Shown: positions 1 through 64,000 of the stretch, one piece after another
Layout: every line of letters starts with the position of its first letter
Position numbering within the stretch: the first letter of the stretch is position 1
From: a virus
Lineage: Duplodnaviria; Caudoviricetes
Strand: one strand, 5' to 3'
Virus record (IMG/VR): IMGVR_UViG_3300014204_000011
Coordinates: 1-64,000 of that record
DNA length: 64,000 nucleotides
Notes under the pieces: model-generated
What the model was told of the DNA's origin: nothing
The model's input: the letters and a program-made list of their open reading frames with translations, nothing else
The model's database searches: none
Made by a program: the position numbers and the translations under genes

Positions 1-118
1 ACTCAATCTTTGTAAGACCTGTAAATATATTAATTGTTTTATGCGAGGTATGCTCAGTAGAACCATTATATGCCAGAAAGAAATTGATATGGAAAATAAT
101 TAACATGGAGGGCGAGAG

Positions 119-295
119 ATGAATGAATTAATAAAGGCGTATAAGGCATATATTAAATTTCTTGGAAAAGATATCTCAGATAACGCAATATATTTAATGA
201 TACACGGAATGAGTCCCTCACCTGAAAAGATTAAAAAAGGGTCAGATTTAAGAAGAAAGATTGCTGATCTTGAAAAGAAGTTTAATATTACTTAA
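119..295 (+). CDS. small hypothetical protein (58 aa)
   Basis: GGAGGGCGAGAG RBS then ATG at 119; open to TAA at 293-295; below the ORF-track cutoff. Confidence 0.75.
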   Translation: MNELIKAYKAYIKFLGKDISDNAIYLMIHGMSPSPEKIKKGSDLRRKIADLEKKFNIT

Positions 296-311
296 ACCAA
301 AGGAGGACGAG

Positions 312-491
312 ATGACAGAACTTTCGGCGAGAGAACAAAAAGTATATAGCGATGGGAAAGATTATAGTCATTTAGAAGTTAATAGCTTTAATTACCCAGA
401 ACACGAAGAATGTGTATGTTGCGGAAGCACTGAAGTTACTATAACAGATGATGCAGATATTTGCCATGAATGTGGCTATGTTTATACTTAA
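312..491 (+). CDS. small Zn-ribbon protein (59 aa)
   Basis: GGAGG RBS before ATG 312; CVCCG...CHECG cysteine pairs. Confidence 0.75.
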   Translation: MTELSAREQKVYSDGKDYSHLEVNSFNYPEHEECVCCGSTEVTITDDADICHECGYVYT

Positions 492-509
492 CCCGAAGGA
501 GGGCGAGAG

Positions 510-686
510 ATGAGTTATTATAAATATCTAAACAGCGGTGAAACAATCTTGGAGGGGGACGAAGTTGATATGTGTAATGATGGATGGAAGGAAGAACCTA
601 AATGGGTCAGAGCTACTTGTATAGGAGAGAAAGCACCTGACCCACAATACCCATCGCATAGACAATATAGACGCCTAATTACTTAA
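510..686 (+). CDS. small hypothetical protein (58 aa)
   Basis: GGAGGGCGAGAG RBS, ATG 510, TAA 684-686. Confidence 0.75.
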   Translation: MSYYKYLNSGETILEGDEVDMCNDGWKEEPKWVRATCIGEKAPDPQYPSHRQYRRLIT

Positions 687-818
687 ACCACATTTTGTAA
701 GGTAGGTAATTTCGCAAAAGTGCTGTCCTTAACCCGTATAAGCGTCACAATTGACGGAGACAGGCTTTAAGAAAAGCAAAATGAGGGGATTTGTTTAAAA
801 AAATAAAGTCATGGAGAA

Positions 819-1142
819 TTGATTATGTTAAGAGCTAGAATTGTAAAAGATAAACAAGAAGACTTCTTTAAAGAATTTATTATTGAATGTGAAAGGCAAC
901 TTATAATTACAGATACATTCACGGAAAAAATGTTTTTTGATATATATCACAAAGATCCTGCTTTCCATAGTTTAGTTACATGGTATTCTAATGTTGAGCA
1001 AAATTTAACCCATAATGAGCGTATAATTTTCTTTTCATGTTTCAAGGTTTTATGCTTAAAATGTATGTATGAATATTTTCCGGATATTCACCCGAACAAT
1101 ATATTGAAAAATATAAAAATAGATTGTAATATAAAAATTTAA
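819..1142 (+). CDS. hypothetical protein
   Basis: ORF track; GGAG upstream. Confidence 0.6.
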   Translation: MIMLRARIVKDKQEDFFKEFIIECERQLIITDTFTEKMFFDIYHKDPAFHSLVTWYSNVEQNLTHNERIIFFSCFKVLCLKCMYEYFPDIHPNNILKNIKIDCNIKI

Positions 1143-1162
1143 ACCGTGGAGGATTGATTGTA

Positions 1163-1258
1163 ATGAGTGAAATAAAATGTCCTTATTGTGGCAAAACCGC
1201 AATAGTCGGTTCTTGTGGCTCTTTTTGGTGTTCTCATTGCAAAACCGGAAGATGGTAA
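1163..1258 (+). CDS. 31-aa Zn-ribbon peptide
   Basis: GGAGG RBS; MSEIKCPYCGKTAIVGSCGSFWCSHCKTGRW has two CxxC pairs. Confidence 0.65.
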   Translation: MSEIKCPYCGKTAIVGSCGSFWCSHCKTGRW

Positions 1259-1287
1259 AATTACAAAATAAAAAAAGGAGAAAAGTT

Positions 1288-1560
1288 ATGGAATATTGTA
1301 GTAAATGTGGAGTGCAAATTAAAACCACTAGTCATGTTTGTGATTTTAGTAAAGATCAATGGCAGGGTAATTGGCATGGTGGACAGCAGACTAGTGGTTA
1401 CATATCTCCGGTCATTCCGACAATAAGAGATTTATTTGCTATATCAGCAATGCAGGGAATACTCTCTACGGGTGATAGTTTATATTGTTTTGGAGAAGAA
1501 GAATTAGCGGAACAATGTTATAAATACGCTAATGCAATGATGGCACAAAGAGACAAGTAA
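1288..1560 (+). CDS. phage hypothetical protein with a RDLFA..AMQG-type motif
   Basis: AGGAG RBS before ATG 1288; TIRDLFAISAMQGILS...YANAMMAQR resembles a common small phage family. Confidence 0.7.
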   Translation: MEYCSKCGVQIKTTSHVCDFSKDQWQGNWHGGQQTSGYISPVIPTIRDLFAISAMQGILSTGDSLYCFGEEELAEQCYKYANAMMAQRDK

Positions 1561-1561
1561 T

Positions 1562-2246
1562 ATGCCAGAAATAAATTATAGATCAATTTTAGAAACTATC
1601 TGGCTGCATTATGGTAATAAATTAAATGATTGGGAAACTAATTTTATTGATAATCTTATGAGCTGGACAGGCAATTTTAGTGAATCTCAAAAAGAGAATA
1701 TTATAAAGCTTAATAGGAAATATGTGGTGAAGAGGTAATTATGAAAAAAGTTATGAAAAAAGAAAACCAGGCTTTGATAACTGAAGTTGATACAATTATT
1801 AAATCTCTCGAAAGAAGACTGTATAATAATAAATATAATCTGAGACAGCTTGCTGAAGATAACAGAGTTATTAAAAGAGAATTATCAACTTGTATCAGGC
1901 TTAAAAATTTAATAAAAAAGGAAGAGGTATAGAAATGACGCTTGATGAAATGAAAGAAGAAATTAAAAAAATAGAATATGAATCAAGTTTGCTAATTAAA
2001 AAAGTTCAAAAACAATATGCAATGTCAAATAATCCCTACAAACTTGGAGATATAATTGAGGATCATCTGTGTAAAATAAAAATAGAGAATATAAAATATG
2101 CTGTCCTTTATGGTATTCCAAGCAGTGTTTATTACGGAACTTTAATTCAGAAAAACGGCAAACCTTTTAAAAATAATAAACAGGACTGTATTTATCAAAC
2201 TAATATAAAAAAAGAGATTGCCGATGATCATAACCAGGAAAAGTAA
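1562..2246 (+). CDS. three small hypothetical ORFs (1562-1738, 1741-1932, 1935-2246)
   Basis: tightly packed co-oriented ORFs with GAGG RBS. Confidence 0.65.
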
Positions 2247-2541
2247 ATACGGCACTCACCAGATCGTCATTGATGACGCTGATTTTGAGCTGATTAAAAG
2301 CTATGGTCTTTACGTTGTTTATCACAGTGCTTCAAAAAACTTCTGCGCAAAGCTATATCGGACTGAGGGCAATCGGCAAGTTCATATTTACCTGCATAGG
2401 TTCTTACTAAAATGCGAAAAGAAAGATGTGGTTAAGCACTTGAATGGCAACACTTTAGATTGTCAAAGACATAATATAGTAAAGCAGACGCAAGCTGATA
2501 AGATGAAGTATGCAAGGAATTATTGGAAGGAGAAAGAATGA
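2218..2541 (+). CDS. HNH endonuclease-like protein, possibly degenerate
   Basis: YLHRFLL...VKHLNGNTLDCQRHNI matches the phage HNH pattern vdHiNgntLDnRrxNL. Confidence 0.65.
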   Translation: MPMIITRKSKYGTHQIVIDDADFELIKSYGLYVVYHSASKNFCAKLYRTEGNRQVHIYLHRFLLKCEKKDVVKHLNGNTLDCQRHNIVKQTQADKMKYARNYWKEKE

Positions 2542-4142
2542 GCGTTCATAACAAGAAAAAAGCCTGTCTAAGGCAATGGCAGATTCAAAAACGAAGTGGT
2601 AAACACTGTCTTGTAGGTGAAATTGTTAGTCATCCCAGACTTATAGAGGGTGAGACAACTATAAGTACTCCTCTTTTATTCGTATGTTTTAAGACCATGA
2701 CGGCTGAGACTGAAGATCTGGTTTATGAGCTGATATAAGGAGAAAGAGAGTTATGAAAGAAATAAAATTTGAAAAAACAACAAAATTTTTCAGAGATCTT
2801 AGAGATAAAAATCTTAAAATAACAAAAAGAAATGGCTATTACCTTTATGGTAAACCTGAAGAAGTTGTTCGTAAAAATATTCTTATCGGGGGAGATTGGA
2901 TTTATATTCCTGATATAATAAAAGTTGAAATAGAGGATGATAAAATATGAGTGCGAAAAAGAAAAAGGAAAGTAAAAAAGAGCGCAAGAAAAGATGTGAT
3001 CTGAGCTGGACAAAGCAAAGAGGTGCGAATATGCAGAAAGCAAGAAAAAGAAATCCCGTAAGAATGCCGGAGAGTTGGGAAGAAGCGGAGAAGATGGGGA
3101 TATTGAAATAAAAAGTAAAAAAATTTTACTTTTTATTCTTGACAAACCCTAATGATTAAGTAATATGGATTTAAATAAAAGTTGGGGAGTTTATCTATGA
3201 AAAATTATAAAGATGAAATTCAAAAAATACACAATGATCATGCTCTAAAGCTAGATAAAATTATAGATAATGCTGTAGATCAAACTTTCAAAGAAATGAA
3301 TATAGCGTTTACTGTTTTTATTGTAGTATTATCAATTATTATAATTCCAATATTTTTATAAAATAAAACAGGAGAAAATCTATGTCAAACCAATTCAGAG
3401 AGTACAAACAGCCTGATCCTTATAGCTTCGGTACTACGGCAAGACTTCAGCAGCAGATCAGAGCTGAAAAAGAAGAATTTAAGACAGAAGAATTAAAAAA
3501 AGAAGCGGAAAATAAGTAAAGAGCCGATAATAAAATAAAAAGGAGAGTTTTATGGAAGGTGAAAAGCTTTATAGAGAAAATGACTGCAGTTTTACATGTA
3601 AGTGCTGTGGCAGAGAAACTACGATAGGATTTAACATACTTCAGGAACAGTCTTTTGAAAAATTTAAAGACGAATGTGTTGAACAATCTACTTGCGGTAA
3701 ATGCCTGGTCAGGAACAGAATAAACGTAATGACTGACTATGATCCGGTTTTACTTGAAACGGCAAAAAATATGATATGCGTGGGTGTGATATGAATCAAA
3801 GCGATAAAGAAATCATATTAGAGTCACAGCTTGAAGTCGCTATGGAAATAATAGATAATCTTAAAAATTGTGCTAATTGTGTCAATTATAGAGAAAAACC
3901 ATGTCAATTAATTGATCCTCAAAAAGTATGTTCTAAGCATGAGTGGGATAAAATGGAACGCATGGAGCGAAGCTATGATTAGAAACGTCTTAGCTGCAAT
4001 ATGGGGGTTTTCTATTTGTTTCTTTCTTATGTATGATGAAAAACCCTCTTTATTTTTAGCTTTTATAGTCATAGTTATTACAATTCTATTTATAGCTTCT
4101 TTAACTTTTAAAGAATATTTAAAAAGAAAAATAATACCATGA
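2538..4142 (+). CDS. run of small hypothetical ORFs (2538-2738, 2753-2950, 3197-3361, 3552-3794 Cys-rich, 3791-3982, membrane ORF ending 4142)
   Basis: co-oriented ORFs with AGGAG RBS and ATGA-type overlaps. Confidence 0.55.
3139..3166 (+). promoter_or_regulatory. sigma70-type promoter
   Basis: TTGACA-N16-TAATAT in an intergenic gap. Confidence 0.6.
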
Positions 4143-4585
4143 AAGGAATTCCTAAAACTATAAATGGCATGAGAACATGTTCAGTTCCAGAATGCGGAAA
4201 AACATATCCGGCGACTACTGAATATTTTCATCGTGCACATGTTAAATCTAAAAATGGAAATATAATCTGGAAAGGTTTAAGACCCGAATGCAAGTTTTGT
4301 CGTAATAAAAAGAGAAGAGAGAAACTTTCTCTTAAAAAAAGATACTGTCCAGAGCCAAATTGTAGTAGAGAACTTGAAAAAGGGCAACATTTTTGTAGTG
4401 AATGCGCTCAAATAAGAAGAGATCTTTCAAATATTACTTCCGGACATACTCATGATCAAAAACCGGAACGCATAGAATCAAAATCAAAATATCATAGAAA
4501 ATATTATAAAGATCATAAAAAAGAAATTACAGCATATAATAAAGAATATCGTAAAAAAAATAAAAAAAAGGAGATAAAACAATGA
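4139..4585 (+). CDS. multi-Zn-finger basic protein
   Basis: CSVPEC, CKFC, CPEPNC and CSEC motifs; K/R-rich tail. Confidence 0.6.
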   Translation: MKGIPKTINGMRTCSVPECGKTYPATTEYFHRAHVKSKNGNIIWKGLRPECKFCRNKKRREKLSLKKRYCPEPNCSRELEKGQHFCSECAQIRRDLSNITSGHTHDQKPERIESKSKYHRKYYKDHKKEITAYNKEYRKKNKKKEIKQ

Positions 4586-4627
4586 ATCTTTTCACAGTTT
4601 TTATAATAGTATTGGTAATATCATATA

Positions 4628-5682
4628 TTGCTGATAAACAAGGGTATAAAAGGGGTTATCGAGATGGATATAACAGTAGAAATAATTAAAATATCAATTA
4701 CAGTATTGCTTGCTGCTCTTTTCTTTATAACTCTTCCTGGACTTGTAAATCAAAAAAGATATGATAAAGATGAAGAAAAATGTAAAAATTGTTCTATAAG
4801 TAATGGAACATGGTATGAATACTGTAATGGATGTAAAAAAGATAATTTTAAAGGTTTTAAGGAGAAATTATGAAACTAATTCATTGGCTCACGGATATGT
4901 TTAAAAAACGGCATGATTTAAAGCTAGCTATTATTGAAAGAGAGCGAACACAGGCTTGCAAAGACAGACTCATGTTACTCCGTCAATATGAAAGAGATAT
5001 AAAAAAGCATGATGCAGATTTAAGAAAAGAATTTGAAAATGAATTAAAAGAAAAAATGGAATCAAAACAAGATGAGATTGATAATTTAAAAAATTTAATT
5101 CGTTACATAAAAAATAGCGGTGAGAATATTCAAATATTAAGCAATGAATTTGAAATGGAACTTAGAAGTTTATTGCTTATGCTTGGTCGTATGCAAAATA
5201 GATTTGGAAATATTGAAGACAGAGCATTCAGGGAAACTAAAAAGATTGAAAAGAAAGTTGATAAATTTATTCAAGTGGAAGATATATGAGCGACCAATAT
5301 TTTAAAGATAAAGCAGATGAAATTTTTAAATTAGTAGAAATGAATATTAATTTCGAGGATATTTATAAAGCCATTTATATAGGACTTAAAGAAGTTGCTC
5401 GTGATCAAAGATATGCTTGTATTGATGCTGTTAGAAATTATCCGCATACAGATGCAGTTAGCAATCTACAAGGATTAATTCAAAATGCTAATATTGAGGT
5501 AAAAAATGAATTTAAAACCAATTCCATATAATGATTTAACTAATTTTATAAATAAAAGCGCAGAACATAAAAGATATATGGAATTTATGACAGAATTAGT
5601 TTGTGAGACTATGGGATTAAGTCCAGATGATTTAAAATCTAAAACTCCAGGATATACTATTAAATTAAAGGATAAATCATGA
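4628..5682 (+). CDS. four hypothetical ORFs (4628-4873 membrane/Cys-rich, 4870-5289 coiled coil, 5286-5531, 5506-5682)
   Basis: ORF track plus manual translation; overlapping start/stop codons. Confidence 0.55.
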
Positions 5683-6548
5683 CTAAAAAAAAGATCAATA
5701 TATTACCGGCAATAATAAAAGAACCAGAAAAAAATAATCTGGTTCTTGCTGTTGATAGGCTTAAAAGCATAAGTCCGGAAACTAAAAAAACTTATAAATT
5801 CGCTATGAAAAGCTATGATAATTATTGTAAATCAAAAGGTGTTGTTGCGGATCTTGACAGTTTAATGGCCTGGCTTGAAAGCGTAGATGCCAGCACTACA
5901 CAAATGACTTATATAGCAGCGGTTAAAAAGATATTTTCCGAGATTTATCGAAATGATCCTAGATTACCGGATTTAAAAGCTAGTTTGGAAGAGATAAGAC
6001 CGGTTAAAAGAGATATGACGATAACCTCATCAAAATATCTGACTAAAAAAGAAATAGATGAACTAGTTAAAATCAGCCCTCCCAGATTATCTCTTATGAT
6101 CGAAACCATGTTTATTACAGCTCTTCGTATATCTGAATTATTAAATCTTAGGCATGATCACATGACTGAGGTAAAAGACGGTAAAAAAACTTATTATGAA
6201 ATGAGAATTGTGGGTAAGAGAAATAAGGAAAATACGGTTTATATAAGCTCAGAGCTTTACAAGAGAATAAACAAAGTTTTCAACAGTAAAATCTTTTTAT
6301 TTGAACATAATGGCAGGCAATATCGGAGAGAATTTATCACAATGGAGATTAAGCGTTTTGGTAAACTCCTGGGTAAAAATATCAGTGCCCATAAAATTCG
6401 ACACTCACGGGCCATGAATCTTGCCGAAAGAGGGGTAAGTCTGGATAAAATAAGTAAATTCCTTTGCCATGCCAGTATAGGAACTACGGCTGGGTTTTAC
6501 CTGCATTCTAAACCTTCTTTAGATGAGTTAAATATATATAAAAAGTAG
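5679..6548 (+). CDS. tyrosine recombinase (XerC/D-like)
   Basis: LRISELL (catalytic R), HKIRHS (HxxR), FLCHASIGTTAGFY (His and Tyr nucleophile); 289 aa. Confidence 0.92.
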   Translation: MTKKKINILPAIIKEPEKNNLVLAVDRLKSISPETKKTYKFAMKSYDNYCKSKGVVADLDSLMAWLESVDASTTQMTYIAAVKKIFSEIYRNDPRLPDLKASLEEIRPVKRDMTITSSKYLTKKEIDELVKISPPRLSLMIETMFITALRISELLNLRHDHMTEVKDGKKTYYEMRIVGKRNKENTVYISSELYKRINKVFNSKIFLFEHNGRQYRREFITMEIKRFGKLLGKNISAHKIRHSRAMNLAERGVSLDKISKFLCHASIGTTAGFYLHSKPSLDELNIYKK

Positions 6549-6565
6549 TTATCAAATCTGATAAC
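6548..6565. promoter_or_regulatory. palindromic operator-like site, copy 1
   Basis: GTTATCA-AATC-TGATAAC; the same 16-bp core recurs at 28548-28563. Confidence 0.55.
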
Positions 6566-6602
6566 GTGAGAAAAAAAGTTTACAAAAAGGAGAAAAGTTA
6601 AA

Positions 6603-6773
6603 ATGAATATAAAACCAATAGAATTAGGATTTAATTTTTATAAAAAATATAGATTTTTTAATTTTTCAATACTTAAAATTAATCATGAAAAAGATTTATT
6701 TGGTGTTTTTTATAATAATGGAACAGTCATATTAACTATATTTTTTAAAGAATTTGTATTCAAGCAAAAATAA
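6603..6773 (+). CDS. small hypothetical protein (56 aa)
   Basis: AGGAG RBS; ATG 6603 to TAA 6773. Confidence 0.55.
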   Translation: MNIKPIELGFNFYKKYRFFNFSILKINHEKDLFGVFYNNGTVILTIFFKEFVFKQK

Positions 6774-6781
6774 TAAAGTGC

Positions 6782-6809
6782 TTGACAGATATTGAATAAT
6801 ATTTATTAT
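6782..6809 (+). promoter_or_regulatory. sigma70-type promoter facing a terminator
   Basis: TTGACA-N16-TATTAT. Confidence 0.6.
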
Positions 6810-6853
6810 CAAGTAAACTTTTTTTCATTAACTTCTCCTATTTTATTTTGCGG

Positions 6854-6877
6854 AAAGCCTGGGAAACCAGGCTTTTT
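6854..6877 (+). terminator. intrinsic terminator
   Basis: AAAGCCTGG-GAAA-CCAGGCTTTTT, at the 3' end of the convergent Bro-N gene. Confidence 0.85.
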
Positions 6878-6887
6878 GTATTAATAT

Positions 6888-7499
6888 TTAAAAATTTCTT
6901 ACAATCCATTCCAAAGCTTTTTTCTTACTCATTAAATAATTATTTAATTGTCTAAAATCATTATTTTTAGATATTTCACTTATAGTCCAGTTGCCATTAT
7001 ACCCCCTAATGGAAAATTTTAAATCCTTATAATCAACAACAATAAACTGATCCCCTTCTTCTATTATTTCAAATTCATCTTTTATATCATATAGTTTATT
7101 AGTCTTGCCATATATATATTTTTTTGATTCAATAGTTTTAAGAACTTTACGAGCGACTTCATTTGTTATTTTTTCAAAACTTTTATCATCAACTTGTAAT
7201 GCTCTTATTACCGGAATAATTTTACATATAACCCATTTCTTAAAAGCTTTAGAATTAGGTTTGTCAGATCTTATAATTAAATTATAAAGACCTGATTCGT
7301 TAATAATATATACTGCCCCAGATAAACCTCCCATGTTAAATATAGTCACTTCATCATCATCAAGCATTGCTATTGCTTTTGATACATCCGATAATTCCAG
7401 AATATCACACACATCTTTTGCGACCCAGAAAACCTCTCCATTAACCTCTACTGTTCGCAATTCTTTTGATTCATAATTAAAAATCTGTAATTCTTGCAT
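6888..7499 (-). CDS. Bro-N domain antirepressor-like protein
   Basis: MQELQIFNYESKELRTVEVNGEVFWVAKDVCDILEL...INESGLYNLIIRSDKPNSKAFKKWV. Confidence 0.92.
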   Translation of the reverse strand: MQELQIFNYESKELRTVEVNGEVFWVAKDVCDILELSDVSKAIAMLDDDEVTIFNMGGLSGAVYIINESGLYNLIIRSDKPNSKAFKKWVICKIIPVIRALQVDDKSFEKITNEVARKVLKTIESKKYIYGKTNKLYDIKDEFEIIEEGDQFIVVDYKDLKFSIRGYNGNWTISEISKNNDFRQLNNYLMSKKKALEWIVRNF

Positions 7500-7520
7500 A
7501 TTTACACCATCCTTAAAATA

Positions 7521-7627
7521 AAAAAGGGATAAATTTCTGTCATCCTAGCCGATTAACAGAAAAATATCCCTTTTTAAGAGTTTTAAAGATTACTCACGTC
7601 CGGCTAGGTAGCGTCAATAATCTCTTT
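7521..7627 (-). promoter_or_regulatory. structured leader of the Bro-N gene (two hairpins with complementary loops)
   Basis: long stem 7521-7540/7556-7575; CCTAGCCG 7544-7551 is complementary to CGGCTAGG 7601-7608. Confidence 0.55.
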
Positions 7628-7702
7628 ACAAATACATAATAATTAAAATTTACATCATTCGTCAACAAAAATTTTGGATAAAAAGTTAAAAAATAGACTC
7701 TG

Positions 7703-8202
7703 ACCATATACTTAAACGATAAGTATATGGTAGTATTTAATCAGATTTTTTAAACATTATATACTGGTTTTAACACTAAAAATCAGTATATAGTTAGGTT
7801 GTAAATACAATTATAAAATTCTAAAATTCTAAAATATTTGTAAATTTAATTACATACTGGTTTTTAAAAAATAATCAGTATGTAAAAATAAGTATGTAAT
7901 CAGCTATTTTCATTACGAATTTGAATATACAAGAGCACTGAATACTGGATCTTATTCTTTATATATTTATATATTATCTATATATATGGATATTAATATT
8001 AATAATGTATAGTTATTTCAATTACATACTTTACATACTGACTTTTTAATAAAAAAAAACCAGATGTAATGACATAGTTCTTTTCTCTATATGCAATTAG
8101 TTTCATACTATACAAAAATATACATGTTTTTATATTTTATAAATATATATATAAAGAGGGGGTGTTATTTTTTGATTTTTTTTAAAAAAACCAGTATGTA
8201 AT
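7703..8202. repeat. AT-rich non-coding repeat field, putative replication origin or partition site
   Basis: about 10 copies of TA(C/T)ATACTG(G/A)TTTT-like motifs in both orientations; perfect 11-7-11 palindrome at 7703-7731. Confidence 0.7.
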
Positions 8203-8229
8203 CGTTTTTTGTTATTTTATATAAAATGA

Positions 8230-8257
8230 TTGACAAATATTATAATATATATAAAAT
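8230..8257 (+). promoter_or_regulatory. sigma70-type promoter
   Basis: TTGACA-N16-TAAAAT upstream of the AAGGAG RBS of ORF 8290. Confidence 0.75.
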
Positions 8258-8289
8258 GTTTTTATTAAAAATAATAAAGGAGTTAGATT

Positions 8290-8454
8290 ATGGCAGATGA
8301 AAAATTAAATCTAATGGTTAGGATTAAAAAAGATGATTATGATTTTTTTAATAAAATCCAAAAAGAGAATAAAGCTGAAGGTATAGCTGGAGCAAATGTA
8401 TTCAGTCAGTTTGTGCAAGCTTATAAAAAAGAACGAGGGATAGATAATGCTTAA
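8290..8454 (+). CDS. ribbon-helix-helix (CopG/Arc-like) DNA-binding protein, 54 aa
   Basis: MADEKLNLMVRIKKDDYDFFNKIQKENK...ANVFSQFVQAYKKE: beta-strand followed by two helices. Confidence 0.55.
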   Translation: MADEKLNLMVRIKKDDYDFFNKIQKENKAEGIAGANVFSQFVQAYKKERGIDNA

Positions 8455-9082
8455 AAGAGAAATGGATAATTATAAAACTGTTCACGATTTTATTAAAGGT
8501 AGTATTGATTATGGTGTACATATATGGACTTTTCCAATAGCTCCCGATACCGTGGGTAAGAAAACTGATAAGACAAGTGACGTGCTTGTAATTGTTAAAA
8601 ATAGAGTTTATCAACTTTATGTAACTTGTTGTGCTTCGCAAACTGAAAATGATGCGGAAAATTTATATAAAAAAAATGGTGATTCAAATCCTGAAGATTA
8701 TTTTTCTGTATTTGATGATTTGCTTGCTGATATTATTAAATTAAAAGATCCTATTGCTCAGATGAAAGTAAGGAAAAACTTTTTAATTCATGGTTGTTTA
8801 TTACCTATTGAAATTATGCTTATAAGGCAATATGTTTTTGCTGCCGATGAAAAGAAAATTGAAAAACAGGCAAGTAAAACGGATAAAGTATTTGAGTATA
8901 TTAAAAGTGCTGGAACTGAAGGTAGAACCGGAAATGAAATTACTCAGTTTATAAAAAATTATAAACCCGAACTCCGAAAAGAAGTTGTAGAGCTTCTTAC
9001 TGAAAACGAAGATATACGAATTGTCGAAACCGGCGAAGGTAGAAAAAAAACTACGGTTTATTTTTTTAATAGAGATAACTAA
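8447..9082 (+). CDS. protein with C-terminal winged helix, possibly replication-associated
   Basis: YIKSAGTEGRTGNEITQFIK...RKEVVELLTENEDI...GEGRKKTTVYF resembles the wHTH tails of phage primase-type proteins. Confidence 0.45.
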   Translation: MLKREMDNYKTVHDFIKGSIDYGVHIWTFPIAPDTVGKKTDKTSDVLVIVKNRVYQLYVTCCASQTENDAENLYKKNGDSNPEDYFSVFDDLLADIIKLKDPIAQMKVRKNFLIHGCLLPIEIMLIRQYVFAADEKKIEKQASKTDKVFEYIKSAGTEGRTGNEITQFIKNYKPELRKEVVELLTENEDIRIVETGEGRKKTTVYFFNRDN

Positions 9083-9444
9083 TGGTAGTATTGATGTTGC
9101 CAAAAGTAGAACTGCCAAGAATTAATGATAAGTTTAATAAAAATTTCAGTTTAAAACAAACCTATCGAAGTAAAAAAGAAAATCTTGTCCGAAGATTGAT
9201 TGATGATAATAAAGGACTTGAAAAAGTCAAACCACCATATCAGGTTGAAATAGAAATTGGAACTCATTATGATATAGACTCTTGTATTAAGCCCTTACTC
9301 GATTCTATGCAAGATGCAGAATTGATTGACAACGATAAGAATATACTTAAAATGATTATTGAAAAAGAAAAGGTAAAACGAAACGAAGATAATTGGATTA
9401 TTGTAACACTAATACATTATGAAAAAAGAAAAGGTATGAGATGA
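9082..9444 (+). CDS. rusA: RusA-like Holliday junction resolvase
   Basis: YDIDSCIKPLLDSMQDAELIDNDKNI matches the DxDNxxKxxxD...DD motif. Confidence 0.8.
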   Translation: MVVLMLPKVELPRINDKFNKNFSLKQTYRSKKENLVRRLIDDNKGLEKVKPPYQVEIEIGTHYDIDSCIKPLLDSMQDAELIDNDKNILKMIIEKEKVKRNEDNWIIVTLIHYEKRKGMR

Positions 9445-9749
9445 AAGATAAACAAAGGCAAAGAAGCCGTCAACTAATGGAAATAAATCTTTACAGAACT
9501 CTTTGTATAGAGCTTATTAAAATAATTACTGCTTCAGGTATAAAATTACCTGCGCATGTGATGAAAGTGGTCGATGTATGCTTTCCTATGGCATCTAAAA
9601 TTGTTCCAGAGGGACTTTTACAGGAAAAACGATGTACGATATGCTCTAAGGCAAAAAAATGCAATACAGGGCTTTATCGCTTTGCTATAGGTGGATGTGG
9701 GGATAGGTTTTCTAAAAAATGGTGGTTGTTTTTTAAGAGGATAGGATAA
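9441..9749 (+). CDS. hypothetical protein
   Basis: ORF track; ATGA overlap. Confidence 0.6.
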   Translation: MKDKQRQRSRQLMEINLYRTLCIELIKIITASGIKLPAHVMKVVDVCFPMASKIVPEGLLQEKRCTICSKAKKCNTGLYRFAIGGCGDRFSKKWWLFFKRIG

Positions 9750-9750
9750 T

Positions 9751-10356
9751 ATGCCCGAAGATGTAAAAAAATCTAAACCAGTAAAGAAAAAATCGGTTAA
9801 GAAAAAAAAAGAATCTGATCAACCTAAAAAAATTGAATTAAAAGATTTTAAACCAGATCACCAAAATTTTATTTTAGAATATATTCGTACCGGTAACAAA
9901 GTTAAATCTTATATGTTTGCTTATCCTAAATCTAAATATGGAGCAGCAAGTGTCAATAGTTTTAAGTTGCTAGAAAACGCTAGAATTAAAGAGTATATAC
10001 AAAGTTATTACGATGAACTATGGAGTGATAGGAAAAATGAAATAAGCAAAACTTTTAATAATCTGTTAAGAATTGCTAATGCTGATATTGCCGATGTCGT
10101 TGAATACGAAGAAGACGGTATGAGAGTTAAACCTTTTAGCGAGAGTGATACTTTTTTAATTGCTGAAATAAAAGAAACAGTTAGCGAGACTATGAACGGT
10201 ACAAATGTAAACAGATCTGTTAAGCTTAAAGATAGTTCTAAAGCAATATCAGAGCTTGTCCGTGTGCTTGGTATGATAACTGATAAGGTCGAACATAGTG
10301 GTACTATAGAAATCGTACCAGCTAAAAAACCTGAGAAGGGAGAAGAAAAAGAATGA
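9751..10356 (+). CDS. terS: terminase small subunit
   Basis: FILEYIRTGNKVKSYMFAYP...LLENARIKEYI HTH; K..A+..L.+.LGM C-terminal motif. Confidence 0.85.
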   Translation: MPEDVKKSKPVKKKSVKKKKESDQPKKIELKDFKPDHQNFILEYIRTGNKVKSYMFAYPKSKYGAASVNSFKLLENARIKEYIQSYYDELWSDRKNEISKTFNNLLRIANADIADVVEYEEDGMRVKPFSESDTFLIAEIKETVSETMNGTNVNRSVKLKDSSKAISELVRVLGMITDKVEHSGTIEIVPAKKPEKGEEKE

Positions 10357-10874
10357 GAAAAAGAATGAAATTTAACTCAGGAGATAAAGTAACTTATAAA
10401 ACTCCATATAAAACCGAAAAAGGAATTGTTAAAAGTATATCTGATGAAAATTATACTTTTGTTGTCTATCATTGTGGAGATGATTGGAAAAATTATAGAG
10501 ATTATACCGCAGCGAGAACACCTAATCAAAACTTAGTTCATGGTTGGAAATAATATATGACCGAAATAGAAAAAGATAATGAAATATTTGATGAAAAAAT
10601 AATAATCAATCATGATGAATGTTGTTTCTGTAAAATAGAATTGACTGAAGCTAATAAAAGTGTTTATCGTATGCATTTTAAAACAGATGATAATAAATCA
10701 AGTATTGGTTGTTTATGTTTAATGTGCAAAGAAACATTTGAGCGTCTTCAAGGTTCTATTGTTTGTAAGCCTGTAAAGAATGAAAAAAATATAAAAAAAG
10801 AATTGATTAATGAGGGATGGACTGATGAATTATTAAAAGTTAAAGAAGAGAGTGAATTTGCAGTAATAAATTAA
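10353..10874 (+). CDS. two hypothetical ORFs (10353-10553; 10557-10874 Cys-rich)
   Basis: ORF track. Confidence 0.6.
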
Positions 10875-10891
10875 AATAAAAAGGAGAGAAG

Positions 10892-11452
10892 ATGAAAGAA
10901 GAGATTATTGAAATGTTAGCAAGTTGTAATAGAGATGGAATGGCACATTTACTGCATTGGCTGGAAAATGAAACTGATTATTTTACAGCTCCAGCAAGTA
11001 CAAAATATCATGATAGTTTTGAAGGTGGATTAGCGAAACATTCAAATAATGTTTTATATTGTCTTTTGAATGTTTTAAAAATAGAACAATTTTCTATATT
11101 TGATATAGATCGACAATCTATAATTATTTGTGCGTTGCTTCATGATATATGTAAGACTAATTTTTATAAAGTTTCTGAGAAAAATGTCAAAGACGAAAAA
11201 ACCGGTAAATGGAATAAAGAAAATTATTATACCATTGAAGACAGTCATTTTTATGGACATGGTGAATGCTCTGTCATGCTAATTGAAAAGCATATAAAAC
11301 TAACTGATGAAGAGCGTTATGCAATTCGTTGGCATATGGGCGCATGGAGTGATGATAAGACTGGTGCATTGAATAAAGCTTTTAAAACCTATCCGCTTGC
11401 GCTTGCTTTACATATGGCTGATATGATGGCTTCTAATCTGGAGATTGAATAA
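10892..11452 (+). CDS. HD-domain phosphohydrolase
   Basis: FTAPASTKYHDSFEGGLAKHS, LLHDICK, GHGE, IRWHMG and LHMAD motifs. Confidence 0.9.
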   Translation: MKEEIIEMLASCNRDGMAHLLHWLENETDYFTAPASTKYHDSFEGGLAKHSNNVLYCLLNVLKIEQFSIFDIDRQSIIICALLHDICKTNFYKVSEKNVKDEKTGKWNKENYYTIEDSHFYGHGECSVMLIEKHIKLTDEERYAIRWHMGAWSDDKTGALNKAFKTYPLALALHMADMMASNLEIE

Positions 11453-11667
11453 TGAAAAGTAAATATTCTAAATGGATTCCGCTAACCGTTTATAGTAATG
11501 CAATGATGACACGGTATTTGCTTATGGCAAGGAAAAATCATAAAACTGGAATTATCAGTTTTAAATCTGTAAAAGTAAATAGAGTTACATCACATGATAC
11601 TTTTCTTACTACTTTAGAAATGAGTACACAGTTTAATAAATTACTTGAAGAGGTTGAAAGTAAATGA
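11452..11667 (+). CDS. hypothetical protein
   Basis: ORF track; stop/start overlap. Confidence 0.55.
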   Translation: MKSKYSKWIPLTVYSNAMMTRYLLMARKNHKTGIISFKSVKVNRVTSHDTFLTTLEMSTQFNKLLEEVESK

Positions 11668-11966
11668 AAAAGTTAATGTTTATATTTTTATTGTTTTGTT
11701 TCATAGGTTGCAATGAATTTACCGGAGATGGAATTGTTACTGATAAAGGTATTGATTATATTGATATCCGGACGATGATAGACGGATTCGGAATTAAAGA
11801 AACTGTAAAAAGTGATCCTAATAGTATTTCTATGTACTGGATTAAACTTAATACTTGCGAAGATAAAATATATATAAATCAATTTTCATGGGAAGATCTG
11901 GAAATTAAAGATTTTGTTAAAGTTGGGCCGGAGCATTCTGATATAAGATTTCAGAAGGAATATTGA
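11664..11966 (+). CDS. putative lipoprotein
   Basis: [16 protein letters not shown] signal peptide with lipobox-like Cys. Confidence 0.7.
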
Positions 11967-11968
11967 TT

Positions 11969-12574
11969 ATGGATTTATATAAAGAACTCGGCGTTAATAA
12001 AGATGCAAATATTGATGAAATAAAAAAAGCATATAGAAAACAGGCAAAGGCAAATCATCCGGATAAACACGGAGATGAAGAAAAAATGCAATCTATCAAT
12101 AAAGCTTATGCAATATTAAAAAATCCTTTTAAGCGTGAACGATATGATAGATTTGGAGAAGAGGAAACTGTTAATAATGATGATGCAAAATTAACTCAAA
12201 CAATTTGTGATATTGTTGCATCTTTAATTTTGAAAAATCCTGATGATATTAAAGTTTTCTTACAAGGTTTAAAACGTGAATGGAATAGTAATTATAATTC
12301 AGGTATAATAAAAGTTAAACAAGAAAAGCAATCTTTAGAGAATTTTAAAAAGAGAATATTAAAACATCCTGATAATGATATTATAAATAATTTTATTGAT
12401 GGTAAAATAAATAATTTAGAATTACAAATTATAAACATTGAAAAAGATTATGAAATAAGATTAAAGGCTTTGGGTATTCTTTTAGATGATTATGTTTATA
12501 AAATAAAGGCAGAAGATCCGTGGGTTGTAAACGCTCGACAAATGGGTTATACAATCATTGAAGGGTTTGAATAA
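11969..12574 (+). CDS. J-domain (DnaJ-like) protein
   Basis: [31 protein letters not shown]...[18 protein letters not shown] with intact HPD. Confidence 0.92.
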
Positions 12575-12753
12575 TAAATGCCTATCAGCAAAAATAGAAT
12601 ATATCAAAAATGTAAATATTGTGATCATACAAATATACATTTAAAAAATATGAAGTTTCCTGATTGTACATTGAAGAATAATAATCCTATAGTAGTTGGT
12701 TGTGTTTTGGGATTAGATTTTGTTTTAATTTCTCCTGAGTTGAAAAATAAAAT

Positions 12754-14127
12754 ATGAAAGTTGATTTTTCTAATTATTATGATATTTTAAACCCTTGTTA
12801 TTATGATTTCTTTGAAGATAATAATCGAATAAGACTTTTATATGGAAGTGCCGGTTCAGGTAAAAGTTTTTATTTAACTCAGGAATATATTTATAAAATT
12901 ATTGTATTAAATAAATTCAATTTGCTGTGTATGAGGAAAGTGGCGAATACTCACCGGACTAGCTGTTTTGCTTTATTTCAACAGGTTATATCTTCGTTAA
13001 ATGTGGAGTCTTTGTTTAAAATAAACAAAACAGATTTAACTATTGAATGTATTCATAATAAAAATATTATTATTTTTAAAGGATTAGATGATGGGGGAGA
13101 AAAAATTAAATCCGTTACCGGAAAGAACGGTATTATTACATCTATATGGATTGAAGAGGCTACAGAGTTAACAAACATTCAGGAATTTAATCAGCTTAAT
13201 GTTAGACTTAGAGGTAAAAGCGAAATACCTTTACAAATCACTCTTTCCTTTAATCCGATTAGTGTAAATCATTGGCTTTATAAAGAGTTCTTTTTAAAGA
13301 AAACTTTTCAAAAAAATTATTCAGTTACTATATTAAAAACTACCTACCTCCAGAATGAACATCTCGATGAGGATTATAAAAATGTACTTGAATCATATAA
13401 AGATATTGATGAACAATTTTATCGAGTGTATTGTCTCGCAGAATTTGGAATTTACGGCAATACTATTTTTAATAATTATAGTTTAGAATCTTGTCCTTAT
13501 ACTGAGGATGAATTTGATTCAATATATAATGGATTAGATTTTGGTTATTCACATCCGCAAGTGCTAGAAAAGCTTGGATTTAAAGATGGTACAATGTATT
13601 CTTATAATGAATTATGTTTATTTGAAAAAACAAATAAAGAATATATTGAGGAAAATAAAGAATATGATATATTGCATGAAAATGAAAATGTTATATGTGA
13701 TAGTGCCGAACCTTCAAAGATTAAAGAACTGGTTCAATATGGTTATGGTGCAATTCCAGCAATTAAGGGTAAGGATAGTGTAAGTAGAGGTATAGATTTT
13801 TTAAAAAGTCAAAAATGGGTAATTGATCCTGATAAATGTCCAAGACTAGCTCAAGAGGTTGAACAATATCATTGGAAAAAAGATAAAGAAGGAAATATAA
13901 CTGAAAAACCTGTAGAACTCTTTGAAGATGCAATCCACGCATGTTTTTATGCTTTAGAGCCATTGAGCCGATCAAAAGGCAAGCCAGGCGTTTTATCCGG
14001 TTCAATTAGTGATCAGAAAAAAGGCTTAATAGAAATAAAGAAAGCAGAAAGAAGAAAGCGTAAAGAAGTTATGATTGCACAACGTAAGAAAAAAAGAGAA
14101 GATGTTGAAAATTTTATTGAAAAGTAA
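12754..14127 (+). CDS. terL: terminase large subunit (PBSX-type)
   Basis: Walker A GSAGSGKS, WIEEATE, LSFNP, GLDFGY, CDSAEP, C-terminal nuclease Asp motif. Confidence 0.95.
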   Translation: MKVDFSNYYDILNPCYYDFFEDNNRIRLLYGSAGSGKSFYLTQEYIYKIIVLNKFNLLCMRKVANTHRTSCFALFQQVISSLNVESLFKINKTDLTIECIHNKNIIIFKGLDDGGEKIKSVTGKNGIITSIWIEEATELTNIQEFNQLNVRLRGKSEIPLQITLSFNPISVNHWLYKEFFLKKTFQKNYSVTILKTTYLQNEHLDEDYKNVLESYKDIDEQFYRVYCLAEFGIYGNTIFNNYSLESCPYTEDEFDSIYNGLDFGYSHPQVLEKLGFKDGTMYSYNELCLFEKTNKEYIEENKEYDILHENENVICDSAEPSKIKELVQYGYGAIPAIKGKDSVSRGIDFLKSQKWVIDPDKCPRLAQEVEQYHWKKDKEGNITEKPVELFEDAIHACFYALEPLSRSKGKPGVLSGSISDQKKGLIEIKKAERRKRKEVMIAQRKKKREDVENFIEK

Positions 14128-14136
14128 AAAAAATTG

Positions 14137-14165
14137 TTGACAGGGTTTTCTATAATTGATAGGTT
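14137..14165 (+). promoter_or_regulatory. putative sigma70 promoter for the RNA locus
   Basis: TTGACA-N17-TAGGTT just after the terL stop. Confidence 0.5.
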
Positions 14166-14202
14166 TTTAATCAGTAAAGTAACCCATTAGAATAATAATG
14201 GT

Positions 14203-14265
14203 TGAGAAGTTCGGTACATAAAAGACTCATTATCTTTTATTATGGTTCGATTCCATTTTTCTCAC
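14203..14265 (+). pseudogene. D-armless tRNA-like element, anticodon CAT
   Basis: acceptor TGAGAAG/TTTCTCA; anticodon arm AAAGA-CTCATTA-TCTTT; T-loop TTCGATT; only 11 nt where the D-arm should be. Confidence 0.6.
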
Positions 14266-14269
14266 ATAA

Positions 14270-14542
14270 AATCCTACCGTAGCCGGATTTGCGGATAAGG
14301 TGTTAAGATGCTGACGTTATCAGCTATAACGACTTAACTTAGTAAATAATGGGAATACCATGAGGTTTTATAAGCTTCACCATTATATAAGTTGCTAAAA
14401 ACCGGTTTTTCAAAAAGAGGTCATAGTCATATGGCTGAGAATACGAGAATGGGGCAACCTTCTATGACCGTATTTAACTTCTTACTGCTAAAACCAGTAA
14501 AGACTGCTTTTTCCCGATTATAGCAGTAAAAGAAAATCGGAA
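14270..14542 (+). ncRNA. densely structured intergenic RNA
   Basis: stems GCTGA/TCAGC, ATAATGG/CCATTAT, GGTCATAG/CTATGACC and TTACTGCTA/TAGCAGTAA, plus a CCGATT/AATCGG pseudoknot. Confidence 0.45.
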
Positions 14543-14543
14543 C

Positions 14544-14616
14544 GGGGCAGTAGCTCTAATGGGAGAGCGTCTGGTTTGCAACCAGAATGTTGTGAGTTCA
14601 AGTCCCACCTGTTCCA
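14544..14616 (+). tRNA. tRNA-Ala (TGC)
   Basis: cloverleaf; acceptor GGGGCAG/CTGTTCC with G3:U70; anticodon arm TCTGG-TTTGCAA-CCAGA; discriminator A; one T-stem mismatch; CCA not fully encoded. Confidence 0.9.
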
Positions 14617-14660
14617 AATTCCAGCGACAGTATGCACTGGAGTAAAAAATAATTAATTTA

Positions 14661-14764
14661 GGTTATATTGAATTGTTTCAAAGATTTCAAAATTGAGCTT
14701 TGGTGGTCGCAAGATAGAAGCAAAGGCTTATAACCCTGACTGGTGACGATCCCAGGGCCACCTA
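14661..14764 (+). ncRNA. pseudoknotted 5' leader of ORF 14804
   Basis: GGTTATA/TATAACC and GGTGGTC/GGCCACC helices cross; inner CTGG/CCAG hairpin. Confidence 0.45.
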
Positions 14765-14803
14765 AAAAATCAAAATTTAAAATTAAAAAGGAGATAAGAG
14801 AAA

Positions 14804-15445
14804 ATGGAAAAAGAAAGAATGACTATTACAAGAGGACTGAGAGAGCTTAAACTTCTTGATGATAGACTTATGAAAACAATTTCAGAGATGAAATTTGTTG
14901 ATGTTTATCAGGGTAAAAATCCTGGAGTAGTTTTAATAAGCAAAAAACAAAAAGCAGTTTTTGAAAGTGACATAAAAGAAAAGATTCAATCTTATGAAGC
15001 TCTCTTAAAAAGAAGAACTGCTATAAAGTCGGCTATTATGAAGTCAAATTCAGAAAATAAAATAAGAATAGCAAGTAAAGAGTATTTTGTAATTGACGCA
15101 ATTGAAAAAAAATCATCATTAAAGTATGATAAAGAATTTCTAAAAAAAATGAGATCAGATTGGGTTCAGATTTCAAACAATATTGAATCTAATCGAGTTA
15201 ATATAGAAAATCAGGTTAATACTATTGTAACTCAGGCTTTTGGAGCAAATAAAACAAATGATAAAGAAACTTATGATAATATCGCAAAGCCTTTTATCGA
15301 GGCTAATGAATTGAAACTTGTTAATCCGGTTGATATTTACAAAAGAATTGAAGAGCTTGATAAAGAAATTGTTGAATTTGAAGCTGAAGTTGATTTTGTT
15401 CTTTCAGAGTCAAATGCAAAAGTTGAAATTGAAATAGAAATTTAA
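14804..15445 (+). CDS. coiled-coil protein, possibly distant DIP1984/DUF6847-like
   Basis: AAGGAG RBS; MTITRGLRELKLLDDRL...IKSAIMKSNS...VDFVLSESNAKVEI; family link is from recalled pattern only. Confidence 0.5.
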   Translation: MEKERMTITRGLRELKLLDDRLMKTISEMKFVDVYQGKNPGVVLISKKQKAVFESDIKEKIQSYEALLKRRTAIKSAIMKSNSENKIRIASKEYFVIDAIEKKSSLKYDKEFLKKMRSDWVQISNNIESNRVNIENQVNTIVTQAFGANKTNDKETYDNIAKPFIEANELKLVNPVDIYKRIEELDKEIVEFEAEVDFVLSESNAKVEIEIEI

Positions 15446-15446
15446 A

Positions 15447-15819
15447 AAATATATGGAGGCTTGTCGAAAATCATAAACTTATGCTCGCCAACTCAAAGGC
15501 GTTAAAATCAGAGATCATAATAGCAATGGCAATATTGCAACTCCCTGTTAAGGAGCTTTAGAACAATGAGTCAACGGTTCAAATCCGTTTATTCCCATAA
15601 TGCGGAATATAGCTCAGTTTGGTTAGAGCAATTGTTTGAAAAAAAAATGAAAAGCTAAAAAATTATGATTTAACTTTTAAAAATCAGGATTAAAACTTTA
15701 AGCCGTTAAAATTAAAAAATATAAAGTTTAAAGATTGATAAAATCCTTGACTAATGGTTAAAAACTGATAGCATAATAGAGAATTGATTTCCACAAGGCT
15801 GATAAGTCTCCATATTTTA
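15447..15819 (+). ncRNA. ~370-nt structured RNA closed by a basal stem
   Basis: ATATGGAGGCTT (15451-62) pairs with AAGTCTCCATAT (15804-15); internal AGGATT/AATCCT and AAACTTTA/TAAAGTTT stems. Confidence 0.6.
15521..15630 (+). pseudogene. tRNA-derived parts: Asn(GTT) anticodon arm, T-arm and acceptor 3' strand, then a tRNA 5' half
   Basis: CTCC-CTGTTAA-GGAG; AACGG-TTCAAAT-CCGTT; TATTCCCA; then GGAATA-TAGCTCAGTTTGGTTAGAGCA. Confidence 0.7.
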
Positions 15820-15836
15820 AAATTTAAGAGGTATGA

Positions 15837-16127
15837 ATGTATAATAAAATTTTCAATCCGATGAGTGAGGCTCTAAGGCTTCTTAGAGTTTATTCAGATA
15901 TAAGCCAGGGTGATATGGCTTTAAATCTTCAGTTTCAAAATAATGTACTTTCTCAAATAGAAAACGGTCGAAGGGAAATAACCGTTAAAACTCTTGAAAA
16001 ATATGCTGAATTTTTTAAAATTCAAGTTAAAGATATAACATTTTTTGCACAACAAATTAAAGAAAATAAAGATATAAAAAAAGAAATATTTTTAACAATT
16101 ATGAAAAATATTAAAGAGGGTGTATGA
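15837..16127 (+). CDS. XRE-family HTH regulator
   Basis: LRLLRVYSDISQGDMALNL....VLSQIENGRREITVKTLEKYAEFF. Confidence 0.85.
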   Translation: MYNKIFNPMSEALRLLRVYSDISQGDMALNLQFQNNVLSQIENGRREITVKTLEKYAEFFKIQVKDITFFAQQIKENKDIKKEIFLTIMKNIKEGV

Positions 16128-16318
16128 GTTTAAGAATTGATTCTGAAAAATGTATTCATTGTGGTATGTGTCATGATAATTGTGAACATCATGGCTTAAC
16201 TCTTGTAAGCACTCATGATACTGTTTTATATATTCAGAACATGAAATGTATTCAATGCAAAGAATGTATAAAAAATTGTCCGGCTAATGCAATTTATGAA
16301 GAGGTAGAAAATGTCTAA
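16124..16318 (+). CDS. 2x[4Fe-4S] ferredoxin
   Basis: CIHCGMCHDNC and CIQCKECIKNCPANAI. Confidence 0.9.
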   Translation: MSLRIDSEKCIHCGMCHDNCEHHGLTLVSTHDTVLYIQNMKCIQCKECIKNCPANAIYEEVENV

Positions 16319-17598
16319 ACGCTATTCACAAATAGGTAAAAATATTATAGAATGGGATCAGACCTATTATATAACTTATGCTGGGGGTAAAAGAGAACTT
16401 CCGGCTAAAGATCAAAAAGAATATGATAAAACTCTTAACTTGCCTTTTGCATTGCAAAGACAGGAATTAAAAAAACTGGGATTTGAAAAGAATCCTAATG
16501 TCGTACCGATTAAAGGATTGTCTTTGATTGAATTATTTAAAGACAGATCTTTTATACCTTTTTTTGATGAGTATTTTAATCAATCACATTTAATTCAAAT
16601 TCATGATCAGATTGTTTATGAGTCTATAAAGCAAAAATCTTATGACTTGTTGTTGAACATTTAATGAAAATAAATATCTCTAAAATTATTCAGCAAATAT
16701 ATAAATCTGAAATACCGGTTCGTATTGAATTTATGTATGACATGGGTTTTTGTTGGAGCTTGATTGATGAGAAAATATTTCCTAGAATATTCTATGATTT
16801 TAAACTTGAAGGTGTTGCTATAGAAAATATATTGACAAAAGATAAAGTTCCTGTATTTGAAAAGGATTGGATTGCTAAAGGAGTTTCACAATCTTTTGAC
16901 GATGCTATAAAAAAACTATGTGAGGCTATTGTAGAACATTTACCTGAAAGTAGTTTTGCTGAATGGTGGAGAGGTATAAATTGAGGCATAAGCATGAAGA
17001 TTTTGAAGAAGATGAAGCTAGTGTTGATAGCCGTGAACGCAATAAACAGTTAAAACAGGATTTTGATGAGCTTTATATTCATAATTGTAAAAGATCTGGT
17101 AAAAAGTTTACATGTGTTCAAAATACTACAATCTTTGTTAGCGGAAATATAACAAGGTTATTGTTACCGCCTAAAACTCATTATGCTGATTGCCTTAAAA
17201 GAATTAGCGAAAATATGTATGTACAACTCAAAACAATAAAGGAGTAACAGAAAATGACATTTGAAAAAGCGATAGAAAAAGTCTTTGATCGGGACGAGAA
17301 AAAATTCGGGACTGTTTTTGCAGAAAGAAATACTCTTTCCGGACTTGATGAACTAAAAATTGCTGCGAAAGTATGGAATATTGTAGCTTTAGCACTGGAA
17401 GAAAAAGGGCTTGACGATTTTATTATTATCAATAATGTAGGTGGTATTGTATCTATTCCCCTGAAAGAGGAGAACATTAAAGATGATTCTAAAGGAAAAA
17501 GCAAAAGTCCGAAGACAGAGACAGCTTCAGATGATGCTGTAAATGGCAAAGAAGAAAAATCAAAAGAATCTCCAGCCACAACAAAGCCAGTTAAGTAA
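16311..17598 (+). CDS. four hypothetical ORFs (16311-16664, 16664-16984, 16963-17247, 17254-17598)
   Basis: ORF track; coupled stops and starts. Confidence 0.65.
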
Positions 17599-19201
17599 AG
17601 ATACATATCTTGATGCTTTTAACGCCGGTCGTGCAGCCGTTAAAGCTGCTGACCGAGCTTTATATAATTCAGTTCCTAAAGGAATACAATATAACTGGCT
17701 TCATAACGTAAACTACAATAATGTAGTTTATCCTATAGATAAAATCCCCGATAGATTATTAAGACTCATAGAAAGAAAAAATCCCGTAGTTGGTGCTATT
17801 ACTACTTTGCGTATTCAGCAGGGTATTGAATATGCACATATCAGCCATGATAAAGATGTGCCTGGTTGGGAAATATGTTTATCAGATGAAAAAGCCACAA
17901 TAAGCCCTGATCAGGAAAAGCAAAAGAAATTTCTTGAAAATATTCTCATGTATGGACATAGAGAAGATTATGCGCCTTATCAGGTTTCGGACATGCCTCC
18001 AACTTTCAGAGAACGTATGACTATGTATATGAGAGACAGACTTTTAATTGATAAAGTTTGTTGGGAAATAGAAAGAAACCGTAAAGGTGAAACTGTTGCG
18101 CTCTGGACTCTTGACGGTGCGACTATATATCCGGTTTTACCTGGTGGATTTTATGGCAGTGTATCTCAAATTAGCACGGGTATGATAGGTGGATTTAATA
18201 AACTTACCGATGAAATAAGAAAAGCAAAGATTGAAAATATACCTCCGGTTGAAGAAATTGCTTTTGTACAGGAGCTTTTATATGGTATGTCTGGTGGAGG
18301 AATTGCTGCTGCTTTTAGGAATACTGATCTTATTTATGATATAAGCTCAGATCTTAATGATATTAGATATTATAAACAAGGTTATTCTGTAGTTGAAAAA
18401 GCTAATATGGCAGTTACGGCTTTTATAAATTCGTTGTCTTATAATAGCAACGGACTTTCAAGAGGTGCAATCCCGAAAGTTGCTATAGCTATGGGAAAAG
18501 AAAGCGGATATACACAACCACAGCTTGAAGACATGCAAGATGAGTGGATGGCTAATTTTGAAGGTGTAGACGGTCAATGGAATATCCCTCTTCTTAATGG
18601 TGATGCTAAAATATTAAATCTCATGCCTAATAATAGAGATATGGAATATCAGAAATATATGGAATTTTGCGGTGCATTGATTTGTTCAATCATGGGTGCA
18701 GATCCGGCAGAAGCTGGGCTTAGATTTAACCAGGCTCAAAATGTATTATCAGAAAACCAAGATGCAAAACAAGTATTTTCTAAGAACAGAGGACTTAATC
18801 AGCTCTTAGGAGATTTTGCATATATTGTTAATCGTTGGCTAAGAGAAAGCGGATATAAGTTTGGAAGAGAATTTGTATTTAAGTTTAATGGACTTGTTAA
18901 TTCTGATAAAGGATTTGAAGCAGATCTGTTAAAGAAAAAAGCTGAAACTTATATGGAAGTTAACGAAATAAGAAAAGAACTTGGTTTAAAACCTCTTAAA
19001 GACGGAGATATAATTCTTAATAGTATATATTTACAGGCTAAACAGGCTAATGCAATGTCAGAGCAAGGTGGGGGAGAAGATGGAGCTGAAGGTGAAAGTG
19101 ACGAAACAGGTTTTGGTGGATTTAGCGAAGATGATATTGACGGAGCTGTTGACGAAGCCGTATCAGGTATGGAAAAAGCAAAAAGCATAAGATTAATATA
19201 A
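17543..19201 (+). CDS. portal protein
   Basis: 552 aa after terL; RDRLLIDKVCWEIERNRKG, SRGAIPK, WNIPLL, RDMEY and EIRKELGLKPL motifs; acidic tail ending in MEKA. Confidence 0.88.
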   Translation: MAKKKNQKNLQPQQSQLSKDTYLDAFNAGRAAVKAADRALYNSVPKGIQYNWLHNVNYNNVVYPIDKIPDRLLRLIERKNPVVGAITTLRIQQGIEYAHISHDKDVPGWEICLSDEKATISPDQEKQKKFLENILMYGHREDYAPYQVSDMPPTFRERMTMYMRDRLLIDKVCWEIERNRKGETVALWTLDGATIYPVLPGGFYGSVSQISTGMIGGFNKLTDEIRKAKIENIPPVEEIAFVQELLYGMSGGGIAAAFRNTDLIYDISSDLNDIRYYKQGYSVVEKANMAVTAFINSLSYNSNGLSRGAIPKVAIAMGKESGYTQPQLEDMQDEWMANFEGVDGQWNIPLLNGDAKILNLMPNNRDMEYQKYMEFCGALICSIMGADPAEAGLRFNQAQNVLSENQDAKQVFSKNRGLNQLLGDFAYIVNRWLRESGYKFGREFVFKFNGLVNSDKGFEADLLKKKAETYMEVNEIRKELGLKPLKDGDIILNSIYLQAKQANAMSEQGGGEDGAEGESDETGFGGFSEDDIDGAVDEAVSGMEKAKSIRLI

Positions 19202-19216
19202 CGAGGTATAATAATT

Positions 19217-20311
19217 ATGACGGTTAATAGATTAAATATAAGAGCTTGCCAAGTTCTTTATCTTGCAAAAACATATGATGTGCTGATTGGTATTTATCAT
19301 GATGATGAACTTGATAATGCTCTTCAGGAATGGGCCTTGAATAAATGGGGTGTAGCTCTTTCTTTACCGGCTGCGCTTGTATATAATAAAGATGTTACGG
19401 AAGTCCTGACTTCAATGGCTATTGACAGTTATGCGTATTTGCAAAGCCCTGTAAGCGCATATATGGATATGCCTAGATATGCAGGTATAAAAGGAACTTT
19501 TCCCACTCTTCCCGTTGTTCTTGATACTAACAGTAAATATGTATGTCCGGAAACAGATATTTATATTTATTCTCTAGCTGGACAGGATGGGGTTTTCGGA
19601 GAATATAGTGTAGCCGAACTTGCTCTTACGCCGAATGTAGGAATAAACTTTTTAGGCATATCTTATGCTAGTGCCGTTCCTGTATGGGTGTTTTATACTG
19701 CTGAAACATCTTATAATTATTCTTCTATAATTCCAGTTGCTACAGTTCTCTATTTTCAAAGCACAATATTTAATATTCCATTTGGTCAAACCGGTTATGG
19801 ACTTGCTGAAAAAAGTCTTAAAGTAGGACATAGACGTAAAAAATTTGAAATACTTGATACTTATACTTTCGTTAATTCAGGTCTTTATGTTGAATTGAGT
19901 GCATTAAAAGTCAGTAACGGAGTAGAAGAAATAGATTGCCTGGCAATGGACACACAGACATTGCTAAATGATATGTATTTATATTATAAAGACAGTTCTC
20001 AGGTATGGCAGACTTCAAAAGTGACAACGATTGATAATCTTCAATATCAGAGTGCTTCCGGTCTTGCTAATCTAAGTGCTGGAGAATTTGTTATAAATAA
20101 CATCTTTAGAGTTGTTACAGAAGATGGATTATTATTATTTAATGTACTTTCTAATAAATTTGCAACTGCTCAATTAGCAATGAATTCCGGAGAAGTTGAA
20201 ATACCTGCGATTATAAGAGATAGTGCCGTTTGTGTAGGCCGGTTTATAATTGAACAGGCTTCCAGTTCTCCAGTTGTACAAAAAGTTCAAAAAGTAATAT
20301 TTGGTAATTAA
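19217..20311 (+). CDS. putative virion structural protein
   Basis: 364-aa beta-rich ORF directly after portal. Confidence 0.5.
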   Translation: MTVNRLNIRACQVLYLAKTYDVLIGIYHDDELDNALQEWALNKWGVALSLPAALVYNKDVTEVLTSMAIDSYAYLQSPVSAYMDMPRYAGIKGTFPTLPVVLDTNSKYVCPETDIYIYSLAGQDGVFGEYSVAELALTPNVGINFLGISYASAVPVWVFYTAETSYNYSSIIPVATVLYFQSTIFNIPFGQTGYGLAEKSLKVGHRRKKFEILDTYTFVNSGLYVELSALKVSNGVEEIDCLAMDTQTLLNDMYLYYKDSSQVWQTSKVTTIDNLQYQSASGLANLSAGEFVINNIFRVVTEDGLLLFNVLSNKFATAQLAMNSGEVEIPAIIRDSAVCVGRFIIEQASSSPVVQKVQKVIFGN

Positions 20312-20313
20312 AA

Positions 20314-20922
20314 ATGAATAGGGGAACATTTGATAAATTATCCACATTGAAGTCGATGTTCCCGTTTGTGGAAGATGGGGATTATGCAGAAGTTTCTGAA
20401 ACTAGTTTAACTTATGTTTTTAGTCAAGGAAGCTGGAATCCTGGAACACCTGCTGCTTATTCTAATACATTTATAGAATTACCGGATACTCCACTGACTT
20501 ATAAAGGTAGTGTCGGTCGTGCTGCTGTTGTTAATCCTGAAGAAGATGCTCTTATTTTTGTCTCCACGGAAGGAACAGGAGATATGCTTGTTGTAGTATA
20601 TGATCCACAAGGGATAAATGATGATGCTTTTGATGTAGATAATCATACAGATGGTATAATAAATAAAGTTTTTTCTGCTGAAGAAAAAATAAAAATAGAT
20701 AATCATATTGCTATAACAGATGGGAATCCTCATGGTACTGATAAAATTGATATAGGTTTAGGAAATGTTACAAATAATGCACAAATTAAAAAAATTTCTT
20801 CATCAGTCAATGGAAATTTATTAGAATGGGATGGAATTACGGGTGATACTGTTAAAGATTCGGGTTCATCAATATCAGATTTGGAAATTTTTTTTACATC
20901 ATTTTCTATAGCTTTAGGATAG
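20314..20922 (+). CDS. fibre/appendage-type virion protein
   Basis: HIAITDGNPHGTDKIDIGLGNVTN matches the phage fibre NPH...GLGNV motif. Confidence 0.6.
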   Translation: MNRGTFDKLSTLKSMFPFVEDGDYAEVSETSLTYVFSQGSWNPGTPAAYSNTFIELPDTPLTYKGSVGRAAVVNPEEDALIFVSTEGTGDMLVVVYDPQGINDDAFDVDNHTDGIINKVFSAEEKIKIDNHIAITDGNPHGTDKIDIGLGNVTNNAQIKKISSSVNGNLLEWDGITGDTVKDSGSSISDLEIFFTSFSIALG

Positions 20923-20929
20923 GTGAGAT

Positions 20930-22270
20930 ATGAAACAATTAATCGGACATGATATAGGAACTTATGTTTTTGATAAAGTCGCAAAAACTATAAAATTTTC
21001 TGGTGTTACTATTACACAAGATCAAATATTATCAATTACAAATACAACTCATGGAATAGTATTATATTTATTTAATAAATCTACACTTTCTGGTTCTTTT
21101 TCAGTCGATACATTGACGCTTGATTATGATACCTCTTCAATGGCAAATACAGATAAATTACAAATATTTATAGATATACCGAATGTAATAGAAATTATAA
21201 AACCAGTTGATGAATTAGACGTTGCTTATGGTATAAAACAAATTGATGGAAAGCCTAGAGTTTCATCAATGCCTTATGTTTATGATATTGCAGAAGGAAA
21301 TGTTCTTAATCATTATCCATTGACAAAAATAGGATATTTGCCTTCATTTACTCAGAATGTAAATACTGATGTTTGGAGTTATGGAGGAGTACAACCTGTA
21401 TATTTATTTCCTGACGTTGCTATGGGTATGGAATTTTTAAGCTCTGATAATACTGATGATATAGGTACAGTTATAAAATCAGGAACATCTACAGGTGGAA
21501 CAATTACAAGTCTTATAGATTCAGGAGTTGATTTTACTACCGCTACAGCAGTGGCAGTAGGAGATTGTGTAGTGCTTGATAAATCAGGAACTACACCTGA
21601 ATTTGGATATGTAACTGCAATAGCGCAACATGAACTTACAATAGCAGGTGGATTTAGTTCTGGTGGATCTGGATTATCTAGGGCTTATGAGATAATAGAC
21701 TCAAGTGCTCATGATGGAGGACATGCCGTAGAAATATCCGGTTTAAATGGGAATTATGAAGAACAAAAAGAAATAGGAATTTTAAACGGAACTACTGTAA
21801 TACCAACAGTTAAATTAACATGGTTTAGAATAAATAGTTTTAGAATAATAGCTGCTGGTGTAAATAAATTACCAACAGGAAATTTAACCATTCGACATAT
21901 AAACAATACTCCTGTTTATAGTTATATTACGACAAAATTCACTAGAGCGAGAAATGCTATGTATAATACTGTTCCTTTAGGTAAAAATTTATATGTGACA
22001 GATGTTTCTGGTGGTTATGCAATAGCAGGAAGCCCAAACAAAGAATATTGTAGAATTACAACAAAAGCAAATATTGATCCTACAACTAAATTTAAAACAG
22101 ATGGAATATTTTATCCTTTTACCGATTTATTTGCACAAAATATATCTGTTTCAATAATGTTTACTATGCCTACAAAATTACCTCAGAAGACAGATATAAA
22201 AATTTCAGCGATAGGCAGTGCGAGTGGATCAGTAATTTCAACATTAAGAGGTTGGTTGGAATCAAATTAA
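20930..22270 (+). CDS. putative virion appendage protein
   Basis: Gly/Thr/Ser-rich beta protein; N-terminal YVFDKVAKTIKF...LTLDYDTSSM domain recalled from phage structural proteins. Confidence 0.5.
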   Translation: MKQLIGHDIGTYVFDKVAKTIKFSGVTITQDQILSITNTTHGIVLYLFNKSTLSGSFSVDTLTLDYDTSSMANTDKLQIFIDIPNVIEIIKPVDELDVAYGIKQIDGKPRVSSMPYVYDIAEGNVLNHYPLTKIGYLPSFTQNVNTDVWSYGGVQPVYLFPDVAMGMEFLSSDNTDDIGTVIKSGTSTGGTITSLIDSGVDFTTATAVAVGDCVVLDKSGTTPEFGYVTAIAQHELTIAGGFSSGGSGLSRAYEIIDSSAHDGGHAVEISGLNGNYEEQKEIGILNGTTVIPTVKLTWFRINSFRIIAAGVNKLPTGNLTIRHINNTPVYSYITTKFTRARNAMYNTVPLGKNLYVTDVSGGYAIAGSPNKEYCRITTKANIDPTTKFKTDGIFYPFTDLFAQNISVSIMFTMPTKLPQKTDIKISAIGSASGSVISTLRGWLESN

Positions 22271-22308
22271 ATTTAAAGTACGTCAGAGGACGAAAAAGGT
22301 ATGAAGTC

Positions 22309-22623
22309 ATGCAGCAACAACAATTTCAGATTTCAAATGAAATTTTATTACAGATTATTGTCTGGCTTGGTTCTGTCAGTATTGGTTTGTTATTTACTAT
22401 CGGGGGTATTATTTTATATGTATTTAGAAAATCTACCAAAGACAATGACAGTGAACACTGTAGAATTGAAACCGATAATAATTCAGAACATATTAGAATT
22501 GAAAAAACGATAACAGATAAATGTAGTGAAATATCTTCTAATCTCTGTATTTTTAGAAAAGAAATTAGAGATGATATAAAAGGAGTCCACGCTAGAATAG
22601 ATTCACATTTAGAGGTAGAATAA
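22309..22623 (+). CDS. single-TM holin/antiholin-like protein
   Basis: hydrophobic ILLQIIVWLGSVSIGLLFTIGGIILYVF followed by coiled coil; internal repeat DNDSEHCRIE/DNNSEHIRIE. Confidence 0.5.
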   Translation: MQQQQFQISNEILLQIIVWLGSVSIGLLFTIGGIILYVFRKSTKDNDSEHCRIETDNNSEHIRIEKTITDKCSEISSNLCIFRKEIRDDIKGVHARIDSHLEVE

Positions 22624-23181
22624 ATGAATAAATCACAAGCAAATATTTTAATTTCAATAATAGAAACTCATTTTCAGTTTCAAAAACAACATCCAGGAAA
22701 AAGATCTATTCTTTTTGATGATATTAAGAAAGTTCTGGAATGCTCTCAAGATTATGCTGAAAAATTTGCTAGTACACATTGTAATATGGTTAGTTTTTGG
22801 GGACTTAATTATTCTCAGAAATTAACTACTATGCAGTATGATGAATTTTTTGAAAATATGCTTGAAAATAATTTTTGCAATAAAGAAGGTAAGATCAAAG
22901 TTGAAAAAGGTGTTGTCTGTGAACAAATCTTTGGATATGATTTTAAAATTAAATATTTTGAAGACTATGAAGATGTTTTAAACCCTTTGACAAGATTAAA
23001 TCCTGAAAAAGGATATCAGCTTAAAATGAAAGGCGATACAAGCGGATTTCATTTTATTGCATGTTATATAGATGTTGAAACCGGTTTAATGATGGGTGTA
23101 GATTCAAGTTATAGAGGTACACCTTTTATATTATCCGAAAAAGTTAATTCTAAAAATTTTATATGGTTATTAGAGGTTTAA
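22624..23181 (+). CDS. putative C39-like cysteine peptidase (candidate endolysin)
   Basis: HCNMVS, FHFIAC and GVDSSY give papain-like C/H/D order; lysis-type context. Confidence 0.35.
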   Translation: MNKSQANILISIIETHFQFQKQHPGKRSILFDDIKKVLECSQDYAEKFASTHCNMVSFWGLNYSQKLTTMQYDEFFENMLENNFCNKEGKIKVEKGVVCEQIFGYDFKIKYFEDYEDVLNPLTRLNPEKGYQLKMKGDTSGFHFIACYIDVETGLMMGVDSSYRGTPFILSEKVNSKNFIWLLEV

Positions 23182-23182
23182 A

Positions 23183-23380
23183 ATGACTAAAAAGCATGAA
23201 ATAGATAATAAATATGAAGCAGGTACAAGCATTTTCAAAGAAACTTTAAAAAAATGGTGGGCCGTAGCTTTTTTAATAATAATTTCAGGAGCAATATTTT
23301 TTATCTTGCAAATTAAAACATTTCAGTGTGGTAATGTAGTTATTGAGAAAGATCCAATAAAAACACCATTAAAAAAATAA
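23183..23380 (+). CDS. small single-TM protein (holin/i-spanin-like)
   Basis: KKWWAVAFLIIISGAIFFILQIK. Confidence 0.45.
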   Translation: MTKKHEIDNKYEAGTSIFKETLKKWWAVAFLIIISGAIFFILQIKTFQCGNVVIEKDPIKTPLKK

Positions 23381-23390
23381 GGAGAATATA

Positions 23391-24155
23391 ATGATTAGAG
23401 ATTTTCTTATTGTAATATTTATTTTTTGTTTAACTCTTGCGTCTTATGCTTCAGAATATGAGTCTCCAATGTCAATTTACAAAGATAATTATATAATTGC
23501 CGGAGATAAAGACAATCAGGTAAAAATTCAATTATCAGCAAAATTTAATATTTTTTATCCTTCAAATACCGGATTTAATTTGGGTTATACGCAATTAAGC
23601 AATTGGTATTGTTATGGCGACAGAGATACTTTTTATACTATGTACTGCCCTGAAGTTTTTTATAGATTTGAAAGTGGTAATAATCTATTTGATAATGCTG
23701 TTATACCTTTTATAGATTTTTTACAAGTATCTCCAATAGAACATAATAGTACAGGTGTTGAAGGTGAAAATCATAGAAGTATAAATCAATATTATGCACA
23801 GGCTCAATTAAGTTATGGAGAGGTTTATAATGTAGGTGCTGGCGGTAAATATTTTAGATACTATTCTATAAGTGATAAAAATGAAGATATAAATAAATAC
23901 AGAAAAAATTATGAAGCAGATATATTTTTTAAAATACGATCTAAAACTGTAAATTATTTAGATAAAGAGGAACTACATTTTAAATTTGGCGGTAATCCTT
24001 TAGGTAATGGCTGGTATTGTATAGAGGCTCAATTCAGGCTTATATCAAGTAAATTTCAGCCAAAATTTATGATCCAATACTATAAAGGATATTCGGAATT
24101 CATGGTTCAATATAATCGCAAAGATGAAGCGGTAAGGATAGGGTTAGTATTTTGA
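23391..24155 (+). CDS. pldA: outer-membrane phospholipase A (OMPLA)
   Basis: signal peptide; NY..., VKIQLS and YTQLSNW motifs; HNSTGVEGENHRSIN has the H/S/N triad spacing of E. coli HDSNGRSDPTSRSWN; C-terminal Phe. Confidence 0.88.
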   Translation: MIRDFLIVIFIFCLTLASYASEYESPMSIYKDNYIIAGDKDNQVKIQLSAKFNIFYPSNTGFNLGYTQLSNWYCYGDRDTFYTMYCPEVFYRFESGNNLFDNAVIPFIDFLQVSPIEHNSTGVEGENHRSINQYYAQAQLSYGEVYNVGAGGKYFRYYSISDKNEDINKYRKNYEADIFFKIRSKTVNYLDKEELHFKFGGNPLGNGWYCIEAQFRLISSKFQPKFMIQYYKGYSEFMVQYNRKDEAVRIGLVF

Positions 24156-24319
24156 GTAATATAAAAATACCGGCAGAAATATGGTGTAGAACTTGCGGTT
24201 ATTTTCGACCTATAGCAAATCAAAATAAAGGTAAAGCTGAAGAATTTAGAGAAAGAGTTAATTTAAAAGTTCCTTCTCATGAAGTTTTATCTTCTCAAGT
24301 TAAAAGGAGTATATCATGA
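24152..24319 (+). CDS. 55-aa stand-alone NrdD C-terminal (glycyl-radical) domain-like peptide
   Basis: TTG start overlapping the pldA stop; EIWCRTCGYFRPIANQNKGKAEEFRER matches the class III RNR tail R(V)CGYxRP..xNxGKxxEFxxR. Confidence 0.75.
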   Translation: MSNIKIPAEIWCRTCGYFRPIANQNKGKAEEFRERVNLKVPSHEVLSSQVKRSIS

Positions 24320-24648
24320 ATAAAATAAAAATAATAATTATATGTCTTTTAATTCTTTCCGGTGCTGCTAATATTTTTTTCTTATCTGGTTGTAAAAGCT
24401 TTGATCCTGTAATCGTTCCAGGTCAACCGGATGAATGTAATGATTTTTATTCAGTTATGAAATATTATTCAGTTGAGGGCAAAGACAGTGCTTTTGTCGG
24501 TACAGTTTATAATGAATGTAAAATAGCAAGAACTAGTGTTCGTTTACAAATTAGAGAGAAACACTGTAAAGAACTTATATATGGTCAAGTTGAATTAGAT
24601 AAAGCTGATTATAAGAGATATTCAGAATATCAGGAATGTTTGAAATAG
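24316..24648 (+). CDS. lipoprotein (o-spanin candidate)
   Basis: AAGGAG RBS; hydrophobic leader ending in the LSGC lipobox; several Cys. Confidence 0.7.
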   Translation: MNKIKIIIICLLILSGAANIFFLSGCKSFDPVIVPGQPDECNDFYSVMKYYSVEGKDSAFVGTVYNECKIARTSVRLQIREKHCKELIYGQVELDKADYKRYSEYQECLK

Positions 24649-24654
24649 ATATTT

Positions 24655-26043
24655 ATGCCTGATGATAAAGACCAACAACATGAAGTCAAAGAAGAAAGAT
24701 ATGTTGAAGATTTAATTCTTTATTATCAGACTTATGTAAATGCGGTTATAAATGAAATATTTGTAGGTATAGGCATAAGTCTTGGTCAGACAGAAAAACA
24801 AGCTTATGCAATGGCTAAGACAGATCCTAAAAAACTTGAAAAAGCATTTTTTAAAGATGTATTTGAAAAGTTTAAAAATGTATTCAAACATAAAATTCCT
24901 AAATTCAGATTAAAACAAAATATATTTAACAAAGGCAAGCCATTAACCGAAAAGCAATGGGATGTTATAAGTAAAGCAATAGCTGAATACTGGAAACAAA
25001 ATACTTCCAAAGTCACTGAAGATGTAACTGTAAAAGGTTATGTGCTAGGCATAAAATCCTCTAAATATCGTAAAACTAAAATTGATAACACTAAGAAAAC
25101 CTTACCTGAAATAATCAAACATGAAGAAAAGGAAAGCGGAAAAAAATTTGCAGATAAGTTTGAAGAAGCTTATAAACGCTATGATTTTAAAAATAGTGAA
25201 AAAAATGCTATGAACAGGGCTTTTTCAAATATAGCTATGCACGTTTCTGATACTGGTGATGGAGTTAAGCAAGCCATAAGAAAAGTTGTTACTGAAGGTA
25301 TAAATGAAGGTAAAAGTCCGGTTGAAACTGCTTCAGATCTATATTGGAATATTCAGAAAGAAACCGGTAATGAAACTGCTGAAAGTGTAAGAAAAAATTG
25401 GAATAGGATTGCTGCAACAGAAATGAATTCAATATTTGAAGCCGGTATTTTAGCTCCTTATGAAGCACAGGCTATGGAAAGCTTGAAGACCGGTAAGGGT
25501 GTTTATTTTGTCAGAGTAAACGGAACGTGCGATTGGTGTAAACCAAGACAGGGTACTATAGTTAGATTAGTTCCTACAAGCATAGTAGGTGATGTAAATG
25601 ATGACAGTTTAAAATCTATGGGTATTGATGATCCCTATACCGATATAGCTATATGGGTAGGTAAAAACAATGTAGGTAGGAAAAAACAGGACTGGCTTAT
25701 ATGCTGTCCTGCTCACCCATTTAACAGAGCAAGCTTTTCACTTATTGATTTAGATACACAAGAATATGAACCTAAATTTGGAAGAGTAGTTAATAAAGTT
25801 CCTGAAAGTTTAAAACAATATGGAATTAAAAGAGATACATCTTTTGCAACTCCGGAATATAAAGAAAGTAAAAAACCGGTTAAAATAGGTGATAATCTTG
25901 TAAGATTTTATGATAGTGTTTATGAAGCTGTAGACAAAGAAAATTATAATAAGAAATTAGAATTATGGAAAAAAGATCCATCTCAACCTATACCTGTTAG
26001 TCGTAGCAGTACAGATTATAAACATATTTTTGGTGATTTATAA
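24655..26043 (+). CDS. MuF/SPP1 gp7-like head morphogenesis protein
   Basis: NWNRIAATEMN, CDWC and CPAHPFNR motifs; LEKA site near the N-terminus. Confidence 0.8.
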   Translation: MPDDKDQQHEVKEERYVEDLILYYQTYVNAVINEIFVGIGISLGQTEKQAYAMAKTDPKKLEKAFFKDVFEKFKNVFKHKIPKFRLKQNIFNKGKPLTEKQWDVISKAIAEYWKQNTSKVTEDVTVKGYVLGIKSSKYRKTKIDNTKKTLPEIIKHEEKESGKKFADKFEEAYKRYDFKNSEKNAMNRAFSNIAMHVSDTGDGVKQAIRKVVTEGINEGKSPVETASDLYWNIQKETGNETAESVRKNWNRIAATEMNSIFEAGILAPYEAQAMESLKTGKGVYFVRVNGTCDWCKPRQGTIVRLVPTSIVGDVNDDSLKSMGIDDPYTDIAIWVGKNNVGRKKQDWLICCPAHPFNRASFSLIDLDTQEYEPKFGRVVNKVPESLKQYGIKRDTSFATPEYKESKKPVKIGDNLVRFYDSVYEAVDKENYNKKLELWKKDPSQPIPVSRSSTDYKHIFGDL

Positions 26044-26816
26044 TGATCTTTGATATTAATCAAGATATTATCATGGACACCATAATGTCAAATATTGAAA
26101 ATGCAAAAGAAGAATATATTCAAGAAATAATTGAACGTATAGATGATTCAATTCCTGGAGTTTTAGAATTACTTTTAAATGATTCCACTGAATATTGGAA
26201 AGAAACCGCAATAGGCAAAGGTGGTGGATGGGGAGAAATATATGCCAGTGCCATTAAAAATAAAGGTACAAGTGATGGTGGCGAAGTTTATATTGATGAA
26301 AGTGTAAAAGGTAAAAATAATAAACCTGCAAAAATGTTTTCAGAAATGGTAGAAAAAGGTGTTAAAAGTTGGTCAATACAAGATGCACTCTTAGCAAGTT
26401 CAAAGGCTAAAACAAGTAAAGATGGGATAAAATATATTGTAGTACCTTTTCCTGTTCGTACACCTTCTAAAAAAGGACAGGGTAAAGTAGGTTCAAGGTT
26501 TGGCGGTAGAGAGATGTCCTCTGATGTGTATAAAATTGTAAAAAGTGGTGGTAAAATATCTAAAGGAACAATGCTTACAACTGCATCAGGAAAAGAAATA
26601 GATATTGGAGGTCTTACAAGATTTCAAACACAAAAATTTCATAGTGGTTATGGTATATTTAGATGTGTAAGTAAAAATTCTAATGGATGGCAATATCCTG
26701 ATAAATCTCCAAGACCGGTATTTCCAAGTGTTGTAGATTATGTAAATAAAAGAGTGGCAGAAATAATTGAAGAACTCTGCCAAGCTATTGTTAAAGAATT
26801 TGATATGAGAGATTAA
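26043..26816 (+). CDS. neck/tail-completion-type structural protein
   Basis: YIVVPFPVRTP...GIFRCVSKNSNGWQYP pattern recalled from large-myophage neck proteins. Confidence 0.5.
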   Translation: MIFDINQDIIMDTIMSNIENAKEEYIQEIIERIDDSIPGVLELLLNDSTEYWKETAIGKGGGWGEIYASAIKNKGTSDGGEVYIDESVKGKNNKPAKMFSEMVEKGVKSWSIQDALLASSKAKTSKDGIKYIVVPFPVRTPSKKGQGKVGSRFGGREMSSDVYKIVKSGGKISKGTMLTTASGKEIDIGGLTRFQTQKFHSGYGIFRCVSKNSNGWQYPDKSPRPVFPSVVDYVNKRVAEIIEELCQAIVKEFDMRD

Positions 26817-27604
26817 TCAAAAACCTTAATCTTTATATTCTCACCAATTCTTGACGGATCTCCTCCATAAATATTAAGTTTATTTTTTATATCATCCTGA
26901 AGAGTATAATGAGTATTACCGTTCTTACATACTTTTAATTTAAAATACTCGTTTTCTGATTCAGGTTTTTTATTAGTTCTTAATTGATCTATAATTGTAT
27001 GATCTGGTAATTTTTTTCCGTCCAGGATATAACAAAGTTTCTCAAGATCATCTGTAATAGTTGGCTTATCTCTATAATAACCAAAAACACGAGAATAATC
27101 ATATGTGGTTATAATAAAGGTTGTATCTATGCCGTTATTGTTACGTTTCTTTTTAGTGCTGGAATTGTAATTACTACCTCCAGTATAATAATAACTGTCT
27201 GTAATTCGTTCATAAACTGATTTCATCATGGTTTTGATATTATCATAAATAATATCTTTTAAACTGGCTATATATCCTTCGGCGTTTTCAATAGTAAATA
27301 CGGGAAAATCAAATTGATCAATTTGTTTCTGCATTTTTTCATAATCAGTACAGAGCATATATTTTTCAAGTTCAAATAATCTGATAAGATATTGCCAGCA
27401 TGTTCTATCAATGTATTTTTCAGCTCTGTTATCACTATAATTATCAAATCTATATTCAATTCGATAAGGTCGATAACCTTTAATTTCAGAAAGATCTTTT
27501 TCTATTTCATTATCAAGCTTTTCAAGCATTGATAATTGAGTTAAAAGTATTTGTTTAAGATTAAATATTTCAGTTATTGATTTGCGCTTTACTGGTAAAT
27601 TCAT
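26813..27604 (-). CDS. DUF4942-like protein
   Basis: IDRTCWQYLI, DDLEKLCYILDGKKLPD and ENEYFKLKVCKNGNTH match the recalled DUF4942 pattern. Confidence 0.7.
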   Translation of the reverse strand: MNLPVKRKSITEIFNLKQILLTQLSMLEKLDNEIEKDLSEIKGYRPYRIEYRFDNYSDNRAEKYIDRTCWQYLIRLFELEKYMLCTDYEKMQKQIDQFDFPVFTIENAEGYIASLKDIIYDNIKTMMKSVYERITDSYYYTGGSNYNSSTKKKRNNNGIDTTFIITTYDYSRVFGYYRDKPTITDDLEKLCYILDGKKLPDHTIIDQLRTNKKPESENEYFKLKVCKNGNTHYTLQDDIKNKLNIYGGDPSRIGENIKIKVFD

Positions 27605-28505
27605 TTTATCACTTCCAGTTCAATATCTACAAAATTCAATCCACCTTGTTTATTTTGAATATATTCTAAATTCTCAGGACAATTATCAAGTTTAACAAGA
27701 AAACATTTAGATAAAAATCCGGTTTCAGCTTCTTTTGAGATTATAGTTCCTTCTCCGTAACAAGTTTTAACTCTATCGTTTATTTTCACTTTACCTTCCT
27801 CCTGCACTCTTCTAATAAGCTTTCAAGCTTTTCTATTGTAGGATTACGGTCAAGAATAATCCGTACATATGTAATACTTCTATCAAGCAATAGGCTTAAT
27901 TTCTCTGTACTGCCTGCTCTGTGAATATAAAGCCCTATCTCTTTTGCGAGATAGAGCTTTAATTCTGTTCGGACTTCTTTATAGTTTTTACTGGTGATCA
28001 TTTATCCTCTGATTTTTTGAAAGTCTTTTTAGGTCTTTTACTGTCGTGATGTTTGACGTATGCCATAACTTCAACGTCTGACATATTCACTTGTAATGCT
28101 TTTTTAAACTGCTTAATGCTTTTTTGTGTCATTGTCCTTACCTTTTATCCCTTTTTTTATTTTTAATAAAGCTTTGATTCTTGCCTTGTAGTGTTCGTCA
28201 CTTTCTTCATAATATTTGAGCTTACCCGTAAAGTCATAGATCGGAATTGTAAAGTTTTTGTTTTTAAAATTTCTTACCCTTCTTAAAATACAATTCATAA
28301 CTTGCCTCTTTTTTAGATGGAAGATCTGGTTATTTTGCTATATACAAAATTGTGAAAAATATTTATTCATATCAATTTTTATTATTTTATTATTTTCTAG
28401 TTTAAAATAAAGATATTTATGACCAACTTTTACTAATGTTGAATTATTATGAAAAGGGTGAGAAAGTTTCCCAAGATTTTCAATGGTGTTGAAATATTTT
28501 TTCAT
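27601..28505 (-). CDS. leftward small ORFs (27601-27807, 27786-28001 HTH-like, 28113-28298, 28338-28505)
   Basis: ORF track plus manual translation; AAGGAG RBS before 28505. Confidence 0.55.
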
Positions 28506-28546
28506 TTTGTATCTCCTTTAAAATCAATCTCTTATCTATTTATACT

Positions 28547-28564
28547 ATTATCAAATCTGATAAT
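28547..28564. promoter_or_regulatory. palindromic operator-like site, copy 2, within divergent promoters
   Basis: ATTATCA-AATC-TGATAAT; minus-strand TTGACA at 28573-28568; plus-strand TTGACA at 28619-28624. Confidence 0.6.
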
Positions 28565-28673
28565 GTTTGTCAACAATAAAAGTTAAAATTTTTTACTTTT
28601 TTTGATTTTTTTTCGTACTTGACAAAATCTGAATTTATTATGTAAATAAACCATTATTAACCAGGAGTTATTT

Positions 28674-30686
28674 ATGAATAGAGATCAAATAATTGATTTA
28701 ATAGATAGACAAATAGACTTTACTGATATGAAAAAAGCTGGTCTTGCACTGCAAAAACATTATGAAATTAATTCAAGACGCATGGAAGCAATAGATGTTA
28801 AAAACTGTCTTGCTAATGGTCATCCAATTGCCATACAGGGAAAATTGATTATTGGTTATGATATGCAAAAAGCTTTTGAAAGTAGTGATAGCGAATTTTT
28901 TGATATAGAAAGACCGGTTGAAGCTATTGAAATTGTTGAAACTCTTCCAGAGCGAGAATATTTCGCTATTGTAGGTCGTAACGAATGGGGAGATATTTCA
29001 GAATTTAATAATATCATAGGTGATTTAAGACTTGGTGAAATATATCTGCCTAAACATTCTGCAATATTCAACTTCTTAAATCCTACGGAAAAGACTAAAA
29101 AAGAAAAAATTCAAAGTGTTCTTAACGGAGTTCAAGTAATTGTTTATGAAAGAGAAAACTATGTAGATAACTGCTTCCATGAGATCGGACACCTGTTCTG
29201 GAGAACTTGTACAAGATTTGAAGAAAAGATGCAATTTAAAGAATTATTTAAACATTTACGAACATCTTGTATTTATGAATACGAATGGGAGCGAAGTACG
29301 GAAGAAGAGGTTTTTTGTACAATTTATAAATGGTATATGAAGTCTGTGCTTATAAACAAGAGTTTTTACAACATACTTGAATACGAAGAAAGCTATGGAC
29401 TTAAATTATTACAAAGTGTTTTTGACCGTATCGCTAAAGAACGGATCATTGACGATATATGGGAAATGAGCAAAGAAGATGTTATTGAATATTTAAACCC
29501 TCCCCTGGATAAAACGACCGGAAAATATATTCGTAAATCAGGTATGTTTGATAAGATTAAAGATATAGAACTGCCTGAAAGCATATTGAACCGGATTGAA
29601 AGCGTACAGAATGGACAGGCTTTTGTTGGGCTTGGTAAAGCCGTAGTGCCGGTTAATAATAATCTGATTGATTTTGATAGAATTAAAATGATACCTTTGG
29701 AGAAAGCTAATGGTAAACCAACAATATATCTCGATCAAGATGGAATTGTTACAAATTTTGCAGAAGCCTACAAGATAGCCTTTAATCGTGATGTATTTAA
29801 AGATGACAGTTTTACAGTGACAGAAATGTGTAAAACTGAGCCAAGATTTTTCTTAACTATACCAGTATTACAGCGTGGTAAAGAATTATATAATCGCTTG
29901 GTTAAAAAGTATAATATAATATTTCTCACAACCGCTATGGATGAACTTGAATATTGTAGATCTGATAAAGTGACTTGGCTTAAACAGAATATATGTTCAG
30001 AGCCTACAATAATATTTTCTGATAATAAAGCTGATTATGCACATTCTGAAAAAGATATACTCGTGGATGATATGGCTCATAATTTAACCGCATTTTATGA
30101 AGCTGGAGGGACTGCAATCAATTTTAATTCTATGTCGAATGATGAGATAATGCAAAAGATTGCAGAGACATTAAATCCACAGGAAGAAATAAGACAGATA
30201 AAGCAACAAATTAAAGAAATGAAAGTTAATGTAGAGCCGAGTGAAAAACAAAAAGAGAATGGAAATTACGCTAAAGGAAAAATAATATTTAAACAGATAC
30301 CAATAACTATAGAAAATCCAAAGGGAAGTATAAGATCAGGCATAGGCGCAAACGGTGTGAAATGGTTGTCTAAAATGAGTTCACACTACGGATATATTAA
30401 AGGTACTGAAGGCAATGATGGAGATGAAATTGATTGCTTTATTGGAGATGATTTCAGCACAAACAAAGCCTTTGTTGTAAACCAGGGTTTTAATAATTTA
30501 TTCGATGAGCATAAAATTCTCCTCGGTTTTAATACAATAGAGGATGCCAGAACCGCTTTTCTGAAATGTTATTCTAAAGGTTGGGAAAAGAATATCATGA
30601 ACATAGTACCGACCAATACAAAAGTGTTGAGACAGTGGCTAAAGACCGGCAATTATAAAGAGCCGTTTAGTGGTGAGTTTAAATAA
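28674..30686 (+). CDS. polyvalent protein: zincin-like domain + HAD 5'(3')-nucleotidase-like domain + inorganic pyrophosphatase domain
   Basis: HEIGH; IYLDQDG...LVDD; IENPKGSIRSG...HYGYIKGTEGNDGDEIDCF...DEHKILLGF. Confidence 0.85.
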   Translation: MNRDQIIDLIDRQIDFTDMKKAGLALQKHYEINSRRMEAIDVKNCLANGHPIAIQGKLIIGYDMQKAFESSDSEFFDIERPVEAIEIVETLPEREYFAIVGRNEWGDISEFNNIIGDLRLGEIYLPKHSAIFNFLNPTEKTKKEKIQSVLNGVQVIVYERENYVDNCFHEIGHLFWRTCTRFEEKMQFKELFKHLRTSCIYEYEWERSTEEEVFCTIYKWYMKSVLINKSFYNILEYEESYGLKLLQSVFDRIAKERIIDDIWEMSKEDVIEYLNPPLDKTTGKYIRKSGMFDKIKDIELPESILNRIESVQNGQAFVGLGKAVVPVNNNLIDFDRIKMIPLEKANGKPTIYLDQDGIVTNFAEAYKIAFNRDVFKDDSFTVTEMCKTEPRFFLTIPVLQRGKELYNRLVKKYNIIFLTTAMDELEYCRSDKVTWLKQNICSEPTIIFSDNKADYAHSEKDILVDDMAHNLTAFYEAGGTAINFNSMSNDEIMQKIAETLNPQEEIRQIKQQIKEMKVNVEPSEKQKENGNYAKGKIIFKQIPITIENPKGSIRSGIGANGVKWLSKMSSHYGYIKGTEGNDGDEIDCFIGDDFSTNKAFVVNQGFNNLFDEHKILLGFNTIEDARTAFLKCYSKGWEKNIMNIVPTNTKVLRQWLKTGNYKEPFSGEFK

Positions 30687-31456
30687 TGCTTTATTTAAAG
30701 GTTGGTGAGAACAAATATATAAAGCTTGAAAGTCTTGAAAAGGCTAGAAGTCATAAATATGTAAGTAGAAAGCCTGATGGAAAGGGTGGGTGGAAATATT
30801 TTTATGCGGATAAAGATAATAAACCTTCGGTAAGAATGGCTAATTACAATGACAAATCTTTAAGAATTTATAACAATTTTGAAGGTAATATTTTTAGTGA
30901 AAGGCATGGAATAATACAATCAACAAGTAAACAGTCTATCATTAAAAGTATTGAAGTTGAAAAAGAAATTGTTAAGAATACAGATTTTGAAACCGGCGCA
31001 GCTTTTGACAAAAATGGGAAACTTCTAATAAAGAAAAAAGGTGTTTATGATAAAGTTAATTTTGTAGATCCTGAATACAGAATAATAAATGGTTCGGAAA
31101 TTTTTACACATAATCATCCAGAAGACAAATCTTTTAGTGATGACGATCTTATTTTCGCTCTTGTTTTAGGCATTAAAGAAATGCGAATTATATCTCCCTT
31201 AAAAACATATTCTTTTAAAATTAGCCATAAAAATAAATCTAAAGATTTACAAGAACTTTCTGATAATATAAAATATTATCAGAAAAAAATAATTCAACAT
31301 CAAAAAATTATTCAATCTGAGAATAGTGATTTAATGAATCAAAATCCTGATGAATATTTTTTAAAAAAAGATCATAAAGTGATAGAATCACTAAAGAATG
31401 ATTCTAATTTTTTAAAACATTTTAACATAAATTACGAGGTAAAAAATAATGAATGA
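30686..31456 (+). CDS. leader + KY..R.P.G.GG motif + JAB/JAMM-like toxin domain
   Basis: LEKA-RSHKYVSRKPDGKGGWKYFY; E...THNHPEDKSFSDDD. Confidence 0.7.
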   Translation: MLYLKVGENKYIKLESLEKARSHKYVSRKPDGKGGWKYFYADKDNKPSVRMANYNDKSLRIYNNFEGNIFSERHGIIQSTSKQSIIKSIEVEKEIVKNTDFETGAAFDKNGKLLIKKKGVYDKVNFVDPEYRIINGSEIFTHNHPEDKSFSDDDLIFALVLGIKEMRIISPLKTYSFKISHKNKSKDLQELSDNIKYYQKKIIQHQKIIQSENSDLMNQNPDEYFLKKDHKVIESLKNDSNFLKHFNINYEVKNNE

Positions 31457-31800
31457 TAATTTTTTTAATCCCATAAGTAAGGAAACGAAAGAAAAAGGTT
31501 TTTTTTCTTTAGGAGGTATGGAAAAAGATATAAAGAGGCAAGAAGAATTAAAGAATATAAACCTTAAAGATTTGGAAAAAGAAATAGAAGAACTGGAGAA
31601 GAGATTGGATCATGAATAATATTGAAATAAAAAATCCTGAAGTCCATATTGACGGATCTTCTAATAAATTATTTTATATTTTTGCAGATAAAGTCTTTAA
31701 AACAGGTAATAATCAAACCGAAAAAGAACAGCTAAAAGTTAAAATCAATAAATCAATACTTAATATCGAAGAAAAAAATATGCTATTAGGTTTTTTATGA
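31449..31800 (+). CDS. two small ORFs (31449-31619, 31612-31800)
   Basis: manual translation and ORF track; coupled overlaps. Confidence 0.5.
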
Positions 31801-32075
31801 CAGATTTAGAGAGTAGAAATTATCGTAAAGTTTTTCATCCAAATGGAATGAGTATAGATACTATAGATATGAATGAATCTTTTAAATGGGAGAAATCTTG
31901 TGAATATAGTTTTTCTGAAAAATCAAAACTTATAACTAAGATATTAACAAAATATGGTATTGAGGATGAAATAATAGTTCAAAGATTAAAGAAATGTTTA
32001 CCAAAAGGTAAAAATGAATTTTTATCTTATACAGATAATGAATACGAATCATTAATAAAGGAGTTTAACTTATGA
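31797..32075 (+). CDS. putative immunity protein, paralogue A
   Basis: shares SEKSK.I.KIL...Y...R.KKCLP.G.N...DNEY..L.KEFNL with 36056-36361. Confidence 0.6.
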   Translation: MTDLESRNYRKVFHPNGMSIDTIDMNESFKWEKSCEYSFSEKSKLITKILTKYGIEDEIIVQRLKKCLPKGKNEFLSYTDNEYESLIKEFNL

Positions 32076-35000
32076 AAACAAAAATAGACTTCTCGCTCTA
32101 TACTCCTCAGATGTTGCGTGATCAGATTCAAGAAGAGCTTTTAAAAGTCGATGATGCAAAGCAAGCGTCATACAATGCAATTGTTTTTCTCAATAATTTA
32201 TATGGAGCAAAGAACATGCAGAAGGCAAAAGAACTTTCCAAACTTATAAAAAAACAAATTATTGATAAAACTGGTAAATCAACTACAGTTTATGTCAAAC
32301 CCGAAGGATCTAAAACTGAATGGCTAAATAAATTCATTAGTTTCTTTGGATTTAGTAATGCAGGTCAAGCTAATCAGCGTATTGAACAGGATTATAAAAA
32401 GCTTGAACTTGATAAAAAAGGCGTGACCTGGTCAGATTGGAAAAGTCATGTAAGTGAATATTTCAGCAATAAAGATAAATGGGACAGATTTTTTTCAGGT
32501 AAATCTTCAGAGAAAAAAGCTACAGAAAAAAAAGAAGATGCAAAAGCAAAGAAAGCTGAAAAGAAACCGGTTAAGCAGACTTTTAAATTATCTCTCATGA
32601 AAGTAGTTGCAGGATTGTACGGTAAAGCTCCGGAGAAGAAGAAAGAAGAACCGGTAAAGGCGGTTGAAAAACCCATTGAAAAACCTATCGAAAAGCCAGT
32701 CGAAAACAATTTTGATACTATGCCAGAAACCGTTGCAGAACCTGAACCAGAACCAGTTAAAGAAGAGCCTGTTAAATCAGGTGAAGAAACTCTTCAGGGT
32801 AAATTCGATAGATGGAAAACAGGAGATTTAACAGGTGTTGAAGGTCATAAATTTAATATGACTAAAACTATGATGGGTAAAGGTGGTCCTAAAACATTTT
32901 TTAATGAAATTATTATAGAGAAAATATCAAATGGATTTATGAGTTATGTTGATGCTGTAGGTGGTAGGGAAAGTTTTTCAGGTGGCATTTCTGAAAAAGG
33001 GTTTATTAATGATTTAAAAAATGGTTCGATGATTCCCGTAGGTCTGGAAAAAACCATTGATACCGGTAACGGATCTAAGATTGAAGCTGTTAAAGCCTAC
33101 ACTCCTGAACAGAGAAAAGAGGTTAATGCCGATGCTAAAGAAGCGGCGAGAGAGGGTTATTTTAACGAACGACCGGCTGAGATATTAAATGTCGGTAAAG
33201 ATGTATGGGGTGCAGCTAGACATAATTATGATACTTATCAGCAAATGAACGCTGATGTAAATCAAATGGAAAAAGAAGGAACTGCACAAGCATATGTAAC
33301 AAAGAAGAACCTTTTCGGAGATTATGGACTTGCCAATAAAGATGAAAGAGTTGGCAAAGGTGAAACCGAATATAAGGTATTAGCAAGTTTTGTAATGAGA
33401 GAATATCTTTCTAAAATGCCTCCGAATAATCCTACAGATAGAGCAATGTATATGGATTTTTGTCGTGCCATTTCAAGACTTGATCAAAATACAACTGATG
33501 CTAAAACATTTTATTTTGGTATGGCTGAGACTTTTGCTCAGATGTTTCCGATAGAAGCACAAAAACCAGCCACTCCTGGACAGGGTATAAGCGTACTTGA
33601 TATGATACCACAGAATAGAAAAGGTAAAAAACCTGAAGACATTATAGGCCCTGTTCTTACGGCTTTATTCTATTCACTGAATCAGCAGGCTAATCAGAGC
33701 CGGAACATATATTACGGTATGGATAAGAAAGAACGTAAGCAGATGGATGTAATGAGTGCAGCACTTCTAGCTGAAATCGGTAAGACTAATAAGACTTATA
33801 ATGAACTTGAAGTTATGATTTTTGGAGAAACAAAACTATCCGGCATTAAAATGAAAAAAGGTGATGCGGTTGTGTTTGCTGAAAATCTTGCTGATCATGT
33901 TTATGCTATAAGAATAGATTATGCTAGTGATGAAGATAAATTAAAGCATGATGCTTTAATAAAAGAAATTAATAATATTGGAGCAGATGGTCATTTTCTA
34001 TATCTTTCAAATAAAGAAAAAGAAAAGAAATTACCTGAACTCAATAAGAAATATGGAACTAATTTTACTATGGATAAATCGTGGGAAGTTACGAAATATA
34101 TAGATGAATTAGTAAGAGAAAAATCAGTTGAAGCTGCTAAATATAGAATAAGAACTAAAATTTTCCCAGAAGAAAAAGGACAGATTATAAAAGTTGGTAA
34201 AAGTGATATAGAGGTTGCATTCAAATTTCCTAATGGAACAATTAAAGGTTTTAGAATGAAACCAAGTGAATTAAAACCTGAGAATGTAGAATCTATTTCA
34301 AAAGACATAAAAAGGAAAGAGACACTAATATTGAATCTTGCCGTTGAAAAAAAAGTAATTCGTAAAGGTGGTAAAGATTTCTCAGGTCTTTCAATTACTG
34401 AACTTCAAAATAAACTTACCGAAGATTTTAAATTCAAAGCTATTCAGTACGGAAACAGTGTACCAGATGACGAAAGACAGTATCATACACAATGGACTCT
34501 TGAATCAATGTCTGATCTTGAAGATATTACAGGCATACCATTAGAGCAACTTACAGCACGGGGTAAACTTGGTATAGCTTTTGGAGCAAGAGGTAAGCCT
34601 ATCCCTGGAATTGGAGCAGGTGCTTTAGCTCATTATGAACCTACAACTAAAATGATAAATATTACCCGTGCCAATGGTTACGGCAGTCTTGCTCATGAGT
34701 GGGCGCATTTCGCCGATAATATTTTATCACCAGATATGAATGATTATATTACTATTCAGCCCAAAGCTATTGTAAAAGAAGTAAACTCTTCTAATATTAA
34801 AATAGGTTCGATTTATGAACACGAAACAAGGAAAGGTAAAAAGACAATTACAGAAAGATACTATTATGATGGTAAAGATCCAGAATGGCCTTTTGCTAAA
34901 TTAAATAATGGTCAGAGTGAACCCGATAGTAAATCAATGCACTCTAACTTTTATAAATTTAAAAACGGGCAATCTCTAAAAGTTTTAGAACCTGATAATT

Positions 35001-35428
35001 TACCTTTTATGGAGATAGCTTCTAAAATTGCAAGATTATCACAACAGTCTTTGCACGATCAAGCCAATAAGATCGATGATGGAATAAACAAAAAGCATAT
35101 ATTAGAAGATCCATATTTAAATGACAGAAAAGAATGTTTCGCCAGAGCTTTTGAAATATATATTGCAGATAAACTCAAAGAAAAGGGAAGAGTGAATACA
35201 TATCTTGTAAGTCATAGAAAAACATTTGAACAGGATGGAGCTTCAATTTATCCGCAGGGAACATTTAGAACCGAAATAAACAAAATGTTTGATGAGTTTT
35301 TTATAGAAATAAACAAAAATCAGGAGATGAAAAAAGCAATAGACAAATTATTAAAACAGAATAAAAATGTTTATATAAAGAAACTCAATCCCATAACTCA
35401 AAAGCCCGAATACAGGAAGGTAAAGTGA
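32072..35428 (+). CDS. large polyvalent protein with LPD1-like C-terminal domain
   Basis: 1118 aa; LGIAFGARG, AHYEP, GSLAHEWAHFADN and ECFARAFEIYIADKL...NTYL. Confidence 0.8.
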   Translation: MKTKIDFSLYTPQMLRDQIQEELLKVDDAKQASYNAIVFLNNLYGAKNMQKAKELSKLIKKQIIDKTGKSTTVYVKPEGSKTEWLNKFISFFGFSNAGQANQRIEQDYKKLELDKKGVTWSDWKSHVSEYFSNKDKWDRFFSGKSSEKKATEKKEDAKAKKAEKKPVKQTFKLSLMKVVAGLYGKAPEKKKEEPVKAVEKPIEKPIEKPVENNFDTMPETVAEPEPEPVKEEPVKSGEETLQGKFDRWKTGDLTGVEGHKFNMTKTMMGKGGPKTFFNEIIIEKISNGFMSYVDAVGGRESFSGGISEKGFINDLKNGSMIPVGLEKTIDTGNGSKIEAVKAYTPEQRKEVNADAKEAAREGYFNERPAEILNVGKDVWGAARHNYDTYQQMNADVNQMEKEGTAQAYVTKKNLFGDYGLANKDERVGKGETEYKVLASFVMREYLSKMPPNNPTDRAMYMDFCRAISRLDQNTTDAKTFYFGMAETFAQMFPIEAQKPATPGQGISVLDMIPQNRKGKKPEDIIGPVLTALFYSLNQQANQSRNIYYGMDKKERKQMDVMSAALLAEIGKTNKTYNELEVMIFGETKLSGIKMKKGDAVVFAENLADHVYAIRIDYASDEDKLKHDALIKEINNIGADGHFLYLSNKEKEKKLPELNKKYGTNFTMDKSWEVTKYIDELVREKSVEAAKYRIRTKIFPEEKGQIIKVGKSDIEVAFKFPNGTIKGFRMKPSELKPENVESISKDIKRKETLILNLAVEKKVIRKGGKDFSGLSITELQNKLTEDFKFKAIQYGNSVPDDERQYHTQWTLESMSDLEDITGIPLEQLTARGKLGIAFGARGKPIPGIGAGALAHYEPTTKMINITRANGYGSLAHEWAHFADNILSPDMNDYITIQPKAIVKEVNSSNIKIGSIYEHETRKGKKTITERYYYDGKDPEWPFAKLNNGQSEPDSKSMHSNFYKFKNGQSLKVLEPDNLPFMEIASKIARLSQQSLHDQANKIDDGINKKHILEDPYLNDRKECFARAFEIYIADKLKEKGRVNTYLVSHRKTFEQDGASIYPQGTFRTEINKMFDEFFIEINKNQEMKKAIDKLLKQNKNVYIKKLNPITQKPEYRKVK

Positions 35429-36072
35429 CTAACAGACTTATAATTAAACTGGCTGATGGTCTTTATATAGATTTAAGTAAAGCCCGAAGTCATAAATATA
35501 TCAGTCGCAAACCTGATGGTAAAGGAGGTTGGATTTATACTTATTATAAAAAACCTGTTGGAAATAGTTATGCTGTAAATTATAATGATATGAGAGATTT
35601 TGATTATGAAAAAGCAGTTCAAATATATAAAGATACAGAATCTATAAGAAATATTAAAAATTATGAACATTCAAAAATATATGATAATAAAGGGATAGTG
35701 TTACTTTATAAAATATTTCCTAAAACTGGAGGGAGTTTTACTAATGAAGAATTAAATAAAATTGAAAATTCAAAATTATTAATACATAATCATCCTTCAG
35801 GAGATTCTTTTTCCACAAAAGATATTCAGTTAATTATCGAAAAAAATATAAATGAAATTAGAGCCATAGGTCAAAAAGAAAAAACAAAAACTATTTTTTC
35901 TTTAAAATTGGAAAAACAAATTCCAATTGAATTAAAAAGAGATTTATTGAATTACCATTTTAGCTTATGGAATATAAATAAAACAACTGGAGATAAATTT
36001 TTTGCTCATAAAACAATGCAAGATTTTATAAAAGTTTATGGAGAATATTTTAAATATGAAAGAATTAAATAA
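35425..36072 (+). CDS. leader + KY..R.P.G.GG motif + JAB/JAMM-like toxin domain (paralogue)
   Basis: LSKA-RSHKYISRKPDGKGGWIYTY; E...IHNHPSGDSFSTKD. Confidence 0.7.
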   Translation: MTNRLIIKLADGLYIDLSKARSHKYISRKPDGKGGWIYTYYKKPVGNSYAVNYNDMRDFDYEKAVQIYKDTESIRNIKNYEHSKIYDNKGIVLLYKIFPKTGGSFTNEELNKIENSKLLIHNHPSGDSFSTKDIQLIIEKNINEIRAIGQKEKTKTIFSLKLEKQIPIELKRDLLNYHFSLWNINKTTGDKFFAHKTMQDFIKVYGEYFKYERIK

Positions 36073-36361
36073 AAAAGATTTTAAAAGAAATAAAATTTAT
36101 CATGAATTGTTTTATCCAAATTCGCCTTTAGGTTTAGATGGAGAAGAAATGTCTTCTGAAAAATTTGCGGAAAAAATAAAATCTTCTAAAATATCTGAAT
36201 CAGAAAAAAGTAAAATAATTAAAATATTGATACAAAATTATGATTTTATAGATAAAAATATATACAACAGAATAAAAAAATGTCTACCAAATGGATTTAA
36301 TTCAATGTATTCAATAGAGGATAACGAATATTTTGAATTAAAAAAAGAGTTTAATTTATAA
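36056..36361 (+). CDS. putative immunity protein, paralogue B
   Basis: overlaps the stop of the JAB gene; paralogous to 31797-32075. Confidence 0.6.
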   Translation: MKELNKKDFKRNKIYHELFYPNSPLGLDGEEMSSEKFAEKIKSSKISESEKSKIIKILIQNYDFIDKNIYNRIKKCLPNGFNSMYSIEDNEYFELKKEFNL

Positions 36362-36402
36362 AAAAACATGAATATTATTAATAAAATGGAAGGTTAAATA
36401 AC

Positions 36403-39400
36403 ATGGCAAATAAAATATTTTTTAAAACAGTTGAAGGTAAATATGTATCACTTGATAAAGCTTCAAATCCCGAAGATAAAGTTCGTAAGGTTATGGGTGA
36501 GTTTAAAAGAGGTACTTTACATTCCAGTTCCGGTCAAAAGGTAACTTCAAAAGACCAGGCTTTGGCAATCGCAATGTCGGAGAGTGGATTATCTAAACAA
36601 ATGGTTGCTGATATTCTTATTGATTATGATGATATGGAAAAAGCAAGTCAGATAAAAGAAGGGATTAAAGTAGAAAAAGAACATATTCCTACTATGAAAT
36701 ATATTAAAGATAAGTTTGGAAAATATCATAAAATGGCTAATACTGAAGATATTGCCGAGCACATCGCCGGAGACCATCTTGAAGAGATAAAAGATTATTA
36801 TACAAGATTACTTGAAATGGAAAAACAGGCTAAAGGCGATAAAAAAAGACCTCAAATCGAAATTGATGTAATTAAATTTTTAATTGATAATCCGAATCCT
36901 GCGGATAGTAAAGTTCATACTTTTAGTGATAAAATAGGCATAGACACACATAAACTTGAAGCGATATTCTATAAACTTGCTACTGAAAGAGCTGAAATGA
37001 GTAAAGACATGCAGAAAGCTAAGTCTGCAATAGGTACTACTGCAACTTGGGCTGACGGTAAACAATATCGTAAAGTAGCTGAAGGTCAATGGGAACAGGT
37101 TAAGGGTGACGGTAAAAGCCATAATGCTAAATTAGGTGGCGGAGCACATGGTTATGGCAAACACGATGTAAGTACAGCACCGAAGCTTCATAAGAGATTT
37201 ATGGATTATCTACAGAACATGAGCCAGGAACATCGGGACATATTCAGAGGCGGTAAGTTTGATTTTGAAAAGAAAACATTTACAGCTATAGGCGGTAAAG
37301 TAGCTTTGCTTTGGAAAGATGATAAAGTTAATATTGTTAAGACTGATAAAATGGATAAAGCCCGTGTGACCAAATATATAAAAAGAGTGCCGAAGCCGTC
37401 AGGTAAGGGTTATTATTATTTCTATACAAAGCAGCAGTTTAACCAGTATAAAGAGACTGGAAAAGTTCCTGAACAAGAAAAAGGCGATTCAGCTTTACAA
37501 AAGATATTCAAATTTTTAGGTGTTGATAATTGGATGGACGGTAGTAAAAAAATAGGTTCAATATACGAATCTAATAAAAGCTCTCTTCTTGAAAATAATG
37601 TCGATAAAAAGACTTTTGCTGAATACAGTGTAGAATACTTATCTAATAAGGAAAAATGGGATTCTCGTTTAAGTGGTGAGAAAAAAGAAAAGTCAGAGTC
37701 AAAGCCTAAGTCTGAACAGCCTAAATCTGAGAAAAAAGAGAGTGGTGATAAAAAAGAAGGTAAATGGAACATGGGTGTAATGCGAGCTATTGCAGGGATT
37801 TATGGAAGCGGAGAAATAAAGAAAATTGATACAGAAATGCCTATGCCTACTACTCCCAACAAAAAAGATGATAAGAATAAAAAAGATAAGGAAGCCCCTA
37901 AAAAAGGTTTTGAAGATGAGCTAAATGAACGGGAAAAAGAAGGTAACAATAAAACTTATACTAATAAGATAAAGCAATTACAAAATGAAATAAATAGTTT
38001 TTCCAAAACAGCTTCCGGAGGAAGTAAATATTCTCTTGATTCTAAAGGAAATGAAGATTCTGGAGAAATGTCTATTCAATTAAAAGATAGTGTATCTGGT
38101 AAAATTATTCCTAATACACAAATAACTGGTAAAATTAAAGATTTTTTAAATATTAAAAATCAATTGATTGAAAAAATGAAAGAAATAGACAGTAATGACA
38201 AATCCCCTGACAACTTCGATACTATGCCGGAGGGGGACGATATAGAAAAAGGCATAGAGGATTATTATAAAAAAATTACAGAAGAATTTAGTAATGAAAA
38301 ACCTGATTTAAATAAAATCAAGAAAGTTGCTAAAGAAAAAGCTGATAAAATAAATTCAATTATGAATAAAGAAATTTCTTTAGATACAGGCGGAATAGTT
38401 AAGTCAAATAAGAAGTTTATACTTGAAAAATATGATCCAAAAGAAGATAAAATGACTTTTAAAGATAATAACGGAAAAACTCAGGAAATAACTTTTTCTA
38501 AATTTGAAAAAGAAAATCCTAAATTTTTTAACAGTCAAAAACCCTCCGCAACCGAAGCACTGAAAACTTTTACGATAGTAGATAATAATAATCCTGAAAG
38601 AACCGTAAAAGTGCAAGCTAAAGATGAAAATGAAGCTAAAGATAAAGGTGCTTCAGAACTTAAAACTACAAACATAAGAACTTATGAGTCAAGTAATAAA
38701 GTAGAAGCACTGAAAGATGAGTTGGGGAAGAAAAAGAGCGAGAGTAGAGAAAGAGAAATAACTGTTTTTGGTAAACAGCAAAAAGTTAAAACTAAGCCGA
38801 TAGAATTAAACTTGGGATATGGTCATCCTTTTGAGATTGCTAAAAGAGAATTTGGAAGTGGTCGCTCAGATTGGATTATTCTTGAAAGTAGTACGGGTTT
38901 AAAGGTTGGAGATGGCAAAACTCAAAAAGAGGCTATTAGTAACGCTGAATCTATGATAAAAAATTATACTCCAACAGAGAATGAATTTAAAAAATTAATT
39001 GAAAAAAGTTTATCTTCCGAAAATGTTTTAAAACGTGAAAAAGAAATAGAAAAAAATAAAGAAATAGATAAAAAAGTTGAAAAAGATTTTGAAGATAAAT
39101 CTGAAAAAGGCCAGTCCCAAATAAAGAAAAACGAAGAAGATGATAAGCGAAAACAGGTTCAAAAAGATAAATTAAATTCTTCAGATCCACAGAAAAAATA
39201 TGATGCAATGAAGGAAGAAATTAGAGATTTTTCAGAAAGAAATAATATATCTGAAAAAGAAATAACAAAAGAATGGATAAATGAAGAAAGAAAACGTTTT
39301 CAACAGGATATAAAAGATGCTTATAAGTATAAAAAACCGAAAGAAGCTGGAGTTTATAAAGTTGGATTAAAAGAACTTGATAATATTGAAAAATATCAAA

Positions 39401-39861
39401 AAGAAATGATTTCTTTAAAAGAAGAACTACTCGGCCCGAAAATGTTCAAAGCCCTGTCAAATCTAAGAGAAGAGTTAATGTTTAAAGCCCAAACTACAAA
39501 ATATATTAAAAGAATACCCGATCCAAAAGGCAAGGGATATATTTACTTTTACACACAAGATCAGGTTAAAGCATATCAGAAAGATGGAACTATACCAAAT
39601 CAGCAGAAAAAGCCTAAGACTAAACCAGAACAAGGTGGTAAAACTAACATAGAAAAGCTTAAAGAAACTACAAAAAAAATAGCCACTATTGTTGCTGATG
39701 CTTTAAGTGCTAAAGATGCGGTAAATCCTGCTGGACAGGCAGTAGAACAAGCCGGAGAAGATATAAACGAAAAGAACAAAATGAAAAAAAGACTTGAAGA
39801 AAAGCAAGTACCTGATAAAAAGAAACAAGTTAATAAACCGGAGGAAAAACCGAAAAAGTGA
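36403..39861 (+). CDS. 1152-aa multi-module head cargo protein (DUF6496-like, DUF5661-like, two KY..R.P.P.GKG repeats)
   Basis: KVRKVMGEFKRGTLHSSSGQKVTSKDQALAIAMSE; GIKVEKEH...DHLEEIKDYYTRL; modules preceded by LDKA, MEKA, MQKA, MDKA and MFKA. Confidence 0.75.
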   Translation: MANKIFFKTVEGKYVSLDKASNPEDKVRKVMGEFKRGTLHSSSGQKVTSKDQALAIAMSESGLSKQMVADILIDYDDMEKASQIKEGIKVEKEHIPTMKYIKDKFGKYHKMANTEDIAEHIAGDHLEEIKDYYTRLLEMEKQAKGDKKRPQIEIDVIKFLIDNPNPADSKVHTFSDKIGIDTHKLEAIFYKLATERAEMSKDMQKAKSAIGTTATWADGKQYRKVAEGQWEQVKGDGKSHNAKLGGGAHGYGKHDVSTAPKLHKRFMDYLQNMSQEHRDIFRGGKFDFEKKTFTAIGGKVALLWKDDKVNIVKTDKMDKARVTKYIKRVPKPSGKGYYYFYTKQQFNQYKETGKVPEQEKGDSALQKIFKFLGVDNWMDGSKKIGSIYESNKSSLLENNVDKKTFAEYSVEYLSNKEKWDSRLSGEKKEKSESKPKSEQPKSEKKESGDKKEGKWNMGVMRAIAGIYGSGEIKKIDTEMPMPTTPNKKDDKNKKDKEAPKKGFEDELNEREKEGNNKTYTNKIKQLQNEINSFSKTASGGSKYSLDSKGNEDSGEMSIQLKDSVSGKIIPNTQITGKIKDFLNIKNQLIEKMKEIDSNDKSPDNFDTMPEGDDIEKGIEDYYKKITEEFSNEKPDLNKIKKVAKEKADKINSIMNKEISLDTGGIVKSNKKFILEKYDPKEDKMTFKDNNGKTQEITFSKFEKENPKFFNSQKPSATEALKTFTIVDNNNPERTVKVQAKDENEAKDKGASELKTTNIRTYESSNKVEALKDELGKKKSESREREITVFGKQQKVKTKPIELNLGYGHPFEIAKREFGSGRSDWIILESSTGLKVGDGKTQKEAISNAESMIKNYTPTENEFKKLIEKSLSSENVLKREKEIEKNKEIDKKVEKDFEDKSEKGQSQIKKNEEDDKRKQVQKDKLNSSDPQKKYDAMKEEIRDFSERNNISEKEITKEWINEERKRFQQDIKDAYKYKKPKEAGVYKVGLKELDNIEKYQKEMISLKEELLGPKMFKALSNLREELMFKAQTTKYIKRIPDPKGKGYIYFYTQDQVKAYQKDGTIPNQQKKPKTKPEQGGKTNIEKLKETTKKIATIVADALSAKDAVNPAGQAVEQAGEDINEKNKMKKRLEEKQVPDKKKQVNKPEEKPKK

Positions 39862-40052
39862 AAGAAAAGATAATTATAAAAGATGCGGTTAAAAGAAACT
39901 GCCCGTTTTGTGGTACTATGTATGCTTACGAAAATAAAGAATTAGGGCAGGTTGTATATAGAAATGTAGCTTTTATATTTATAGATAAAGCAAAAAGCAT
40001 TGAAACTATAAAATGTAAACAGTGCGGAAATGTAGTAGCAATCAATACTTAA
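39858..40052 (+). CDS. Zn-ribbon (Com-like) protein
   Basis: CPFCG...CKQCG upstream of the prohead protease. Confidence 0.6.
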   Translation: MKEKIIIKDAVKRNCPFCGTMYAYENKELGQVVYRNVAFIFIDKAKSIETIKCKQCGNVVAINT

Positions 40053-40061
40053 AATTAAGAC

Positions 40062-40091
40062 TTGACAGATTTTATATTTTTGTTTTAGAAT
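40062..40091 (+). promoter_or_regulatory. sigma70-type promoter of the capsid operon
   Basis: TTGACA-N18-TAGAAT. Confidence 0.6.
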
Positions 40092-40160
40092 GTACTCTAA
40101 ATAATAAACAAATAATCCAGCCGTTACAAGGAAATGTTTATTTCTCTAAAGAGAGGTAAA

Positions 40161-41045
40161 ATGTTTTTTCAGATTAACGGCTTAACCATCCAAAACCTAC
40201 AAAAAGCTTCAGACGACAAGCTTGTTAAAGTTGATATTATAGCCAATCATCTTACCGAAGATAGTGACGGAGAAGTAATACTCAAAGAAGCATTTTCTCC
40301 CGAAGTTATCAATGATTTTCTTTCGACCGGCGTAATTAATTTCTGGCATGATAATAAAAATCCTCTCTTATCAAAAGAAGAGCAAATGAACGCTTTACTT
40401 GGTAAACCCATAGCTTTTAGATGGGAGAATGGAAAGCCTGTAGTTACTGCACAACTTACTAAATCACATCCTATCGTACAAACAATGATGCCTCATCTTG
40501 AAGCAGGTAATCCTGTGTATAGCGCAAGCGTAGATGGATCTAAAATGGTTATGCTTGTAGAAAATAGTGAAGGTGAGAAAAAGAAAGTCATACCTAAAAT
40601 CAAATGGAACGGACTTGCCATAGCCCCCTGTAATTCAGTAATCAATCGAGAACCAGGTGTTAATGTTAAATTGTTAAGTAAGGCAAATGATATAATTGCT
40701 GAATTTAACGATATGGATAGCTTTAAAATGATGTCTGGACAGATCTTCTCCCAAGAAACCGAACTCCGTAAAGCTTTATCTGCCCCTGAAAGTGTAGGTG
40801 ATATGCAAAACACTTCAGGAGGAGTTATAACAAAACAAGATTTAGAAAAAAGCGTTACATCTTTAACCTTTTCCGAGGATGAAGCATGTAATCTTATAGA
40901 TACAATATTAGGTATTAAAAATGGTTCGATACCAATAACAATAAATGAATATAAGAACCATTTTAAAAATAATGAAGAATTTGCTGATAAGTCTTATCGG
41001 CTGTTCGATAAATATTTCAAAAAAAACAACAAGGAGCAATCGTAA
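40161..41045 (+). CDS. prohead (maturation) protease
   Basis: DSDGEVI, FWHD, SASVDG and LAIAP...N motifs of HK97-like proteases; GAGG RBS; upstream of scaffold and MCP. Confidence 0.85.
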   Translation: MFFQINGLTIQNLQKASDDKLVKVDIIANHLTEDSDGEVILKEAFSPEVINDFLSTGVINFWHDNKNPLLSKEEQMNALLGKPIAFRWENGKPVVTAQLTKSHPIVQTMMPHLEAGNPVYSASVDGSKMVMLVENSEGEKKKVIPKIKWNGLAIAPCNSVINREPGVNVKLLSKANDIIAEFNDMDSFKMMSGQIFSQETELRKALSAPESVGDMQNTSGGVITKQDLEKSVTSLTFSEDEACNLIDTILGIKNGSIPITINEYKNHFKNNEEFADKSYRLFDKYFKKNNKEQS

Positions 41046-41046
41046 C

Positions 41047-41826
41047 ATGATAACAAAAGAAGAATTGTTACAGAAAGGAATTGATCCTGCCGAAGCTGAT
41101 AAGATAATTTCGGCTCTCGAAGGACAAGCTGAAAATTCCTCTCCCCTTGAAGCTCTAAATAAGGCTCTAAAAGATGATTCAGAAATGGATTCTCTTTTTA
41201 AAGCAGCCAAAAAGGGAGAGGGTGATGAGGATGACGAAGAGGATGAAGAGGAATATGACGAAAAGTTCATGAAAAAGATGAAAAAGTACATGAAGTCAAA
41301 AGGCAAAGAAGACAGTGGTGATGACGATGACGACAAAGGCTTTTTCGGAAAAGAAATGAAAAAAGCTGTTGATGACATTAATCCTGATTCAGATGGACTT
41401 GTTATTGAAATGGCTGATTTTAAACCGGTTTTTGAGTCTATGGTATCGACAATACAAAAGATGTCAAAAGCTATATCCGGACTTGAAAGAAAGGTTGAAG
41501 TTCTTTCAGAGCAAAACTCTGATTCTTACAGTCTTTTGGCTAAAGCTGCTGCTGTTACTGCCGAAACTGCGGAGATTGTAACTGGAATGGGTAATATTCC
41601 GGCTGGAAGAAAAGGTGCTTTAATAGCAGACATGAAAAAAGCTAAACAAGTCGAAAATGTAGATCCTCAAAAAGTTTGGACAGCTCTCGCTAAGGCTGTA
41701 AATGCCGGTGATTTGAAAGCTGGAGAAATTGGATCTAAATTTGAAAGTGCTGGAAAAAGATTCGGTTTTCTATCTGATCCAGAACAGGCTTATGTTATGG
41801 AACTTATGAAAAAGGAGGCTAACTAA
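41047..41826 (+). CDS. capsid scaffold protein
   Basis: AAGGAG RBS; acidic and helical; seven [L/M]xKA sites. Confidence 0.8.
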   Translation: MITKEELLQKGIDPAEADKIISALEGQAENSSPLEALNKALKDDSEMDSLFKAAKKGEGDEDDEEDEEEYDEKFMKKMKKYMKSKGKEDSGDDDDDKGFFGKEMKKAVDDINPDSDGLVIEMADFKPVFESMVSTIQKMSKAISGLERKVEVLSEQNSDSYSLLAKAAAVTAETAEIVTGMGNIPAGRKGALIADMKKAKQVENVDPQKVWTALAKAVNAGDLKAGEIGSKFESAGKRFGFLSDPEQAYVMELMKKEAN

Positions 41827-41827
41827 G

Positions 41828-43342
41828 ATGGATGAACTATATATGTTAGCAGAAAACGGGATGGGGGACATGGGGCTTGGCTCTCTATCGCAACTTGAAG
41901 CATTAAGTAAAGCTCTTTCTGCCCCTGCGAGTTATACAGATCTTTATACAACTCCAGGTGGCTCACTTACAATGCAATCATTGGAAATGATGCTTGCAAC
42001 TCTTACTCTTAAAGCTACTGATTTTACTCTATGGCAGGATATGAACAAGATGAAAGCATATTCTACTGTTGAAGAATATGATCAGCAGACTGGTCTTGGT
42101 ATCTCTGATGGTGGATTTGTTGACCAATTCAGCAATCCTACATTTCAAGACGCTGATTTTATCAAACAAATCTCAATTGTTAAGTTCATGAGAGAAGGTT
42201 GGAAGGTTGGTGATGTACAGGAAGCAACCAGAACAACTATAGACATAAGAACAAAACAACAGCAAGCTGCTATGGCAAGGATGTTGAGAAACCTTGACCG
42301 TGCGCTTTATAACGGTAACTCTGCATGGATTCCTGAAAGTATTGATGGTCTTGCTAAAACCATTGCTGCTTCTTCTTCAGAACAGATTTATGATATGAGA
42401 GGCGGTAATGTAACTATGGGTACATTTAACCTTATCGGTCAGCTTATCACTGAAGGAAATGGTCAGGTAGAAAATGCGAAAATATATGTTTCTCCGGCTG
42501 GAGTTCAAAATCTAAGCACTATTACTGAAGACGGTACTACTGCTGCTAATAACAGAAAGATAATGAAATCTGGTGATGCTAATATTACTATCGGTGGTAA
42601 AATATCAGGTATTATGACAAATTTCGGTGAGATGAAACCGAGAATGGATAAAATACTTGGTCTTGAATTTGAAGCACAAGGCGTTCCTAAATACAGGAAT
42701 AATACTACCGGTCTTTGGGTAGAAGGTGCTACTGCTGATAATGCTCCTTCAGCTCCGGCGGTTGCTCTTACTGTTAATGCTGTTGGTACAGGCTCTAAGT
42801 TTAGCGCAGGTACAACCAGACCTTCAGGCGTTGCATATTCTTATAGAGTAAGTGCAAGGAATAAATATGGAAGATCAATAGCTTGCGCTGCTGTAACGGC
42901 TGGTTCAACTGTAGCTGCCGGTGGATCTATTTCAATTGCTATTACTCCCGCTGCTGGAGATAGCGGTGCGAAAGTTCCTTCTTGTTTCGTAATTTATGCT
43001 AAAAAAACAGAAGATGCGAATAATGATTATAGATACATGGACACAATCGCTGCGGATGCAACTAATCCTCTTGCTGCCGTAACATATGAAGATAAAAATC
43101 TTTATATACCAGGTACAGCGAGAATGTATGTTATAGACCAAACTACACAGGGAGAAAGCAGAGTTCTTTCTTATGCTCAGTTACTTCCTATTCACAACAC
43201 AGATCTTGCTAAAGTCGGGCCTTATAGCCAGGGACTTATCAATCTGTATGGTACTATGAAATATTACAAGCCGAATGTTCTTGTTGAAATCAGAAATATC
43301 GGTGTATCTCAGACAAATGCAAATCTTTACAATGTAGTTTAA
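41828..43342 (+). CDS. major capsid protein
   Basis: 504 aa; LEALSKA propeptide junction, QSLE, STVEEY; Fn3-like insert YSYRVSARNKYGRS. Confidence 0.9.
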   Translation: MDELYMLAENGMGDMGLGSLSQLEALSKALSAPASYTDLYTTPGGSLTMQSLEMMLATLTLKATDFTLWQDMNKMKAYSTVEEYDQQTGLGISDGGFVDQFSNPTFQDADFIKQISIVKFMREGWKVGDVQEATRTTIDIRTKQQQAAMARMLRNLDRALYNGNSAWIPESIDGLAKTIAASSSEQIYDMRGGNVTMGTFNLIGQLITEGNGQVENAKIYVSPAGVQNLSTITEDGTTAANNRKIMKSGDANITIGGKISGIMTNFGEMKPRMDKILGLEFEAQGVPKYRNNTTGLWVEGATADNAPSAPAVALTVNAVGTGSKFSAGTTRPSGVAYSYRVSARNKYGRSIACAAVTAGSTVAAGGSISIAITPAAGDSGAKVPSCFVIYAKKTEDANNDYRYMDTIAADATNPLAAVTYEDKNLYIPGTARMYVIDQTTQGESRVLSYAQLLPIHNTDLAKVGPYSQGLINLYGTMKYYKPNVLVEIRNIGVSQTNANLYNVV

Positions 43343-43356
43343 GGAACGGTTAAGTC

Positions 43357-44338
43357 ATGGCAAATTACATATATGTACCTTATTCTGATAATCCTGTAGG
43401 GCATATTGCCCCACAGGATATGTACAGAAACCAGAGAATTTTATCTGGTACAGATCCAGAATTATTAACGGCTGACGGTATATTTTTTCTTGATACTTTA
43501 GTCCTTGCAACTGGGGAAACTGTTAATATTAAAGACGGTAACGATAGAGTTGTTGTTGATAATATGCTTGGTGTTACATTGAACAATAATCATATCAGAT
43601 GTGATTATGGTATTAAAATTACCGGAGATGTAATAATGGCTAAAGGCTATCTTGTTGAGAATGTGTTAAATCCATGATTTTAAACGTAAATGAAAGATTG
43701 CAGTTTCAATATCTATTACCAGCGCAAGGGAATTTTAAAACTCTTGAACTGGTAGATAGTATTTTACAAAAATTAAAAATAACAAATTTAGAAGAAACTG
43801 AAAAGGAATTTTCCTTTAGTCCGGACGAAAAAAATTTGATTCATGATTCTTTTCAAGCTCTTGATCAAAGTAGCAAACTTCCCTATCAATCTCTTTCTGT
43901 ATTAAGAAAAATTAAGGAGGAACTTGTATGACTCAATATATAGGCGATTATGACGAAAGCCAGGGCAGTCTAAGTTTTGCAGCTCTACAAAATCTTATAG
44001 ATAAACTTACACCTACTGTTATTAAATCAATCGAAAGAGTGTGTAAAACAGTAGTAAGTGGTTCGGCAGGTGTAGAAGCTGACATACCGATGGGTGCGGA
44101 AATTATAGATGTAACAAGTATATGTCTAAAATCAAACGGAAGTGGAAGTATGACTGTTAAAACCAATGCTGATACTCCGGTTGATATTTCAAACGCTCTT
44201 CAAGCTGCTACTGCTGATGAAGTTGCGAGAGCTGCTACAATTGATACTACTTATTCGATTGTCGGAGTTGACGGTATTTCAATTTTCGGAAATGGTGCTG
44301 CGGATTACGCTGCCGTTTATATCAAATATTTGCTATAA
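43357..44338 (+). CDS. three small structural ORFs (43357-43677, 43674-43931, 43928-44338)
   Basis: coupled ORFs after MCP. Confidence 0.6.
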
Positions 44339-44348
44339 AGGATAAAAA

Positions 44349-45281
44349 ATGACCTGTTCTAATTTAGTAGGTTTTGCTTTTAATAATCCTGATATTACCA
44401 ATGATTATCACGCCCCCAAATGGGGGCTTTTGGTAAGTCCTCATGAACTTCGATATGATGAACTTTTCGGAAACCCATTAATAGCCGAAGCTGATTCTTT
44501 TACATTTACAGATGAACAATTAATGGATTATGCTAGAACTGCTATAGGATTTATGGAAAGAGAATTAAATATTGATATATTACCGAGACTTATAAGATAT
44601 AGAGATCCGATTGATTCTAATGGAAATGAATTAGCCAGAACTGATATTGATGATAGTGCATATCTAACATCTCTAAAAACAGGAAAACAAAAAAATGCTC
44701 TTTATATTAGAGAATTAGGATATGGATATAAAATAATTCAGGCAAGGCACGAAGCCAGGGTTAAATTGAGGAGAAGACCTGTTCGAGCAGTATTATCGGC
44801 TAAATTTTCTACGCCGTATATTGATACTACTGCAATAGATCTTATGCCTTTTCGTATGTTAAAAAAAGATTTTTCTGGAGTTCTAACCTTTAGACCAAAC
44901 AGAACACCTTTAAGAAGTTTAGGTTGGGATCAGGTTTGGCAGACATATTTACTTGCTCCATATCTTCGAGATTTACAGGATATATTTTTAATAGATTATA
45001 CAACTGGTTATGAAAATTGTGAAGATGTTCCAGAAGACATAAGGTATATAACAAAAAGAATAGCTGCATGTACTCTTATGGCTACATATGGAGATGGAAA
45101 AATGTCATCCATAGCAAGCAGATCTGTAAACCTAAACTCAGTAAGTGAGGCTATTTCAACTACAATGTCTGCAACTTCCGCAGCTTTTGGAGCTAGAATT
45201 TTACAATATCAAAAAGAAATAAAAACATGGTTCGCTACTAATCGCCAAAAATACAGTAATACAAGTATAGGTGTTTTATGA
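44349..45281 (+). CDS. head-tail adaptor
   Basis: FMERELNIDI, IDYTTGY...VPEDI and SVNLNSVSEAIST patterns; position. Confidence 0.7.
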   Translation: MTCSNLVGFAFNNPDITNDYHAPKWGLLVSPHELRYDELFGNPLIAEADSFTFTDEQLMDYARTAIGFMERELNIDILPRLIRYRDPIDSNGNELARTDIDDSAYLTSLKTGKQKNALYIRELGYGYKIIQARHEARVKLRRRPVRAVLSAKFSTPYIDTTAIDLMPFRMLKKDFSGVLTFRPNRTPLRSLGWDQVWQTYLLAPYLRDLQDIFLIDYTTGYENCEDVPEDIRYITKRIAACTLMATYGDGKMSSIASRSVNLNSVSEAISTTMSATSAAFGARILQYQKEIKTWFATNRQKYSNTSIGVL

Positions 45282-45664
45282 TAACTCAATCTTTTAAAAA
45301 TGGTAAATCTGAAATAAGATTTGAAAATGCAGAATCTATGGAAGATGCGAAAAAAAACGGATTTACTGATGGAGTATATACCAGGTTTTTTATAGATAAT
45401 AAACCGGTTCAAAACTATATGGCTTTAATGCAATATATTGTAGATGAAACAAGAAAAACCGGTAAGCGTTTTATACCTCCTACTCATGAAGATTTAAAGA
45501 ATTTACAAAAAAAAGTTATACAAACTCAAAATAACGAAATGAGAACACAAATACAAAACTTGAAAAATCAATATATTCAAATGAACGCTCCAGAGCATGT
45601 TTTAAAACAACTTGATGAAGCTATAGATAAAATAGATTTAGTTGGCATGAGAGTAGTTCAATAA
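45278..45664 (+). CDS. hypothetical protein
   Basis: ORF track. Confidence 0.6.
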   Translation: MITQSFKNGKSEIRFENAESMEDAKKNGFTDGVYTRFFIDNKPVQNYMALMQYIVDETRKTGKRFIPPTHEDLKNLQKKVIQTQNNEMRTQIQNLKNQYIQMNAPEHVLKQLDEAIDKIDLVGMRVVQ

Positions 45665-46851
45665 TGGGCCAGAATCTAAACATAGGACAGGAAAACAGTC
45701 TTGTAGTTTATGGCAATCCCGAAAGCTTTAAAAAGCTGATTAAAAATCATGGTCAATTATGTAAAATAAAACAGGCAATCTTATGCCCCTGTGTCACAGC
45801 AAATAATGGTAGTGCTGATATGTATTGTACTATTTGCAAAGGCACTGGTTTTGTATATACTTATCAAAGACGTTTTATGGTCGCAGATGAACAAAGTCAG
45901 GTTAATTGTGATGTCACTGAAGTAAATCCTTATTATATACCCGTTCTTGAAGTTTCAAAAGTTGAAAGAGTAACGAGTGTTGTTCAAGGTGGAATTCAGA
46001 CTATGCCTGTAACAAGTTTTAATGAAACTACTATTTTTGTAGAAAATAATATAGACGCAAAATATTATGATAAAATGAGAGTTACTTATTTTTTCGATGG
46101 ATGGACGAAAGTTGAAGGTGATATTTTAACTGTAAATGAAGAGCATGGTTTAATGTGGCCTACTGAAACTTTTTTTGATGCAGGGTATCAAAGCAGTAAT
46201 CCTTTACAAGCTGAAGCCGATATTACTCAGATCAATAGAGTTTATAATATTGTTACGGGTGTGGAAATTACAGAATATACGAGATTAGGAAATGCAATAA
46301 AAACAAAAGAACCTATTGTTTCCGGTCAAATGGCTGCTGATTATTATTATGCAGATCTTACTCAGATTATTACCGCAGATTTAAAAATAAAAGATGACAA
46401 TGAAGTTTGGACTTATGAAATGTCATCCGGAAATTTAAGACTTGCTTTATTTCCGTGGTGGAATGTTGCAAAAGGAGATATTGTTGTAATTGCTGCGGAT
46501 GCTCAATTTAAAACAGAACTTTTTGTTCATAGAGGAGATCTTGATCAACTTTTTCAAATGGAAGTTGTAGAACTTAATGATGTCTGTATGGATAGTGACG
46601 GTAATACTTATTATAGAGATGAAGATTATATTCTTGTAGGTAATAGATATGTTTCATGGATTTCTGACAATAAACCAAAAGATGAAAAAACAGTTTCTTT
46701 AAGGTACGGATTTAAACCGGCATTTATTTGTTTTGAAGATCAGCCGGAGCGTAATAATTTAGAGAATAAAAAGTACCCCACAATTATATATGTAAAAGCA
46801 TGGACTAAAGAAAACAAAGATGATATTACTAAATTGTTAACGGCGGTATAA
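45664..46851 (+). CDS. neck/head-closure protein
   Basis: CPC...CTICKGTG motif; position. Confidence 0.6.
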   Translation: MGQNLNIGQENSLVVYGNPESFKKLIKNHGQLCKIKQAILCPCVTANNGSADMYCTICKGTGFVYTYQRRFMVADEQSQVNCDVTEVNPYYIPVLEVSKVERVTSVVQGGIQTMPVTSFNETTIFVENNIDAKYYDKMRVTYFFDGWTKVEGDILTVNEEHGLMWPTETFFDAGYQSSNPLQAEADITQINRVYNIVTGVEITEYTRLGNAIKTKEPIVSGQMAADYYYADLTQIITADLKIKDDNEVWTYEMSSGNLRLALFPWWNVAKGDIVVIAADAQFKTELFVHRGDLDQLFQMEVVELNDVCMDSDGNTYYRDEDYILVGNRYVSWISDNKPKDEKTVSLRYGFKPAFICFEDQPERNNLENKKYPTIIYVKAWTKENKDDITKLLTAV

Positions 46852-47630
46852 TGACAGTTATAGCTAAATATAGCGATTATTCAGTTCAAAGTATTGAATA
46901 TTTTATAGATGCTATTAAGGATGAATTAGCGTTAAGAGATATTTCAGGACTGACTAATAACACTATACAAAAAATAAATGTAACGAAACAACATCCACTT
47001 GTAACGCTCATGGATAGTTCAATTAATCCGAATAAAAATCTTGATGATACAAGATCAAGTATAATACCTGCAATTTCTGTAACTCCTGGTAATATGGCTG
47101 ATGAAGCTGCAACTATGGGTAAATCTTATCAAGCTTTTGTTATTGATGACGATTGGATTACTGAATTTAAAGAAATTGTAAATAAGACACAAAAAGAAAT
47201 TTTGGAAGATGGATTGATAACAGTTGATCAGGCTAATGCTATTATGACTGAATATAGGCGTGGTCAGGGTGTAATGCGTTGTCAAAAACATATGTGGGGA
47301 TGGAATGAGGAGATAAATATTAGTTTGTGGTCTAACACTCCGGATGTTGATGTTGTTATGGCTACACTTCTTGATAGTATTCTTGCTGAAATTGCTATGG
47401 GTACGGTAGGTGATAATTCCGCTTTAAAAAACATGAAATATAGACCTACAAAAGGTCTGACTAATTTCAATTTCGGGCGTGTTCTTTTCGGTACAGAATA
47501 TAACTTGACATTTTTCAATACTTACCATAATTATACGATATTCACTGAAGATCTTATATCAGGACATGATCTTCAAGGTACATTCACAGTTCCAGGGAGC
47601 ACGGAAACATGGCAAACACCGACCGAATGA
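46851..47630 (+). CDS. tail terminator/completion protein
   Basis: position before sheath; NFNFGRVLF motif. Confidence 0.5.
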   Translation: MTVIAKYSDYSVQSIEYFIDAIKDELALRDISGLTNNTIQKINVTKQHPLVTLMDSSINPNKNLDDTRSSIIPAISVTPGNMADEAATMGKSYQAFVIDDDWITEFKEIVNKTQKEILEDGLITVDQANAIMTEYRRGQGVMRCQKHMWGWNEEINISLWSNTPDVDVVMATLLDSILAEIAMGTVGDNSALKNMKYRPTKGLTNFNFGRVLFGTEYNLTFFNTYHNYTIFTEDLISGHDLQGTFTVPGSTETWQTPTE

Positions 47631-47794
47631 CGCTAGATACTTACCTTGCTAATTATTCAACAAAACGTAGAATAGATGGAGTTATAAAACAATGGTTTGC
47701 GTCTAATTATGGTGCAAAATATTGTGTTAAAACTAAAGAAGAATGGGAAAAAGATATAAAAGATTTTTTTTCTAAGACTGAAAAGAAAATTTAA
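47627..47794 (+). CDS. small protein upstream of sheath
   Basis: ATGA overlap; typical position. Confidence 0.5.
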   Translation: MTLDTYLANYSTKRRIDGVIKQWFASNYGAKYCVKTKEEWEKDIKDFFSKTEKKI

Positions 47795-47810
47795 TTAAGA
47801 GGTAAAAGGT

Positions 47811-49598
47811 ATGGCAGTATATTATGATTTTGCCGGACAGAAGATTATAAAACCTGGTTCATATACTAAAAGGTCTTTTCCTGCCGAACAAGGGTTGGGA
47901 AATCTTACCGGTCGTGTTATTATCATGGGAGAAGCTACAAAAGGCGGTATTCCTTTTGATGCTTATACAGATGTCGAAGACGTAATAAATACTGTAAATG
48001 GTCAAGCCCAGGCATTGAATGTTTTCGGAGGAGGCCCTTTATATTATAGTACAGAATTTTTTCTCACACCTACAAAAGATCCGAGATTTAATACACCTTC
48101 AAAAGCTGATTGTATAGTTGTAAATCAAATGACTCAGGCTTCCGGAACTCTCAATAATAGCGCAACACCTATTATTGATGTTAAGTTTAACAAGTTTGGT
48201 ACAGACGGAAATCAGGCTGCAATTAAAGATAGTGCCGGATCTTCTACCGGTAAACTACTTCAATTACTTTATAAGGGCGAAGAGCTTCTAAACAAAGATA
48301 ATCTTACATTGCCAATGTTTAGTCTTCAATATACTGGAGCTAGTACAGGCGCATTGTTAAGCATAAGTGCTACAAAAATAACTACTGTATGTTCTGGTGC
48401 TACAGGGGATAACCTTGATATTACTCTTTCAGAGTATGATGATTTAGGCAGTCTTGTAAATTATATAAACAGTAAATCAGTTTATACATGTTTATTGACT
48501 GGTAAAAGTGACGAAAAAGTAAATATTTTTGATGTTGTAACTTCTCAGGATATTTTAACAGCAGCTTATCCATGTGTAGCTATTGTAGAAGCTCTGATAA
48601 GAGCAATTACCGGAAGTGAATCTTTTACAGCGACACTACATACCGGAAGTACAAGGCTTGTACCTGATAATCTTAGTGATTATTTGTTTATGGCAGGTGG
48701 CACAGTAAGCGCAGCAACTACACAAAACTGGACAGACGCACTTGAAAAACTTGAAAAGTATGATGTAAACTGTCTTGTAATTGCAAGCGGAAGCGCAACT
48801 ATTAAAGCTCTTGTAAGTTCTCATATTACTAAAATGAATGGCTTGACTGTTAAAAAATATAGACAAGCTATATCCGGAGCAAGTACAGTTGAAAATACAA
48901 AATCTTCAAGAATTGCAGAAATGAAATCTTTGAATAATGCTTATTTTGAATACTGTGTAAGCCCATTTAAACGATATGATTATGTAAATAAAGAAGTTCC
49001 TACAAATGATTTTGAAGCATATTATCTTGGTGCAATGATCGCAGGTCTTAGATATTCAAATAATGTAGGTATGGATGTAGTTTTTAAATATCTTGATGTA
49101 CTTTCTACTCCGGAAATAGCTGAAGAAGATCAAAACGATTATGCTGAAGCCGGTGCAACACTTATTCAAAAAACAAATAATGTTTTTAACGGTACTCAGA
49201 ATTTTGAAATATTGATAAATAACAGCACTTTCCAGGGGAGTCAGGTAACAAGAACTAATCCTGCATGTGTTTATGAAATCAATGTTTTGACTAAGTATTA
49301 TGAAGAATACATCACGGAGCAGTTAAGAGCATTAGATGGCGTTGCAAATTCTGTAGTTATCGCAACAATACAGAATAAAATAACAACCTATCTTTTCCCT
49401 GTTCTTTTCAGGGATTCATACAAATGGATTACTGATTATACAGATCCAGATACAGGCGCAGTTCAAGCAGCTTTTTCAAATGTAGTTTTTAGGCAAGAGG
49501 GTGAACAGTTTATAACTACGGCAGTTTTTACAATGTCTGTAACACCTAGATTTGCTTTCAATTTCTTTACTTTTATAACACCAGGACAGAATGTTTAA
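47811..49598 (+). CDS. contractile tail sheath protein
   Basis: 595 aa; YDFAGQKIIKPGSYT, IMGEATKG and GGPL motifs. Confidence 0.92.
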   Translation: MAVYYDFAGQKIIKPGSYTKRSFPAEQGLGNLTGRVIIMGEATKGGIPFDAYTDVEDVINTVNGQAQALNVFGGGPLYYSTEFFLTPTKDPRFNTPSKADCIVVNQMTQASGTLNNSATPIIDVKFNKFGTDGNQAAIKDSAGSSTGKLLQLLYKGEELLNKDNLTLPMFSLQYTGASTGALLSISATKITTVCSGATGDNLDITLSEYDDLGSLVNYINSKSVYTCLLTGKSDEKVNIFDVVTSQDILTAAYPCVAIVEALIRAITGSESFTATLHTGSTRLVPDNLSDYLFMAGGTVSAATTQNWTDALEKLEKYDVNCLVIASGSATIKALVSSHITKMNGLTVKKYRQAISGASTVENTKSSRIAEMKSLNNAYFEYCVSPFKRYDYVNKEVPTNDFEAYYLGAMIAGLRYSNNVGMDVVFKYLDVLSTPEIAEEDQNDYAEAGATLIQKTNNVFNGTQNFEILINNSTFQGSQVTRTNPACVYEINVLTKYYEEYITEQLRALDGVANSVVIATIQNKITTYLFPVLFRDSYKWITDYTDPDTGAVQAAFSNVVFRQEGEQFITTAVFTMSVTPRFAFNFFTFITPGQNV

Positions 49599-49609
49599 GG
49601 AGGTTTTAT

Positions 49610-50068
49610 ATGGCTTTTAGATCAGGTGGAGAACCACAAGGGCCTGTTGGAAGTGGTATAGATTGCTTCCTTATGCAGGATAATACAATTCTCGGTTATT
49701 CGACCGAGATGAATGTCAATGAAGACTACATGTTGGACGGCGTTCAGAGTCTTGGATATTACGGTTACAGAGATTTACTCAGTTTGGGATATAACTGTGA
49801 TTTTGACTTGGGAACTTTTTTACTTAGAGGTGCAGATGTAACCGGATCTGTCTCAATGCCAGGTTGGCAGCCAGACGGAAATAACAATATAAACAGTGCC
49901 GGTTTATTTACATTTACCGCATTGGATATTCACACTTTAACAGTTCTTTTTACTTTAATGGGTGCTAAATATGGCGGTGGAAATTTAACTGTTGCTGTAG
50001 GTGCGTTAATGAAACGCCAGACAAGATGGCGTTGCAGAATGTTGCTCCCCGGTTTACAAACTTCTTAA
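49610..50068 (+). CDS. tail tube protein
   Basis: 152 aa directly after sheath; AAGGAGG RBS. Confidence 0.8.
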   Translation: MAFRSGGEPQGPVGSGIDCFLMQDNTILGYSTEMNVNEDYMLDGVQSLGYYGYRDLLSLGYNCDFDLGTFLLRGADVTGSVSMPGWQPDGNNNINSAGLFTFTALDIHTLTVLFTLMGAKYGGGNLTVAVGALMKRQTRWRCRMLLPGLQTS

Positions 50069-50090
50069 ATACTAAAATACTTTGAATTTT

Positions 50091-50127
50091 AAAAATCGGG
50101 ATTATCAAATTGATTTTCCCGATTTTT
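50091..50127 (+). terminator. intrinsic terminator after tube
   Basis: AAAAATCGGGA...TCCCGATTTTT stem. Confidence 0.75.
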
Positions 50128-50211
50128 CTATTTTGTAAATTATTTTTCTTACTTGACAAAAAATAAATATCAATTACCTTAAAACAAATTAAATAAAAAT
50201 GGAGAAAAACT

Positions 50212-50586
50212 TTGAATTTATTAAATATGGAAGAAGAGAAATTTAAGGAAATAGAAGTTAAGGGTTATAAATTTAAAATCAGGGCTATGTCTCCTAAAGA
50301 CAGGCGAATTATAACACAAAGAAGAGTATTTTTACAAAATGGTCAACCCGTATCATCTTTTACAGATGATGATTTTTATTATCTTGAAAGCCTGGCTATG
50401 AATGATATTTGCATTGAAAAAATGCCTGATCCGGAAGGAGATAATTTTAAACCGAATATGTCTTGCGATAATTGGGATGATGTGGATTTGATAAATCTTG
50501 TCGCAAATGAAATAAGAAAACACACCGCTTACATTGAAGAGGAGTTAAAAAAAAATAGACCTTCTACTGGAATCGTCAAAGGATGA
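50212..50586 (+). CDS. tail assembly chaperone (N-terminal form)
   Basis: between tube and tape measure; TTG start after GGAG; promoter-like TTGACA at 50153. Confidence 0.7.
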   Translation: MNLLNMEEEKFKEIEVKGYKFKIRAMSPKDRRIITQRRVFLQNGQPVSSFTDDDFYYLESLAMNDICIEKMPDPEGDNFKPNMSCDNWDDVDLINLVANEIRKHTAYIEEELKKNRPSTGIVKG

Positions 50587-51025
50587 TTATTTTATAGACG
50601 GGTTTTTGCTCCGTCATTTTAATATATTCCCTCCTACTTTAGATAAGGAAAATCTTTATGAAGAACAGAAGATTTTCCTTATCTATTTAATGGCTCAAAT
50701 ACCTGAAATAGACCACTGGAAAAGAAATGTCGAATACAAAACTAAACTTGCCGAAATTAAACAATTAGATGTAAATAAAATAAAAATAGATAAAACCATA
50801 ATTGATCTTGCTTCTATAAATGGCAAGGATATGAAAAAATTAAAAAAAGAACAACTTTTACTTGAAAAGAAAAAACGTATTACTGAGCTTAATAAAGAAT
50901 ATGGTATTAAAGATCCGGAAAAAGAAGCAGAAAAAACAGTTGATATAAAACAAGATATAAATAATAATAATCATAATCCTACAAGATTATGGGATATTTT
51001 ACATGGTAAGGGACTGGTAAAATAA
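50549..51025 (+). CDS. tail assembly chaperone C-terminal frame, probably frameshift-accessed
   Basis: frame opens at 50549 inside an A9 run; no convincing RBS or ATG of its own. Confidence 0.6.
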   Translation, partial: KKIDLLLESSKDDYFIDGFLLRHFNIFPPTLDKENLYEEQKIFLIYLMAQIPEIDHWKRNVEYKTKLAEIKQLDVNKIKIDKTIIDLASINGKDMKKLKKEQLLLEKKKRITELNKEYGIKDPEKEAEKTVDIKQDINNNNHNPTRLWDILHGKGLVK

Positions 51026-52636
51026 ATGGATTATAATATAAATTTTAAATACAAGTCTGGTGGTGGTACGGCAAGTTCTGGTATGTCTGCAATTACAGGG
51101 GCTAGACAAAAAGCTATGCAAGCCAATACTAAACAAAATGCAACATTAAGACCTGATGAAAATTCTCGAAAACTTATTGATACAAATATAAAACTCAGTA
51201 CAAATATTCTAAAACTAAATCAATCTATTGCTATGCTTACAGGTGTTATAAAAAATCGTGGTTTAGGCGGTGGCGGTGGTGGAGGTTCGCCAGCTTTAGG
51301 CGGTAATTCTGGTTTAGGGAGTGTAGGTTCTGCTCTAGGATATATTGGTGTACCAGTAGCATTAGCCGGTTTTGCAATACAAAAGATAAATCAAATAGGT
51401 AGTGCATATATAGAAAAAGTTAGTCAACAAAAAGGAACTGTAGGTGTTGGTGGTTTCCGTAAAGAAAGAGAGGGTGCTTATCTTGGGCCAGAAGTTGGGG
51501 CTGCTTATAAAGCTCATAGAATGGCAGTTGGAAAATTCACAGGTGAAGTCGATCCTATGGCTTTTAAGATGGGGACTATTTTTGGTCAATCGGCTGAAGA
51601 AGTTGGTACACAATCAGGTCAAATAGCAAGATATGGAAAATCTTATGGAGATATTGCTGCAACTGGAATGGGGGCAGGTATAGAAACAGATTTACCTAAA
51701 TTTATGCAAGCCATTGCAGGTGAACTTGAAGATGCGGTTAAAAATGGTGTAAATTCTTCAAATATGAGTAGTGACATAGGTGATGAATTATCGGTTTTAA
51801 CATCTAAAACAAATACAAAAAGTGTAGAAATGGCTTTAGGTATAGTCAGCAAAACTAAAGCTTCAAAAGAAAGTGCTTCAATGGGGCAAATAGGGGGTGT
51901 AGAATCTTTAATGACATGGAAAGCTGGACAGACTAAGCTTTTAGAAGAATTAAATGCTCCTAATGCGAAAAAATCTCAAAAAATAAATAGTCTCATAGGT
52001 CAAGGACTTTTAACAGATGCAGAAGGTGTTGAACTTTTAAAAAAAGATAAAGTTGATGAACAATTTATTAGAAATAAAATTGGTCAAAGTGGATTTTCAA
52101 CCTTAGTTAGAAATGAAATAGATAGTATGAATAGTGTAGAATCAGCAAGATTATCTATGAAAGAAACTCAAAAATCTTTGAAGCTTCCAGAGGGAGTTGA
52201 GGGGATGAGAAGATTAAATGCTATACTTCCTCAATATGGAAGTTCATTAAAAACATCTGAAGTACAAGCTTTATATGCAACAGTTAATGATCCTGAAGCA
52301 TTTAAGAAAGTCATGGAATCTCAAGATGTAGGTCGTCAAAAATTGCAACAAAAATTTACTCAAGTTGAAGGTTTTGAACCTATGCTTGGAGTTCAAAAAG
52401 CGCAAATGATGGATAATTTATTATATAAACATGGCCCAATGCTTGCAGAAGCTAGTTTAAAACTCGAAAAAACATTAATTAAAATGGCTGATTCTTTAGC
52501 AACTACAGCAAAATCAGTCATTGATACACTTTCAGGTGGTAATATTCTTTCAGCAGAAGAAAGAGCTGCGGTTCAGCAACGCATGAATAATACACCAATG
52601 TCAACATGGGGAGATGATCTTTCTGGTGGTTTGTAA
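51026..52636 (+). CDS. tape-measure-like protein (short)
   Basis: helical, G/A/S-rich; follows the chaperones. Confidence 0.7.
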   Translation: MDYNINFKYKSGGGTASSGMSAITGARQKAMQANTKQNATLRPDENSRKLIDTNIKLSTNILKLNQSIAMLTGVIKNRGLGGGGGGGSPALGGNSGLGSVGSALGYIGVPVALAGFAIQKINQIGSAYIEKVSQQKGTVGVGGFRKEREGAYLGPEVGAAYKAHRMAVGKFTGEVDPMAFKMGTIFGQSAEEVGTQSGQIARYGKSYGDIAATGMGAGIETDLPKFMQAIAGELEDAVKNGVNSSNMSSDIGDELSVLTSKTNTKSVEMALGIVSKTKASKESASMGQIGGVESLMTWKAGQTKLLEELNAPNAKKSQKINSLIGQGLLTDAEGVELLKKDKVDEQFIRNKIGQSGFSTLVRNEIDSMNSVESARLSMKETQKSLKLPEGVEGMRRLNAILPQYGSSLKTSEVQALYATVNDPEAFKKVMESQDVGRQKLQQKFTQVEGFEPMLGVQKAQMMDNLLYKHGPMLAEASLKLEKTLIKMADSLATTAKSVIDTLSGGNILSAEERAAVQQRMNNTPMSTWGDDLSGGL

Positions 52637-52659
52637 AATGATAATAGGAATTAAATTAA

Positions 52660-54453
52660 ATGCCAACAAGTAATATAGTACAATATTCTAAAGATATGAT
52701 GAATAGTCCAAGCATTAGTGGAAATACTAATGCTCATAAAATTATATTCAATGCTGGAATTGAGTCTTCTCTTGAATATGCCGAACCTAAAAAAAATATA
52801 GTTCCTAAAATCCAACTTCTATTTTCTCCTTTTGGATTGCCTTTTATACCTTTGGAAATAGTCGGTTCTGATATGGGTAAAATAATATCTCAATTGGGCT
52901 GGACTAAAGATAGAACAAATGCTGGAGGCGTATTATCTATTTCTATTACCCCTGATTCTAAAAGTATTAAAGATATGGTTAATATTTTAAATAAATATTC
53001 AGGTAATTATTATTCTAAAATTTGGGGAGAACTTGGCGTTGATTTAGAAGATTTATTCAAACCTATGACATTATGCCAGCTTTGGATTAATGGTTATCAT
53101 GTTATGACTGGTACTGTTAATTCATGTAGAAGAGGTGCTTCTGTAGGTAATAATTCAAAAGAAGTTTATTATAATATAAGCATAAATGAATTAGGTTGTT
53201 TATATGATTTTAATATAATAAGCCTTGATACTAATATTTTTGATGGACTTAAAACTGTTACAAAAGATTCTATAAAATCAGCTTTAGAATTAGTTTCTAA
53301 TATAAAAGGCCCTTCATTATCTCAAGGGATTCAAGCTTTAGTTACGGCTTTTTTAACTACATTTTTACAATCCGGTGTCAGCCTTAGTGATGGATTACCT
53401 TTATTTCTAAGAATGATCGCAAAAGAAAGTCCTTTGGGCGGTTTATCTAATCTTTCATATGCTCAAAATATGATTGTAGATACAGCAATGTTTGAACTTA
53501 GCGGAGGTCAATCATTCTGGAGTTTTTTAAAAAATTTCATCCCTAATCCGTGGATGGAAATTTTTACAGAAAGTGGAGGTAGAACTTTTGTTTCTGATAA
53601 TTTAGGAACTCCGGCTGTTCTTTTCCCTGGATTTAATTATATAATTTCAAGATCAGTACCTTATTCAAATCCTTTATTAGGTATAGTAAATCCATCTATG
53701 TTAGCACAAACCGTACCTTTTGATTTAAGTGCATTAAATCTTTTATTAGGTGGAGATTTTATAATTATTACAGATGATGATATTCAAGATAAAGATCTTG
53801 GATTTGATTCATCTAATCAAAGCACAATTTTCCATGTCAGATATTCTGCAAATGGTGGGATGATGCCTTTAGATAATGATGATAAGCCCATTCATTCCAT
53901 AGGCCCATTAAACCCCCTTGCAAGTGGGGGTATGAAAACTTTTGGATTAAGGGATATGTTTCAAACTATAAATTGTACTCATTTATTTAATATGGGTACA
54001 GCTTCAAATTATGTTGAACGTCTTGCTAAAAACAAACTTGGATTTCCTTTGGAGATAATGTCTAAACCTGCAATGGCTAATCTTTTGGCGGTTTGGTTTA
54101 GAAATCAAAGTAGATTTAGAGAAGGTAGCGTTACGACAAGATGTATCCCTTATGCAAGAGCAGGTATGTATTGTCTTTATCTTCCAACTATAAGCGGTAA
54201 AAAAGTAGAAAATTTAAGAGATATTGGAATTTATTATATTGATAGTTTAAGTCATAATTATGCAATAATGAATAATTCAGTATCTTTCACTACAAATCTT
54301 AATTTAATTAGAGGCGTACCTTTACCTTTAACCGTAGCTCAAACAGCTTTATTATTATTTGATTATGAAATATTACCTCCTGAAAGTGGTTTATGGGACG
54401 GAGAATATGCGATTTTATCAGCTTTAAGAAAATCTTTAGAATTTGGAATTTAA
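52660..54453 (+). CDS. baseplate hub protein
   Basis: 597 aa after TMP; C-terminal REGSVTT...YARAG..YYIDSLSHNY...TNLNLIRG. Confidence 0.7.
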   Translation: MPTSNIVQYSKDMMNSPSISGNTNAHKIIFNAGIESSLEYAEPKKNIVPKIQLLFSPFGLPFIPLEIVGSDMGKIISQLGWTKDRTNAGGVLSISITPDSKSIKDMVNILNKYSGNYYSKIWGELGVDLEDLFKPMTLCQLWINGYHVMTGTVNSCRRGASVGNNSKEVYYNISINELGCLYDFNIISLDTNIFDGLKTVTKDSIKSALELVSNIKGPSLSQGIQALVTAFLTTFLQSGVSLSDGLPLFLRMIAKESPLGGLSNLSYAQNMIVDTAMFELSGGQSFWSFLKNFIPNPWMEIFTESGGRTFVSDNLGTPAVLFPGFNYIISRSVPYSNPLLGIVNPSMLAQTVPFDLSALNLLLGGDFIIITDDDIQDKDLGFDSSNQSTIFHVRYSANGGMMPLDNDDKPIHSIGPLNPLASGGMKTFGLRDMFQTINCTHLFNMGTASNYVERLAKNKLGFPLEIMSKPAMANLLAVWFRNQSRFREGSVTTRCIPYARAGMYCLYLPTISGKKVENLRDIGIYYIDSLSHNYAIMNNSVSFTTNLNLIRGVPLPLTVAQTALLLFDYEILPPESGLWDGEYAILSALRKSLEFGI

Positions 54454-54454
54454 A

Positions 54455-55372
54455 ATGCCTATAGGAAAACAAAGACGCTTTGCTAAAAATAATGGAAGAG
54501 ATACACATGTTAGAAGTGTTGAACGAGATTTATTTAAAGTACAATCTACAAAAACTTTTGAAATAAAAACAGGTGAAGTTTTTTTAAATCAGGTTGAACC
54601 GGCTTTTAAACAAAATGCAGTATCAATAAAATTATCTAAAGGTGGTCGAATTGACGGAGTGCCTTTACCTGGTGCTTTCATTGATCCTTTTACCGGAAAT
54701 TTACATGGAAGTTATGAAGGTGTTATACCTGGTCAAATGATAAGCATAGGTTTTGTTGATGGTAATAGCGCAGCTCCAATAATTTTAAATAGATATCCTT
54801 ATCAAGGCAAAGGAAATACTTTAGTTGAAGATCAGTTTCTTACACCTATGTATAAAGCCGGATATATGGCAACAGATGTTCTTTTGGGACATTTTAGCGG
54901 ATCTAAAATTGGTTTATACACTGGCGGTGGTCTTAATGGGGCATTGCCTGGAAGTATAGGTATAGATGCTTTTACAGAATGTAATGTCACGGCTAAAACA
55001 AATATATTATTAGATGCTCTTGTCAGTGCTGAAGTTAAATCAGCTATGATTAAATTAACAGGTAGCACAAGTATTGAATCTTCTGCTCCATCAATTAAAT
55101 CCAACGGAAGTACAACGAATGAAATAAGTGCGCCTTTAGTTAAAATAGATGGAAGTGCAACTGTAGAAATAAATGGGAATACAAAACAATTTGTAACATG
55201 GTTGGAATTAAATACAGCACTTCAATTGCTTATATCTGCAATTACAGTTCCTTTAGTTGTAACAGGTGCAGTTCCGGCTTCTCCCCCTAATCCTGTAACA
55301 GCTTCATGGACTATTCCACCAACAATAGATATAACACTTGCTAAAACAACAAAAACATTATGCGGTGCTTAG
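54455..55372 (+). CDS. baseplate spike (gpV/gp5-like)
   Basis: OB-fold-like N-terminus (ISIGFVDGN) and beta-repeat C-terminus. Confidence 0.7.
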   Translation: MPIGKQRRFAKNNGRDTHVRSVERDLFKVQSTKTFEIKTGEVFLNQVEPAFKQNAVSIKLSKGGRIDGVPLPGAFIDPFTGNLHGSYEGVIPGQMISIGFVDGNSAAPIILNRYPYQGKGNTLVEDQFLTPMYKAGYMATDVLLGHFSGSKIGLYTGGGLNGALPGSIGIDAFTECNVTAKTNILLDALVSAEVKSAMIKLTGSTSIESSAPSIKSNGSTTNEISAPLVKIDGSATVEINGNTKQFVTWLELNTALQLLISAITVPLVVTGAVPASPPNPVTASWTIPPTIDITLAKTTKTLCGA

Positions 55373-56394
55373 AGAAAATTCTTATGTTTTTCTTTTATCA
55401 TTGATTCAATACTTTTATTTATTCCACTGCCTCTACAGCCAAGAGGACATATATTTGGATTAAAACCTTTGTTCGTTACATGATTAAACATTAACTGTCT
55501 TTCATAAAAATAATTTTCATAATCACAAAGATTTGTGATTCTATAATCATCTAAATGTATTACATGACAGCATTGATAAATGTCTCCGTCTGCGGTAATA
55601 GTAACTATAAATTCACTTGCATGGCATGTACTGAATCCGAAGTCTTTACTGTTATTAAATATATCCTGCCATTTTTCGCTGATAATGACTTTTTTATCAT
55701 TTAATAAAAAATCAAATTCTTCTTTTATAATTTTTAAATTCAAACCGGTATATATTTTTTCGTTTATTTTTGATTCAATTGGCCTGATATTTATATAATC
55801 AATATCAGGAAATATAATTGATAATTCACGAACTATTTCTACTATTATATCACAATTAAATTCATTTACAACAATTTGAATACCAACAACAAGTCCGGAT
55901 TTACTTTCTTTTTTATTAGCTAATAATTTACTTATATTATTTTTAACAATTTCAAAACTATGCGTGCCTCTGATATTAAAATAAGTCTCATCATCTGCTG
56001 AATCTAAACTGATTCTTACCCATCTGAAATCACGCACATATCTTTTTATCAACTCGTCAGGCATTACAATTCCGTTTGTAATCATACCCAACTCAATATT
56101 TTTCAACTCATCAATAACCATAAGAATATCTCTATTAAGTGTTGATTCCCCTCCTCCGCTAAAATAACAGGCTTTTACACCGACACTATCTATAAACTTA
56201 CGCAAGAGCTTTATATTTTCAAGACTCATGTTTTCATTTTTATGATTCTGCTTCTGTCCACAATAAGTGCAGGCATTATTACATCTATTACTTAAATGTA
56301 TTTCAGCCGTTACAGGCTTGACGGTTTCATCATTAATCCATGCCTTTAAACGATCAGGATGATAGAATATTTTATCCGGTGCAATGTATTTCAT
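55369..56394 (-). CDS. radical SAM/SPASM protein
   Basis: CNNACTYC, FSGGGES, ITNG and WVRISLD; C-terminal Cys cluster. Confidence 0.9.
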   Translation of the reverse strand: MKYIAPDKIFYHPDRLKAWINDETVKPVTAEIHLSNRCNNACTYCGQKQNHKNENMSLENIKLLRKFIDSVGVKACYFSGGGESTLNRDILMVIDELKNIELGMITNGIVMPDELIKRYVRDFRWVRISLDSADDETYFNIRGTHSFEIVKNNISKLLANKKESKSGLVVGIQIVVNEFNCDIIVEIVRELSIIFPDIDYINIRPIESKINEKIYTGLNLKIIKEEFDFLLNDKKVIISEKWQDIFNNSKDFGFSTCHASEFIVTITADGDIYQCCHVIHLDDYRITNLCDYENYFYERQLMFNHVTNKGFNPNICPLGCRGSGINKSIESMIKEKHKNFL

Positions 56395-57488
56395 TTAAGC
56401 AGTTCTCCTCTAATTATTTTCATACTATCATCTAAAGCATTTTTAACCGTTACATCCATGTCATTGTATTTATAAGTACCAAGCCGACCTGCGAAATGCA
56501 CATTTTTTTCTTCTTGTGCCATTTCAAAATATTTCATATAAGTATCAATATTTTTATTATTTTCAACAGGATAATAAGGTTCTTCCGGATTATTGCAGGG
56601 ATATTCTTCAGCATATACAGTATAATCTTTTTCAAATGCTTCGTTGAATGGATTGAAATGTTTGAATTCTGTAATTCTAGTATAATCATATTTTTTTTCA
56701 GGATAGTGTATGACACTTATACCCTGAAAATCTTTAACAGATAATTCTTTAAATTCAAAACGAAGTGATCTCCAATCTAATTTTCCATGATAATTAAAAA
56801 AGTATTCATTTATTGGGCCGGTATAGATTATTTTATCAGCTAAAGATTTTAAATAAGGCATATCGTTTAATAAAAAATGCGTATTTAATCTGATTTCAAT
56901 TCCTTCTAATAAATTTTCAAACAAAGCATTATATCCTTTAAAAGGTATGCCTTGATAATAATCGTTAAAATAGCTATCATCGTAATTATCTCTAACCGGT
57001 ATTCGTTTAATAATAGATACCGGTAATAATTTAGGATCACAATTCCATTGTTTTTCAGTATATCCTTTTATAAATTTAGCATATAATATGATTCCAACTT
57101 TCGAAATTGCATATTCTTCAAAATTTTGAGGATTATCATTTTCAACTATATCCGGAATTTTATTCATCCCCCATACATCAAAAATTGTTTTTTTATTTAT
57201 TGGAAAATTAAACACTCTTTCTACTGAATCAACCATTATCTTATGAGTAAATTGCCTGAATTCTCCGAACCTGTTTATATAATTCCACACCTGTTTATCG
57301 CTAGTATGGAAAACATGAGGCCCATATAAATGAACATCAATTCCGTTCATATCAGCACTTGCGCAATTACCGCCTATTCTATCTCTTTTATCAATGACAA
57401 GAACCTTATAACCTGCATCAGTTAAACGTCTTGCCATAACAGATCCGTATAGCCCTGCGCCTACGATTAAAATTTCGTAATGTTTCAT
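56391..57488 (-). CDS. glf: UDP-galactopyranose mutase
   Basis: IVGAGLYG, IGGNC, HLYGPHVFHT, YTEKQW, RITEFKHF and GRLGTYKY. Confidence 0.95.
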   Translation of the reverse strand: MKHYEILIVGAGLYGSVMARRLTDAGYKVLVIDKRDRIGGNCASADMNGIDVHLYGPHVFHTSDKQVWNYINRFGEFRQFTHKIMVDSVERVFNFPINKKTIFDVWGMNKIPDIVENDNPQNFEEYAISKVGIILYAKFIKGYTEKQWNCDPKLLPVSIIKRIPVRDNYDDSYFNDYYQGIPFKGYNALFENLLEGIEIRLNTHFLLNDMPYLKSLADKIIYTGPINEYFFNYHGKLDWRSLRFEFKELSVKDFQGISVIHYPEKKYDYTRITEFKHFNPFNEAFEKDYTVYAEEYPCNNPEEPYYPVENNKNIDTYMKYFEMAQEEKNVHFAGRLGTYKYNDMDVTVKNALDDSMKIIRGELLK

Positions 57489-58339
57489 ATATTAAACATC
57501 TCCAGATTAATATCTATTCTGAAAGAATCTGTTTTATTTTTATTTTTTTCAATCATTAAATCCCAAAGATGTTTTAATTCGGGATCTTCTTCAAGCATTT
57601 TTTCAGCAACATGAAAATATTTCGGATATCCTATTTTTATCCAGTTTTCAACTTGTAATTTCATTTTGTTTTTAAATTGTAAATTATTTCTATGCGGAAA
57701 ATGAGCGTAAAAAGCTATATCTGGATTTATTTTATAAATTTCTAGAGGTTCAATCCCGTCATCGAACCTAATGCAAGAATCTGTTCCTAAATCAGTAAGT
57801 TCATTTATATTATTAACTATAGTATGAAATCCCGAACAATAAACCATACCATCATTAAATTTACCTATTGATTTATAAAAATCTCTTGGTTCTTTTGCAA
57901 AATATTTTAATTCGATAAATGGATTTTCATCTTTAATGTCTTTATCAATTTTACATTCATACCATGTAAAATTTAAAGATAAATGACTAATATGATCATA
58001 ATCTATTATTAAATCTTCTATTGTTTTATGTTTTTTTAAAACAAGTAATTCATCCGCATCACTGCCTATAACCCATTTAAAGCCATCGGTTTTTGCTTGA
58101 TCTAATAATATTTTACTTTGTTTTTCGTGTCTGTGGTCATCATCATCAGAATAGAAAATTTTAAATTTTGAAGAATATAATTTATCAAAAACATCTTTAA
58201 TTATATTAGTTAATTTATCGTTAGATTTATGCAACATTAAATAAAAATCACGAATACCTAAATTATAATAATATATTAATGTATAATATATAATATCACT
58301 ATCAGCAGGATGAATCACAGATATATAAGCTATTTTCAT
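57485..58339 (-). CDS. GT-A glycosyltransferase (family 2-like)
   Basis: WVIGSDADE (DxD); paralogue of 58336-59172. Confidence 0.8.
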   Translation of the reverse strand: MKIAYISVIHPADSDIIYYTLIYYYNLGIRDFYLMLHKSNDKLTNIIKDVFDKLYSSKFKIFYSDDDDHRHEKQSKILLDQAKTDGFKWVIGSDADELLVLKKHKTIEDLIIDYDHISHLSLNFTWYECKIDKDIKDENPFIELKYFAKEPRDFYKSIGKFNDGMVYCSGFHTIVNNINELTDLGTDSCIRFDDGIEPLEIYKINPDIAFYAHFPHRNNLQFKNKMKLQVENWIKIGYPKYFHVAEKMLEEDPELKHLWDLMIEKNKNKTDSFRIDINLEMFNI

Positions 58340-59172
58340 TTAAACATCTCCGGATTTATAGGATCTAAAAAATATTCCATTTTATTTTCACTTTTAAGAC
58401 TTTTATCGTTATTGCAAACCTGCCTTTGACCATTAGTTGTTATCAATCTGTCAGGCCATATCTGTTTTAAATAATCAGGATTTTCTTCAAGGTCTTTATC
58501 AAGATAAAAAAAACCGTATCGCCTTAACCAGTTTTTACGCTGAAGCAAAGTCTTTTGTTCGTATTGTTTAAAATTACGTTCGGGAAAATGAGCATAAAAA
58601 GCTTGTTCGGGACAGACTTCGACAATGTTTTCGCAACCACTGATATCGTGAAAACCGGTTATAAACTCCATGCCTTGACTGAATTTACCGCTGCTTTTTA
58701 TCCAGCCCTTATCAGTAATATCCATATATTCTTTACAACGATACCGCATGTTAGCGAAAGCATTTTCACTAACATCAGTTTCTGCTCTATAATCAATCCA
58801 TTTAAAATGAAGAACTACTGTTTCAAGAATATTATATTCTTGTAGAAAATTTTCAATATTTTTATGTTGTTTTAATACAATCAATTCATCTGCGTCACTG
58901 CCAATAATCCAATCCATACCATCTCTTAAAGCTATATCGGTTAAAACTTTTACATTTTCATCATGATTATGTTCATCTTTATCATTAAAATACCATGAAA
59001 CTCTTACATCATAATCTCTTTCAAAAACAAAAGAAATATCTCTCAATACTCTATCTGCTTTATGAAGCATAAGATAATAATTTCGTATGCCAAGATTATA
59101 ATAATATACAAGCATAAAATCAATTATATCATTATCTTGAGGATGAATTACACTTACAAGAGCTATATTCAT
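58336..59172 (-). CDS. GT-A glycosyltransferase (family 2-like)
   Basis: WIIGSDADE; AHFPER. Confidence 0.8.
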   Translation of the reverse strand: MNIALVSVIHPQDNDIIDFMLVYYYNLGIRNYYLMLHKADRVLRDISFVFERDYDVRVSWYFNDKDEHNHDENVKVLTDIALRDGMDWIIGSDADELIVLKQHKNIENFLQEYNILETVVLHFKWIDYRAETDVSENAFANMRYRCKEYMDITDKGWIKSSGKFSQGMEFITGFHDISGCENIVEVCPEQAFYAHFPERNFKQYEQKTLLQRKNWLRRYGFFYLDKDLEENPDYLKQIWPDRLITTNGQRQVCNNDKSLKSENKMEYFLDPINPEMFK

Positions 59173-59756
59173 TTCTTCACCCTACAAACTACAGTTGAAC
59201 CATTTCCTACTTTTGAATCTGTTTCTTCATAATCAATTATCTCCCATCCTAGATTATGTTCTTTGTTGCAATAATCAATTAAACCAACCATAGATGATAA
59301 TGTAAATATCCAGATATGACAATGTTCATCTGTTAAAGGTTGTGGATTATTATATTGTTTATAAAAATCTGATATTTCAGAGATAGGTCGATTTACATCA
59401 TTCGGATCTGCATCACGTTTTGGAAATATCATAAAAACTATTCCCTGATCTTTTAATATCCTATTCCATTCAAAAAAAGCTTTTATCGGATTAGGAACAT
59501 GCTCAATTACATGAGAACTTATAACATAATCAAGACTGCTATTTTCAAGTGGAATATTTTCTGCATCACCATACATATCTGGTTTAATAAATTCTCCACA
59601 TGAATTTATTTCTGATTCTCTCCAAAATTCAACTCTTTCTTTATTGGCAAGGAATAGACAATCTTTTAAATTAAACGGATTGTGTGCTGCTGCGCCAATT
59701 TCCAACCCGTGACCGATACAATATTTGTGAGCAAGTGCGCTTTCGGGGAATTTCAT
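59169..59756 (-). CDS. class I SAM-dependent methyltransferase
   Basis: GLEIGA; DYVISSHVIEHVPNP..FFEWNRILKDQG. Confidence 0.85.
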   Translation of the reverse strand: MKFPESALAHKYCIGHGLEIGAAAHNPFNLKDCLFLANKERVEFWRESEINSCGEFIKPDMYGDAENIPLENSSLDYVISSHVIEHVPNPIKAFFEWNRILKDQGIVFMIFPKRDADPNDVNRPISEISDFYKQYNNPQPLTDEHCHIWIFTLSSMVGLIDYCNKEHNLGWEIIDYEETDSKVGNGSTVVCRVKK

Positions 59757-59757
59757 A

Positions 59758-60753
59758 TTAAATCATCCATTCAGGATTTTCTAAAGTCCATTTAACGGTT
59801 TGCTCTAACGATTCTCTAAAAGTCATAGGTGGAATCCATCCCATTTCTTTTAATTTTGAACCATCGAGAGCGTAACGCCTATCATGACCACTTCTTGTTT
59901 TATGAAAATCTTCAAGTTTATAATATAGTGGCTTTTGTAATATATCAGCAATTATTTCAGCAACTTGAAGATTATTTAATTCTATTTCTCCAACTATATT
60001 ATATCTATCTGGAACAATTATACTATCAATATTATCTTCATACATTTTAACAGTAGTTTTTTGTAAGATAAATAGTAAAGCATCGGCTTTATTCCTTGCA
60101 TGGATATAAAATCGTGATCCAATGTCTCCCTCACTTCCATGAATAATAACTTCTTTTCCGGAATTTATATTCTTAATAAGCATTGGTATGAATTTTTCTG
60201 AATCCTGACGTGGACTAAAAACATTCATGGTATTTGTTAAAACAACAGGGACTTTAAAAGTTCGCCAATAAGAAATAGCTAGAGCTTCTTGTGACGCTTT
60301 ACTTGCACTATAGGGGTTTGAGGGTAGTATGGTTGACCATTCTTTATGCCGAGTATTATGTAAAGCAGGGCCGTAAACTTCATCGGTTGAAATTTGAATA
60401 AACATTTCTGGTTTAACCTTACGGGCATATTCAAGCATAGTAAGCACAAGCTTGAAATTATTCTCACAAAAACTTACCGGATCAGTAATAGATCTATCAA
60501 CATGACTTTCACTTGCCATATTAACAATAAAATCTATGTTACCAATTTTATGTATTAATCTATCTGATATAGGAGAAGTTAAATCATGAGTAATTATTTT
60601 ATATCTTTTAGGATCTTGATAAATACGCAAAGAATCTCCCCTATGTCTAAAACTATCAATTCCTATAATTTCCCAATCTGTATTTTCAAGTATATGATCA
60701 ACTAAATGACTTCCTATGAATCCTGCGCTTCCTGTAATTAAAACTCTTTTCAT
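59758..60753 (-). CDS. NDP-sugar 4,6-dehydratase/epimerase (RmlB-like)
   Basis: ITGSAGFIG, ASESHVDRSI, STDEVYG and YSASK. Confidence 0.9.
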   Translation of the reverse strand: MKRVLITGSAGFIGSHLVDHILENTDWEIIGIDSFRHRGDSLRIYQDPKRYKIITHDLTSPISDRLIHKIGNIDFIVNMASESHVDRSITDPVSFCENNFKLVLTMLEYARKVKPEMFIQISTDEVYGPALHNTRHKEWSTILPSNPYSASKASQEALAISYWRTFKVPVVLTNTMNVFSPRQDSEKFIPMLIKNINSGKEVIIHGSEGDIGSRFYIHARNKADALLFILQKTTVKMYEDNIDSIIVPDRYNIVGEIELNNLQVAEIIADILQKPLYYKLEDFHKTRSGHDRRYALDGSKLKEMGWIPPMTFRESLEQTVKWTLENPEWMI

Positions 60754-61727
60754 ATATTCTCCTCAATTATTTGTATTCGTTTTTGATTTATTTTTGAAAG
60801 TAAAAGATTTTCCTGAATATAATCTAAGCTTTGCAAATAGTTTTCCTGTCTGAAAGATTTACTCTTTATAGCTTTTTCAAGTAAATATTGAAAATTATCT
60901 TTATAATTTACACATCCTGGTTTATTAAATTCTGGAAGATTTGGTGCAATACAACAAGCTCCAGCATAAGTACCCTCGATCCAACTTATATTTGATTTTG
61001 CGGAGTTAAATACGCTATTAATAAGAGGAACTATATGTATTGCTGGTGTAATTTCAGATAATAATTTATTATATTTAATAAGTTCAAGTTCACTATTTAT
61101 TACTGCACTATTTATTATATCTTCCGATATAAACCATACATCTGATCCGATAAAAATCCAATCCCAATCAGGATTATTTATAGAAGCATATTCCATTCCA
61201 TCTTTACAAGATAACAAATCTCGTCTATGTGTAGAACTTCCACGCCAAGATATTCTTTTTGAAGTTATATCTTTTTTAATGAGTTTATAATTATAATCAT
61301 TAAAAGCATTTTCTATGACTATAATATCAGGATTTATATGTTTATAATAATTTTTGATTGTTTCTGTACTTACGGTTACAATATCTGAATTTTTAATTGA
61401 ATATTCTACATTATCAAGAATACGTTTTTGGCTAAAATAAGCATATCCTGGATTATCTTCTGGAAGCTCAGGAAACAAATCATCAAAATCAGACCAGACT
61501 TTAATTCCAAAATCTTTTGCCATATCAAGACTTTCGATATAATTATCTCCAACAGGGCGTAAGAAATAAAGAATATCACAATCGCTAAGATAATTCCAGT
61601 TCATAGAATCTATGAATTCTACATCAATATCTGGTCTTATTTTTCGTAGTTTAGAAAGAACTCCCCAACCACGATAATAACTACAAGCTCCTTTTGGAGC
61701 AACATCACATATTTTTATTTTTATCAT
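60750..61727 (-). CDS. GT-B glycosyltransferase
   Basis: CSYYR, DFDD, DIVTVST, IENA, WRGS..H and KSNISWIE pattern of large-phage GT-B enzymes. Confidence 0.8.
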   Translation of the reverse strand: MIKIKICDVAPKGACSYYRGWGVLSKLRKIRPDIDVEFIDSMNWNYLSDCDILYFLRPVGDNYIESLDMAKDFGIKVWSDFDDLFPELPEDNPGYAYFSQKRILDNVEYSIKNSDIVTVSTETIKNYYKHINPDIIVIENAFNDYNYKLIKKDITSKRISWRGSSTHRRDLLSCKDGMEYASINNPDWDWIFIGSDVWFISEDIINSAVINSELELIKYNKLLSEITPAIHIVPLINSVFNSAKSNISWIEGTYAGACCIAPNLPEFNKPGCVNYKDNFQYLLEKAIKSKSFRQENYLQSLDYIQENLLLSKINQKRIQIIEENI

Positions 61728-61860
61728 TTGTTTTCCATTTGAATATTTTTTTTAATTCTTTGTTTAAAATCTTCGTCAGTCTCATCTTTCATTTTTAAAA
61801 ATGAATCAAGTTTTTTTTAATCCTGAATAACTTTTAATAAAATTGGTTTTCCCCTGTTTT

Positions 61861-62247
61861 TCATTTATTTTTAAACTCCGGATGATCTTTTTTGAGGGCT
61901 TGAATGGTTGCAAACATTTGATTAAATAAAAAATATGGAGATTCAGAATCCTTATATTCTGTTTTCATTTTTTCAGTTTCTTCAACCAATATTTCAAGAT
62001 CGGATTTTGGAATAACACCGTTTTTTTTAAACAAATCTACGAACTGTTTTCTAAGTTCGCTACTTATTTCAGATATAGGAAATACTGGAAAAATATTATT
62101 AATAATAAAATCATTTGCTTCTTCTTTTGTCATTTGTATTTTTTTTATAGGTTCATTAGTAACCCATTTAGTACAATACCTCAATCCTATTGTTCTAAAT
62201 TGTTTATGTTCACATATTATTTGACCGCAAGAATCACAACTTTCCAT
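61861..62247 (-). CDS. hypothetical protein
   Basis: AAGGAGAGG RBS; ORF track. Confidence 0.65.
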   Translation of the reverse strand: MESCDSCGQIICEHKQFRTIGLRYCTKWVTNEPIKKIQMTKEEANDFIINNIFPVFPISEISSELRKQFVDLFKKNGVIPKSDLEILVEETEKMKTEYKDSESPYFLFNQMFATIQALKKDHPEFKNK

Positions 62248-62279
62248 ATTAAAACACCTCTCCTTTTTTTATTTAAAAA

Positions 62280-62383
62280 AATTTAACTATTTTTAAAAAA
62301 CCTGTCAAGAACTTTTGTAAAAAATTTTATCATTTTTTTTGTAAATTTTAATACTTGACAAGAACTGTATTTAATACAAAATA
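62280..62383. promoter_or_regulatory. divergent sigma70-type promoters
   Basis: minus TTGACA 62308-62303 with TAAATT at N17; plus TTGACA 62355-62360 with a weaker -10. Confidence 0.55.
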
Positions 62384-62432
62384 AAGCTATAAACCGACTC
62401 TTATAAGGTAACTGGAATGAAAAGGAAAAGTT

Positions 62433-64000
62433 TTGCAAATACCTCTAATCATAAAGGCTTTAACCGGAGAGTTTGTTTTAAGTGGCTTGTATTCTTTCGA
62501 GTTCGTAGATAAGAATAGAAATACTATCACTGAAATCTTCTTTATGATACCTCCTAAAAAAAAGGATATGGCGGAGGTTACAAGATCATCCACAAACCCC
62601 ACACTTTCGAGCAATTATATAACTGATGCTGGTAACGGCACAAAACAACTTAATTTATCTGGTGAACTTTTCTTCCCGTATGTCGGTAGTCCCGATAATC
62701 CTGTAGCCAGAGATAGTTCACAACTTGAAAATCAAATAGATGGTATGACGGAATTTTTTAAACTTCAATGGATGCTTATTCGCTATCGTGATTATACCAT
62801 GACTAAAAATGGTAAAATGGTTATACCTTCTACGGTTATGAATTCCAGTCCTGAAATTACAGCTTTATATAAAAAAGTCAGTCAATTAGTTAAAAATAAA
62901 ATTGGTGCTTTATATGATGAGATACAACTTATTGTTCATGATTACGATATGGATGATCATTATTATTGTAGAGTCATTTCTTTCAGCGGTTCTCAAAGTG
63001 ATACAAAATATATTGCAGTAGAATATAATATCAGTTTAGAATTGCACGAACGAGATAATATGCAAAGTGCAAAAACTGTAGAAATAAGAAGAAGTTTAAA
63101 TGAAAGTGTAGATGTTGCAAATACTCAAATGCAAAATACCAATTTCAGTGTTACATTTGAAGATATTCAGTCTCAAATCAGTTATAACGCCGATTTTTAT
63201 ACTTTTACCCTGGATATTGACGCTTTACTCACCAGTATAGATACAGAAAATACTAATATTCAGTCTGGAATTTCTACACCTATGGATTTATTACCTTCTC
63301 TTTTAACATCTTTATTATCTACAATTGATATGGTTAAAAGATCGTTTTTAACTGTTTTTTTTACGGATGCACAAATAGCTCTTTATGAGACAGGCGATTT
63401 AACAATTGATGAAGTTTTAAATATAGATTTATTATCTTTTTATAATAGTATTACCAAAATAGGGATATACGCCGAAGGATTACTTGGAGTTATAAATTCA
63501 ACAGTAAAAAAAGATGAAATAAGATATTATGCAAACGCTGATGATTATACCCTGACTACAGAACAATTTGATGAAGATGGAAGTAACAAAGTCTTAAATG
63601 ATACATCTTTTAAATACTATACAGTTCAAGATGGAGATACCGCCCGTATTATTGCACTTAGAGAATTAAATGATTCTGAAAAATTCATATCAATATTAAA
63701 AATAAATTCAATAACTGAATCTGATTTCATAGAAGGAACTTTAATTGGTCAAAAAATAATTATTCCAATAAGCGCAAGCTCGTTAAGCAGATCTGAAGAA
63801 AATCTTGTTTATGTTGCTGATGACAGCGATATTAACAATTTTTTACATGGAGGGGATATAAAACTAGGTATCAATGGAGAAATGCTTGTCAGTGCAACCG
63901 GAGATATACTTGGTCAAACCGGAGTTCAAGTTACATATGATTCTCTTTTAAACAGAATAGAGTCAAGAAAAGGTTCTTTAAATGTTTTCTCTCCCGATTG
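62433..64000 (+). CDS. baseplate-associated protein with LysM domain and start of a gp25-like domain (runs off the window)
   Basis: TTG start after AGGA; YTVQDGDT...GQKIIIP LysM near 63615-63767; absent from the ORF track, consistent with no stop before the window end. Confidence 0.75.
   Translation, partial: MQIPLIIKALTGEFVLSGLYSFEFVDKNRNTITEIFFMIPPKKKDMAEVTRSSTNPTLSSNYITDAGNGTKQLNLSGELFFPYVGSPDNPVARDSSQLENQIDGMTEFFKLQWMLIRYRDYTMTKNGKMVIPSTVMNSSPEITALYKKVSQLVKNKIGALYDEIQLIVHDYDMDDHYYCRVISFSGSQSDTKYIAVEYNISLELHERDNMQSAKTVEIRRSLNESVDVANTQMQNTNFSVTFEDIQSQISYNADFYTFTLDIDALLTSIDTENTNIQSGISTPMDLLPSLLTSLLSTIDMVKRSFLTVFFTDAQIALYETGDLTIDEVLNIDLLSFYNSITKIGIYAEGLLGVINSTVKKDEIRYYANADDYTLTTEQFDEDGSNKVLNDTSFKYYTVQDGDTARIIALRELNDSEKFISILKINSITESDFIEGTLIGQKIIIPISASSLSRSEENLVYVADDSDINNFLHGGDIKLGINGEMLVSATGDILGQTGVQVTYDSLLNRIESRKGSLNVFSPD

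What the first reader, a model, noticed from the sequence alone, without database searches (positions are those of the whole stretch)
14804..15819. Coiled-coil gene followed by a ~370-nt closed structured RNA: candidate RNP system
Immediately after the 14804 stop, 15451-15462 pairs with 15804-15815 (12 bp including one G-U). CTTGT/ACAAG is an alternative or extending pairing. The enclosed region holds a long A-rich hairpin (AGGATT/AATCCT, AAACTTTA/TAAAGTTT) and tRNA parts. The gene's 5' leader is also pseudoknotted. No known RNA family was recognised. A protein gene bracketed by structured RNA suggests a cognate RNA-protein complex or RNA-level control (inference).
Basis: partly seen in the sequence, partly recalled or inferred. 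Interest (0 to 1): 0.78.

Follow-up and report, generated by a model that had tools for sequence, protein, structure and literature searches.

The report
Phage RNA gene with partner protein
The stretch after the 213-aa gene is a real, intricately folded RNA gene that always follows this same uncharacterised protein gene in phage T5, many other large phages and bacterial tRNA arrays. Here it carries a rearranged tRNA-like insert, and its function is unknown.

Summary
Window 15451-15815 (+) is a closed structured RNA. Its closing helix is kept by compensatory changes in 29 aligned relatives: 98.9% of cells are paired and all 12 pairs covary.

The RNA belongs to a widespread family of 266-484 nt that lies directly 3' of phrog_1491 genes (T5 ORF080). 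It followed the gene in 57 of 59 distinct viral loci and 78 of 80 bacterial loci.

Architecture:
- closing helix P1;
- a GAAAAY junction;
- a 5' hairpin or pseudoknot;
- a variable insert;
- an array of 7-nt AAAGNUN repeats;
- a conserved core, GAUAAAAUCC...GGCUG.

In the window the insert is a circularly permuted tRNA-like body (weak YrlA match). In 35 of 104 relatives a tRNA or tRNA-like unit sits in that region.

Gene plus RNA form a 1.05-kb cassette. It is absent from the closest relative and from a co-occurring natural variant.

Rfam's 86-nt RAGATH-27 model is the 5' domain of one subfamily, so the family is partly catalogued. I found no description of the full RNA or of its protein linkage. 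This scan had already found the family on T5-like phages.

RNA-protein binding and function remain untested. The protein is modelled as a homodimer of no known fold.

The parts
14764..15812 (+). Gene-plus-RNA cassette: an insertion relative to the nearest relative and to a natural variant
   Evidence: L001 (TerL 67% identical, HTH protein 83% identical) goes from the leader element straight to the HTH gene. A DNA contig of run X3 joins 14740 to 15819 with 24 other letters between. Another X3 contig carries the cassette with 3 differences.
14804..15445 (+). 213-aa helical protein gene, family phrog_1491 (T5 ORF080 family)
   Evidence: phrog_1491 E 6e-55 over its full length; no Pfam family. 728 phage records hold a homologue. 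AF2 model pLDDT 84, pTM 0.78. No informative fold match. Homodimer model ipSAE 0.62 against best control 0.00.
15451..15815 (+). Whole structured RNA, from the outermost base pair of P1 to its partner
   Evidence: A profile seeded on T5 that never saw the window hits only 15648-15801 (+) in the 64 kb, E 1.8e-12.
15454..15465 (+). P1 5' strand (the family-wide 12 bp)
   Evidence: Pairs with 15801-15812; all 12 pairs covary in A2.
15466..15479 (+). Conserved 5' junction GAAAAUCAUAAAC (family consensus GAAAACUnUAAAC)
   Evidence: Alignment A2. The same motif is in the RAGATH-27 consensus.
15487..15502 (+). 5'-domain hairpin CGCC/GGCG, at the position of the family's H-type pseudoknot
   Evidence: The pseudoknot is clear in L017, L022 and L032. 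In the window only a weak 3-4 bp second stem is possible.
15541..15555 (+). Anticodon-arm-like hairpin CUCC-CUGUUAA-GGAG
   Evidence: part of the rival 29.5-bit D-armless tRNA match at 15528-15597.
15557..15641 (+). Circularly permuted tRNA-like body. A stem (15557-15567 with 15631-15641) carries variable loop, T-arm, acceptor hairpin closed by an 8-nt loop, U8-A9 and D-arm
   Evidence: Read directly. The residues for canonical tertiary contacts are present (U8, A14, G15, C48, G18-G19, UUCAAAU T-loop). Rfam YrlA 30.6 bits, E 4e-4 at 15554-15659.
15651..15736 (+). Array of about 12 heptads (AAAGNUN)
   Evidence: Autocorrelation 0.45 at lag 7, 0.41 at lag 14 and 0.37 at lag 21, against 0.30 in shuffles, over 54 RNAs. 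Alignment.
15737..15801 (+). Conserved 3' core. GAUAAAAUCC; P3a 15745-15749 with 15794-15798; P3b 15755-15757 with 15791-15793; inner hairpin; GGCUG 15797-15801
   Evidence: P3a, P3b and P4 all have double changes. P4 is weak in the window itself.
15802..15815 (+). P1 3' strand (with G15801)

Best explanation
**What it is.** Window 15451-15815 is the gene of a roughly 365-nt structured non-coding RNA. It forms a two-part mobile cassette (14764-15812) with the 213-aa gene just upstream.

**Family.** The RNA is a divergent member of a widespread family encoded directly 3' of phrog_1491 genes (T5 ORF080), on the same strand. The family occurs in many large tRNA-bearing phages, in cyanobacterial tRNA arrays and at chromosomal sites in Bacillaceae.

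**Likely working (inferred).**
- Gene and RNA are co-transcribed; only 5 nt separate the stop codon from P1.
- The RNA is cut out of the transcript, plausibly with help from the enzymes that process the flanking or embedded tRNAs.
- It then works together with the dimeric helical protein as a ribonucleoprotein. The array of 7-nt AAAGNUN repeats is a candidate multivalent binding platform.
- The embedded tRNA or tRNA-like domain links the particle to tRNA-handling machinery.

**Status of each step.**
- Shown: the RNA structure, its conservation, the gene linkage and the cassette behaviour.
- Model only: the protein homodimer.
- Inferred: co-transcription, processing, protein-RNA binding and any tRNA-related or conflict-related role.
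For: - **Structure and covariation:**
- **Strand specificity:** P1 holds many G-U pairs (for example pair 6-704 GU:15, pair 7-703 UG:8, pair 12-698 UG:5). These would be A-C mismatches on the other strand, so the fold belongs to the sense-strand RNA.
- **Family membership of the window copy:**
- **Linkage, gene to RNA:** 57 of 59 distinct viral loci and 78 of 80 bacterial loci. The two bacterial loci without a hit are short contigs of 1020 and 1355 bases with little sequence past the gene.
- **Linkage, RNA to gene:** 47 of 57 pattern matches with enough upstream DNA have the gene. Of the other ten, eight are chance matches in coding sequence and two are one disrupted locus.
- **Phage T5:** it has the RNA after ORF080.
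- **Cassette present or absent:**
- **tRNA association:** 35 of 104 delimited RNAs hold a tRNA or tRNA-like unit inside, and 62 of 104 have a tRNA within 300 nt downstream. Cyanobacterial copies lie inside tRNA arrays with a tRNA embedded.
- **Heptad periodicity:**
- **Dimer model:** ipSAE 0.62 against best control 0.00. The mark was reached by 20 of 30 proteins solved as pairs of one chain and 1 of 23 solved as single chains. The runs agree in at least 97% of contacts and the partner pLDDT is at least 87.
Against: - The protein has no recognisable RNA-binding fold or motif.
- Tight linkage could come from shared transcription alone, as proposed for GOLLD and ROOL with tRNAs (PMC5737381).
- The window has no terminator or clear promoter around the RNA. 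A discrete species therefore needs processing that is not shown.
- The window's own P4 helix and 5' pseudoknot are weak.
- An earlier bold reading of this family in this scan was later rated 1 in 100.
Confidence: 0.6

Rival explanations
1. RNA-only ornate RNA, like GOLLD or ROOL. The RNA acts without the protein, perhaps as a self-assembling scaffold or catalyst. It follows the phrog_1491 gene only because the two share a transcript.
For: - It is large and multi-domain, phage- and tRNA-associated, and sometimes holds tRNAs, as described for GOLLD and ROOL (PMC5737381).
- No RNA-binding signature was found in the protein.
Against: - The order gene-then-RNA, on the same strand and 5-55 nt apart, is kept across protein identities of about 27-40%.
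- It holds across Proteobacteria phages, Bacillota, cyanobacteria and gut phages.
- The two are gained and lost as one unit.
- No intact RNA was found without the gene.
Confidence: 0.2
2. Cis-acting 3' UTR. The structure controls stability or translation of the upstream mRNA, or feeds back on the gene, and has no function in trans.
For: - It starts 5 nt after the stop codon.
- No clear promoter of its own was found.
Against: - A 266-484-nt RNA with a pseudoknot, repeats, a conserved core and embedded tRNA-like domains is far more than known 3' stabilisers need.
- A closing helix that joins the two ends defines a self-contained molecule.
- Flanking tRNAs imply that it is excised.
Confidence: 0.1
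3. Toxin-antitoxin-like or conflict cassette. The protein is an effector, and the repeat-bearing RNA neutralises or senses it, loosely like type III ToxIN. This would explain the patchy, mobile distribution.
For: - It is a stand-alone two-part cassette, present or absent among near-identical phages.
- In Lysinibacillus and Bacillus it is scattered between housekeeping genes.
- Neighbours include Tad2-like and gp5.9-like anti-defence genes in phages.
- In bacteria, neighbours include NADAR, PARG and Macro ADP-ribose hydrolases and a TOTE primase.
Against: - The repeats are 7 nt and lie downstream of the gene, unlike type III antitoxins (own knowledge of ToxIN).
- No nuclease or toxin fold was found.
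- No PADLOC search was run.
- The neighbour counts are small and not phylogenetically independent.
Confidence: 0.08
4. The tRNA parts are a permuted or D-armless tRNA gene that yields a decoding tRNA (Asn-GUU or Phe-GAA). The rest is spacer.
For: - Rfam tRNA 29.5 bits (threshold 29) at 15528-15597, with a CUGUUAA loop.
Against: - ARAGORN calls nothing here.
- The D-armless reading needs a C-C mismatch and ignores the canonical D-arm 14 nt downstream, which together with the shared T-arm completes a tRNA body.
- In the permuted reading the acceptor end is closed by a loop with no CCA, and the anticodon stem runs on into the host RNA.
- The flanks are conserved RNA-family domains, not spacer.
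Confidence: 0.02
5. DNA-level element (origin, packaging or recombination site). The phased A-rich repeats would act as bent DNA or protein-binding sites.
For: - A-rich repeats.
- The cassette ends lie in similar TTTAAAATT...AGGAG stretches.
Against: - There is long-range compensatory pairing over 300-450 nt, with abundant G-U pairs on one strand only.
- The period is 7, not about 10.5.
- The element keeps a fixed orientation relative to the gene.
Confidence: 0.02

Closest known systems
RAGATH-27 RNA motif (Rfam RF03100, 86 nt; function unknown)
   Same: It is the 5' domain of this same RNA family: the P1 5' strand, CGAAAACUUUAAAC and a pseudoknotted hairpin. Four relatives score above its threshold of 76.1 bits (L081 93.4, L080 90.3, L075 88, L047 79.7). 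Six more score below it. All of these RNAs share the 3' domain with the window's RNA.
   Different: - The model covers only about a quarter of the RNA and treats the P1 strand as unpaired.
- It finds nothing in the window (E up to 10).
- It finds nothing at E up to 1 in T5, the cyanobacterial or Bacillaceae copies, or several other phage copies.
- The closing helix, heptad array, 3' core and protein linkage are not part of it.
GOLLD (RF01998) and ROOL (RF03087) large ornate RNAs
   Same: They are large multi-domain RNAs of phages and prophages, often beside tRNAs and also found outside prophages, with unknown function (PMC5737381). This family likewise sits in tRNA clusters and can enclose a tRNA.
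   Different: - There is no Rfam match to either.
- This RNA is smaller (266-484 nt).
- It has an obligate upstream protein gene and a 7-nt repeat array.
- GOLLD and ROOL are reported to form RNA-only assemblies (10.1101/2024.12.08.627333).
YrlA / bacterial Y RNA (RF02553)
   Same: The window's insert has the same layout as the YrlA tRNA-like domain. A long stem carries T-arm, closed acceptor-like hairpin and D-arm, in that permuted order (PMC4201824).
   Different: - The score of 30.6 bits is far below the threshold of 69.
- The 85.7-kb phage has no Ro/Rsr (TROVE) gene.
- Here the module is an insert in a larger RNA.
- In 35 relatives that region holds a tRNA or tRNA-like unit in the ordinary order.
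Type III toxin-antitoxin systems (ToxIN)
   Same: Both are a protein gene tightly coupled to a repeat-containing structured RNA, they are mobile, and they occur in phages and bacteria (own knowledge).
   Different: The RNA here lies downstream, not upstream. Its repeats are 7 nt inside a much larger fold. The protein has no endoribonuclease fold match.
Circularly permuted tRNA genes (Cyanidioschyzon) and two-piece tmRNA genes
   Same: The 3' acceptor strand and T-arm come before the 5' acceptor strand and D-arm.
   Different: No anticodon loop is restored, no CCA or processing signals are evident, and ARAGORN finds no tRNA or tmRNA here. The module is embedded in another RNA.

Membership tests
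phrog_1491-linked RNA family (unnamed; T5 ORF080 3' RNA) | Closing helix P1 joining the base just 5' of Y-GAAAAY with the bases just 3' of GGCUG | tested here: met
   15454-15465 with 15801-15812.
phrog_1491-linked RNA family (unnamed; T5 ORF080 3' RNA) | 3' domain: heptad array, then GAUAAAAUCC ... GGCUG core with helices P3a and P3b | tested here: met
   T5-seeded profile E 1.8e-12 at 15648-15801. Profile built without the window E 6.6e-31. Heptads; helices.
phrog_1491-linked RNA family (unnamed; T5 ORF080 3' RNA) | phrog_1491 gene directly upstream on the same strand | tested here: met
   Gene 14804-15445, phrog_1491 E 6e-55; the RNA starts 5 nt after the stop codon.
phrog_1491-linked RNA family (unnamed; T5 ORF080 3' RNA) | H-type pseudoknot in the 5' domain | tested here: inconclusive
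   Clear in L017, L022 and L032 (11-13 bp) and enriched over shuffles (mean 9.0 against 6.9). The window shows only the first hairpin and a 3-4 bp possible second stem.
RAGATH-27 (RF03100) | Covariance-model score at or above the gathering threshold of 76.1 bits | tested here: not met
   No match in window 13900-16100 at E up to 10, nor at gathering threshold in the whole window. Met by relatives L081, L080, L075 and L047.
RAGATH-27 (RF03100) | Conserved CGAAAACUUUAAAC stretch | tested here: met
   The window reads CGAAAAUCAUAAAC at 15465-15479; 11 of 14 positions agree.
YrlA / Y RNA (RF02553) | Score at or above the gathering threshold of 69 bits | tested here: not met
   30.6 bits, E 4e-4.
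YrlA / Y RNA (RF02553) | tRNA-like domain: T-arm, closed acceptor-like stem and D-arm on a long stem | tested here: met
   15557-15641.
YrlA / Y RNA (RF02553) | Ro60/Rsr (TROVE) partner encoded nearby | tested here: not met
   No TROVE match in the complete 85.7-kb phage record. The host genome is unknown.
GOLLD / ROOL | Match to the Rfam covariance model | tested here: not met
   No match at E up to 10 in the window region or E up to 1 in 29 related loci.
Decoding tRNA (standard, D-armless or permuted) | Complete cloverleaf with free acceptor end and closed anticodon loop | tested here: not met
   ARAGORN finds only tRNA-Ala at 14544-14616. The 29.5-bit Rfam match lacks a D-arm and has a C-C mismatch. 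In the permuted reading the acceptor end is looped shut.
tmRNA (one-piece or permuted two-piece) | tRNA-like domain plus tag reading frame, as detected by ARAGORN | tested here: not met
   No tmRNA called in the window.
Type III toxin-antitoxin | Antitoxin RNA repeats upstream of an endoribonuclease toxin gene | tested here: not met
   The repeats are 7 nt and downstream of the gene. No nuclease fold match.
phrog_1491 protein family | Full-length profile match | tested here: met
   E 6.2e-55, residues 3-212 on profile positions 2-210 of 211.

The most novel reading that the evidence does not exclude
The cassette makes a ribonucleoprotein that takes part in tRNA-centred conflict. A dimeric helical protein sits on the heptad array, and the particle displays a tRNA or tRNA-like 'handle'. 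That handle would engage, decoy or recruit enzymes that cut, modify or ADP-ribosylate tRNA during infection.

This reading would explain three observations:
- the module travels with phage tRNA clusters and bacterial tRNA arrays;
- a tRNA-shaped domain has been acquired in different ways, as an ordinary cloverleaf in many relatives and as a circular permutation here;
- in cyanobacteria two unrelated ADP-ribose hydrolase families (NADAR, PARG) directly follow the RNA.
Probability: 0.07. Interest if true: 0.85.

Novelty: new variant of a known kind. Interest (0 to 1): 0.62.

Why it matters
- **A model phage and many others carry it.** Phage T5, hundreds of other large phages and the tRNA arrays of cyanobacteria hold a conserved RNA-plus-protein module. 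Its full extent appears undescribed; Rfam holds only an 86-nt fragment, RAGATH-27.
- **It gives RAGATH-27 a context.** That motif now has a full-length structure, a partner gene and a tractable system in which to find a function (T5 and E. coli).
- **The window copy adds a natural experiment.** A tRNA body has been circularly permuted and grafted, through its anticodon stem, into the region where relatives carry an ordinary tRNA-like domain. This suggests that the tRNA shape, rather than decoding, is what is selected.
- **Presence/absence variants exist in one sample.** They offer natural controls.

Tried and rejected
- **Expression.** The look-up of sequencing runs listed no RNA holder. The two runs labelled RNA-Seq (X7, X8) are probably DNA and are kept as contigs, so they say nothing about expression or RNA ends.
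- **Protein function.** Nothing informative came from:
  - Pfam and NCBIfam;
  - the PDB sequence profile, best E 0.019;
  - Foldseek against PDB;
  - VIA-align wide, best Z 9.2, generic helical bundles below the level trusted for helical proteins;
  - BFVD, which gave only uncharacterised phage proteins.
- **Close relatives by the single protein.** None were found in viral contigs. TerL relatives L002-L009 are too distant to compare.
- **DNA similarity to phage records.** The only hit was a tRNA fragment.
- **Literature.** Six searches found no description of the full RNA, of T5 ORF080 or of RAGATH-27 in the held library. Papers on phage K and ICP1 large RNAs, the 10,006-motif virus catalogue and a genome-language-model screen do not describe it. 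The catalogue's supplements were not read.
- **RNA without the gene.** Ten pattern matches lacked the gene. Seven are one coding-sequence coincidence and one is another coincidence. Two identical loci (L097, L168) have a 467-aa ORF in place of most of the gene and the 5' half of the RNA.
- **5' pseudoknot in the window.** Not confirmed.
- **Leader pseudoknot.** Not confirmed; the fold is not more stable than shuffles.
- **Promoter.** My first reading of a TTGACA/TATAAT promoter at 14137-14156 was wrong. The spacer is only 8 nt and the scan does not list it.
- **Covariance model.** None of the full RNA was built, because the alignment exceeds the 400-column limit.
Full report
**Setting.** The window is the first 64 kb of a complete 85.7-kb uncultivated phage record with terminal repeats. 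It is about 30% G+C. The finding lies between the large terminase gene (12754-14127) and the portal gene (17543-19201). This non-structural insert region also holds:
- tRNA-Ala at 14544-14616;
- a D-armless tRNA-like sequence at 14204-14264 (22.1 bits);
- other conserved non-coding stretches.

**Check of the observation.** The gene is 14804-15445 (213 aa). Five bases after its stop codon, 15451-15464 pairs with 15802-15815 (14 bp, two G-U), and C15465 pairs with G15801. The 380-nt stretch folds better than every one of 100 shuffles (z = -4.3). The tRNA parts are real (see the section on the variable insert).

**Relatives.**
- The protein belongs to phrog_1491 (E 6e-55). The family is labelled 'tail fiber protein' without evident basis.
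- Homologues occur in 728 phage records: T5-like Salmonella and Escherichia phages, Vibrio, Pseudomonas, Bacillus (Bastille-like), Klebsiella, Erwinia jumbo phages, Lactococcus and Clostridium. T5 ORF080 is one of them.
- In annotated genomes the gene is followed by an unannotated gap of 300-450 nt and often sits in the tRNA cluster.
- I fetched 80 viral loci with a protein alignment. Nearly all have an ORF-free gap downstream.
- Iterated nhmmer from the window's RNA found a conserved element of about 170 nt in 57 of 59 distinct downstream regions.
- To avoid circularity I built a profile seeded on the T5 RNA from sequences that excluded the window. In the whole 64 kb it hits only 15648-15801 on the + strand (E 1.8e-12).

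**Architecture.** From 5' to 3':
1. **P1.** A 9-19-bp helix. Its 5' strand ends one base before GAAAAC, and its 3' strand starts right after GGCUG.
2. **Junction.** GAAAACUnUAAAC.
3. **5' domain.** A hairpin that forms an H-type pseudoknot in several lineages. For example, the second stem is CAUAGUU/AACUAUG in L017 and GAUAGUU/AACUAUC in L022.
4. **Variable insert.**
5. **Repeat array.** Heptads of AAAGNUN. Base-identity autocorrelation is 0.45, 0.41 and 0.37 at lags 7, 14 and 21, against 0.30 in shuffles.
6. **Core.** GAUAAAAUCC, helices P3a and P3b with a 5-nt bulge, an inner hairpin P4 with a conserved 13-nt loop, then GGCUG.

**Covariation on alignment A2 (29 full RNAs).**

| Measure | Observed | Control |
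|---|---|---|
| Cells paired, whole structure | 91.2% | 60.9% shuffled; 35-51% with partners slid |
| Cells with changes on both sides | 223 | 73 shuffled |
| Covariation score | 0.82 | 0.23 shuffled |
| P1 cells paired | 98.9%; all 12 pairs covary | - |

P1 has frequent G-U pairs, which shows that the fold belongs to the sense-strand RNA and not to DNA. Across 104 distinct RNAs delimited by P1, length runs from 266 to 484 nt, median 372.

**Linkage with the gene.**
- *RNA to gene.* I searched viral contigs with an RNA-core pattern only. Of 57 matches with enough upstream DNA, 47 had the phrog_1491 gene directly upstream. Eight of the other ten are chance matches in coding sequence. The remaining two are one disrupted locus, where a 467-aa ORF replaces most of the gene and the 5' half of the RNA.
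- *Gene to RNA in bacteria.* In bacterial genomes 78 of 80 gene loci have the RNA downstream on the same strand. The other two are short contigs (1020 and 1355 bases) with little sequence past the gene.
- No intact RNA was seen without the gene.

**Cassette.** The nearest relative, L001, has TerL 67% identical and the HTH protein 83% identical. It keeps the upstream non-coding elements, including the 'leader' (window 14697-14763), but runs from the leader straight into the HTH gene. A wastewater DNA run holds both forms:
- a contig with the cassette (14793-16200, three differences);
- a contig joining 14740 to 15819.

So 14764-15812, the gene plus the RNA, is gained or lost as one unit. The leader is backbone, not part of a 'bracket' around the gene.

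**The variable insert in this window.** Region 15557-15641 is a tRNA body in circularly permuted order. A stem (15557-15567 with 15631-15641) carries, in this order:
- a 5-nt variable loop;
- a T-arm (AACGG-UUCAAAU-CCGUU);
- a 6-bp acceptor stem closed by an 8-nt loop;
- U8-A9;
- a textbook D-arm (GCUC-AGUUUGGUUA-GAGC).

The residues for the usual tertiary contacts are present (read). Rfam aligns the region to YrlA, whose tRNA-like domain has this layout. The score is only 30.6 bits against a threshold of 69 (E 4e-4), and the phage has no Ro/Rsr gene. A rival 29.5-bit D-armless tRNA reading at 15528-15597 shares the T-arm. It ignores the adjacent D-arm and needs a mismatch.

Relatives use the same region for tRNA-shaped inserts:
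- 35 of 104 RNAs contain an ARAGORN-detected tRNA or tRNA-like unit in ordinary order, about 165 nt from the 5' end. Their anticodons are odd or malformed (AUA, AUG, GCC or a two-base loop).
- L072 and the cyanobacterial copies enclose a regular tRNA.
- 62 of 104 RNAs have a tRNA within 300 nt downstream.

**Relation to catalogued families.** Rfam finds nothing in the window beyond tRNA and the weak YrlA match. Wider scans of relatives gave a correction to the claim of 'no known family'. RAGATH-27 (RF03100, 86 nt) matches the first 85 nt or so of the RNA in the gut/rumen subfamily:
- above threshold: L081 93.4, L080 90.3, L075 88 and L047 79.7 bits;
- below threshold: six more loci.

Its consensus contains the P1 5' strand (unpaired in the model), CGAAAACUUUAAAC and the pseudoknotted hairpin. 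RAGATH-27 is therefore a fragment model of one branch of this family. It does not reach T5, the window, or the cyanobacterial and Bacillaceae copies. No Rfam family covers the heptads or the 3' core. GOLLD and ROOL do not match. I found no paper describing the full RNA or its gene linkage.

**Earlier notes of this scan.** The scan had already reported this RNA on T5-like phages several times. A later check there recorded that 'part of it fell'. The RAGATH-27 overlap may be that part, since those notes say the RNA matches no catalogued family.

**The protein.**
- The AF2 model is confident (pLDDT 84, pTM 0.78). It shows long helices punctuated by small beta-hairpins.
- There is no informative structural or sequence match.
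- A two-copy model passes the tool's mark, with ipSAE 0.62 against a best control of 0.00. That mark was reached by 20 of 30 proteins solved as pairs of one chain and 1 of 23 solved as single chains. The runs agree in at least 97% of contacts, and the partner pLDDT is at least 87. In the model, strand 170-173 pairs with strand 32-35 of the other copy.
- This supports a homodimer in a model only.

**Genomic neighbourhoods.**
- *Phages.* Neighbours are accessory genes: PhoH/PIN, Bro-N, HU, Tad2-like and a gp5.9-like RecBCD inhibitor.
- *Lysinibacillus and Bacillus.* The pair sits alone between transporters, regulators and chemotaxis genes.
- *Filamentous cyanobacteria.* It lies inside tRNA arrays. 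On the same strand it is directly followed by a NADAR gene (L268, L280, L284; further downstream in L283) or a microbial PARG gene (L229, L237). This is a lead towards ADP-ribose chemistry, but the counts are small and come from related genomes.

**Interpretation.**
- *Shown:* a conserved structured RNA, its architecture, its strict pairing with one protein gene, and cassette mobility.
- *Inferred:* co-transcription, excision from a polycistronic transcript, and joint action with the protein. No terminator or clear promoter lies around the RNA.
- The most economical reading is a ribonucleoprotein module tied to tRNA biology. Its function is unknown.
- Rivals, ranked in the Rival explanations section: an RNA-only ornate RNA, a cis-acting 3' UTR, a toxin-antitoxin-like pair, a decoding tRNA, or a DNA element.

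Noticed in passing
window 14267-14541: A conserved non-coding stretch lies between the tRNA-like sequence and tRNA-Ala, and L001 shares it (72 nt at 78% identity, and a 38-nt block 14504-14541 at 100%). One hairpin shows three compensatory pair changes (CGUUAU/AUAACG in the window, CGAGUU/AACUCG in L001). It may be another structured RNA. There is no Rfam match.
   Followed up: partly
window 14204-14264: A D-armless tRNA-like sequence with a CAU anticodon loop. It scores 22.1 bits on the Rfam tRNA model (below threshold) and ARAGORN does not call it.
   Followed up: partly
window 14697-14763; L001 1262-1325: The 'leader' element has a closing stem that covaries (GGUGGUC/GGCCACC in the window, GGUGAGC/GCUCACC in L001) and a conserved AGC-AAAG-GCU hairpin. 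Variants that lack the cassette keep it, and there it precedes the HTH gene. It is not more stable than shuffles.
   Followed up: partly
L097 and L168 (identical), about 767-2330: A 467-aa ORF with repeated zinc-ribbon-like CxxC motifs replaces most of the phrog_1491 gene and the 5' half of the RNA. Only the first few codons, the heptads and the 3' core remain.
   Followed up: partly
L229, L237 (PARG); L268, L280, L283, L284 (NADAR): In filamentous cyanobacteria the gene-RNA pair lies in tRNA arrays. An ADP-ribose hydrolase gene follows it on the same strand, from two unrelated families in different genera.
   Followed up: partly
L208 2519-2647; L073 2508-2659; L047 1164-1336 (minus strand): Other catalogued orphan RNA motifs lie next to the module. 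They are skipping-rope (54.1 bits, above threshold), RAGATH-36 (61.1 bits, below threshold) and FuFi-1 (75.3 bits, above threshold).
   Followed up: no
window 14770-14792 and 15815-15832: Both cassette borders lie in similar TTTAAAATT...A(A)GGAG ribosome-binding leaders. This may be the homology used for gain or loss of the cassette.
   Followed up: no
window 11963-12574 and 16124-16318: The phage encodes a DnaJ-domain protein and a small 2x[4Fe-4S] ferredoxin near the packaging genes.
   Followed up: no

Follow-up and report, generated by a model that had tools for sequence, protein, structure and literature searches.

A short motif shared by capsid and cargo proteins of an uncultured phage is most likely a cutting site of its head-maturation protease

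Introduction

In T4 and SPN3US, the proteases gp21 and gp245 process ejection proteins at a single short motif that the capsid proteins of the phage also carry (PMC10052503). For polyvalent proteins, packaging, delivery and processing into units have been predicted (Iyer, Burroughs, Anand, de Souza and Aravind 2017, PMC5512222). With these predictions and the processed ejection proteins of T4, phiKZ and SPN3US, the concept is already known. The locus described here, in a window of 64,000 nucleotides (the whole stretch of DNA analysed) from an uncultured 86-kb phage (genome 85.75 kb), adds a cut-site code, a leader and a hairpin tag. The first-pass annotation had read the tetrapeptide [L/M]-x-K-A as a maturation-site code common to capsid proteins and cargo polyproteins; what stands of that interpretation is that the motif behaves as a prohead protease recognition site and is under purifying selection in the cargo, whereas the idea itself is not new. 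The motif is most likely a cutting site of the head-maturation protease. Five large multi-enzyme cargo proteins, whose genes neighbour those of the capsid, scaffold and protease, carry it too, and so they are probably packaged in the head and split into their parts inside it.

Results

Enrichment and conservation of the motif

Ten head and cargo proteins together contain 27 copies of [LM]-x-K-A, where within-protein shuffling predicts 3.55 (0/3000 shuffles); the remainder of the 85.75-kb genome holds 12 copies against 8.5 expected, which is not significant. The comparison with the rest of the proteome thus came out in favour of the first-pass annotation, and the tetrapeptides that it had listed are all present in the ORFs where it placed them. 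Its list of motif-bearing cargo was incomplete, since ORF 30686 (LEKA, aa 17) and ORF 35425 (LSKA, aa 17) had been missed (ORFs are named by their first nucleotide). When all 8000 a-x-b-c patterns were enumerated without choosing a motif beforehand, MxKA ranked first (13 versus 1.16, p 4e-10) and LxKA second (14 versus 2.35, p 2e-7), with IxKA, VxKA, LxKS, LxRA, LxEA, AxKA and LxKL at expectation; K-A preceded by any P3 residue other than L/M is depleted (22 versus 35.6). The enrichment is real, lies far above chance and is restricted to the combination of L/M (P3), K (P1) and A (P1'). Protein by protein, significance is reached only in 28674, 36403, the scaffold and the protease; the portal, the MuF-like ORF, the major capsid protein (MCP), 30686, 32072 and 35425 have one or two sites each and gain weight only via conservation.

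Seven relatives (protease identity 56-62%) were compared. Their cargo ORFs contain 60 sites versus 11 expected, their proteases 26 versus 1.7 and their scaffolds 49 versus 3.1 (6-8 per scaffold); the neck and tail ORFs contain 1 versus 3.5, and enrichment is absent from the neck, tail and sugar-operon genes of the diverged genomes. The gene order protease (40161), scaffold (41047), MCP (41828) is constant across all relatives. Cargo-family sites are kept at 48/68 aligned homolog positions versus a background of about 10%, with variation at P2 and between L and M, and in wider alignments the weakly kept sites are aa 64 of 28674 and aa 78 and 203 of 36403. These alignments indicate that the motif in the upstream large proteins is under purifying selection. 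An ART-like cassette is found at different locations in the relatives G001 and G002, with its flanking sites retained.

Protease, scaffold, capsid protein and portal

All the genes described are on the plus strand. The prohead protease (40161..41045) has its domain at about aa 16-174, and its sites (nt 40197-40208, 40674-40685 and 40764-40775) correspond to LQKA at aa 13-16, counted from the start at 40161, and to two others at aa 172 and 202. The C-terminal part after the sites repeats the N-arm of the MCP at its start. Across 50 homologs the sites keep K at P1 in 100%, L at P3 in 96-100% and A at P1' in 80-100%, P2 being free; H63 and H103, candidates for catalytic His, are invariant in the same set, and S123, a candidate catalytic Ser, is present in 98%. 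An AF2 model built from 50 sequences (pLDDT 67.6 overall, 75-88 in the core) aligns with T4 gp21 (5jbl_B, VIA-align) with Z 10.0 and rmsd 3.9 over 132 aa and with herpesvirus proteases with Z 5.5-7.3, and gp21 is also the top Foldseek match (probability 0.99). The model thus supports an assemblin-type beta-barrel fold, as in T4 gp21, HK97 gp4 and herpesvirus assemblin. A 37-aa block is common to this protein and the SP-10 procapsid protease (BLASTP E 3e-5), which itself matches PF04586 at 6e-9; the window protease gives no match to PF04586 (Peptidase_S78), even at E 1, and is therefore classed at the fold level only and not as an S78 member. A strong promoter-like site (40062-40091) upstream of the protease gene may set the cargo genes apart from the protease-scaffold-MCP unit.

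The scaffold (41047..41826) carries seven sites versus 0.45 expected (0/3000 shuffles), at nt 41155-66, 41194-205, 41356-67, 41461-72, 41536-47, 41632-43 and 41686-97. They sit in mutually unrelated sequence contexts, and five relatives retain all seven site columns while exchanging L and M and varying freely at P2. In the MCP (41828..43342; phrog_752, 2e-69) the motif forms the propeptide junction LSK↓A (nt 41903-41914, aa 26-29), which aligns as h-x-K-[AS] throughout the clade and also in SP-10, SPO1L5, DAC16, Lalka8 and LE1; a capsid junction of this form is common to SPO1, SP-10, Bacteroides DAC16 and phages of Thermus and Leptospira. The portal (17543..19201; PF04860, 7e-19) has a candidate site, MEKA (nt 19169-19180), seven residues from the C-terminus, where a cut would take off the final seven residues; the MEKA and the x-RLI behind it are kept in G001 and G002, the two full-length relatives. 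These two also keep LEKA at aa 61 (nt 24835-24846) of ORF 24655..26043, weakly assigned as a MuF-like head morphogenesis protein (phrog_2468, 3e-5). Placed at the MCP junction and at both flanks of the protease domain and repeated in the scaffold, all of them known cutting places of prohead proteases, and conserved as well, the motif behaves like a prohead protease site.

Cargo genes

The cargo genes lie between the portal and MuF-like genes and the protease-scaffold-MCP unit, on the same strand. Cargo polyprotein 1 (28674..30686) consists of an N-terminal peptide, a small module, an HExxH domain (HEIGH, nt 29178-29192), an NT5C nucleotidase and an InPase (PF18823, 4e-44), in this order. Four sites versus 0.24 expected (1/3000 shuffles) are seen at aa 19, 64 and 342, together with LGKA at aa 320 (nt 28728-28739, 28863-28874, 29697-29708 and 29631-29642, respectively). 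The site at aa 342 is the LEKA that had been described as lying right before the nucleotidase, and it is indeed 1-4 residues ahead of the nucleotidase match; it reads MTKA in G002 and LEKS in G001. In cargo polyprotein 2 (32072..35428) an N-terminal domain of about 50 aa is followed by a site (nt 32216-32227), a large body with HExxH (HEWAH, nt 34694-34708) and LPD1 (PF18796, 2e-16), a second site (nt 35327-35338) and a C-terminal hairpin-like tail (nt 35369-35425). Its sites, at aa 49 and 1086, are kept in 5/7 and 7/7 aligned homologs, where substitutions fall at the L/M position and at P2.

Cargo polyprotein 3 (36403..39861) has six sites versus 0.74 expected (0/3000 shuffles), at aa 17, 78, 203, 317, 1014 and 1026 (nt 36451-36462, 36634-36645, 37009-37020, 37351-37362, 39442-39453 and 39478-39489), of which those at aa 17, 317, 1014 and 1026 are retained in 6/6, 7/8, 8/8 and 8/8 homologs. 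A leader is followed by the Pfam matches DUF6496 and DUF5661, a module without assignment, a hairpin-headed body of 697 aa, a 12-aa spacer and a hairpin-headed tail of 124 aa, the hairpins being at nt 37372-37425 and 39499-39552. A module block of 239 aa is missing from the relative L004, and each block end lies 1 residue from a site. The claim that sites fall at module boundaries is borne out by clear single cases but does not extend to a general statistic: in a systematic test of indel ends against sites, 2/12 reliable ends were near sites versus 5.7% expected, which is not significant.

Two small paralogous cargo proteins complete the group. In the first (30686..31456) the leader (nt 30686-30745) ends in the site (30734-30745) and is followed by a KY hairpin (nt 30755-30805) and a domain; in the second (35425..36072) a leader with its site at nt 35473-35484 precedes a KY hairpin (nt 35494-35544) and a domain. 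By their Atlas predicted structures, 30686 is similar to domains that are joined elsewhere to MuF, minor-capsid and portal proteins, and 35425 matches domains of this kind with TM 0.58-0.65.

Several unrelated domains thus occur per chain (NT5C, InPase and HExxH in 28674; LPD1 and HExxH in 32072; DUF6496 and DUF5661 in 36403), InPase and LPD1 being diagnostic families. On their InPase and LPD1 domains and head-gene context, the cargo genes are classified as phage-type polyvalent proteins. Candidate internal head or ejection proteins is a better name for the upstream large genes than the label 'non-structural' first given to them. None of 28674, 30686, 32072, 35425 and 36403 contains a MuF domain (PF04233), the MuF-like gene 24655 being separate, and the HExxH regions of 28674 and 32072 match no Pfam MPTase or other family, even at E 1.

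Leader and KY hairpin

An N-terminal leader of 20 aa, ending in [LM]xKA at aa 17-20, is common to 36403, 35425 and 30686. An HMM of the leader built from the clade matches these three at E 8e-11 to 3e-8 (35425, 9.6e-11; 30686, 2.6e-8) and nothing else in the genome, the next best E being 0.04. The protease N-terminus was also considered as a cargo leader and is ruled out by this HMM (-0.9 bits). The KY hairpin is a basic, beta-hairpin-like element of the form K-Y-x-x-[KR] ... G ... Y-x-Y, and in the clade 23/23 such hairpins are preceded by [LM]xKA.

A wider survey covered 150 representatives out of a library of 1.8 billion proteins. Of 267 hairpins, 96% are preceded by h-x-K-[AGS] versus 10% of control windows, a figure biased upward since the search profile contained the site. 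The site-plus-hairpin unit is found in at least 587 protein clusters with polyvalent-protein domains; the surveyed proteins carry ART-PolyVal, InPase, ddrB-ParB, RelA_SpoT, Zeta toxin, MuF, PBECR2 and Kinase-PolyVal, and no conjugation domains were found in them. It is possible, if somewhat doubtful, that h-x-K↓small residue, a short spacer and a KY hairpin form a general punctuation of polyvalent proteins in hundreds of uncultured lineages, in which the capsid protease would cut at Lys and each freed module would be hairpin-tagged at its new N-terminus, for instance to attach it to packaged DNA or to the inside of the capsid, and for co-ejection.

Discussion

The reading favoured here, with moderate confidence, is that the phage's own prohead protease recognises and cuts [L/M]-x-K↓A and that the cargo is co-assembled, cut and ejected with the DNA. 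The statistics and conservation of the motif, the protease fold, the domain content and the coupling of motif and hairpin are shown here; from these we infer cleavage at the motif, the prohead protease as the enzyme responsible, packaging and ejection. Points against this reading are the missing PF04586 match of the window protease, the HExxH motifs in two cargo proteins, the promoter-like site ahead of the protease gene, the non-significant indel test and the sites that are weakly kept in wider alignments. The 40161-41045 protease would remove the 28-residue MCP propeptide, release its own catalytic domain at three sites, chop the scaffold to short peptides at seven sites and trim the portal tail. 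The products of the five genes from 28674 to 39861 would be co-assembled into the prohead, three of them entering via the common 20-residue leader ending in the motif and the other two having different N-terminal segments that are also motif-ended. The protease would split this cargo into separate modules, several of which would start with the basic hairpin-like tag a few residues past the new Ala N-terminus, and the freed modules would leave along with the DNA and act in the host at an early stage. As trypsin also cuts after Lys, semi-tryptic proteomics is blind to a K↓A cut.

The enrichment could be seen as a by-product, devoid of function, of K/A/L-rich helical composition or of module duplication, since K is abundant in the scaffold and cargo proteins (as much as 18%) and the hairpin modules are paralogous repeats. 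Composition was controlled by the within-protein shuffles, however, chemically similar patterns are unenriched and K-A with another P3 is depleted, the scaffold sites lie in unrelated contexts, and the pattern recurs in diverged genomes with turnover at P2; shuffles, pattern enumeration and the repeat in diverged genomes effectively refute this explanation, which is most improbable. It is also unlikely that the cargo motif is conserved but uncleaved, serving as a loading or docking element (a hairpin cap, or a bait for protease or scaffold) with the cargo kept full-length in the head. The motif-hairpin coupling is tight, packaging without processing is seen in some polyvalent proteins, N4 vRNAP among them (PMC5512222), and most SPN3US head proteins are uncut (PMC10052503). 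Yet K-A and the hairpin are separated by anything between 0 and some 10 residues, so that the motif has no fixed place in the hairpin structure, about 10/15 cargo sites in the window have no adjoining hairpin, and double sites 9-12 residues apart (aa 1014/1026 of 36403, in 8/8 homologs) are like spacer excision and not like docking.

Quite unlikely, too, is a scheme in which the cargo is packaged and its joints are cut by its own zincin-like HExxH domains, the likeness of the motifs being convergent or due to a second enzyme of similar taste. MPTase autoproteolysis is the published model (PMC5512222), HExxH is present in both 28674 and 32072, and that of 32072 is conserved in homologs. Against it, the same three-position code is found in canonical prohead-protease substrates, which have no reason to be MPTase substrates, neither HExxH region matches a Pfam MPTase family, and the small proteins 30686 and 35425 and the family of 36403 have sites but no HExxH domain in cis.

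If cleavage by the prohead protease is correct, there would be a sequence rule for head-loaded proteins and their cut positions in a large uncultured group and in the at least 587 related clusters, and the capsid protease would replace or supplement the published metallopeptidase self-processing of polyvalent proteins. The compact set of leader, cut site and tag could then be tried as a means of bringing foreign proteins into phage heads. The delivery and separation of polyvalent proteins, a long-standing question, would become open to direct tests that need a single protease and a small number of substrates, and if the punctuation reading also holds, head-cargo content would be predictable from sequence.

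Among the systems known, MuF-fused polymorphic toxins are effectors delivered via the phage head (Jamet et al. 2017, PMC5576092; cleavage and linkers go unmentioned in that text). In 30686 and 35425 the domains are similar to MuF-, portal- and minor-capsid-fused ones, but the cargo here is without a MuF domain and has the leader and hairpin in its place. The polyvalent proteins of PMC5512222 match in domain families (InPase and LPD1 in this phage; ART-PolyVal, ddrB-ParB, RelA_SpoT, PBECR2 and Kinase-PolyVal among the surveyed hairpin proteins) and in head-gene context; that work assigns processing to an MPTase domain, and a text search of it turned up neither a cut motif between domains nor a hairpin tag, whereas in the present cargo the punctuation agrees with the sites in the capsid protease's own substrates. 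In phiKZ (gp175) and SPN3US (gp245) ejection proteins are processed at A-x-E (PMC10052503, PMC7411985, PMC5694885). Processing of many head-internal proteins, multi-site propeptides and self-cutting of the protease, as in these phages, are predicted here; they are giant phages (>200 kb) with another P1 residue and mostly remove N-terminal propeptides, in contrast to the 86-kb phage with an SPO1-like MCP and the predicted splitting of multi-enzyme chains.

In T4, gp21 and its substrates IPI-III and Alt show, like the present locus, one motif for MCP, scaffold core and packaged, injected proteins, and the protease here has the predicted gp21 fold. T4 internal proteins lose a short N-terminal leader at the motif (the capsid-targeting sequence, with L/I-x-E sites), which resembles the motif-ended leader here; unlike here, P1 is acidic, the leader sequences are unrelated, and the T4 cargo consists of single small proteins, as opposed to multi-module polyproteins with several internal sites, known from sequence alone. 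In the Herelleviridae SPO1 and SP-10 an S78-type procapsid protease is found with a scaffold and an MCP precursor, the MCP being homologous and having the same L-x-K-A junction. Their scaffold is studded with h-x-K-S (ten [LI]xKS in that of SPO1L5), and in both cases the C-terminal part of the protease copies the MCP N-arm directly after a site with K and a small residue; P1' is mostly Ser in the SPO1 and SP-10 scaffolds, whereas it is strictly Ala here.

Gene content of the head region

The phage genome is a single contig of 85,750 bp with a G+C content of about 30%, the first 64 kb of which are covered by the window. The portal gene (17543-19201) matches PF04860, the MuF-like gene (24655-26043) is a weak assignment, and the major capsid protein (MCP; 41828-43342) is of the SPO1 / Bacteroides DAC16 type (phrog_752, 2e-69; 28% identity to DAC16). 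The same span holds five large or leader-bearing genes, named here by their starts and referred to as cargo genes (28674, 30686, 32072, 35425 and 36403), together with a protease-like gene (40161-41045) and a scaffold gene (41047-41826), whose starts were set from relatives. The paralogous small cargo genes, 30686 and 35425, are each followed by a small motif-free ORF (31612-32075 and 36038-36361, respectively). The best promoter-like match of the region (TTGACA, 18 nt, TAGAAT; 11/12) is placed at 40062-40091, downstream of a small ORF (39858-40052) and just 5' of the protease gene. Transcription of the cargo genes may be separate from that of the protease-scaffold-MCP genes; promoter-like matches as a whole are no more numerous than expected from shuffling.

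Enrichment of the [LM]-x-K-A site

The first-pass annotation had described an [LM]-x-K-A tetrapeptide, putatively cut between K (P1) and A (P1'), as common to capsid proteins and cargo proteins. All the tetrapeptides it listed are present, and two more were found in the leaders of 30686 and 35425. The expected enrichment was borne out, with 27 sites against 3.55 expected across the ten proteins of head and cargo (within-protein shuffles, 0/3000), and 12 against 8.5 (shuffling) in the genome's remaining 98 ORFs. Since the motif had been picked after the fact, all 8000 a-x-b-c patterns were enumerated. The two top-ranked patterns in the head set were MxKA (p 4e-10) and LxKA (p 2e-7), neither of them enriched in the remainder of the genome, and IxKA, VxKA, LxKS, LxRA, LxEA, AxKA and LxKL appeared at expectation in the head set. 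The third-ranked pattern, PxEA, was scattered with one occurrence per protein and was taken as chance. K-A pairs with a P3 residue other than L or M were depleted in the ten proteins (22 observed, 35.6 expected), a pattern that resembles avoidance of near-cognate sites.

Conservation of the site in related phages

Related contigs were found via the MCP (63-90% identity) and via a protease profile. Sites were counted by gene class in a replication set of seven loci with 56-62% protease identity. The observed numbers exceeded expectation in the scaffolds (49 against 3.1), in the proteases (26 against 1.7), in the MCPs (7 against 1.5) and in the ORFs upstream of the protease, where cargo and unrelated genes were pooled (60 against 11.1), and a single site was seen in the 35 neck and tail ORFs (3.5 expected). 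The unrelated sugar and radical-SAM genes upstream in the relatives hold none.

In an alignment of 50 sequences the three sites of the protease keep K at P1 in every case (100%), with L at P3 in 96-100% (M in the remainder), A at P1' in 80-100% (S or T in the remainder) and P2 free to vary. Five relatives retain the whole set of seven scaffold sites, with L and M swapped, and each of the two full-length relatives has the sites of the portal and of the MuF-like protein. Cargo sites are retained at 48 of 68 aligned homolog positions, compared with about 10% for random three-position patterns, with turnover at P2 and between L and M.

The protease and the capsid junction

No Pfam family matches the 294-residue protease ORF, and a profile search found nothing significant among PDB sequences; the ORF is one of a family with at least 168 metagenomic members. 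Modelling from 50 family sequences (an earlier model from 5 sequences was unusable, pLDDT 47) gave a structure that aligns with T4 gp21 at Z 10.0 and an rmsd of 3.9 over 132 residues, and with herpesvirus proteases at Z 5.5-7.3. A block around the invariant His is shared with the procapsid protease of SP-10, which itself matches Peptidase_S78. Two of the three sites in the ORF lie on either side of the point where the protease domain ends. Over residues 196-237 (40746-40871) the protease is 48% identical (E 4e-11) to residues 20-61 of the MCP (41885-42010); its C-terminal part therefore opens by copying the propeptide junction and N-arm of the MCP. The same mimicry of the MCP N-arm is seen in the SP-10 and SPO1L5 proteases. 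The segment may anchor the enzyme inside the capsid, or compete with the MCP N-arm for its site.

The MCP junction aligns as h-x-K-[AS] in SP-10, SPO1L5, DAC16, Thermus phage Lalka8 and Leptospira LE1, and the SPO1L5 scaffold carries ten [LI]xKS; the motif thus represents the local version of an old lysine-type code belonging to this lineage of head modules. Cleavage in HK97 gp5 likewise takes place after a lysine. A literature search for measured N-termini of SPO1-group capsid proteins gave nothing usable. In Lalka8, a distant relative (L030:4610-6780), the region directly downstream of the MCP gene is annotated with a CRISPR repeat region and a gene of the TnpB family.

Cargo genes and module boundaries

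Gene 28674 combines an HExxH region (HEIGH, 29178-29192), an NT5C nucleotidase and an InPase domain in one chain, 32072 an HExxH region (HEWAH, 34694-34708) and LPD1, and 36403 DUF6496 and DUF5661. Neither HExxH region has a Pfam match, and the one in 32072 finds matches among large proteins from Stx-converting and Acinetobacter phages. In Atlas models, the domains of 30686 and 35425 look like domains that occur as fusions with MuF, portal and minor-capsid proteins. A 20-residue N-terminal leader with the motif at its end is common to 30686, 35425 and 36403, and an HMM of this leader matches these three alone in the whole genome. The N-terminal peptide of the protease was considered as a further leader and rejected, its score with the leader HMM (-0.9 bits) placing it about 50th among 108 N-termini.

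The proposal that the sites mark module boundaries holds in single clear cases and did not reach significance in a systematic indel test. A 239-residue module block of 36403 is absent from the relative locus L004, each of its ends lying one residue from a site; in the relative locus L001 the leader runs almost directly into the site ahead of the first hairpin (see below); and an ART-like cassette, internal in the 28674 homolog of one full-length relative (G002) and C-terminal in that of the other (G001), is bordered by a site and hairpin on one side and by MTK|A on the other. Large indel ends fell within 5 residues of a site in 8% of cases over all pairs of homologs against 5% at random, and in 2 of 12 with reliable flanks against 5.7% expected. 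An apparent separate gene for the nucleotidase module, starting with MTKA exactly at the nucleotidase boundary in L004, was rejected as the product of a truncated locus, G002 encoding an 870-residue protein with MTKA internal. In L001 the homolog of 32072 (L001:101-4045) has a long N-terminal extension, whose first residues include H-N-H-P-S-G, as is typical for JAB/RadC-like domains, and it also contains an ART-like segment; close relatives thus diverge strongly in module content.

A basic hairpin-like tag after the site

A basic motif, K-Y-x-x-[KR] ... G ... Y-x-Y (KY hairpin), follows several sites by 0-10 residues, and all 23 hairpins of the clade are preceded by [LM]xKA. A profile of site plus hairpin retrieved 587 proteins (E up to 1e-3) from a library of 1.8 billion representatives, many of 600-3100 residues with 2-5 copies. 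Among the 267 hairpins of the top 150 proteins, h-x-K-[AGS] lies within 14 residues upstream in 96%, against 10% of control windows, with P3 being L in 61%, M in 23%, F in 7%, I in 6% and V in 3%, and P1' being A in 80%, G in 12% and S in 8%; the 96% and the P3 and P1' figures lean upward because the search profile included the site. Within individual proteins of these 150, homogeneity is seen at P3 (0.69 against 0.46, 0/2000 shuffles) and not at P1' (0.64 against 0.60, 224/2000), both results being weak and confounded by module duplication.

The 45 hairpin proteins surveyed for domains carry ART-PolyVal, InPase, Zeta toxin, ddrB-ParB, RelA_SpoT, Kinase-PolyVal, LPD1, NUDIX, PBECR2 and MuF, and no conjugation domains. 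Searches with the hairpin region by tblastn matched no cultured phage; hairpin proteins P0142 and P0144 had no match in viral or metagenome contigs, and P0139 none in the phage collection. Term searches of the polyvalent-protein and MuF-toxin papers turned up no joint of this kind. The final 19 residues of 32072 (35369-35425) resemble a KY hairpin located 12 residues past the conserved C-terminal site, so cutting there would free the hairpin-like element on a small C-terminal peptide and not at the head of a module.

Proposed processing in the prohead

A compositional origin of the motif is very improbable, as neighbouring patterns are at expectation and K-A with other P3 residues is depleted, so that neither helical nor K-rich composition explains it. 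The cargo proteins could be cut by their own HExxH domains. The InPase and LPD1 families were defined from polyvalent proteins, for which Iyer et al. (PMC5512222) predict packaging into the head, injection, and processing through a metallopeptidase domain. The same site recurs in scaffold and MCP, and we regard self-processing as quite unlikely. Conservation of the motif for docking, with the chain left uncut, also seems unlikely.

We favour, as the probable explanation, that the head and cargo proteins are all substrates of the prohead protease, which would cut them at [LM]-x-K|A while they are in the prohead. [quoted passage not shown] Trypsin also cleaves after Lys, so the semi-tryptic proteomics suggested in the first-pass annotation would miss K|A cleavage. 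The proteases of T4 (gp21), phiKZ and SPN3US process proteins at their own motifs (PMC10052503), and the scheme predicted here resembles these systems in the removal of leaders and the separation of modules by a prohead protease at its own motif.

Follow-up and report, generated by a model that had tools for sequence, protein, structure and literature searches.

A phage-encoded outer-membrane phospholipase A as a candidate outer-membrane opener beside a putative endolysin gene

A true member of the outer-membrane phospholipase A (OMPLA, PLA1) family is encoded by an uncultivated phage and is a good candidate for the protein by which the outer membrane is breached as the host bursts. The gene stands last in a group of four (22309–24155), the other three of which encode a papain-like peptidase and a small membrane protein on either side of it. 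These are read here, with slightly better than even confidence, as a lysis cassette in which OMPLA attacks the outer membrane. The source is IMG/VR record IMGVR_UViG_3300014204_000011, and the window, meaning the whole stretch of DNA analysed, covers record positions 1 to 64,000. The ~86-kb phage genome is complete at 85,750 bp, carries terminal repeats and includes an integrase-like gene detected by ORF scan. Its capsid protein is <30% and its terminase ~42% identical to the nearest proteins of cultured phages. In a pattern scan for the host, the best match among 185,579 species genomes was 40% identical and lay on a small MAG contig. The four genes and the two that follow are as listed.

22309–22623, + strand: 104-aa membrane protein with one transmembrane (TM) segment (ORF and TM scan)
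22624–23181, + strand: 185-aa papain-like peptidase, TM segment and signal peptide both absent
23183–23380, + strand: 65-aa single-TM protein (ORF and TM scan)
23391–24155, + strand: OMPLA precursor, 254 aa (Pfam PLA1, PF02253)
24152–24319, + strand: 55-aa NrdD-tail peptide (sub-threshold Pfam NRDD match)
24316–24648, + strand: 110-aa lipoprotein precursor (signal peptide, lipobox LSGC, Cys26)

The gene order and near-coupled packing described in an earlier note on this DNA are confirmed. The intergenic spacings are, in order, 0, 1 and 10 nt, followed by two 4-nt overlaps, and the next gene starts 6 nt on. A promoter and terminator scan revealed no terminator-like site at OMPLA, its signal being no better than that from shuffled sequence. 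Pfam and PHROG searches with the cassette genes gave no match to known holin, endolysin or spanin families, which counts against the lysis reading. PHROG returned nothing for OMPLA, the 185-aa peptidase or either small membrane protein, and chance-level matches only for the lipoprotein and the NrdD-tail (E 0.045 and 0.023).

The assignment of the protein to the OMPLA family is well established. The Pfam PLA1 profile (PF02253) matches the ORF over profile positions 35–256 of 257 with 75.8 bits (E 5e-21; Pfam cut-off 27 bits), and a six-frame search of the genome scores 74.9 bits at the same place. Residues H118, S120 and N132 align on the catalytic triad H142/S144/N156 of Escherichia coli OMPLA (PDB 1qd6, 1fw2) with the same His-x-Ser-x11-Asn spacing, and they are unchanged across 20 relatives; 47 homologues were found. 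Signal peptide cleavage is predicted after SYA (residue 21). The C-terminus, ...GLVF, ends in the Phe of an aromatic beta-signal. An AlphaFold model (pLDDT 81) is a beta-barrel with 11 long strands and, at the N-terminus, two short ones. In a Foldseek search of the PDB its best eight matches are all OMPLA (E 2e-9 to 4e-8, TM 0.64–0.68), and the first other fold appears at E 5e-4. The features on which the earlier note had based its assignment (signal peptide, terminal Phe, triad spacing) therefore stand, as does the kinship with PldA that it had proposed to check by structure. The dN/dS ratio is roughly 0.1–0.3, a rough figure because synonymous sites are saturated.

Comparison with PldA of E. 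coli and Salmonella (PF02253; PDB 1qd5, 1qd6, 1fw2, 7ezz) reveals a common family and fold, with triad spacing, signal peptide, beta-barrel and C-terminal aromatic residue all shared. Identity to the E. coli protein is only about 20–22%, however, and the mature phage enzyme is shorter (~233 residues against 269) because the N-terminal extension is missing. At the position of the E. coli calcium ligand S152 the phage protein has His128, where some relatives have Ser; this too counts against the lysis reading. In the gene tree the protein falls in a separate 'short OMPLA' clade (support 98/96) made up mostly of phage genes. Searches of 50,697 deposited phage records by tblastn with OMPLA and the 185-aa peptidase produced no match, nor did a megablast of 13 kb against deposited phage records. 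The arrangement of the window cassette was found in neither the deposited phages nor the published literature. A more divergent OMPLA query (P0062) matched only mislabelled bacterial contigs and one 4.3-kb 'Bacteriophage sp.' fragment, which was rejected as a phage carrier because its ORFs look bacterial.

The 185-aa protein is predicted from its structure model to be a cytoplasmic papain-like cysteine peptidase with a C39-like fold. The model is of high confidence (pLDDT 96). Its closest structure matches (VIA) are the C39 domain of PCAT1 (Z 9.4), ComA (9.2), staphopain (8.9) and PeiR (8.8), on a scale where unrelated best matches typically reach 7–8 and its own best is only about 9. PeiR is a pseudomurein endoisopeptidase. 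Foldseek found nothing significant in the PDB (E 0.01 or worse, all papain-like folds). Matches in BFVD were at E 0.0065 or worse, among them peptidase domains of virion wall hydrolases. Atlas features give C39 the lead with few features shared, and an Atlas shape comparison places the protein at TM 0.55–0.64 to Peptidase_C39_2 clusters, some of them fused to SH3_3. Domains of the SH3_3 type bind cell wall. Residues C53, H143 and D160 are invariant among homologues down to 21% identity, and the family is rare, with 106 representatives among 1.84 billion. No Pfam family matches the protein at E up to 0.1, PF03412 and PF13529 included. In sequence it matches none of the peptidoglycan hydrolase families, and its family profile detected only noise among PDB sequences. 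Ten longer proteins that contain the domain likewise have no Pfam match and no wall-binding Pfam domain, and the gene neighbourhood of one of them gave no lead. The protein thus shares the papain-like fold and the Cys-His-Asp order of C39 and C39_2 peptidases (PCAT1, ComA; PF03412, PF13529). In those systems, however, the peptidase goes with an ABC exporter and double-glycine substrates, whereas the phage protein is stand-alone and cytoplasmic. No ABC transporter occurs among the phage ORFs scanned, and no double-glycine leader peptide is evident in the neighbours. The earlier proposal of a C39 peptidase accordingly survives for fold and triad and fails for the profile match and the ABC pairing.

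A six-frame search of the complete genome found none of eight common wall hydrolase families (SLT, Phage_lysozyme, Amidase_2, Amidase_3, CHAP, NLPC_P60, M23, M15_4), and ORF scans located no further lysis gene. The adjoining papain-like protein is therefore left as the endolysin candidate of this phage. Its position is filled in other OMPLA phages by Amidase_2, M23, SLT or PHROG-33083 proteins, and genomic context suggests a wall hydrolase rather than C39-type processing.

Two small single-TM proteins flank the peptidase, and neither matches a Pfam or PHROG holin family. The 104-aa protein has an N-terminal TM segment (residues 10–38 or thereabouts) and a charged 65-aa C-terminal tail that is probably helical. 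It is a holin or antiholin candidate; so short a tail (some 44 aa in the homologue in phage contig L002, with which it shares the motif VHxRIDSH) makes a function as i-spanin less likely. In contigs L012 and L013 the corresponding position holds N-terminal TM and coiled-coil proteins of like architecture, for which homology is not demonstrable by hhalign (probability 1%). The 65-aa protein has one TM segment, basic ends and a conserved QCGNV(V/I)IEK tail. It is a candidate holin, with a 47% identical homologue at the matching position in L002; an unrelated 57–60-aa two-TM protein adjoins OMPLA in L012 and L013.

The last two genes of the block have a different character. The 55-aa peptide aligns with the last 30 positions of Pfam NRDD (E 6.6e-5; 22.2 bits, below the 26.2 cut-off) and its homologues have precomputed PF13597 matches. 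By sequence it appears homologous to the glycyl-radical C-terminus of the class III ribonucleotide reductase NrdD; a copy in L002 is 76% identical. The 110-aa lipoprotein has the lipid-bearing Cys26, four more Cys residues and a conserved core (ECNDFY...DSAFVGTVYNEC). It has 44 homologues and no Pfam match. A lipoprotein gene also comes after OMPLA in L012 and L013, and hhalign makes a remote relationship of its products to the window protein probable (probability 80%, E 1.5e-5). The NrdD-tail and lipoprotein families occur together without OMPLA in L033, L035 and L037, and the NrdD-tail occurs with OMPLA in L016, L015 and L041. On this distribution, 24152–24648 appears to be an independent mobile pair that adjoins the cassette by chance. 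The six-gene lysis-like cassette of the earlier note is thus reduced to its first four genes. An architecture search of the phage genome disclosed no convincing spanin pair or u-spanin. None of its three lipoprotein genes (11664–11966, 24316–24648, 68816–70240) has an adjacent partner with an N-terminal TM segment or encodes a C-terminal TM segment. The 104-aa protein and the lipoprotein were considered as a spanin pair and rejected, as they lie 1.7 kb apart, the former has little periplasmic tail and the family of the latter travels alone. The lipoprotein is probably not an o-spanin.

The lysis reading draws support from the company that OMPLA keeps in other phages. A cell-wall hydrolase lies within 3.3 kb in nine of the 12 evaluable phage contexts, and the hydrolases are of five unrelated types (the papain-like family, Amidase_2, M23, SLT and a PHROG 'endolysin' family). 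The papain-like gene directly adjoins OMPLA (in the window across the 65-aa gene) on three phage backbones, and does so in the window, L002, L008, L012 and L013. L012 and L013 repeat the order of the window on another backbone, where it runs from a TM protein through the papain-like peptidase, OMPLA and a small TM protein to a lipoprotein. The best case is L016, which has the same backbone as the window phage and OMPLA in the same slot between portal and MuF. Here a Peptidase_M23 (51 bits) lies 0.2 kb upstream and an Amidase_2 (71 bits) 2.0 kb downstream, and TM proteins are encoded between them. The 69-kb record has no other Amidase_2. The distance to an Amidase_2 is 1.6 kb in L041. Proteins matching PHROG 33083 'endolysin' (E 5e-11 in L019, 2e-11 in L040) lie 12 nt and 0.6 kb away, and an SLT-type protein, above the Pfam cut-off in L014 (25.8 bits) and borderline in L009, is found at 1.5–3.3 kb in L009, L010 and L014. 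Small TM proteins stand beside OMPLA in several lineages. Chance proximity, roughly estimated from the three long records only (69 kb, 156 kb and at least 64 kb), comes to 0.06 x 0.02 x 0.02. A synteny survey for such linkage had been proposed in the earlier note; neither this survey nor the identity of the flanking genes refutes its lysis reading.

Temperate phages often keep late-expressed accessory genes beside their lysis genes, as with bor and stx in lambdoid phages. OMPLA could similarly be a mobile accessory gene, or moron, that benefits the phage, or a cell that is infected or lysogenic, in some way other than bursting, with the lysis region as a common landing site for late cargo; possible roles considered are outer-membrane lipid homeostasis, stress tolerance and colonisation. 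The OMPLA gene tree is discordant with the phage backbones, and the gene appears to transfer alone between them. The closest relative of the window OMPLA (79–81% identical, in L007) sits in an unrelated context, where genes for a DUF7448 protein and an endonuclease VII-like one are its neighbours, and no recognised lysis gene was found near OMPLA in L007, L015 or L017. A cellular homologue (53% identity), resident in a bacterium, is nested inside the phage clade. Other mobile items, namely the NrdD-tail, HNH endonucleases and the lipoprotein family, adjoin OMPLA, and integrase-like genes are present in G000, G001 and G003. Carriage is nevertheless not restricted to temperate phages: a tyrosine integrase is missing from one OMPLA phage with a complete genome of 155.6 kb. 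In the window the gene belongs to a long late operon in which it lies 10 nt behind one neighbour and overlaps the next by 4 nt, and no terminator-like site was seen there. Five unrelated hydrolase types in nine of 12 contexts are also hard to square with a shared landing site. On balance, we regard the accessory-gene explanation as unlikely.

Phages also carry receptor-destroying or exclusion functions, and a late, envelope-directed context would equally fit an enzyme that works at or after lysis, either clearing outer-membrane debris and vesicles that trap progeny or blocking superinfection by surface remodelling. In keeping with such a role, OMPLA has uncharacterised lipoproteins for company in the window and in L012 and L013. 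No direct evidence for it was found, however, and it leaves unexplained why OMPLA tracks the endolysin and not tail-fibre or receptor-binding genes, L017 and L041 excepted, where tail-fibre-like genes lie upstream; we judge it improbable. It is more improbable still that the 185-aa protein is a C39-like processing protease for a neighbouring envelope protein and the block an envelope-modifying module with only an indirect link to lysis. C39 leader-peptide peptidases are indeed its best structural matches, peptidoglycan hydrolase families are not matched in sequence, and the fused relatives have no wall-binding domains. Yet neither an ABC transporter nor a leader-bearing substrate was seen in the cassette, Amidase_2, M23, SLT or PHROG-33083 proteins hold the same slot in other OMPLA phages, and the genome is otherwise devoid of a recognisable endolysin. 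The SH3_3 fusions of some C39_2-like clusters and the rank of PeiR point in the same direction.

Under the lysis reading, the following sequence of events is proposed. (i) The cassette would be transcribed together with the late structural genes, as suggested by shared orientation and tight coupling. (ii) OMPLA, with its predicted signal peptide, would be exported via Sec and, given its C-terminal Phe beta-signal, BAM would place it in the outer membrane. Like E. coli OMPLA, it may wait there as an inactive monomer. (iii) The peptidase, which has no signal peptide, would build up in the cytoplasm. (iv) The 65-aa protein, the 104-aa protein or both would act as holin and open the inner membrane, and the peptidase would cut peptidoglycan. 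(v) The resulting envelope damage would bring phospholipid into the outer leaflet, where OMPLA would dimerize and hydrolyse it. (vi) Finally, lysophospholipids and fatty acids would weaken the outer membrane and the cell would burst. Colicin lysis proteins activate host OMPLA. The host enzyme has also been reported to pass from monomer to active dimer upon phage-induced lysis (PMC11457642), and it is because of these two precedents that activation by damage is proposed for the phage protein.

The established routes through the outer membrane are two, fusion of membranes by spanins and the action of a single cationic peptide; mycobacteria offer an enzymatic case, LysB. Spanins (lambda Rz/Rz1, T1 gp11) fuse the inner and outer membranes, and the cationic peptide is the disruptin of phiKT. 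The role proposed for OMPLA is alike, namely that the product of a gene inside the cassette completes lysis by removing the outer membrane. The proteins are unrelated to it, however, and OMPLA would instead hydrolyse lipid. That it is the sole outer-membrane disruptor of these phages, and so a third, enzymatic class beside spanins and disruptin, is a rather doubtful extension. On that view an OMPLA that stays silent until the envelope is damaged and then dimerizes would self-fire after holin and endolysin, with no dedicated trigger, and the recurrent neighbouring lipoprotein could be a modulator of it, as colicin lysis lipoproteins are for the host enzyme. LysB is a soluble cutinase-like esterase. 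This mycolyl-arabinogalactan esterase of mycobacteriophages (PMC5707550) comes closest as a functional precedent, since it too cleaves lipid, is encoded in a lysis cassette and overcomes the outer layer once the endolysin has acted, but it differs in fold, substrate and host envelope (a mycomembrane) and is no integral outer-membrane barrel. The patatin of phage WO, a phospholipase, has been proposed to aid phage entry or exit (PMC3173496). The PLA2 TtaP belongs to the typhoid toxin islet, which is reported to include a phage-type muramidase (reference list of PMC11525133). Both are phospholipases encoded beside phage or phage-type lytic genes, but they belong to enzyme families other than that of OMPLA, are not membrane barrels and have no demonstrated role in phage lysis.

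An enzymatic route would bear on how phages of Gram-negative hosts open the outer membrane when they have no recognisable spanins. Phage OMPLAs that track the endolysin gene in at least six lineages represent a candidate for such a route in ordinary diderm bacteria. A candidate new endolysin type comes with the cassette as well, in the form of its rare and uncharacterised family of papain-like proteins. If the function holds, an OMPLA with built-in, damage-sensing activation may be useful for the control of lysis and for weakening the outer membrane alongside lysins.

The complete virus record comprises 85,750 bp with 98-bp direct terminal repeats, and the window, its first 64 kb, has a GC content of about 30%. 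Genes for the small and large terminase subunits, a tail sheath and an integrase-like protein are recognized, and the replication genes lie at the far end of the genome. The portal is of the Phage_portal type, as assigned by precomputed Pfam results on the 90% identical homologue of L002 (L-numbers denote loci with homologues of window genes). No deposited phage has a capsid protein more than 28% identical to the one encoded here. The integrase-like gene of this terminal-repeat genome lies at 5679–6548 (PHROG 1, E 2e-28), and a BRO-N gene at 6888–7499 (−). A DUF4942 gene (26813–27604, −) leads an opposite-strand block of small genes right after the head genes. At 54443–55372, the tail/baseplate block ends in a gene with weak similarity in PHROG (E 2e-6) to glycerophosphoryl diester phosphodiesterases; its product would be a further type of lipid- or teichoic-acid-directed enzyme, probably attached to the virion. 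A block of six plus-strand ORFs separates a virion structural gene (20930–22270) from a MuF-like gene.

Genes of the six-ORF block and the gene that follows it:
22309–22623, +, 104-aa protein with one TM segment (ORF/TM scan)
22624–23181, +, 185-aa papain-like peptidase (predicted fold)
23183–23380, +, 65-aa protein with one TM segment (ORF/TM scan)
23391–24155, +, 254-aa outer-membrane phospholipase A, OMPLA (Pfam PLA1)
24152–24319, +, 55-aa NrdD-tail peptide (sub-threshold Pfam NRDD match)
24316–24648, +, 110-aa lipoprotein with Cys26 (lipobox)
24655–26043, MuF-like head-morphogenesis gene (PHROG scan)

The gene order and close coupling described in the earlier note are borne out: the first four genes are separated by 0, 1 and 10 nt, and the last two junctions are 4-nt overlaps. 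The five proteins other than OMPLA gave no significant Pfam or PHROG family, the sub-threshold match of the 55-aa peptide to NrdD excepted.

The 254-aa protein truly belongs to the OMPLA family. With Pfam PLA1 it reaches 75.8 bits (cut-off 27); it begins with a signal sequence, and its C-terminal residue is Phe. Residues H118, S120 and N132 align, with equal spacing, on H142, S144 and N156 of Escherichia coli OMPLA, and are invariant across 20 relatives 44–81% identical to the window protein. The predicted model is a beta-barrel (pLDDT 81). In a PDB search with it, OMPLA structures take the first eight places (E 2e-9 to 4e-8), and another fold follows only at E 5e-4. Profile, triad and structure comparison thus confirm the enzyme as first described. 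The sole departure seen is a His where E. coli OMPLA has the calcium ligand S152.

The neighbouring 185-aa protein lacks a signal peptide and has a predicted papain-like fold (pLDDT 96). The structures nearest to the model are the C39 domains of PCAT1 (Z 9.4) and ComA (9.2), followed by staphopains (8.9) and the pseudomurein endoisopeptidase PeiR (8.8). Among named shapes in the ESM Atlas, Peptidase_C39_2 clusters come closest, some of them fused to SH3_3 domains. The family is rare, with 106 representatives in 1.84 billion, and its residues C53, H143 and D160 are invariant down to 21% identity. The protein had been put forward as a candidate C39 peptidase. That assignment holds at the level of the fold and fails for the bacteriocin-processing family itself, because a profile match, an ABC exporter and a double-glycine substrate are all missing. 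Searched in six frames, the complete genome yielded no SLT, Phage_lysozyme, Amidase_2, Amidase_3, CHAP, NLPC_P60, Peptidase_M23 or Peptidase_M15_4 domain, and no lysis gene came up when most ORFs above 100 aa were scanned against PHROG and Pfam. As no other endolysin was found, the papain-like protein adjacent to OMPLA is the best endolysin candidate of this phage.

Metagenomes hold 47 close OMPLA homologues, and gene neighbourhoods were compared at 16 phage loci on about nine backbones. L011 was left out of the evaluable contexts because a contig end cuts the locus.

Wall hydrolases near OMPLA:
Window, L002 (same backbone), L008, L012 and L013: papain-like family, directly adjacent
L016: Peptidase_M23 (51 bits), 0.2 kb upstream
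L016: Amidase_2 (71 bits), 2.0 kb downstream, beyond three membrane proteins
L041: Amidase_2, 1.6 kb away
L019 and L040: match to PHROG 33083 'endolysin', 12 nt and 0.6 kb away, respectively
L009, L010 and L014: a single family of secreted SLT-like proteins, 1.5–3.3 kb away
L007, L015 and L017: no hydrolase recognized

A wall hydrolase thus lies within 3.3 kb of OMPLA in nine of the 12 evaluable contexts, with five unrelated kinds of enzyme represented; the synteny survey of phage homologues proposed in the earlier note does not refute the lysis idea. Chance proximity in the three long records alone is roughly estimated at about 0.06 × 0.02 × 0.02. The PHROG 33083-matching proteins of L019 and L040 share 59% identity, and the SLT-like family exceeds its Pfam cut-off in L014. 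L012 and L013 repeat the window architecture on another backbone, with a TM and coiled-coil protein, peptidase, OMPLA, small two-TM protein and lipoprotein. In L016, where portal and MuF are 61% and 44% identical to those of the window, OMPLA occupies the same slot between these two genes, and the Amidase_2 is the only one in the 69-kb record. The amidase and M23 genes of L016 appear to be replaced in the window by the non-orthologous papain-like gene. Since the hydrolase partner varies while the link stays, the association is not simply inherited; such partner switching is the mosaic pattern typical of lysis cassettes.

The two genes that follow OMPLA do not belong to the cassette. The 110-aa lipoprotein falls in no Pfam family and has 44 homologues in metagenomes; an alignment of its family shows an almost invariant core, ECNDFY...DSAFVGTVYNEC, with four cysteines. 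At three loci with lambda-like head genes it lies near an NrdD-tail gene: the two overlap in L035 and are one gene apart in L033 and two genes apart in L037, and no OMPLA occurs at any of these loci. The NrdD-tail and lipoprotein genes are therefore an independent mobile pair. In L012 and L013, too, OMPLA is followed by a lipoprotein, and comparison with these gives an hhalign probability of 80%. The window lipoprotein is probably their remote relative, so some functional tie with OMPLA is possible. Its architecture does not resemble that of an o-spanin, and an architecture search of the phage genome recognized neither a spanin pair nor a u-spanin. Further lipoproteins are encoded just upstream of the terminase region (11664–11966, +; 100 aa, no PHROG match) and beyond the window (genome 68816–70240, −; 474 aa with a Gly/Ser-rich linker, no Pfam or PHROG match).

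The 55-aa ORF is similar to the glycyl-radical C-terminus of NrdD (E 6.6e-5), with a score below the Pfam cut-off. Mini-genes of 48–55 aa for this C-terminus recur in unrelated phages beside OMPLA, the lipoprotein family, Amidase_2 and HNH/NUMOD4 endonucleases.

NrdD-tail mini-genes:
Window, 24152–24319
L016, 7854–8762
L041, 7221–7379
L033, 5662–5808
L035, 5837–6004

No stop codon separates the L016 copy from the signal peptide of OMPLA, with which it is in frame. In L019 and L008 a full-length nrdD is found immediately upstream of OMPLA, adjoined by nrdG in L019. Between the window and L002 the mini-gene is better conserved than OMPLA (76% versus 64% identity). It could encode a functional peptide or be a fragment of an exon that a homing endonuclease has carried along.

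The phage proteins belong to a 'short OMPLA' clade well set apart from other bacterial OMPLAs (98/96 support). Branching inside the clade ignores phage backbones, the window gene grouping with that of L007 (79% identity). A resident bacterial OMPLA, L039:5001–5774 (53% identical), is nested among the phage genes. Its GC content is host-like, and it lies on a bacterial contig of 55% GC between a GGDEF gene and DUF5329/AcnX genes, adjoining a giant alpha-2-macroglobulin. OMPLA thus moves as a single gene, which is compatible with both lysis-cassette mosaicism and an accessory-gene reading. A complete 155.6-kb OMPLA phage lacks a tyrosine integrase; OMPLA is thus not confined to temperate phages.

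Comparative genomics tips the balance slightly towards a lysis role for OMPLA. The cassette proposed earlier gains support from the neighbouring hydrolases and loses the NrdD-tail and lipoprotein genes as members, which trims it to 22309–24155. Host OMPLA is activated by colicin lysis proteins. It is activated by phage-induced lysis as well (PMC11457642). The phage enzyme would be made late with the cassette, exported and inserted in the outer membrane, where it would lie dormant. A holin would attack the inner membrane and the peptidase the wall. The envelope damage would cause OMPLA to dimerize and so become active, and lipid hydrolysis would weaken the outer membrane until the cell bursts. 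The sequence features, fold and gene linkage in this scheme are observed, and its remaining steps are modelled on host OMPLA behaviour.

A literature search returned no paper combining phage, OMPLA and spanin, and a search of deposited phage records no genuine phage with OMPLA. One candidate, the 4.3-kb human faecal record L043 (MT839379.1; 'UNVERIFIED Bacteriophage sp.'), appears to be a piece of bacterial DNA and no phage; it carries OMPLA-like, glycosyltransferase and TPR/LuxR-type regulator genes. Among phospholipases of other families, a role in phage entry or exit is suggested for the patatin of phage WO (PMC3173496), and the islet of TtaP is reported to include a phage-type muramidase homologue, TtsA (PMC11525133). 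The job proposed for phage OMPLA is that of spanins and the phiKT disruptin, although the proteins are unrelated. In function, the closest precedent is LysB of mycobacteriophages, a lysis-cassette enzyme that cleaves lipid (PMC5707550).

Follow-up and report, generated by a model that had tools for sequence, protein, structure and literature searches.

In an uncultured phage (Duplodnaviria; Caudoviricetes), do several products of the region between the portal gene and the capsid gene share an N-terminal tag for entry into the head? The initial annotation of the window (64,000 nucleotides, positions 1 to 64,000 of IMG/VR record IMGVR_UViG_3300014204_000011) had pointed to three ORFs with similar 20-residue leaders, each with K-A at residues 19 and 20. 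We found all three, on the plus strand, with the leaders at their very starts. Protein A (256 aa; 30686..31456) opens with leader A (30686..30745), which is predicted to form a beta-hairpin (strands at residues 2 to 5 and 11 to 14, pLDDT about 48) and ends in L-E-K-A. Leader B (35425..35484), at the start of protein B (215 aa; 35425..36072), has a GTG start overlapping the preceding gene's stop codon and ends in L-S-K-A. Leader C (36403..36462) ends in L-D-K-A and is followed directly by DUF6496 in protein C (1152 aa; 36403..39861). Sites resembling Shine-Dalgarno sequences precede all three starts (GGTGAG before the ATG at 30686, AGGAAGG before the GTG at 35425, and GGAAGG before the ATG at 36403). 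The leaders, possibly with a fourth one at 40161, are located between the portal gene (from 17543) and the capsid gene (from 41828). A small minus-strand ORF (28338-28505) also contains a hairpin-like stretch, which we took as chance.

The three ORFs are less independent than had been proposed. Proteins A and B are paralogues (BLASTP E value of 7e-19, 32% identity over 176 aa) that sit in a duplicated three-gene cassette, and with two of the three leader genes being paralogous and JAB/RadC-like, only two independent cargo types in the window carry the leader. The shared K-A is real, but its identical position is a coincidence of length, because leader A has a three-residue insertion and starts without the three additional residues found in B and C; K-A occurs at residues 16 to 21 in homologues. 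One may then ask if A and B owe their leader to gene duplication and C merely resembles them. In ungapped BLOSUM62 scoring, we compared leader B with all 20-mers from the 127 proteins of the proteome, using 20 shuffled proteomes as a control. The best match was the N terminus of C (score of 43, in register at residue 1), with the next real match at 23 and a maximum of 35 in the shuffled proteomes; by this measure, the similarity of leaders B and C exceeds chance. As duplication plus chance would predict, an HMM restricted to the JAB-family leaders recovered A and B but no others and did not link the leaders of C and the protease candidate (described below) above noise, and an HMM that included all four leaders was discarded as circular. 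What ties C to A and B is thus the pairwise score together with four bridging homologues from other phages (P0016, P0017, P0019, and P0032), in which a C-type leader leads directly into K-A and a basic hairpin with a K-Y motif, as in A and B. The leader is also retained in the C orthologues of the IMG/VR relatives G003, G001, and G002. A DNA-level comparison of the leader regions gave no sign of recent gene conversion. We consider duplication plus chance very improbable and disfavor it.

To place the K-A ending in context, we compared the 85.7-kb genome of this phage with the same three relatives, scanning all 8000 patterns of the form a.bc in the portal-to-capsid block against the remaining proteome. 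M.KA was the most overrepresented recurrent pattern of the block in all four genomes (higher scores came only from one-off cysteine patterns, in some genomes). The block of this genome contains 13 occurrences against 1.4 expected, and the other 18 kaa contain 3. For the pooled [LM].KA pattern, we counted 118 sites in 35.4 kaa (3.3 per 1000 aa) compared to 33 in 72.4 kaa elsewhere (0.46 per 1000 aa), an odds ratio of 7.3. The positions of the sites are conserved in alignments with the relatives while their flanks diverge. An acidic, scaffold-like protein (41044..41826, plus strand, with its true start set by ortholog alignment) has seven sites, and seven to eight are conserved among the relatives. 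The major capsid protein (41828..43342, plus strand) has a single one, L-S-K-A, at residues 26 to 29 (nucleotides 41903-41914), in a conserved N-terminal pattern of L-x-K-A and then L-x-A-P. The portal protein (17543..19201, plus strand) has a conserved M-E-K-A a few residues from its C terminus, and the MuF-like head morphogenesis protein (24655..26043, plus strand) has a conserved site at residues 61 to 64.

The same motif marks the large proteins of the block. A 670-aa protein (28674..30686, plus strand; NT5C plus InPase) of the "polyvalent" type carries a different, 22-residue N-terminal propeptide that ends in M-K-K-A, as well as a site directly before the NT5C domain, and an 1118-aa protein with LPD1 (32072..35428, plus strand) starts with a helical module of about 52 residues that ends in M-Q-K-A and is followed by a K-Y-like hairpin. 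Protein C, also of the polyvalent type (DUF6496 and DUF5661), has six sites, several at domain borders; sites coincide with Pfam or PHROG domain borders in both C and the 670-aa protein. Distant relatives that have related capsid proteins (G004, Leptospira phage LE1, Bacillus phage SP-10, and Bacteroides phage DAC16) show a hydrophobic-x-K-[SAG] motif at the capsid N terminus and again, repeatedly, in the scaffold. In the literature on capsid processing, the LE3/LE4 paper contains no such data and the Bc431v3 paper gives no cleavage site. Judged from enrichment and positional conservation, [LM]-x-K-A is most likely the site of the head maturation protease. By analogy with T4, whose protease cuts after [LI]-x-E, the cut probably falls between K and A.

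A candidate for this protease is encoded directly upstream of the scaffold gene (294 aa; 40161..41045, plus strand); a protein identical to the reading from 40161 is already on record. It has no Pfam match, and its structure was modeled with a pLDDT of 70. The top Foldseek match was T4 gp21 (5jbl; E value of 1e-3), and the VIA comparison with 5jbl gave a Z score of 9.1 and a root mean square deviation of 3.6 Å over 130 of 164 residues, with herpesvirus proteases next (Z score of 6.7). The protein thus models as a T4 gp21/herpesvirus assemblin fold. Across 41 homologues, H63 is invariant and S123 nearly so (from the sequence alignment, without superposition on the catalytic residues of gp21). 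The candidate has sites of its own near residues 13, 172, and 202, conserved at the N terminus, in the middle, and in the C-terminal part. Its gene has a ribosome-binding site, and the protein begins with a 16-residue leader (40161..40208) that ends in L-Q-K-A, is strongly conserved among 120 homologues, and is modeled with a pLDDT below 50. This possible fourth leader resembles the others in its hairpin-like pattern, a likeness that gained no statistical support from the HMM or the 20-mer scoring.

The conserved unit turned out to be larger than the 20 residues originally described, consisting of the hairpin, [LM]-x-K-A, and a second, basic K-Y hairpin. In protein A, the K-Y motif (30755..30805) starts three residues past K-A (K24, Y25, P30, G32, G34, G35, Y38, and Y40 are invariant), and that of B lies at 35494..35544. 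Protein C has an internal copy (residues ~299 to 345; 37297..37437) made up of a hairpin-like stretch, M-D-K-A, and the K-Y motif, and a C-terminal copy (residues ~1008 to 1054; 39424..39564) in which M-F-K-A occurs twice ahead of K-Y. No Pfam model covered the hairpin/K-Y module at E values up to 5. A profile of leader plus K-Y matched 289 protein clusters of 74 to 3105 aa with diverse cargo, so the suggested portability held up: the module stands ahead of very different proteins. Its position was only partly as expected from an N-terminal leader. Of the best 150 of the 289 clusters, about 25 carry the full module at the N terminus, from residue 1, and about 15 carry it internally; the N-terminal carriers range from 76 to 1952 aa and include Eco57I-methylase/SNF2 (DarB-like) cargo. 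Domains in carriers of the K-Y module comprise methylase-helicase, ART-PolyVal, ddrB-ParB, Kinase-PolyVal, Zeta_toxin, and RelA_SpoT. Several internal copies are flanked by [LM]-x-K-A sites. The internal hairpin copies do not fit a strict N-terminal signal.

These data also bear on a different interpretation, in which hairpin, K-A, and K-Y are parts of a single small beta-sheet domain that stays uncleaved and serves polyvalent proteins as an adaptor, for instance, as a handle that binds DNA or protein in the host after injection; K-A would then have a structural role, and its agreement with the motif of scaffold and capsid would be secondary. K-A could indeed be structural, because [LM]-x-K-[AGS] is fixed in the K-Y modules even of very different GC-rich phages (94% of 216 motifs, a figure biased by the K-A columns included in the search profile). 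The spacing from K-A to K-Y is exactly three residues in 132 of 204 cases from very diverse phages, long proteins contain two to four copies of the module, and in the AlphaFold model of A, a short helix over K-A connects two hairpins. That model is of low confidence in this region (pLDDT of 47 to 60 for leader and K-Y hairpin), however, and shows the module as an appendage, with a disordered stretch between it and the globular domain. In the models of both A and the protease, the [LM]-x-K-A sites fall in low-confidence linker regions. The two hairpins also occur apart: C and the protease have the leader hairpin without K-Y after it, and about 110 of the best 150 matches have K-Y without the leader hairpin. 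Finally, the scaffold has seven to eight conserved copies of the same tetrapeptide and the capsid N terminus has one, with no K-Y following. An uncleaved adaptor therefore seems rather unlikely to us.

The cargo of A and B offers a further view of what the hairpin may do. Residues ~70 to 256 of A probably form a JAB/MPN (RadC-like) domain with an H-x-H-x6-S-x2-D motif that is invariant and common to A and B; the metal-motif residues H142, H144, S151, and D154 are invariant in 15 of 15 homologues. The top 20 Foldseek matches of the model were AMSH, RadC (2qlc), CSN5, the 26S proteasome, and related JAB-domain entries, at E values of only 1e-2. In sequence searches, A and B had no Pfam RadC match at an E value of 0.01, neither Pfam nor PHROGs matched A, B, or the small ORFs, and the A-family profile found nothing in the PDB beyond a chance match. 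The closest JAB homologues are on Logan contigs of 82.6 kb and 54 kb.

JAB cargo is found either with the hairpin or with an alternative helical N-terminal module, and the hairpin is dispensable for this cargo since the helical module can replace it. Such exchange would suit a leader that is cleaved but carries no address, serving instead to dock or present the protein to the protease or to inhibit it until head closure (JAB proteins and the protease), with packaging left to K-Y or to a conserved segment downstream. The highly conserved hairpin-like leader of the protease itself, reminiscent of a zymogen, and the far wider distribution of K-Y compared to the hairpin point the same way. Alternative address tags, however, would likewise appear as interchangeable N-terminal modules on the same cargo. 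Leader C precedes a small, nonenzymatic domain (DUF6496), and contact between leader and active site finds no structural support in the models, which give the leader low pLDDT values and predict no packing for it. We regard a cleaved leader without an address function as unlikely.

We instead favor, as the probable explanation, that the leader is a short, removable beta-hairpin propeptide on packaged, split polyvalent effectors and ends in the site of the phage's own T4 gp21-like protease. The end of the leader coincides exactly with a motif that has the behavior of this clade's head maturation protease site, and a cleaved N-terminal propeptide with a function like that of the T4 capsid-targeting sequence (CTS) is therefore the best reading, in line with the initial proposal of a T4-like function with a different sequence. 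The CTS of T4 internal proteins is removed by prohead protease gp21 (PMC9958956, citing Mullaney and Black 1996). Both are short N-terminal peptides common to proteins encoded with head genes and both end in the motif of the phage's own maturation protease (here deduced from enrichment and conservation); the protease has the gp21 fold, and tag removal would be expected after assembly. The leaders are analogues and not homologues, as they lack sequence similarity to the CTS of IPII and IPIII, are longer (about 16 to 20 residues in a hairpin pattern versus about 10 in T4), end in a presumed [LM]-x-K-A rather than [LI]-x-E site, are usually followed by the conserved basic K-Y hairpin, and also occur inside long fused proteins. 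Prohead protease also cuts the propeptides of the giant phages SPN3US and phiKZ, at A-x-E (PMC10052503). There, too, N-terminal propeptides occur on many head proteins (two have only 20 to 24 residues), motifs are repeated inside propeptides, and the protease cuts itself, but the motif differs, the propeptides are for the most part far longer, and a leader sequence common to several proteins is not described.

The cargo has precedents as well. In phage P1, the first 30 residues of DarB suffice for loading a reporter (PMC9024508). DarB is a giant methylase-helicase antirestriction protein with an N-terminal signal; some module carriers combine Eco57I-methylase and SNF2, and proteins of the window match DarB-like PHROGs. 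Loading in P1 differs in needing accessory Dar proteins, and the available text does not mention cleavage of the DarB signal. Polyvalent proteins are found in phages and conjugative elements, and processing by in-cis zincin metallopeptidases has been proposed for them (Iyer et al. 2017; PMC5512222). The window encodes InPase (4e-44), NT5C, LPD1 (2e-16), DUF5661, DUF6496, and the RadC-like JAB domain in a head gene context. The array here is split over ORFs of 670, 256, 1118, 215, and 1152 aa, while fused forms elsewhere reach 3105 aa. The searched passages of PMC5512222 mention neither a head protease site code nor a hairpin/K-Y junction module.

Under the propeptide reading, precursors and scaffold would enter the procapsid core together, possibly directed there by the hairpin. 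The protease would then cut the scaffold (at its seven sites), the capsid N terminus, the portal tail, itself, and the cargo, removing the hairpin and splitting long cargo at domain borders; many of the new N termini would begin three residues ahead of the basic K-Y hairpin. A broader version, which we put forward tentatively and hold to be rather doubtful, treats hairpin, [LM]-x-K-A, and K-Y hairpin as a three-part cassette used in many phage lineages: the hairpin would send the precursor into the procapsid core, the site would let the protease free the domains, and K-Y at the new N termini would hold each fragment on the packaged DNA or mark it for ejection. If so, the cassette would be a loading tag that can be transferred, and it would embody the logic by which the polyvalent proteins of phages are processed.

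If the propeptide reading is true, it would provide a concrete processing and loading rule for phage polyvalent effectors, the maturation of which has so far only been guessed. It would also define a head protease specificity of hydrophobic-x-Lys and then a small residue, seemingly common to a large capsid lineage that includes SPO1-like Bacillus phages, Bacteroides DAC phages, and Leptospira phage LE1. Such a rule would aid in annotating the mature ends and the packaged cargo of metagenomic phages, and in cultivable relatives, the leader could serve as a compact tag with which foreign proteins are loaded into capsids.

Three plus-strand ORFs, A (30686-31456; 256 aa), B (35425-36072; 215 aa; GTG start), and C (36403-39861; 1152 aa), each begin with a 20-residue leader that places K-A at residues 19 and 20, as the initial annotation had reported, and all three starts are preceded by a Shine-Dalgarno-like sequence. 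When the B leader was compared with the whole proteome (ungapped BLOSUM62), the N terminus of C was the top match, in register at residue 1, with a score of 43; the second-best match scored 23, and the maximum in 20 shuffled proteomes was 35. Judged by this comparison, the resemblance of the B and C leaders is not due to chance. The constant position of K-A did not hold up: in homologues it falls at residues 16 to 21, and its placement at 19-20 is a coincidence of length. Within leader A, at 30716-30745, there is a three-residue insertion, L-E-S ahead of L-E-K-A, that is missing in the closest homologues and resembles a short in-frame duplication of the sequence around the site.

The three ORFs had been described as otherwise different, but A and B are paralogues (E = 7e-19). 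They belong to a tandemly duplicated cassette consisting of a JAB-like gene, a small ORF, and a gene for a large protein. The small ORFs (31797-32075 and 36038-36361, plus strand; 92 and 107 aa), each downstream of a JAB-like gene, are visibly paralogous in translation, sharing the C-terminal motif K-K-C-L-P ... D-N-E-Y ... K-E-F-N-L, and the two large proteins have a 110-residue segment in common. Neither small ORF has a leader, an [LM]-x-K-A site, or a family match; their products may partner with the JAB proteins or inhibit them. An H-x-H-x6-S-x2-D motif is invariant in A and B, and the best fold matches of their model, though weak, are all JAB/MPN proteins (AMSH, RadC, and CSN5).

Three residues past K-A lies a basic aromatic hairpin motif, K-Y-[IV]-x-R-x-P-x3-G-K-G-x2-Y-x-Y (the K-Y motif), which is present in A and B, is found at two internal positions in C, and is invariant in 15 of 15 JAB homologues. 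The model of A shows a leader hairpin (residues 2 to 14), a short helix that holds K-A, and a second hairpin made by the K-Y motif (residues 26 to 40), all at pLDDT 47-60; disordered sequence separates these parts from a globular domain (residues 70 to 256) that is modelled with confidence. Some of the 15 JAB homologues have the leader hairpin swapped for a helical module of ~45 residues that is also found at the N terminus of the window's 1118-aa protein. The N-terminal modules are therefore interchangeable.

A 48-position profile of the module (hairpin, K-A, and K-Y) was searched against 1.84 billion representatives. It matched 289 clusters at E <= 1e-3 (41 at <= 1e-10), in proteins of 74 to 3105 aa that often had two to four copies each. 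Diverse cargo, as proposed for a portable tag, was thus found: carriers include Zeta_toxin, LPD1, ART-PolyVal, ddrB-ParB, RelA_SpoT, SNF2, Kinase-PolyVal, InPase, NUDIX, and RadC domains. Among the best 150 of the 289 clusters, the whole module stood at residue 1 in ~25 (proteins of 76 to 1952 aa, including Eco57I-methylase/SNF2 cargo) and internally in ~15, several of the latter with another M/L-x-K-[AS] ahead of the hairpin; the remainder matched over K-A and K-Y only. A hydrophobic-x-K-[AGS] site lies <=14 residues upstream of K-Y in 94% of 216 motifs, compared with 8% of random windows, a figure inflated by the K-A columns in the search profile; the spacing was exactly three residues in 132 of the 216. 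No Pfam model covers the module, and the passages searched in the polyvalent-protein paper (PMC5512222) do not describe it.

The site itself recurs across the head genes. Proteins encoded from 28674 to 43342 contain 25 [LMIF]-x-K-A sites (~7 expected), with few elsewhere. We surveyed the full set of 8000 gapped tripeptides across the portal-to-capsid block of this genome and three related complete genomes (capsid proteins 78, 67, and 64% identical). M.KA was the most overrepresented recurrent pattern in all four, outscored in some only by one-off cysteine patterns, and L.KA came close behind in three. Pooled, [LM]-x-K-A occurred 118 times in 35.4 kaa of head-block protein and 33 times in 72.4 kaa elsewhere (odds ratio, 7.3), an enrichment whose P value overstates independence because the four genomes are related. 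Positional conservation is more informative: alignments of orthologs show an invariant K-A between drifting flanks at several places. The scaffold has seven to eight of these, the protein upstream of it has three, and the capsid protein has one at residues 23 to 29 (L-x-K-A, then L-x-A-P); another lies only a few residues before the C terminus of the portal, and a MuF-like protein has one at residue ~61. [LM]-x-K-A is very probably the maturation-protease site. For the scaffold gene (40945-41826, plus strand), the longest ORF begins 33 codons too far upstream; the orthologues use the Met at 41044, and with that start the 101-nt overlap that the gene seems to have with the protease gene shrinks to a few bases.

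The protease candidate (40161-41045, plus strand; 294 aa; ribosome-binding site at the start) is gp21-like. An identical 294-aa protein is on record, and Pfam gave no match. T4 gp21 was the best match to its model (pLDDT 70; Foldseek E = 1e-3; VIA Z = 9.1; rmsd, 3.6 Å over 130 residues), well ahead of the herpesvirus proteases (Z = 6.7). Homologues always retain His63 and almost always Ser123, and the three K-A sites fall in low-confidence linkers. Its N terminus is a very strongly conserved, hairpin-like leader of 16 residues ending in L-Q-K-A, which resembles those of A, B, and C in pattern only. Residues ~200 to 245, after the third K-A site, resemble residues 20 to 65 of the major capsid protein (41828-43342, plus strand; phrog_752): both have L-x-K-A, then L-S-A-P, then T-P-G-G, as in the three relatives. 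This segment may be a means of holding the protease in the procapsid.

The window is the opening 64 kb of an 85,750-bp virus record with no close cultured phage, since the best cultured capsid match (Bacteroides DAC phages) is only 28% identical; SPO1-like phages and Leptospira phage LE1 are weaker. Between the portal (17543, plus strand) and the capsid gene, we found InPase, NT5C, LPD1, DUF6496, and DUF5661 domains, a set typical of polyvalent proteins, together with DarB-like PHROG matches. Polyvalent proteins are predicted to be packaged and injected (Iyer et al., PMC5512222). The head-gene block also encodes an outer-membrane phospholipase A homologue (23391-24155, plus strand; Pfam PLA1, E = 5e-21), implying a Gram-negative host. 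The otherwise plus-strand late region is interrupted at 55369-62247 by a block of eight ORFs on the minus strand, where the GC skew is inverted, and a single tRNA gene, tRNA-Ala (TGC), lies at 14544-14616 (plus strand).

We propose that packaged cargo carries the leader as a removable propeptide, which the gp21-like protease would cut at [LM]-x-K-A, between K and A by analogy with T4. Removal from the cargo is likely; that the leader is the actual packaging address is a more doubtful, tentative reading. It could instead be an uncleaved adaptor domain, or a zymogen or presentation propeptide whose cargo would be addressed by the K-Y motif or by other parts. The functionally closest systems are the T4 capsid targeting sequence (PMC9958956) and the P1 DarB N-terminal signal (PMC9024508). 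The likeness to T4 seen earlier is borne out as analogy, through the inferred protease-site end, without homology to the A, B, and C leaders. Multisite propeptide processing like that proposed here is known from SPN3US (PMC10052503). LE1 gp26, a ParB polyvalent protein, has an N-terminal F-L-K-G followed by a K-Y motif. Among distant phages with related capsid proteins (an uncultured relative, LE1, Bacillus phage SP-10, and Bacteroides phage DAC16), each has hydrophobic-x-K-[S/A/G] at the capsid N terminus; the motif recurs in the scaffold, annotated (SP-10) or candidate (the other three), and in several also lies near the protease N terminus or portal ends. This distribution suggests a protease specificity that would be lineage-wide.
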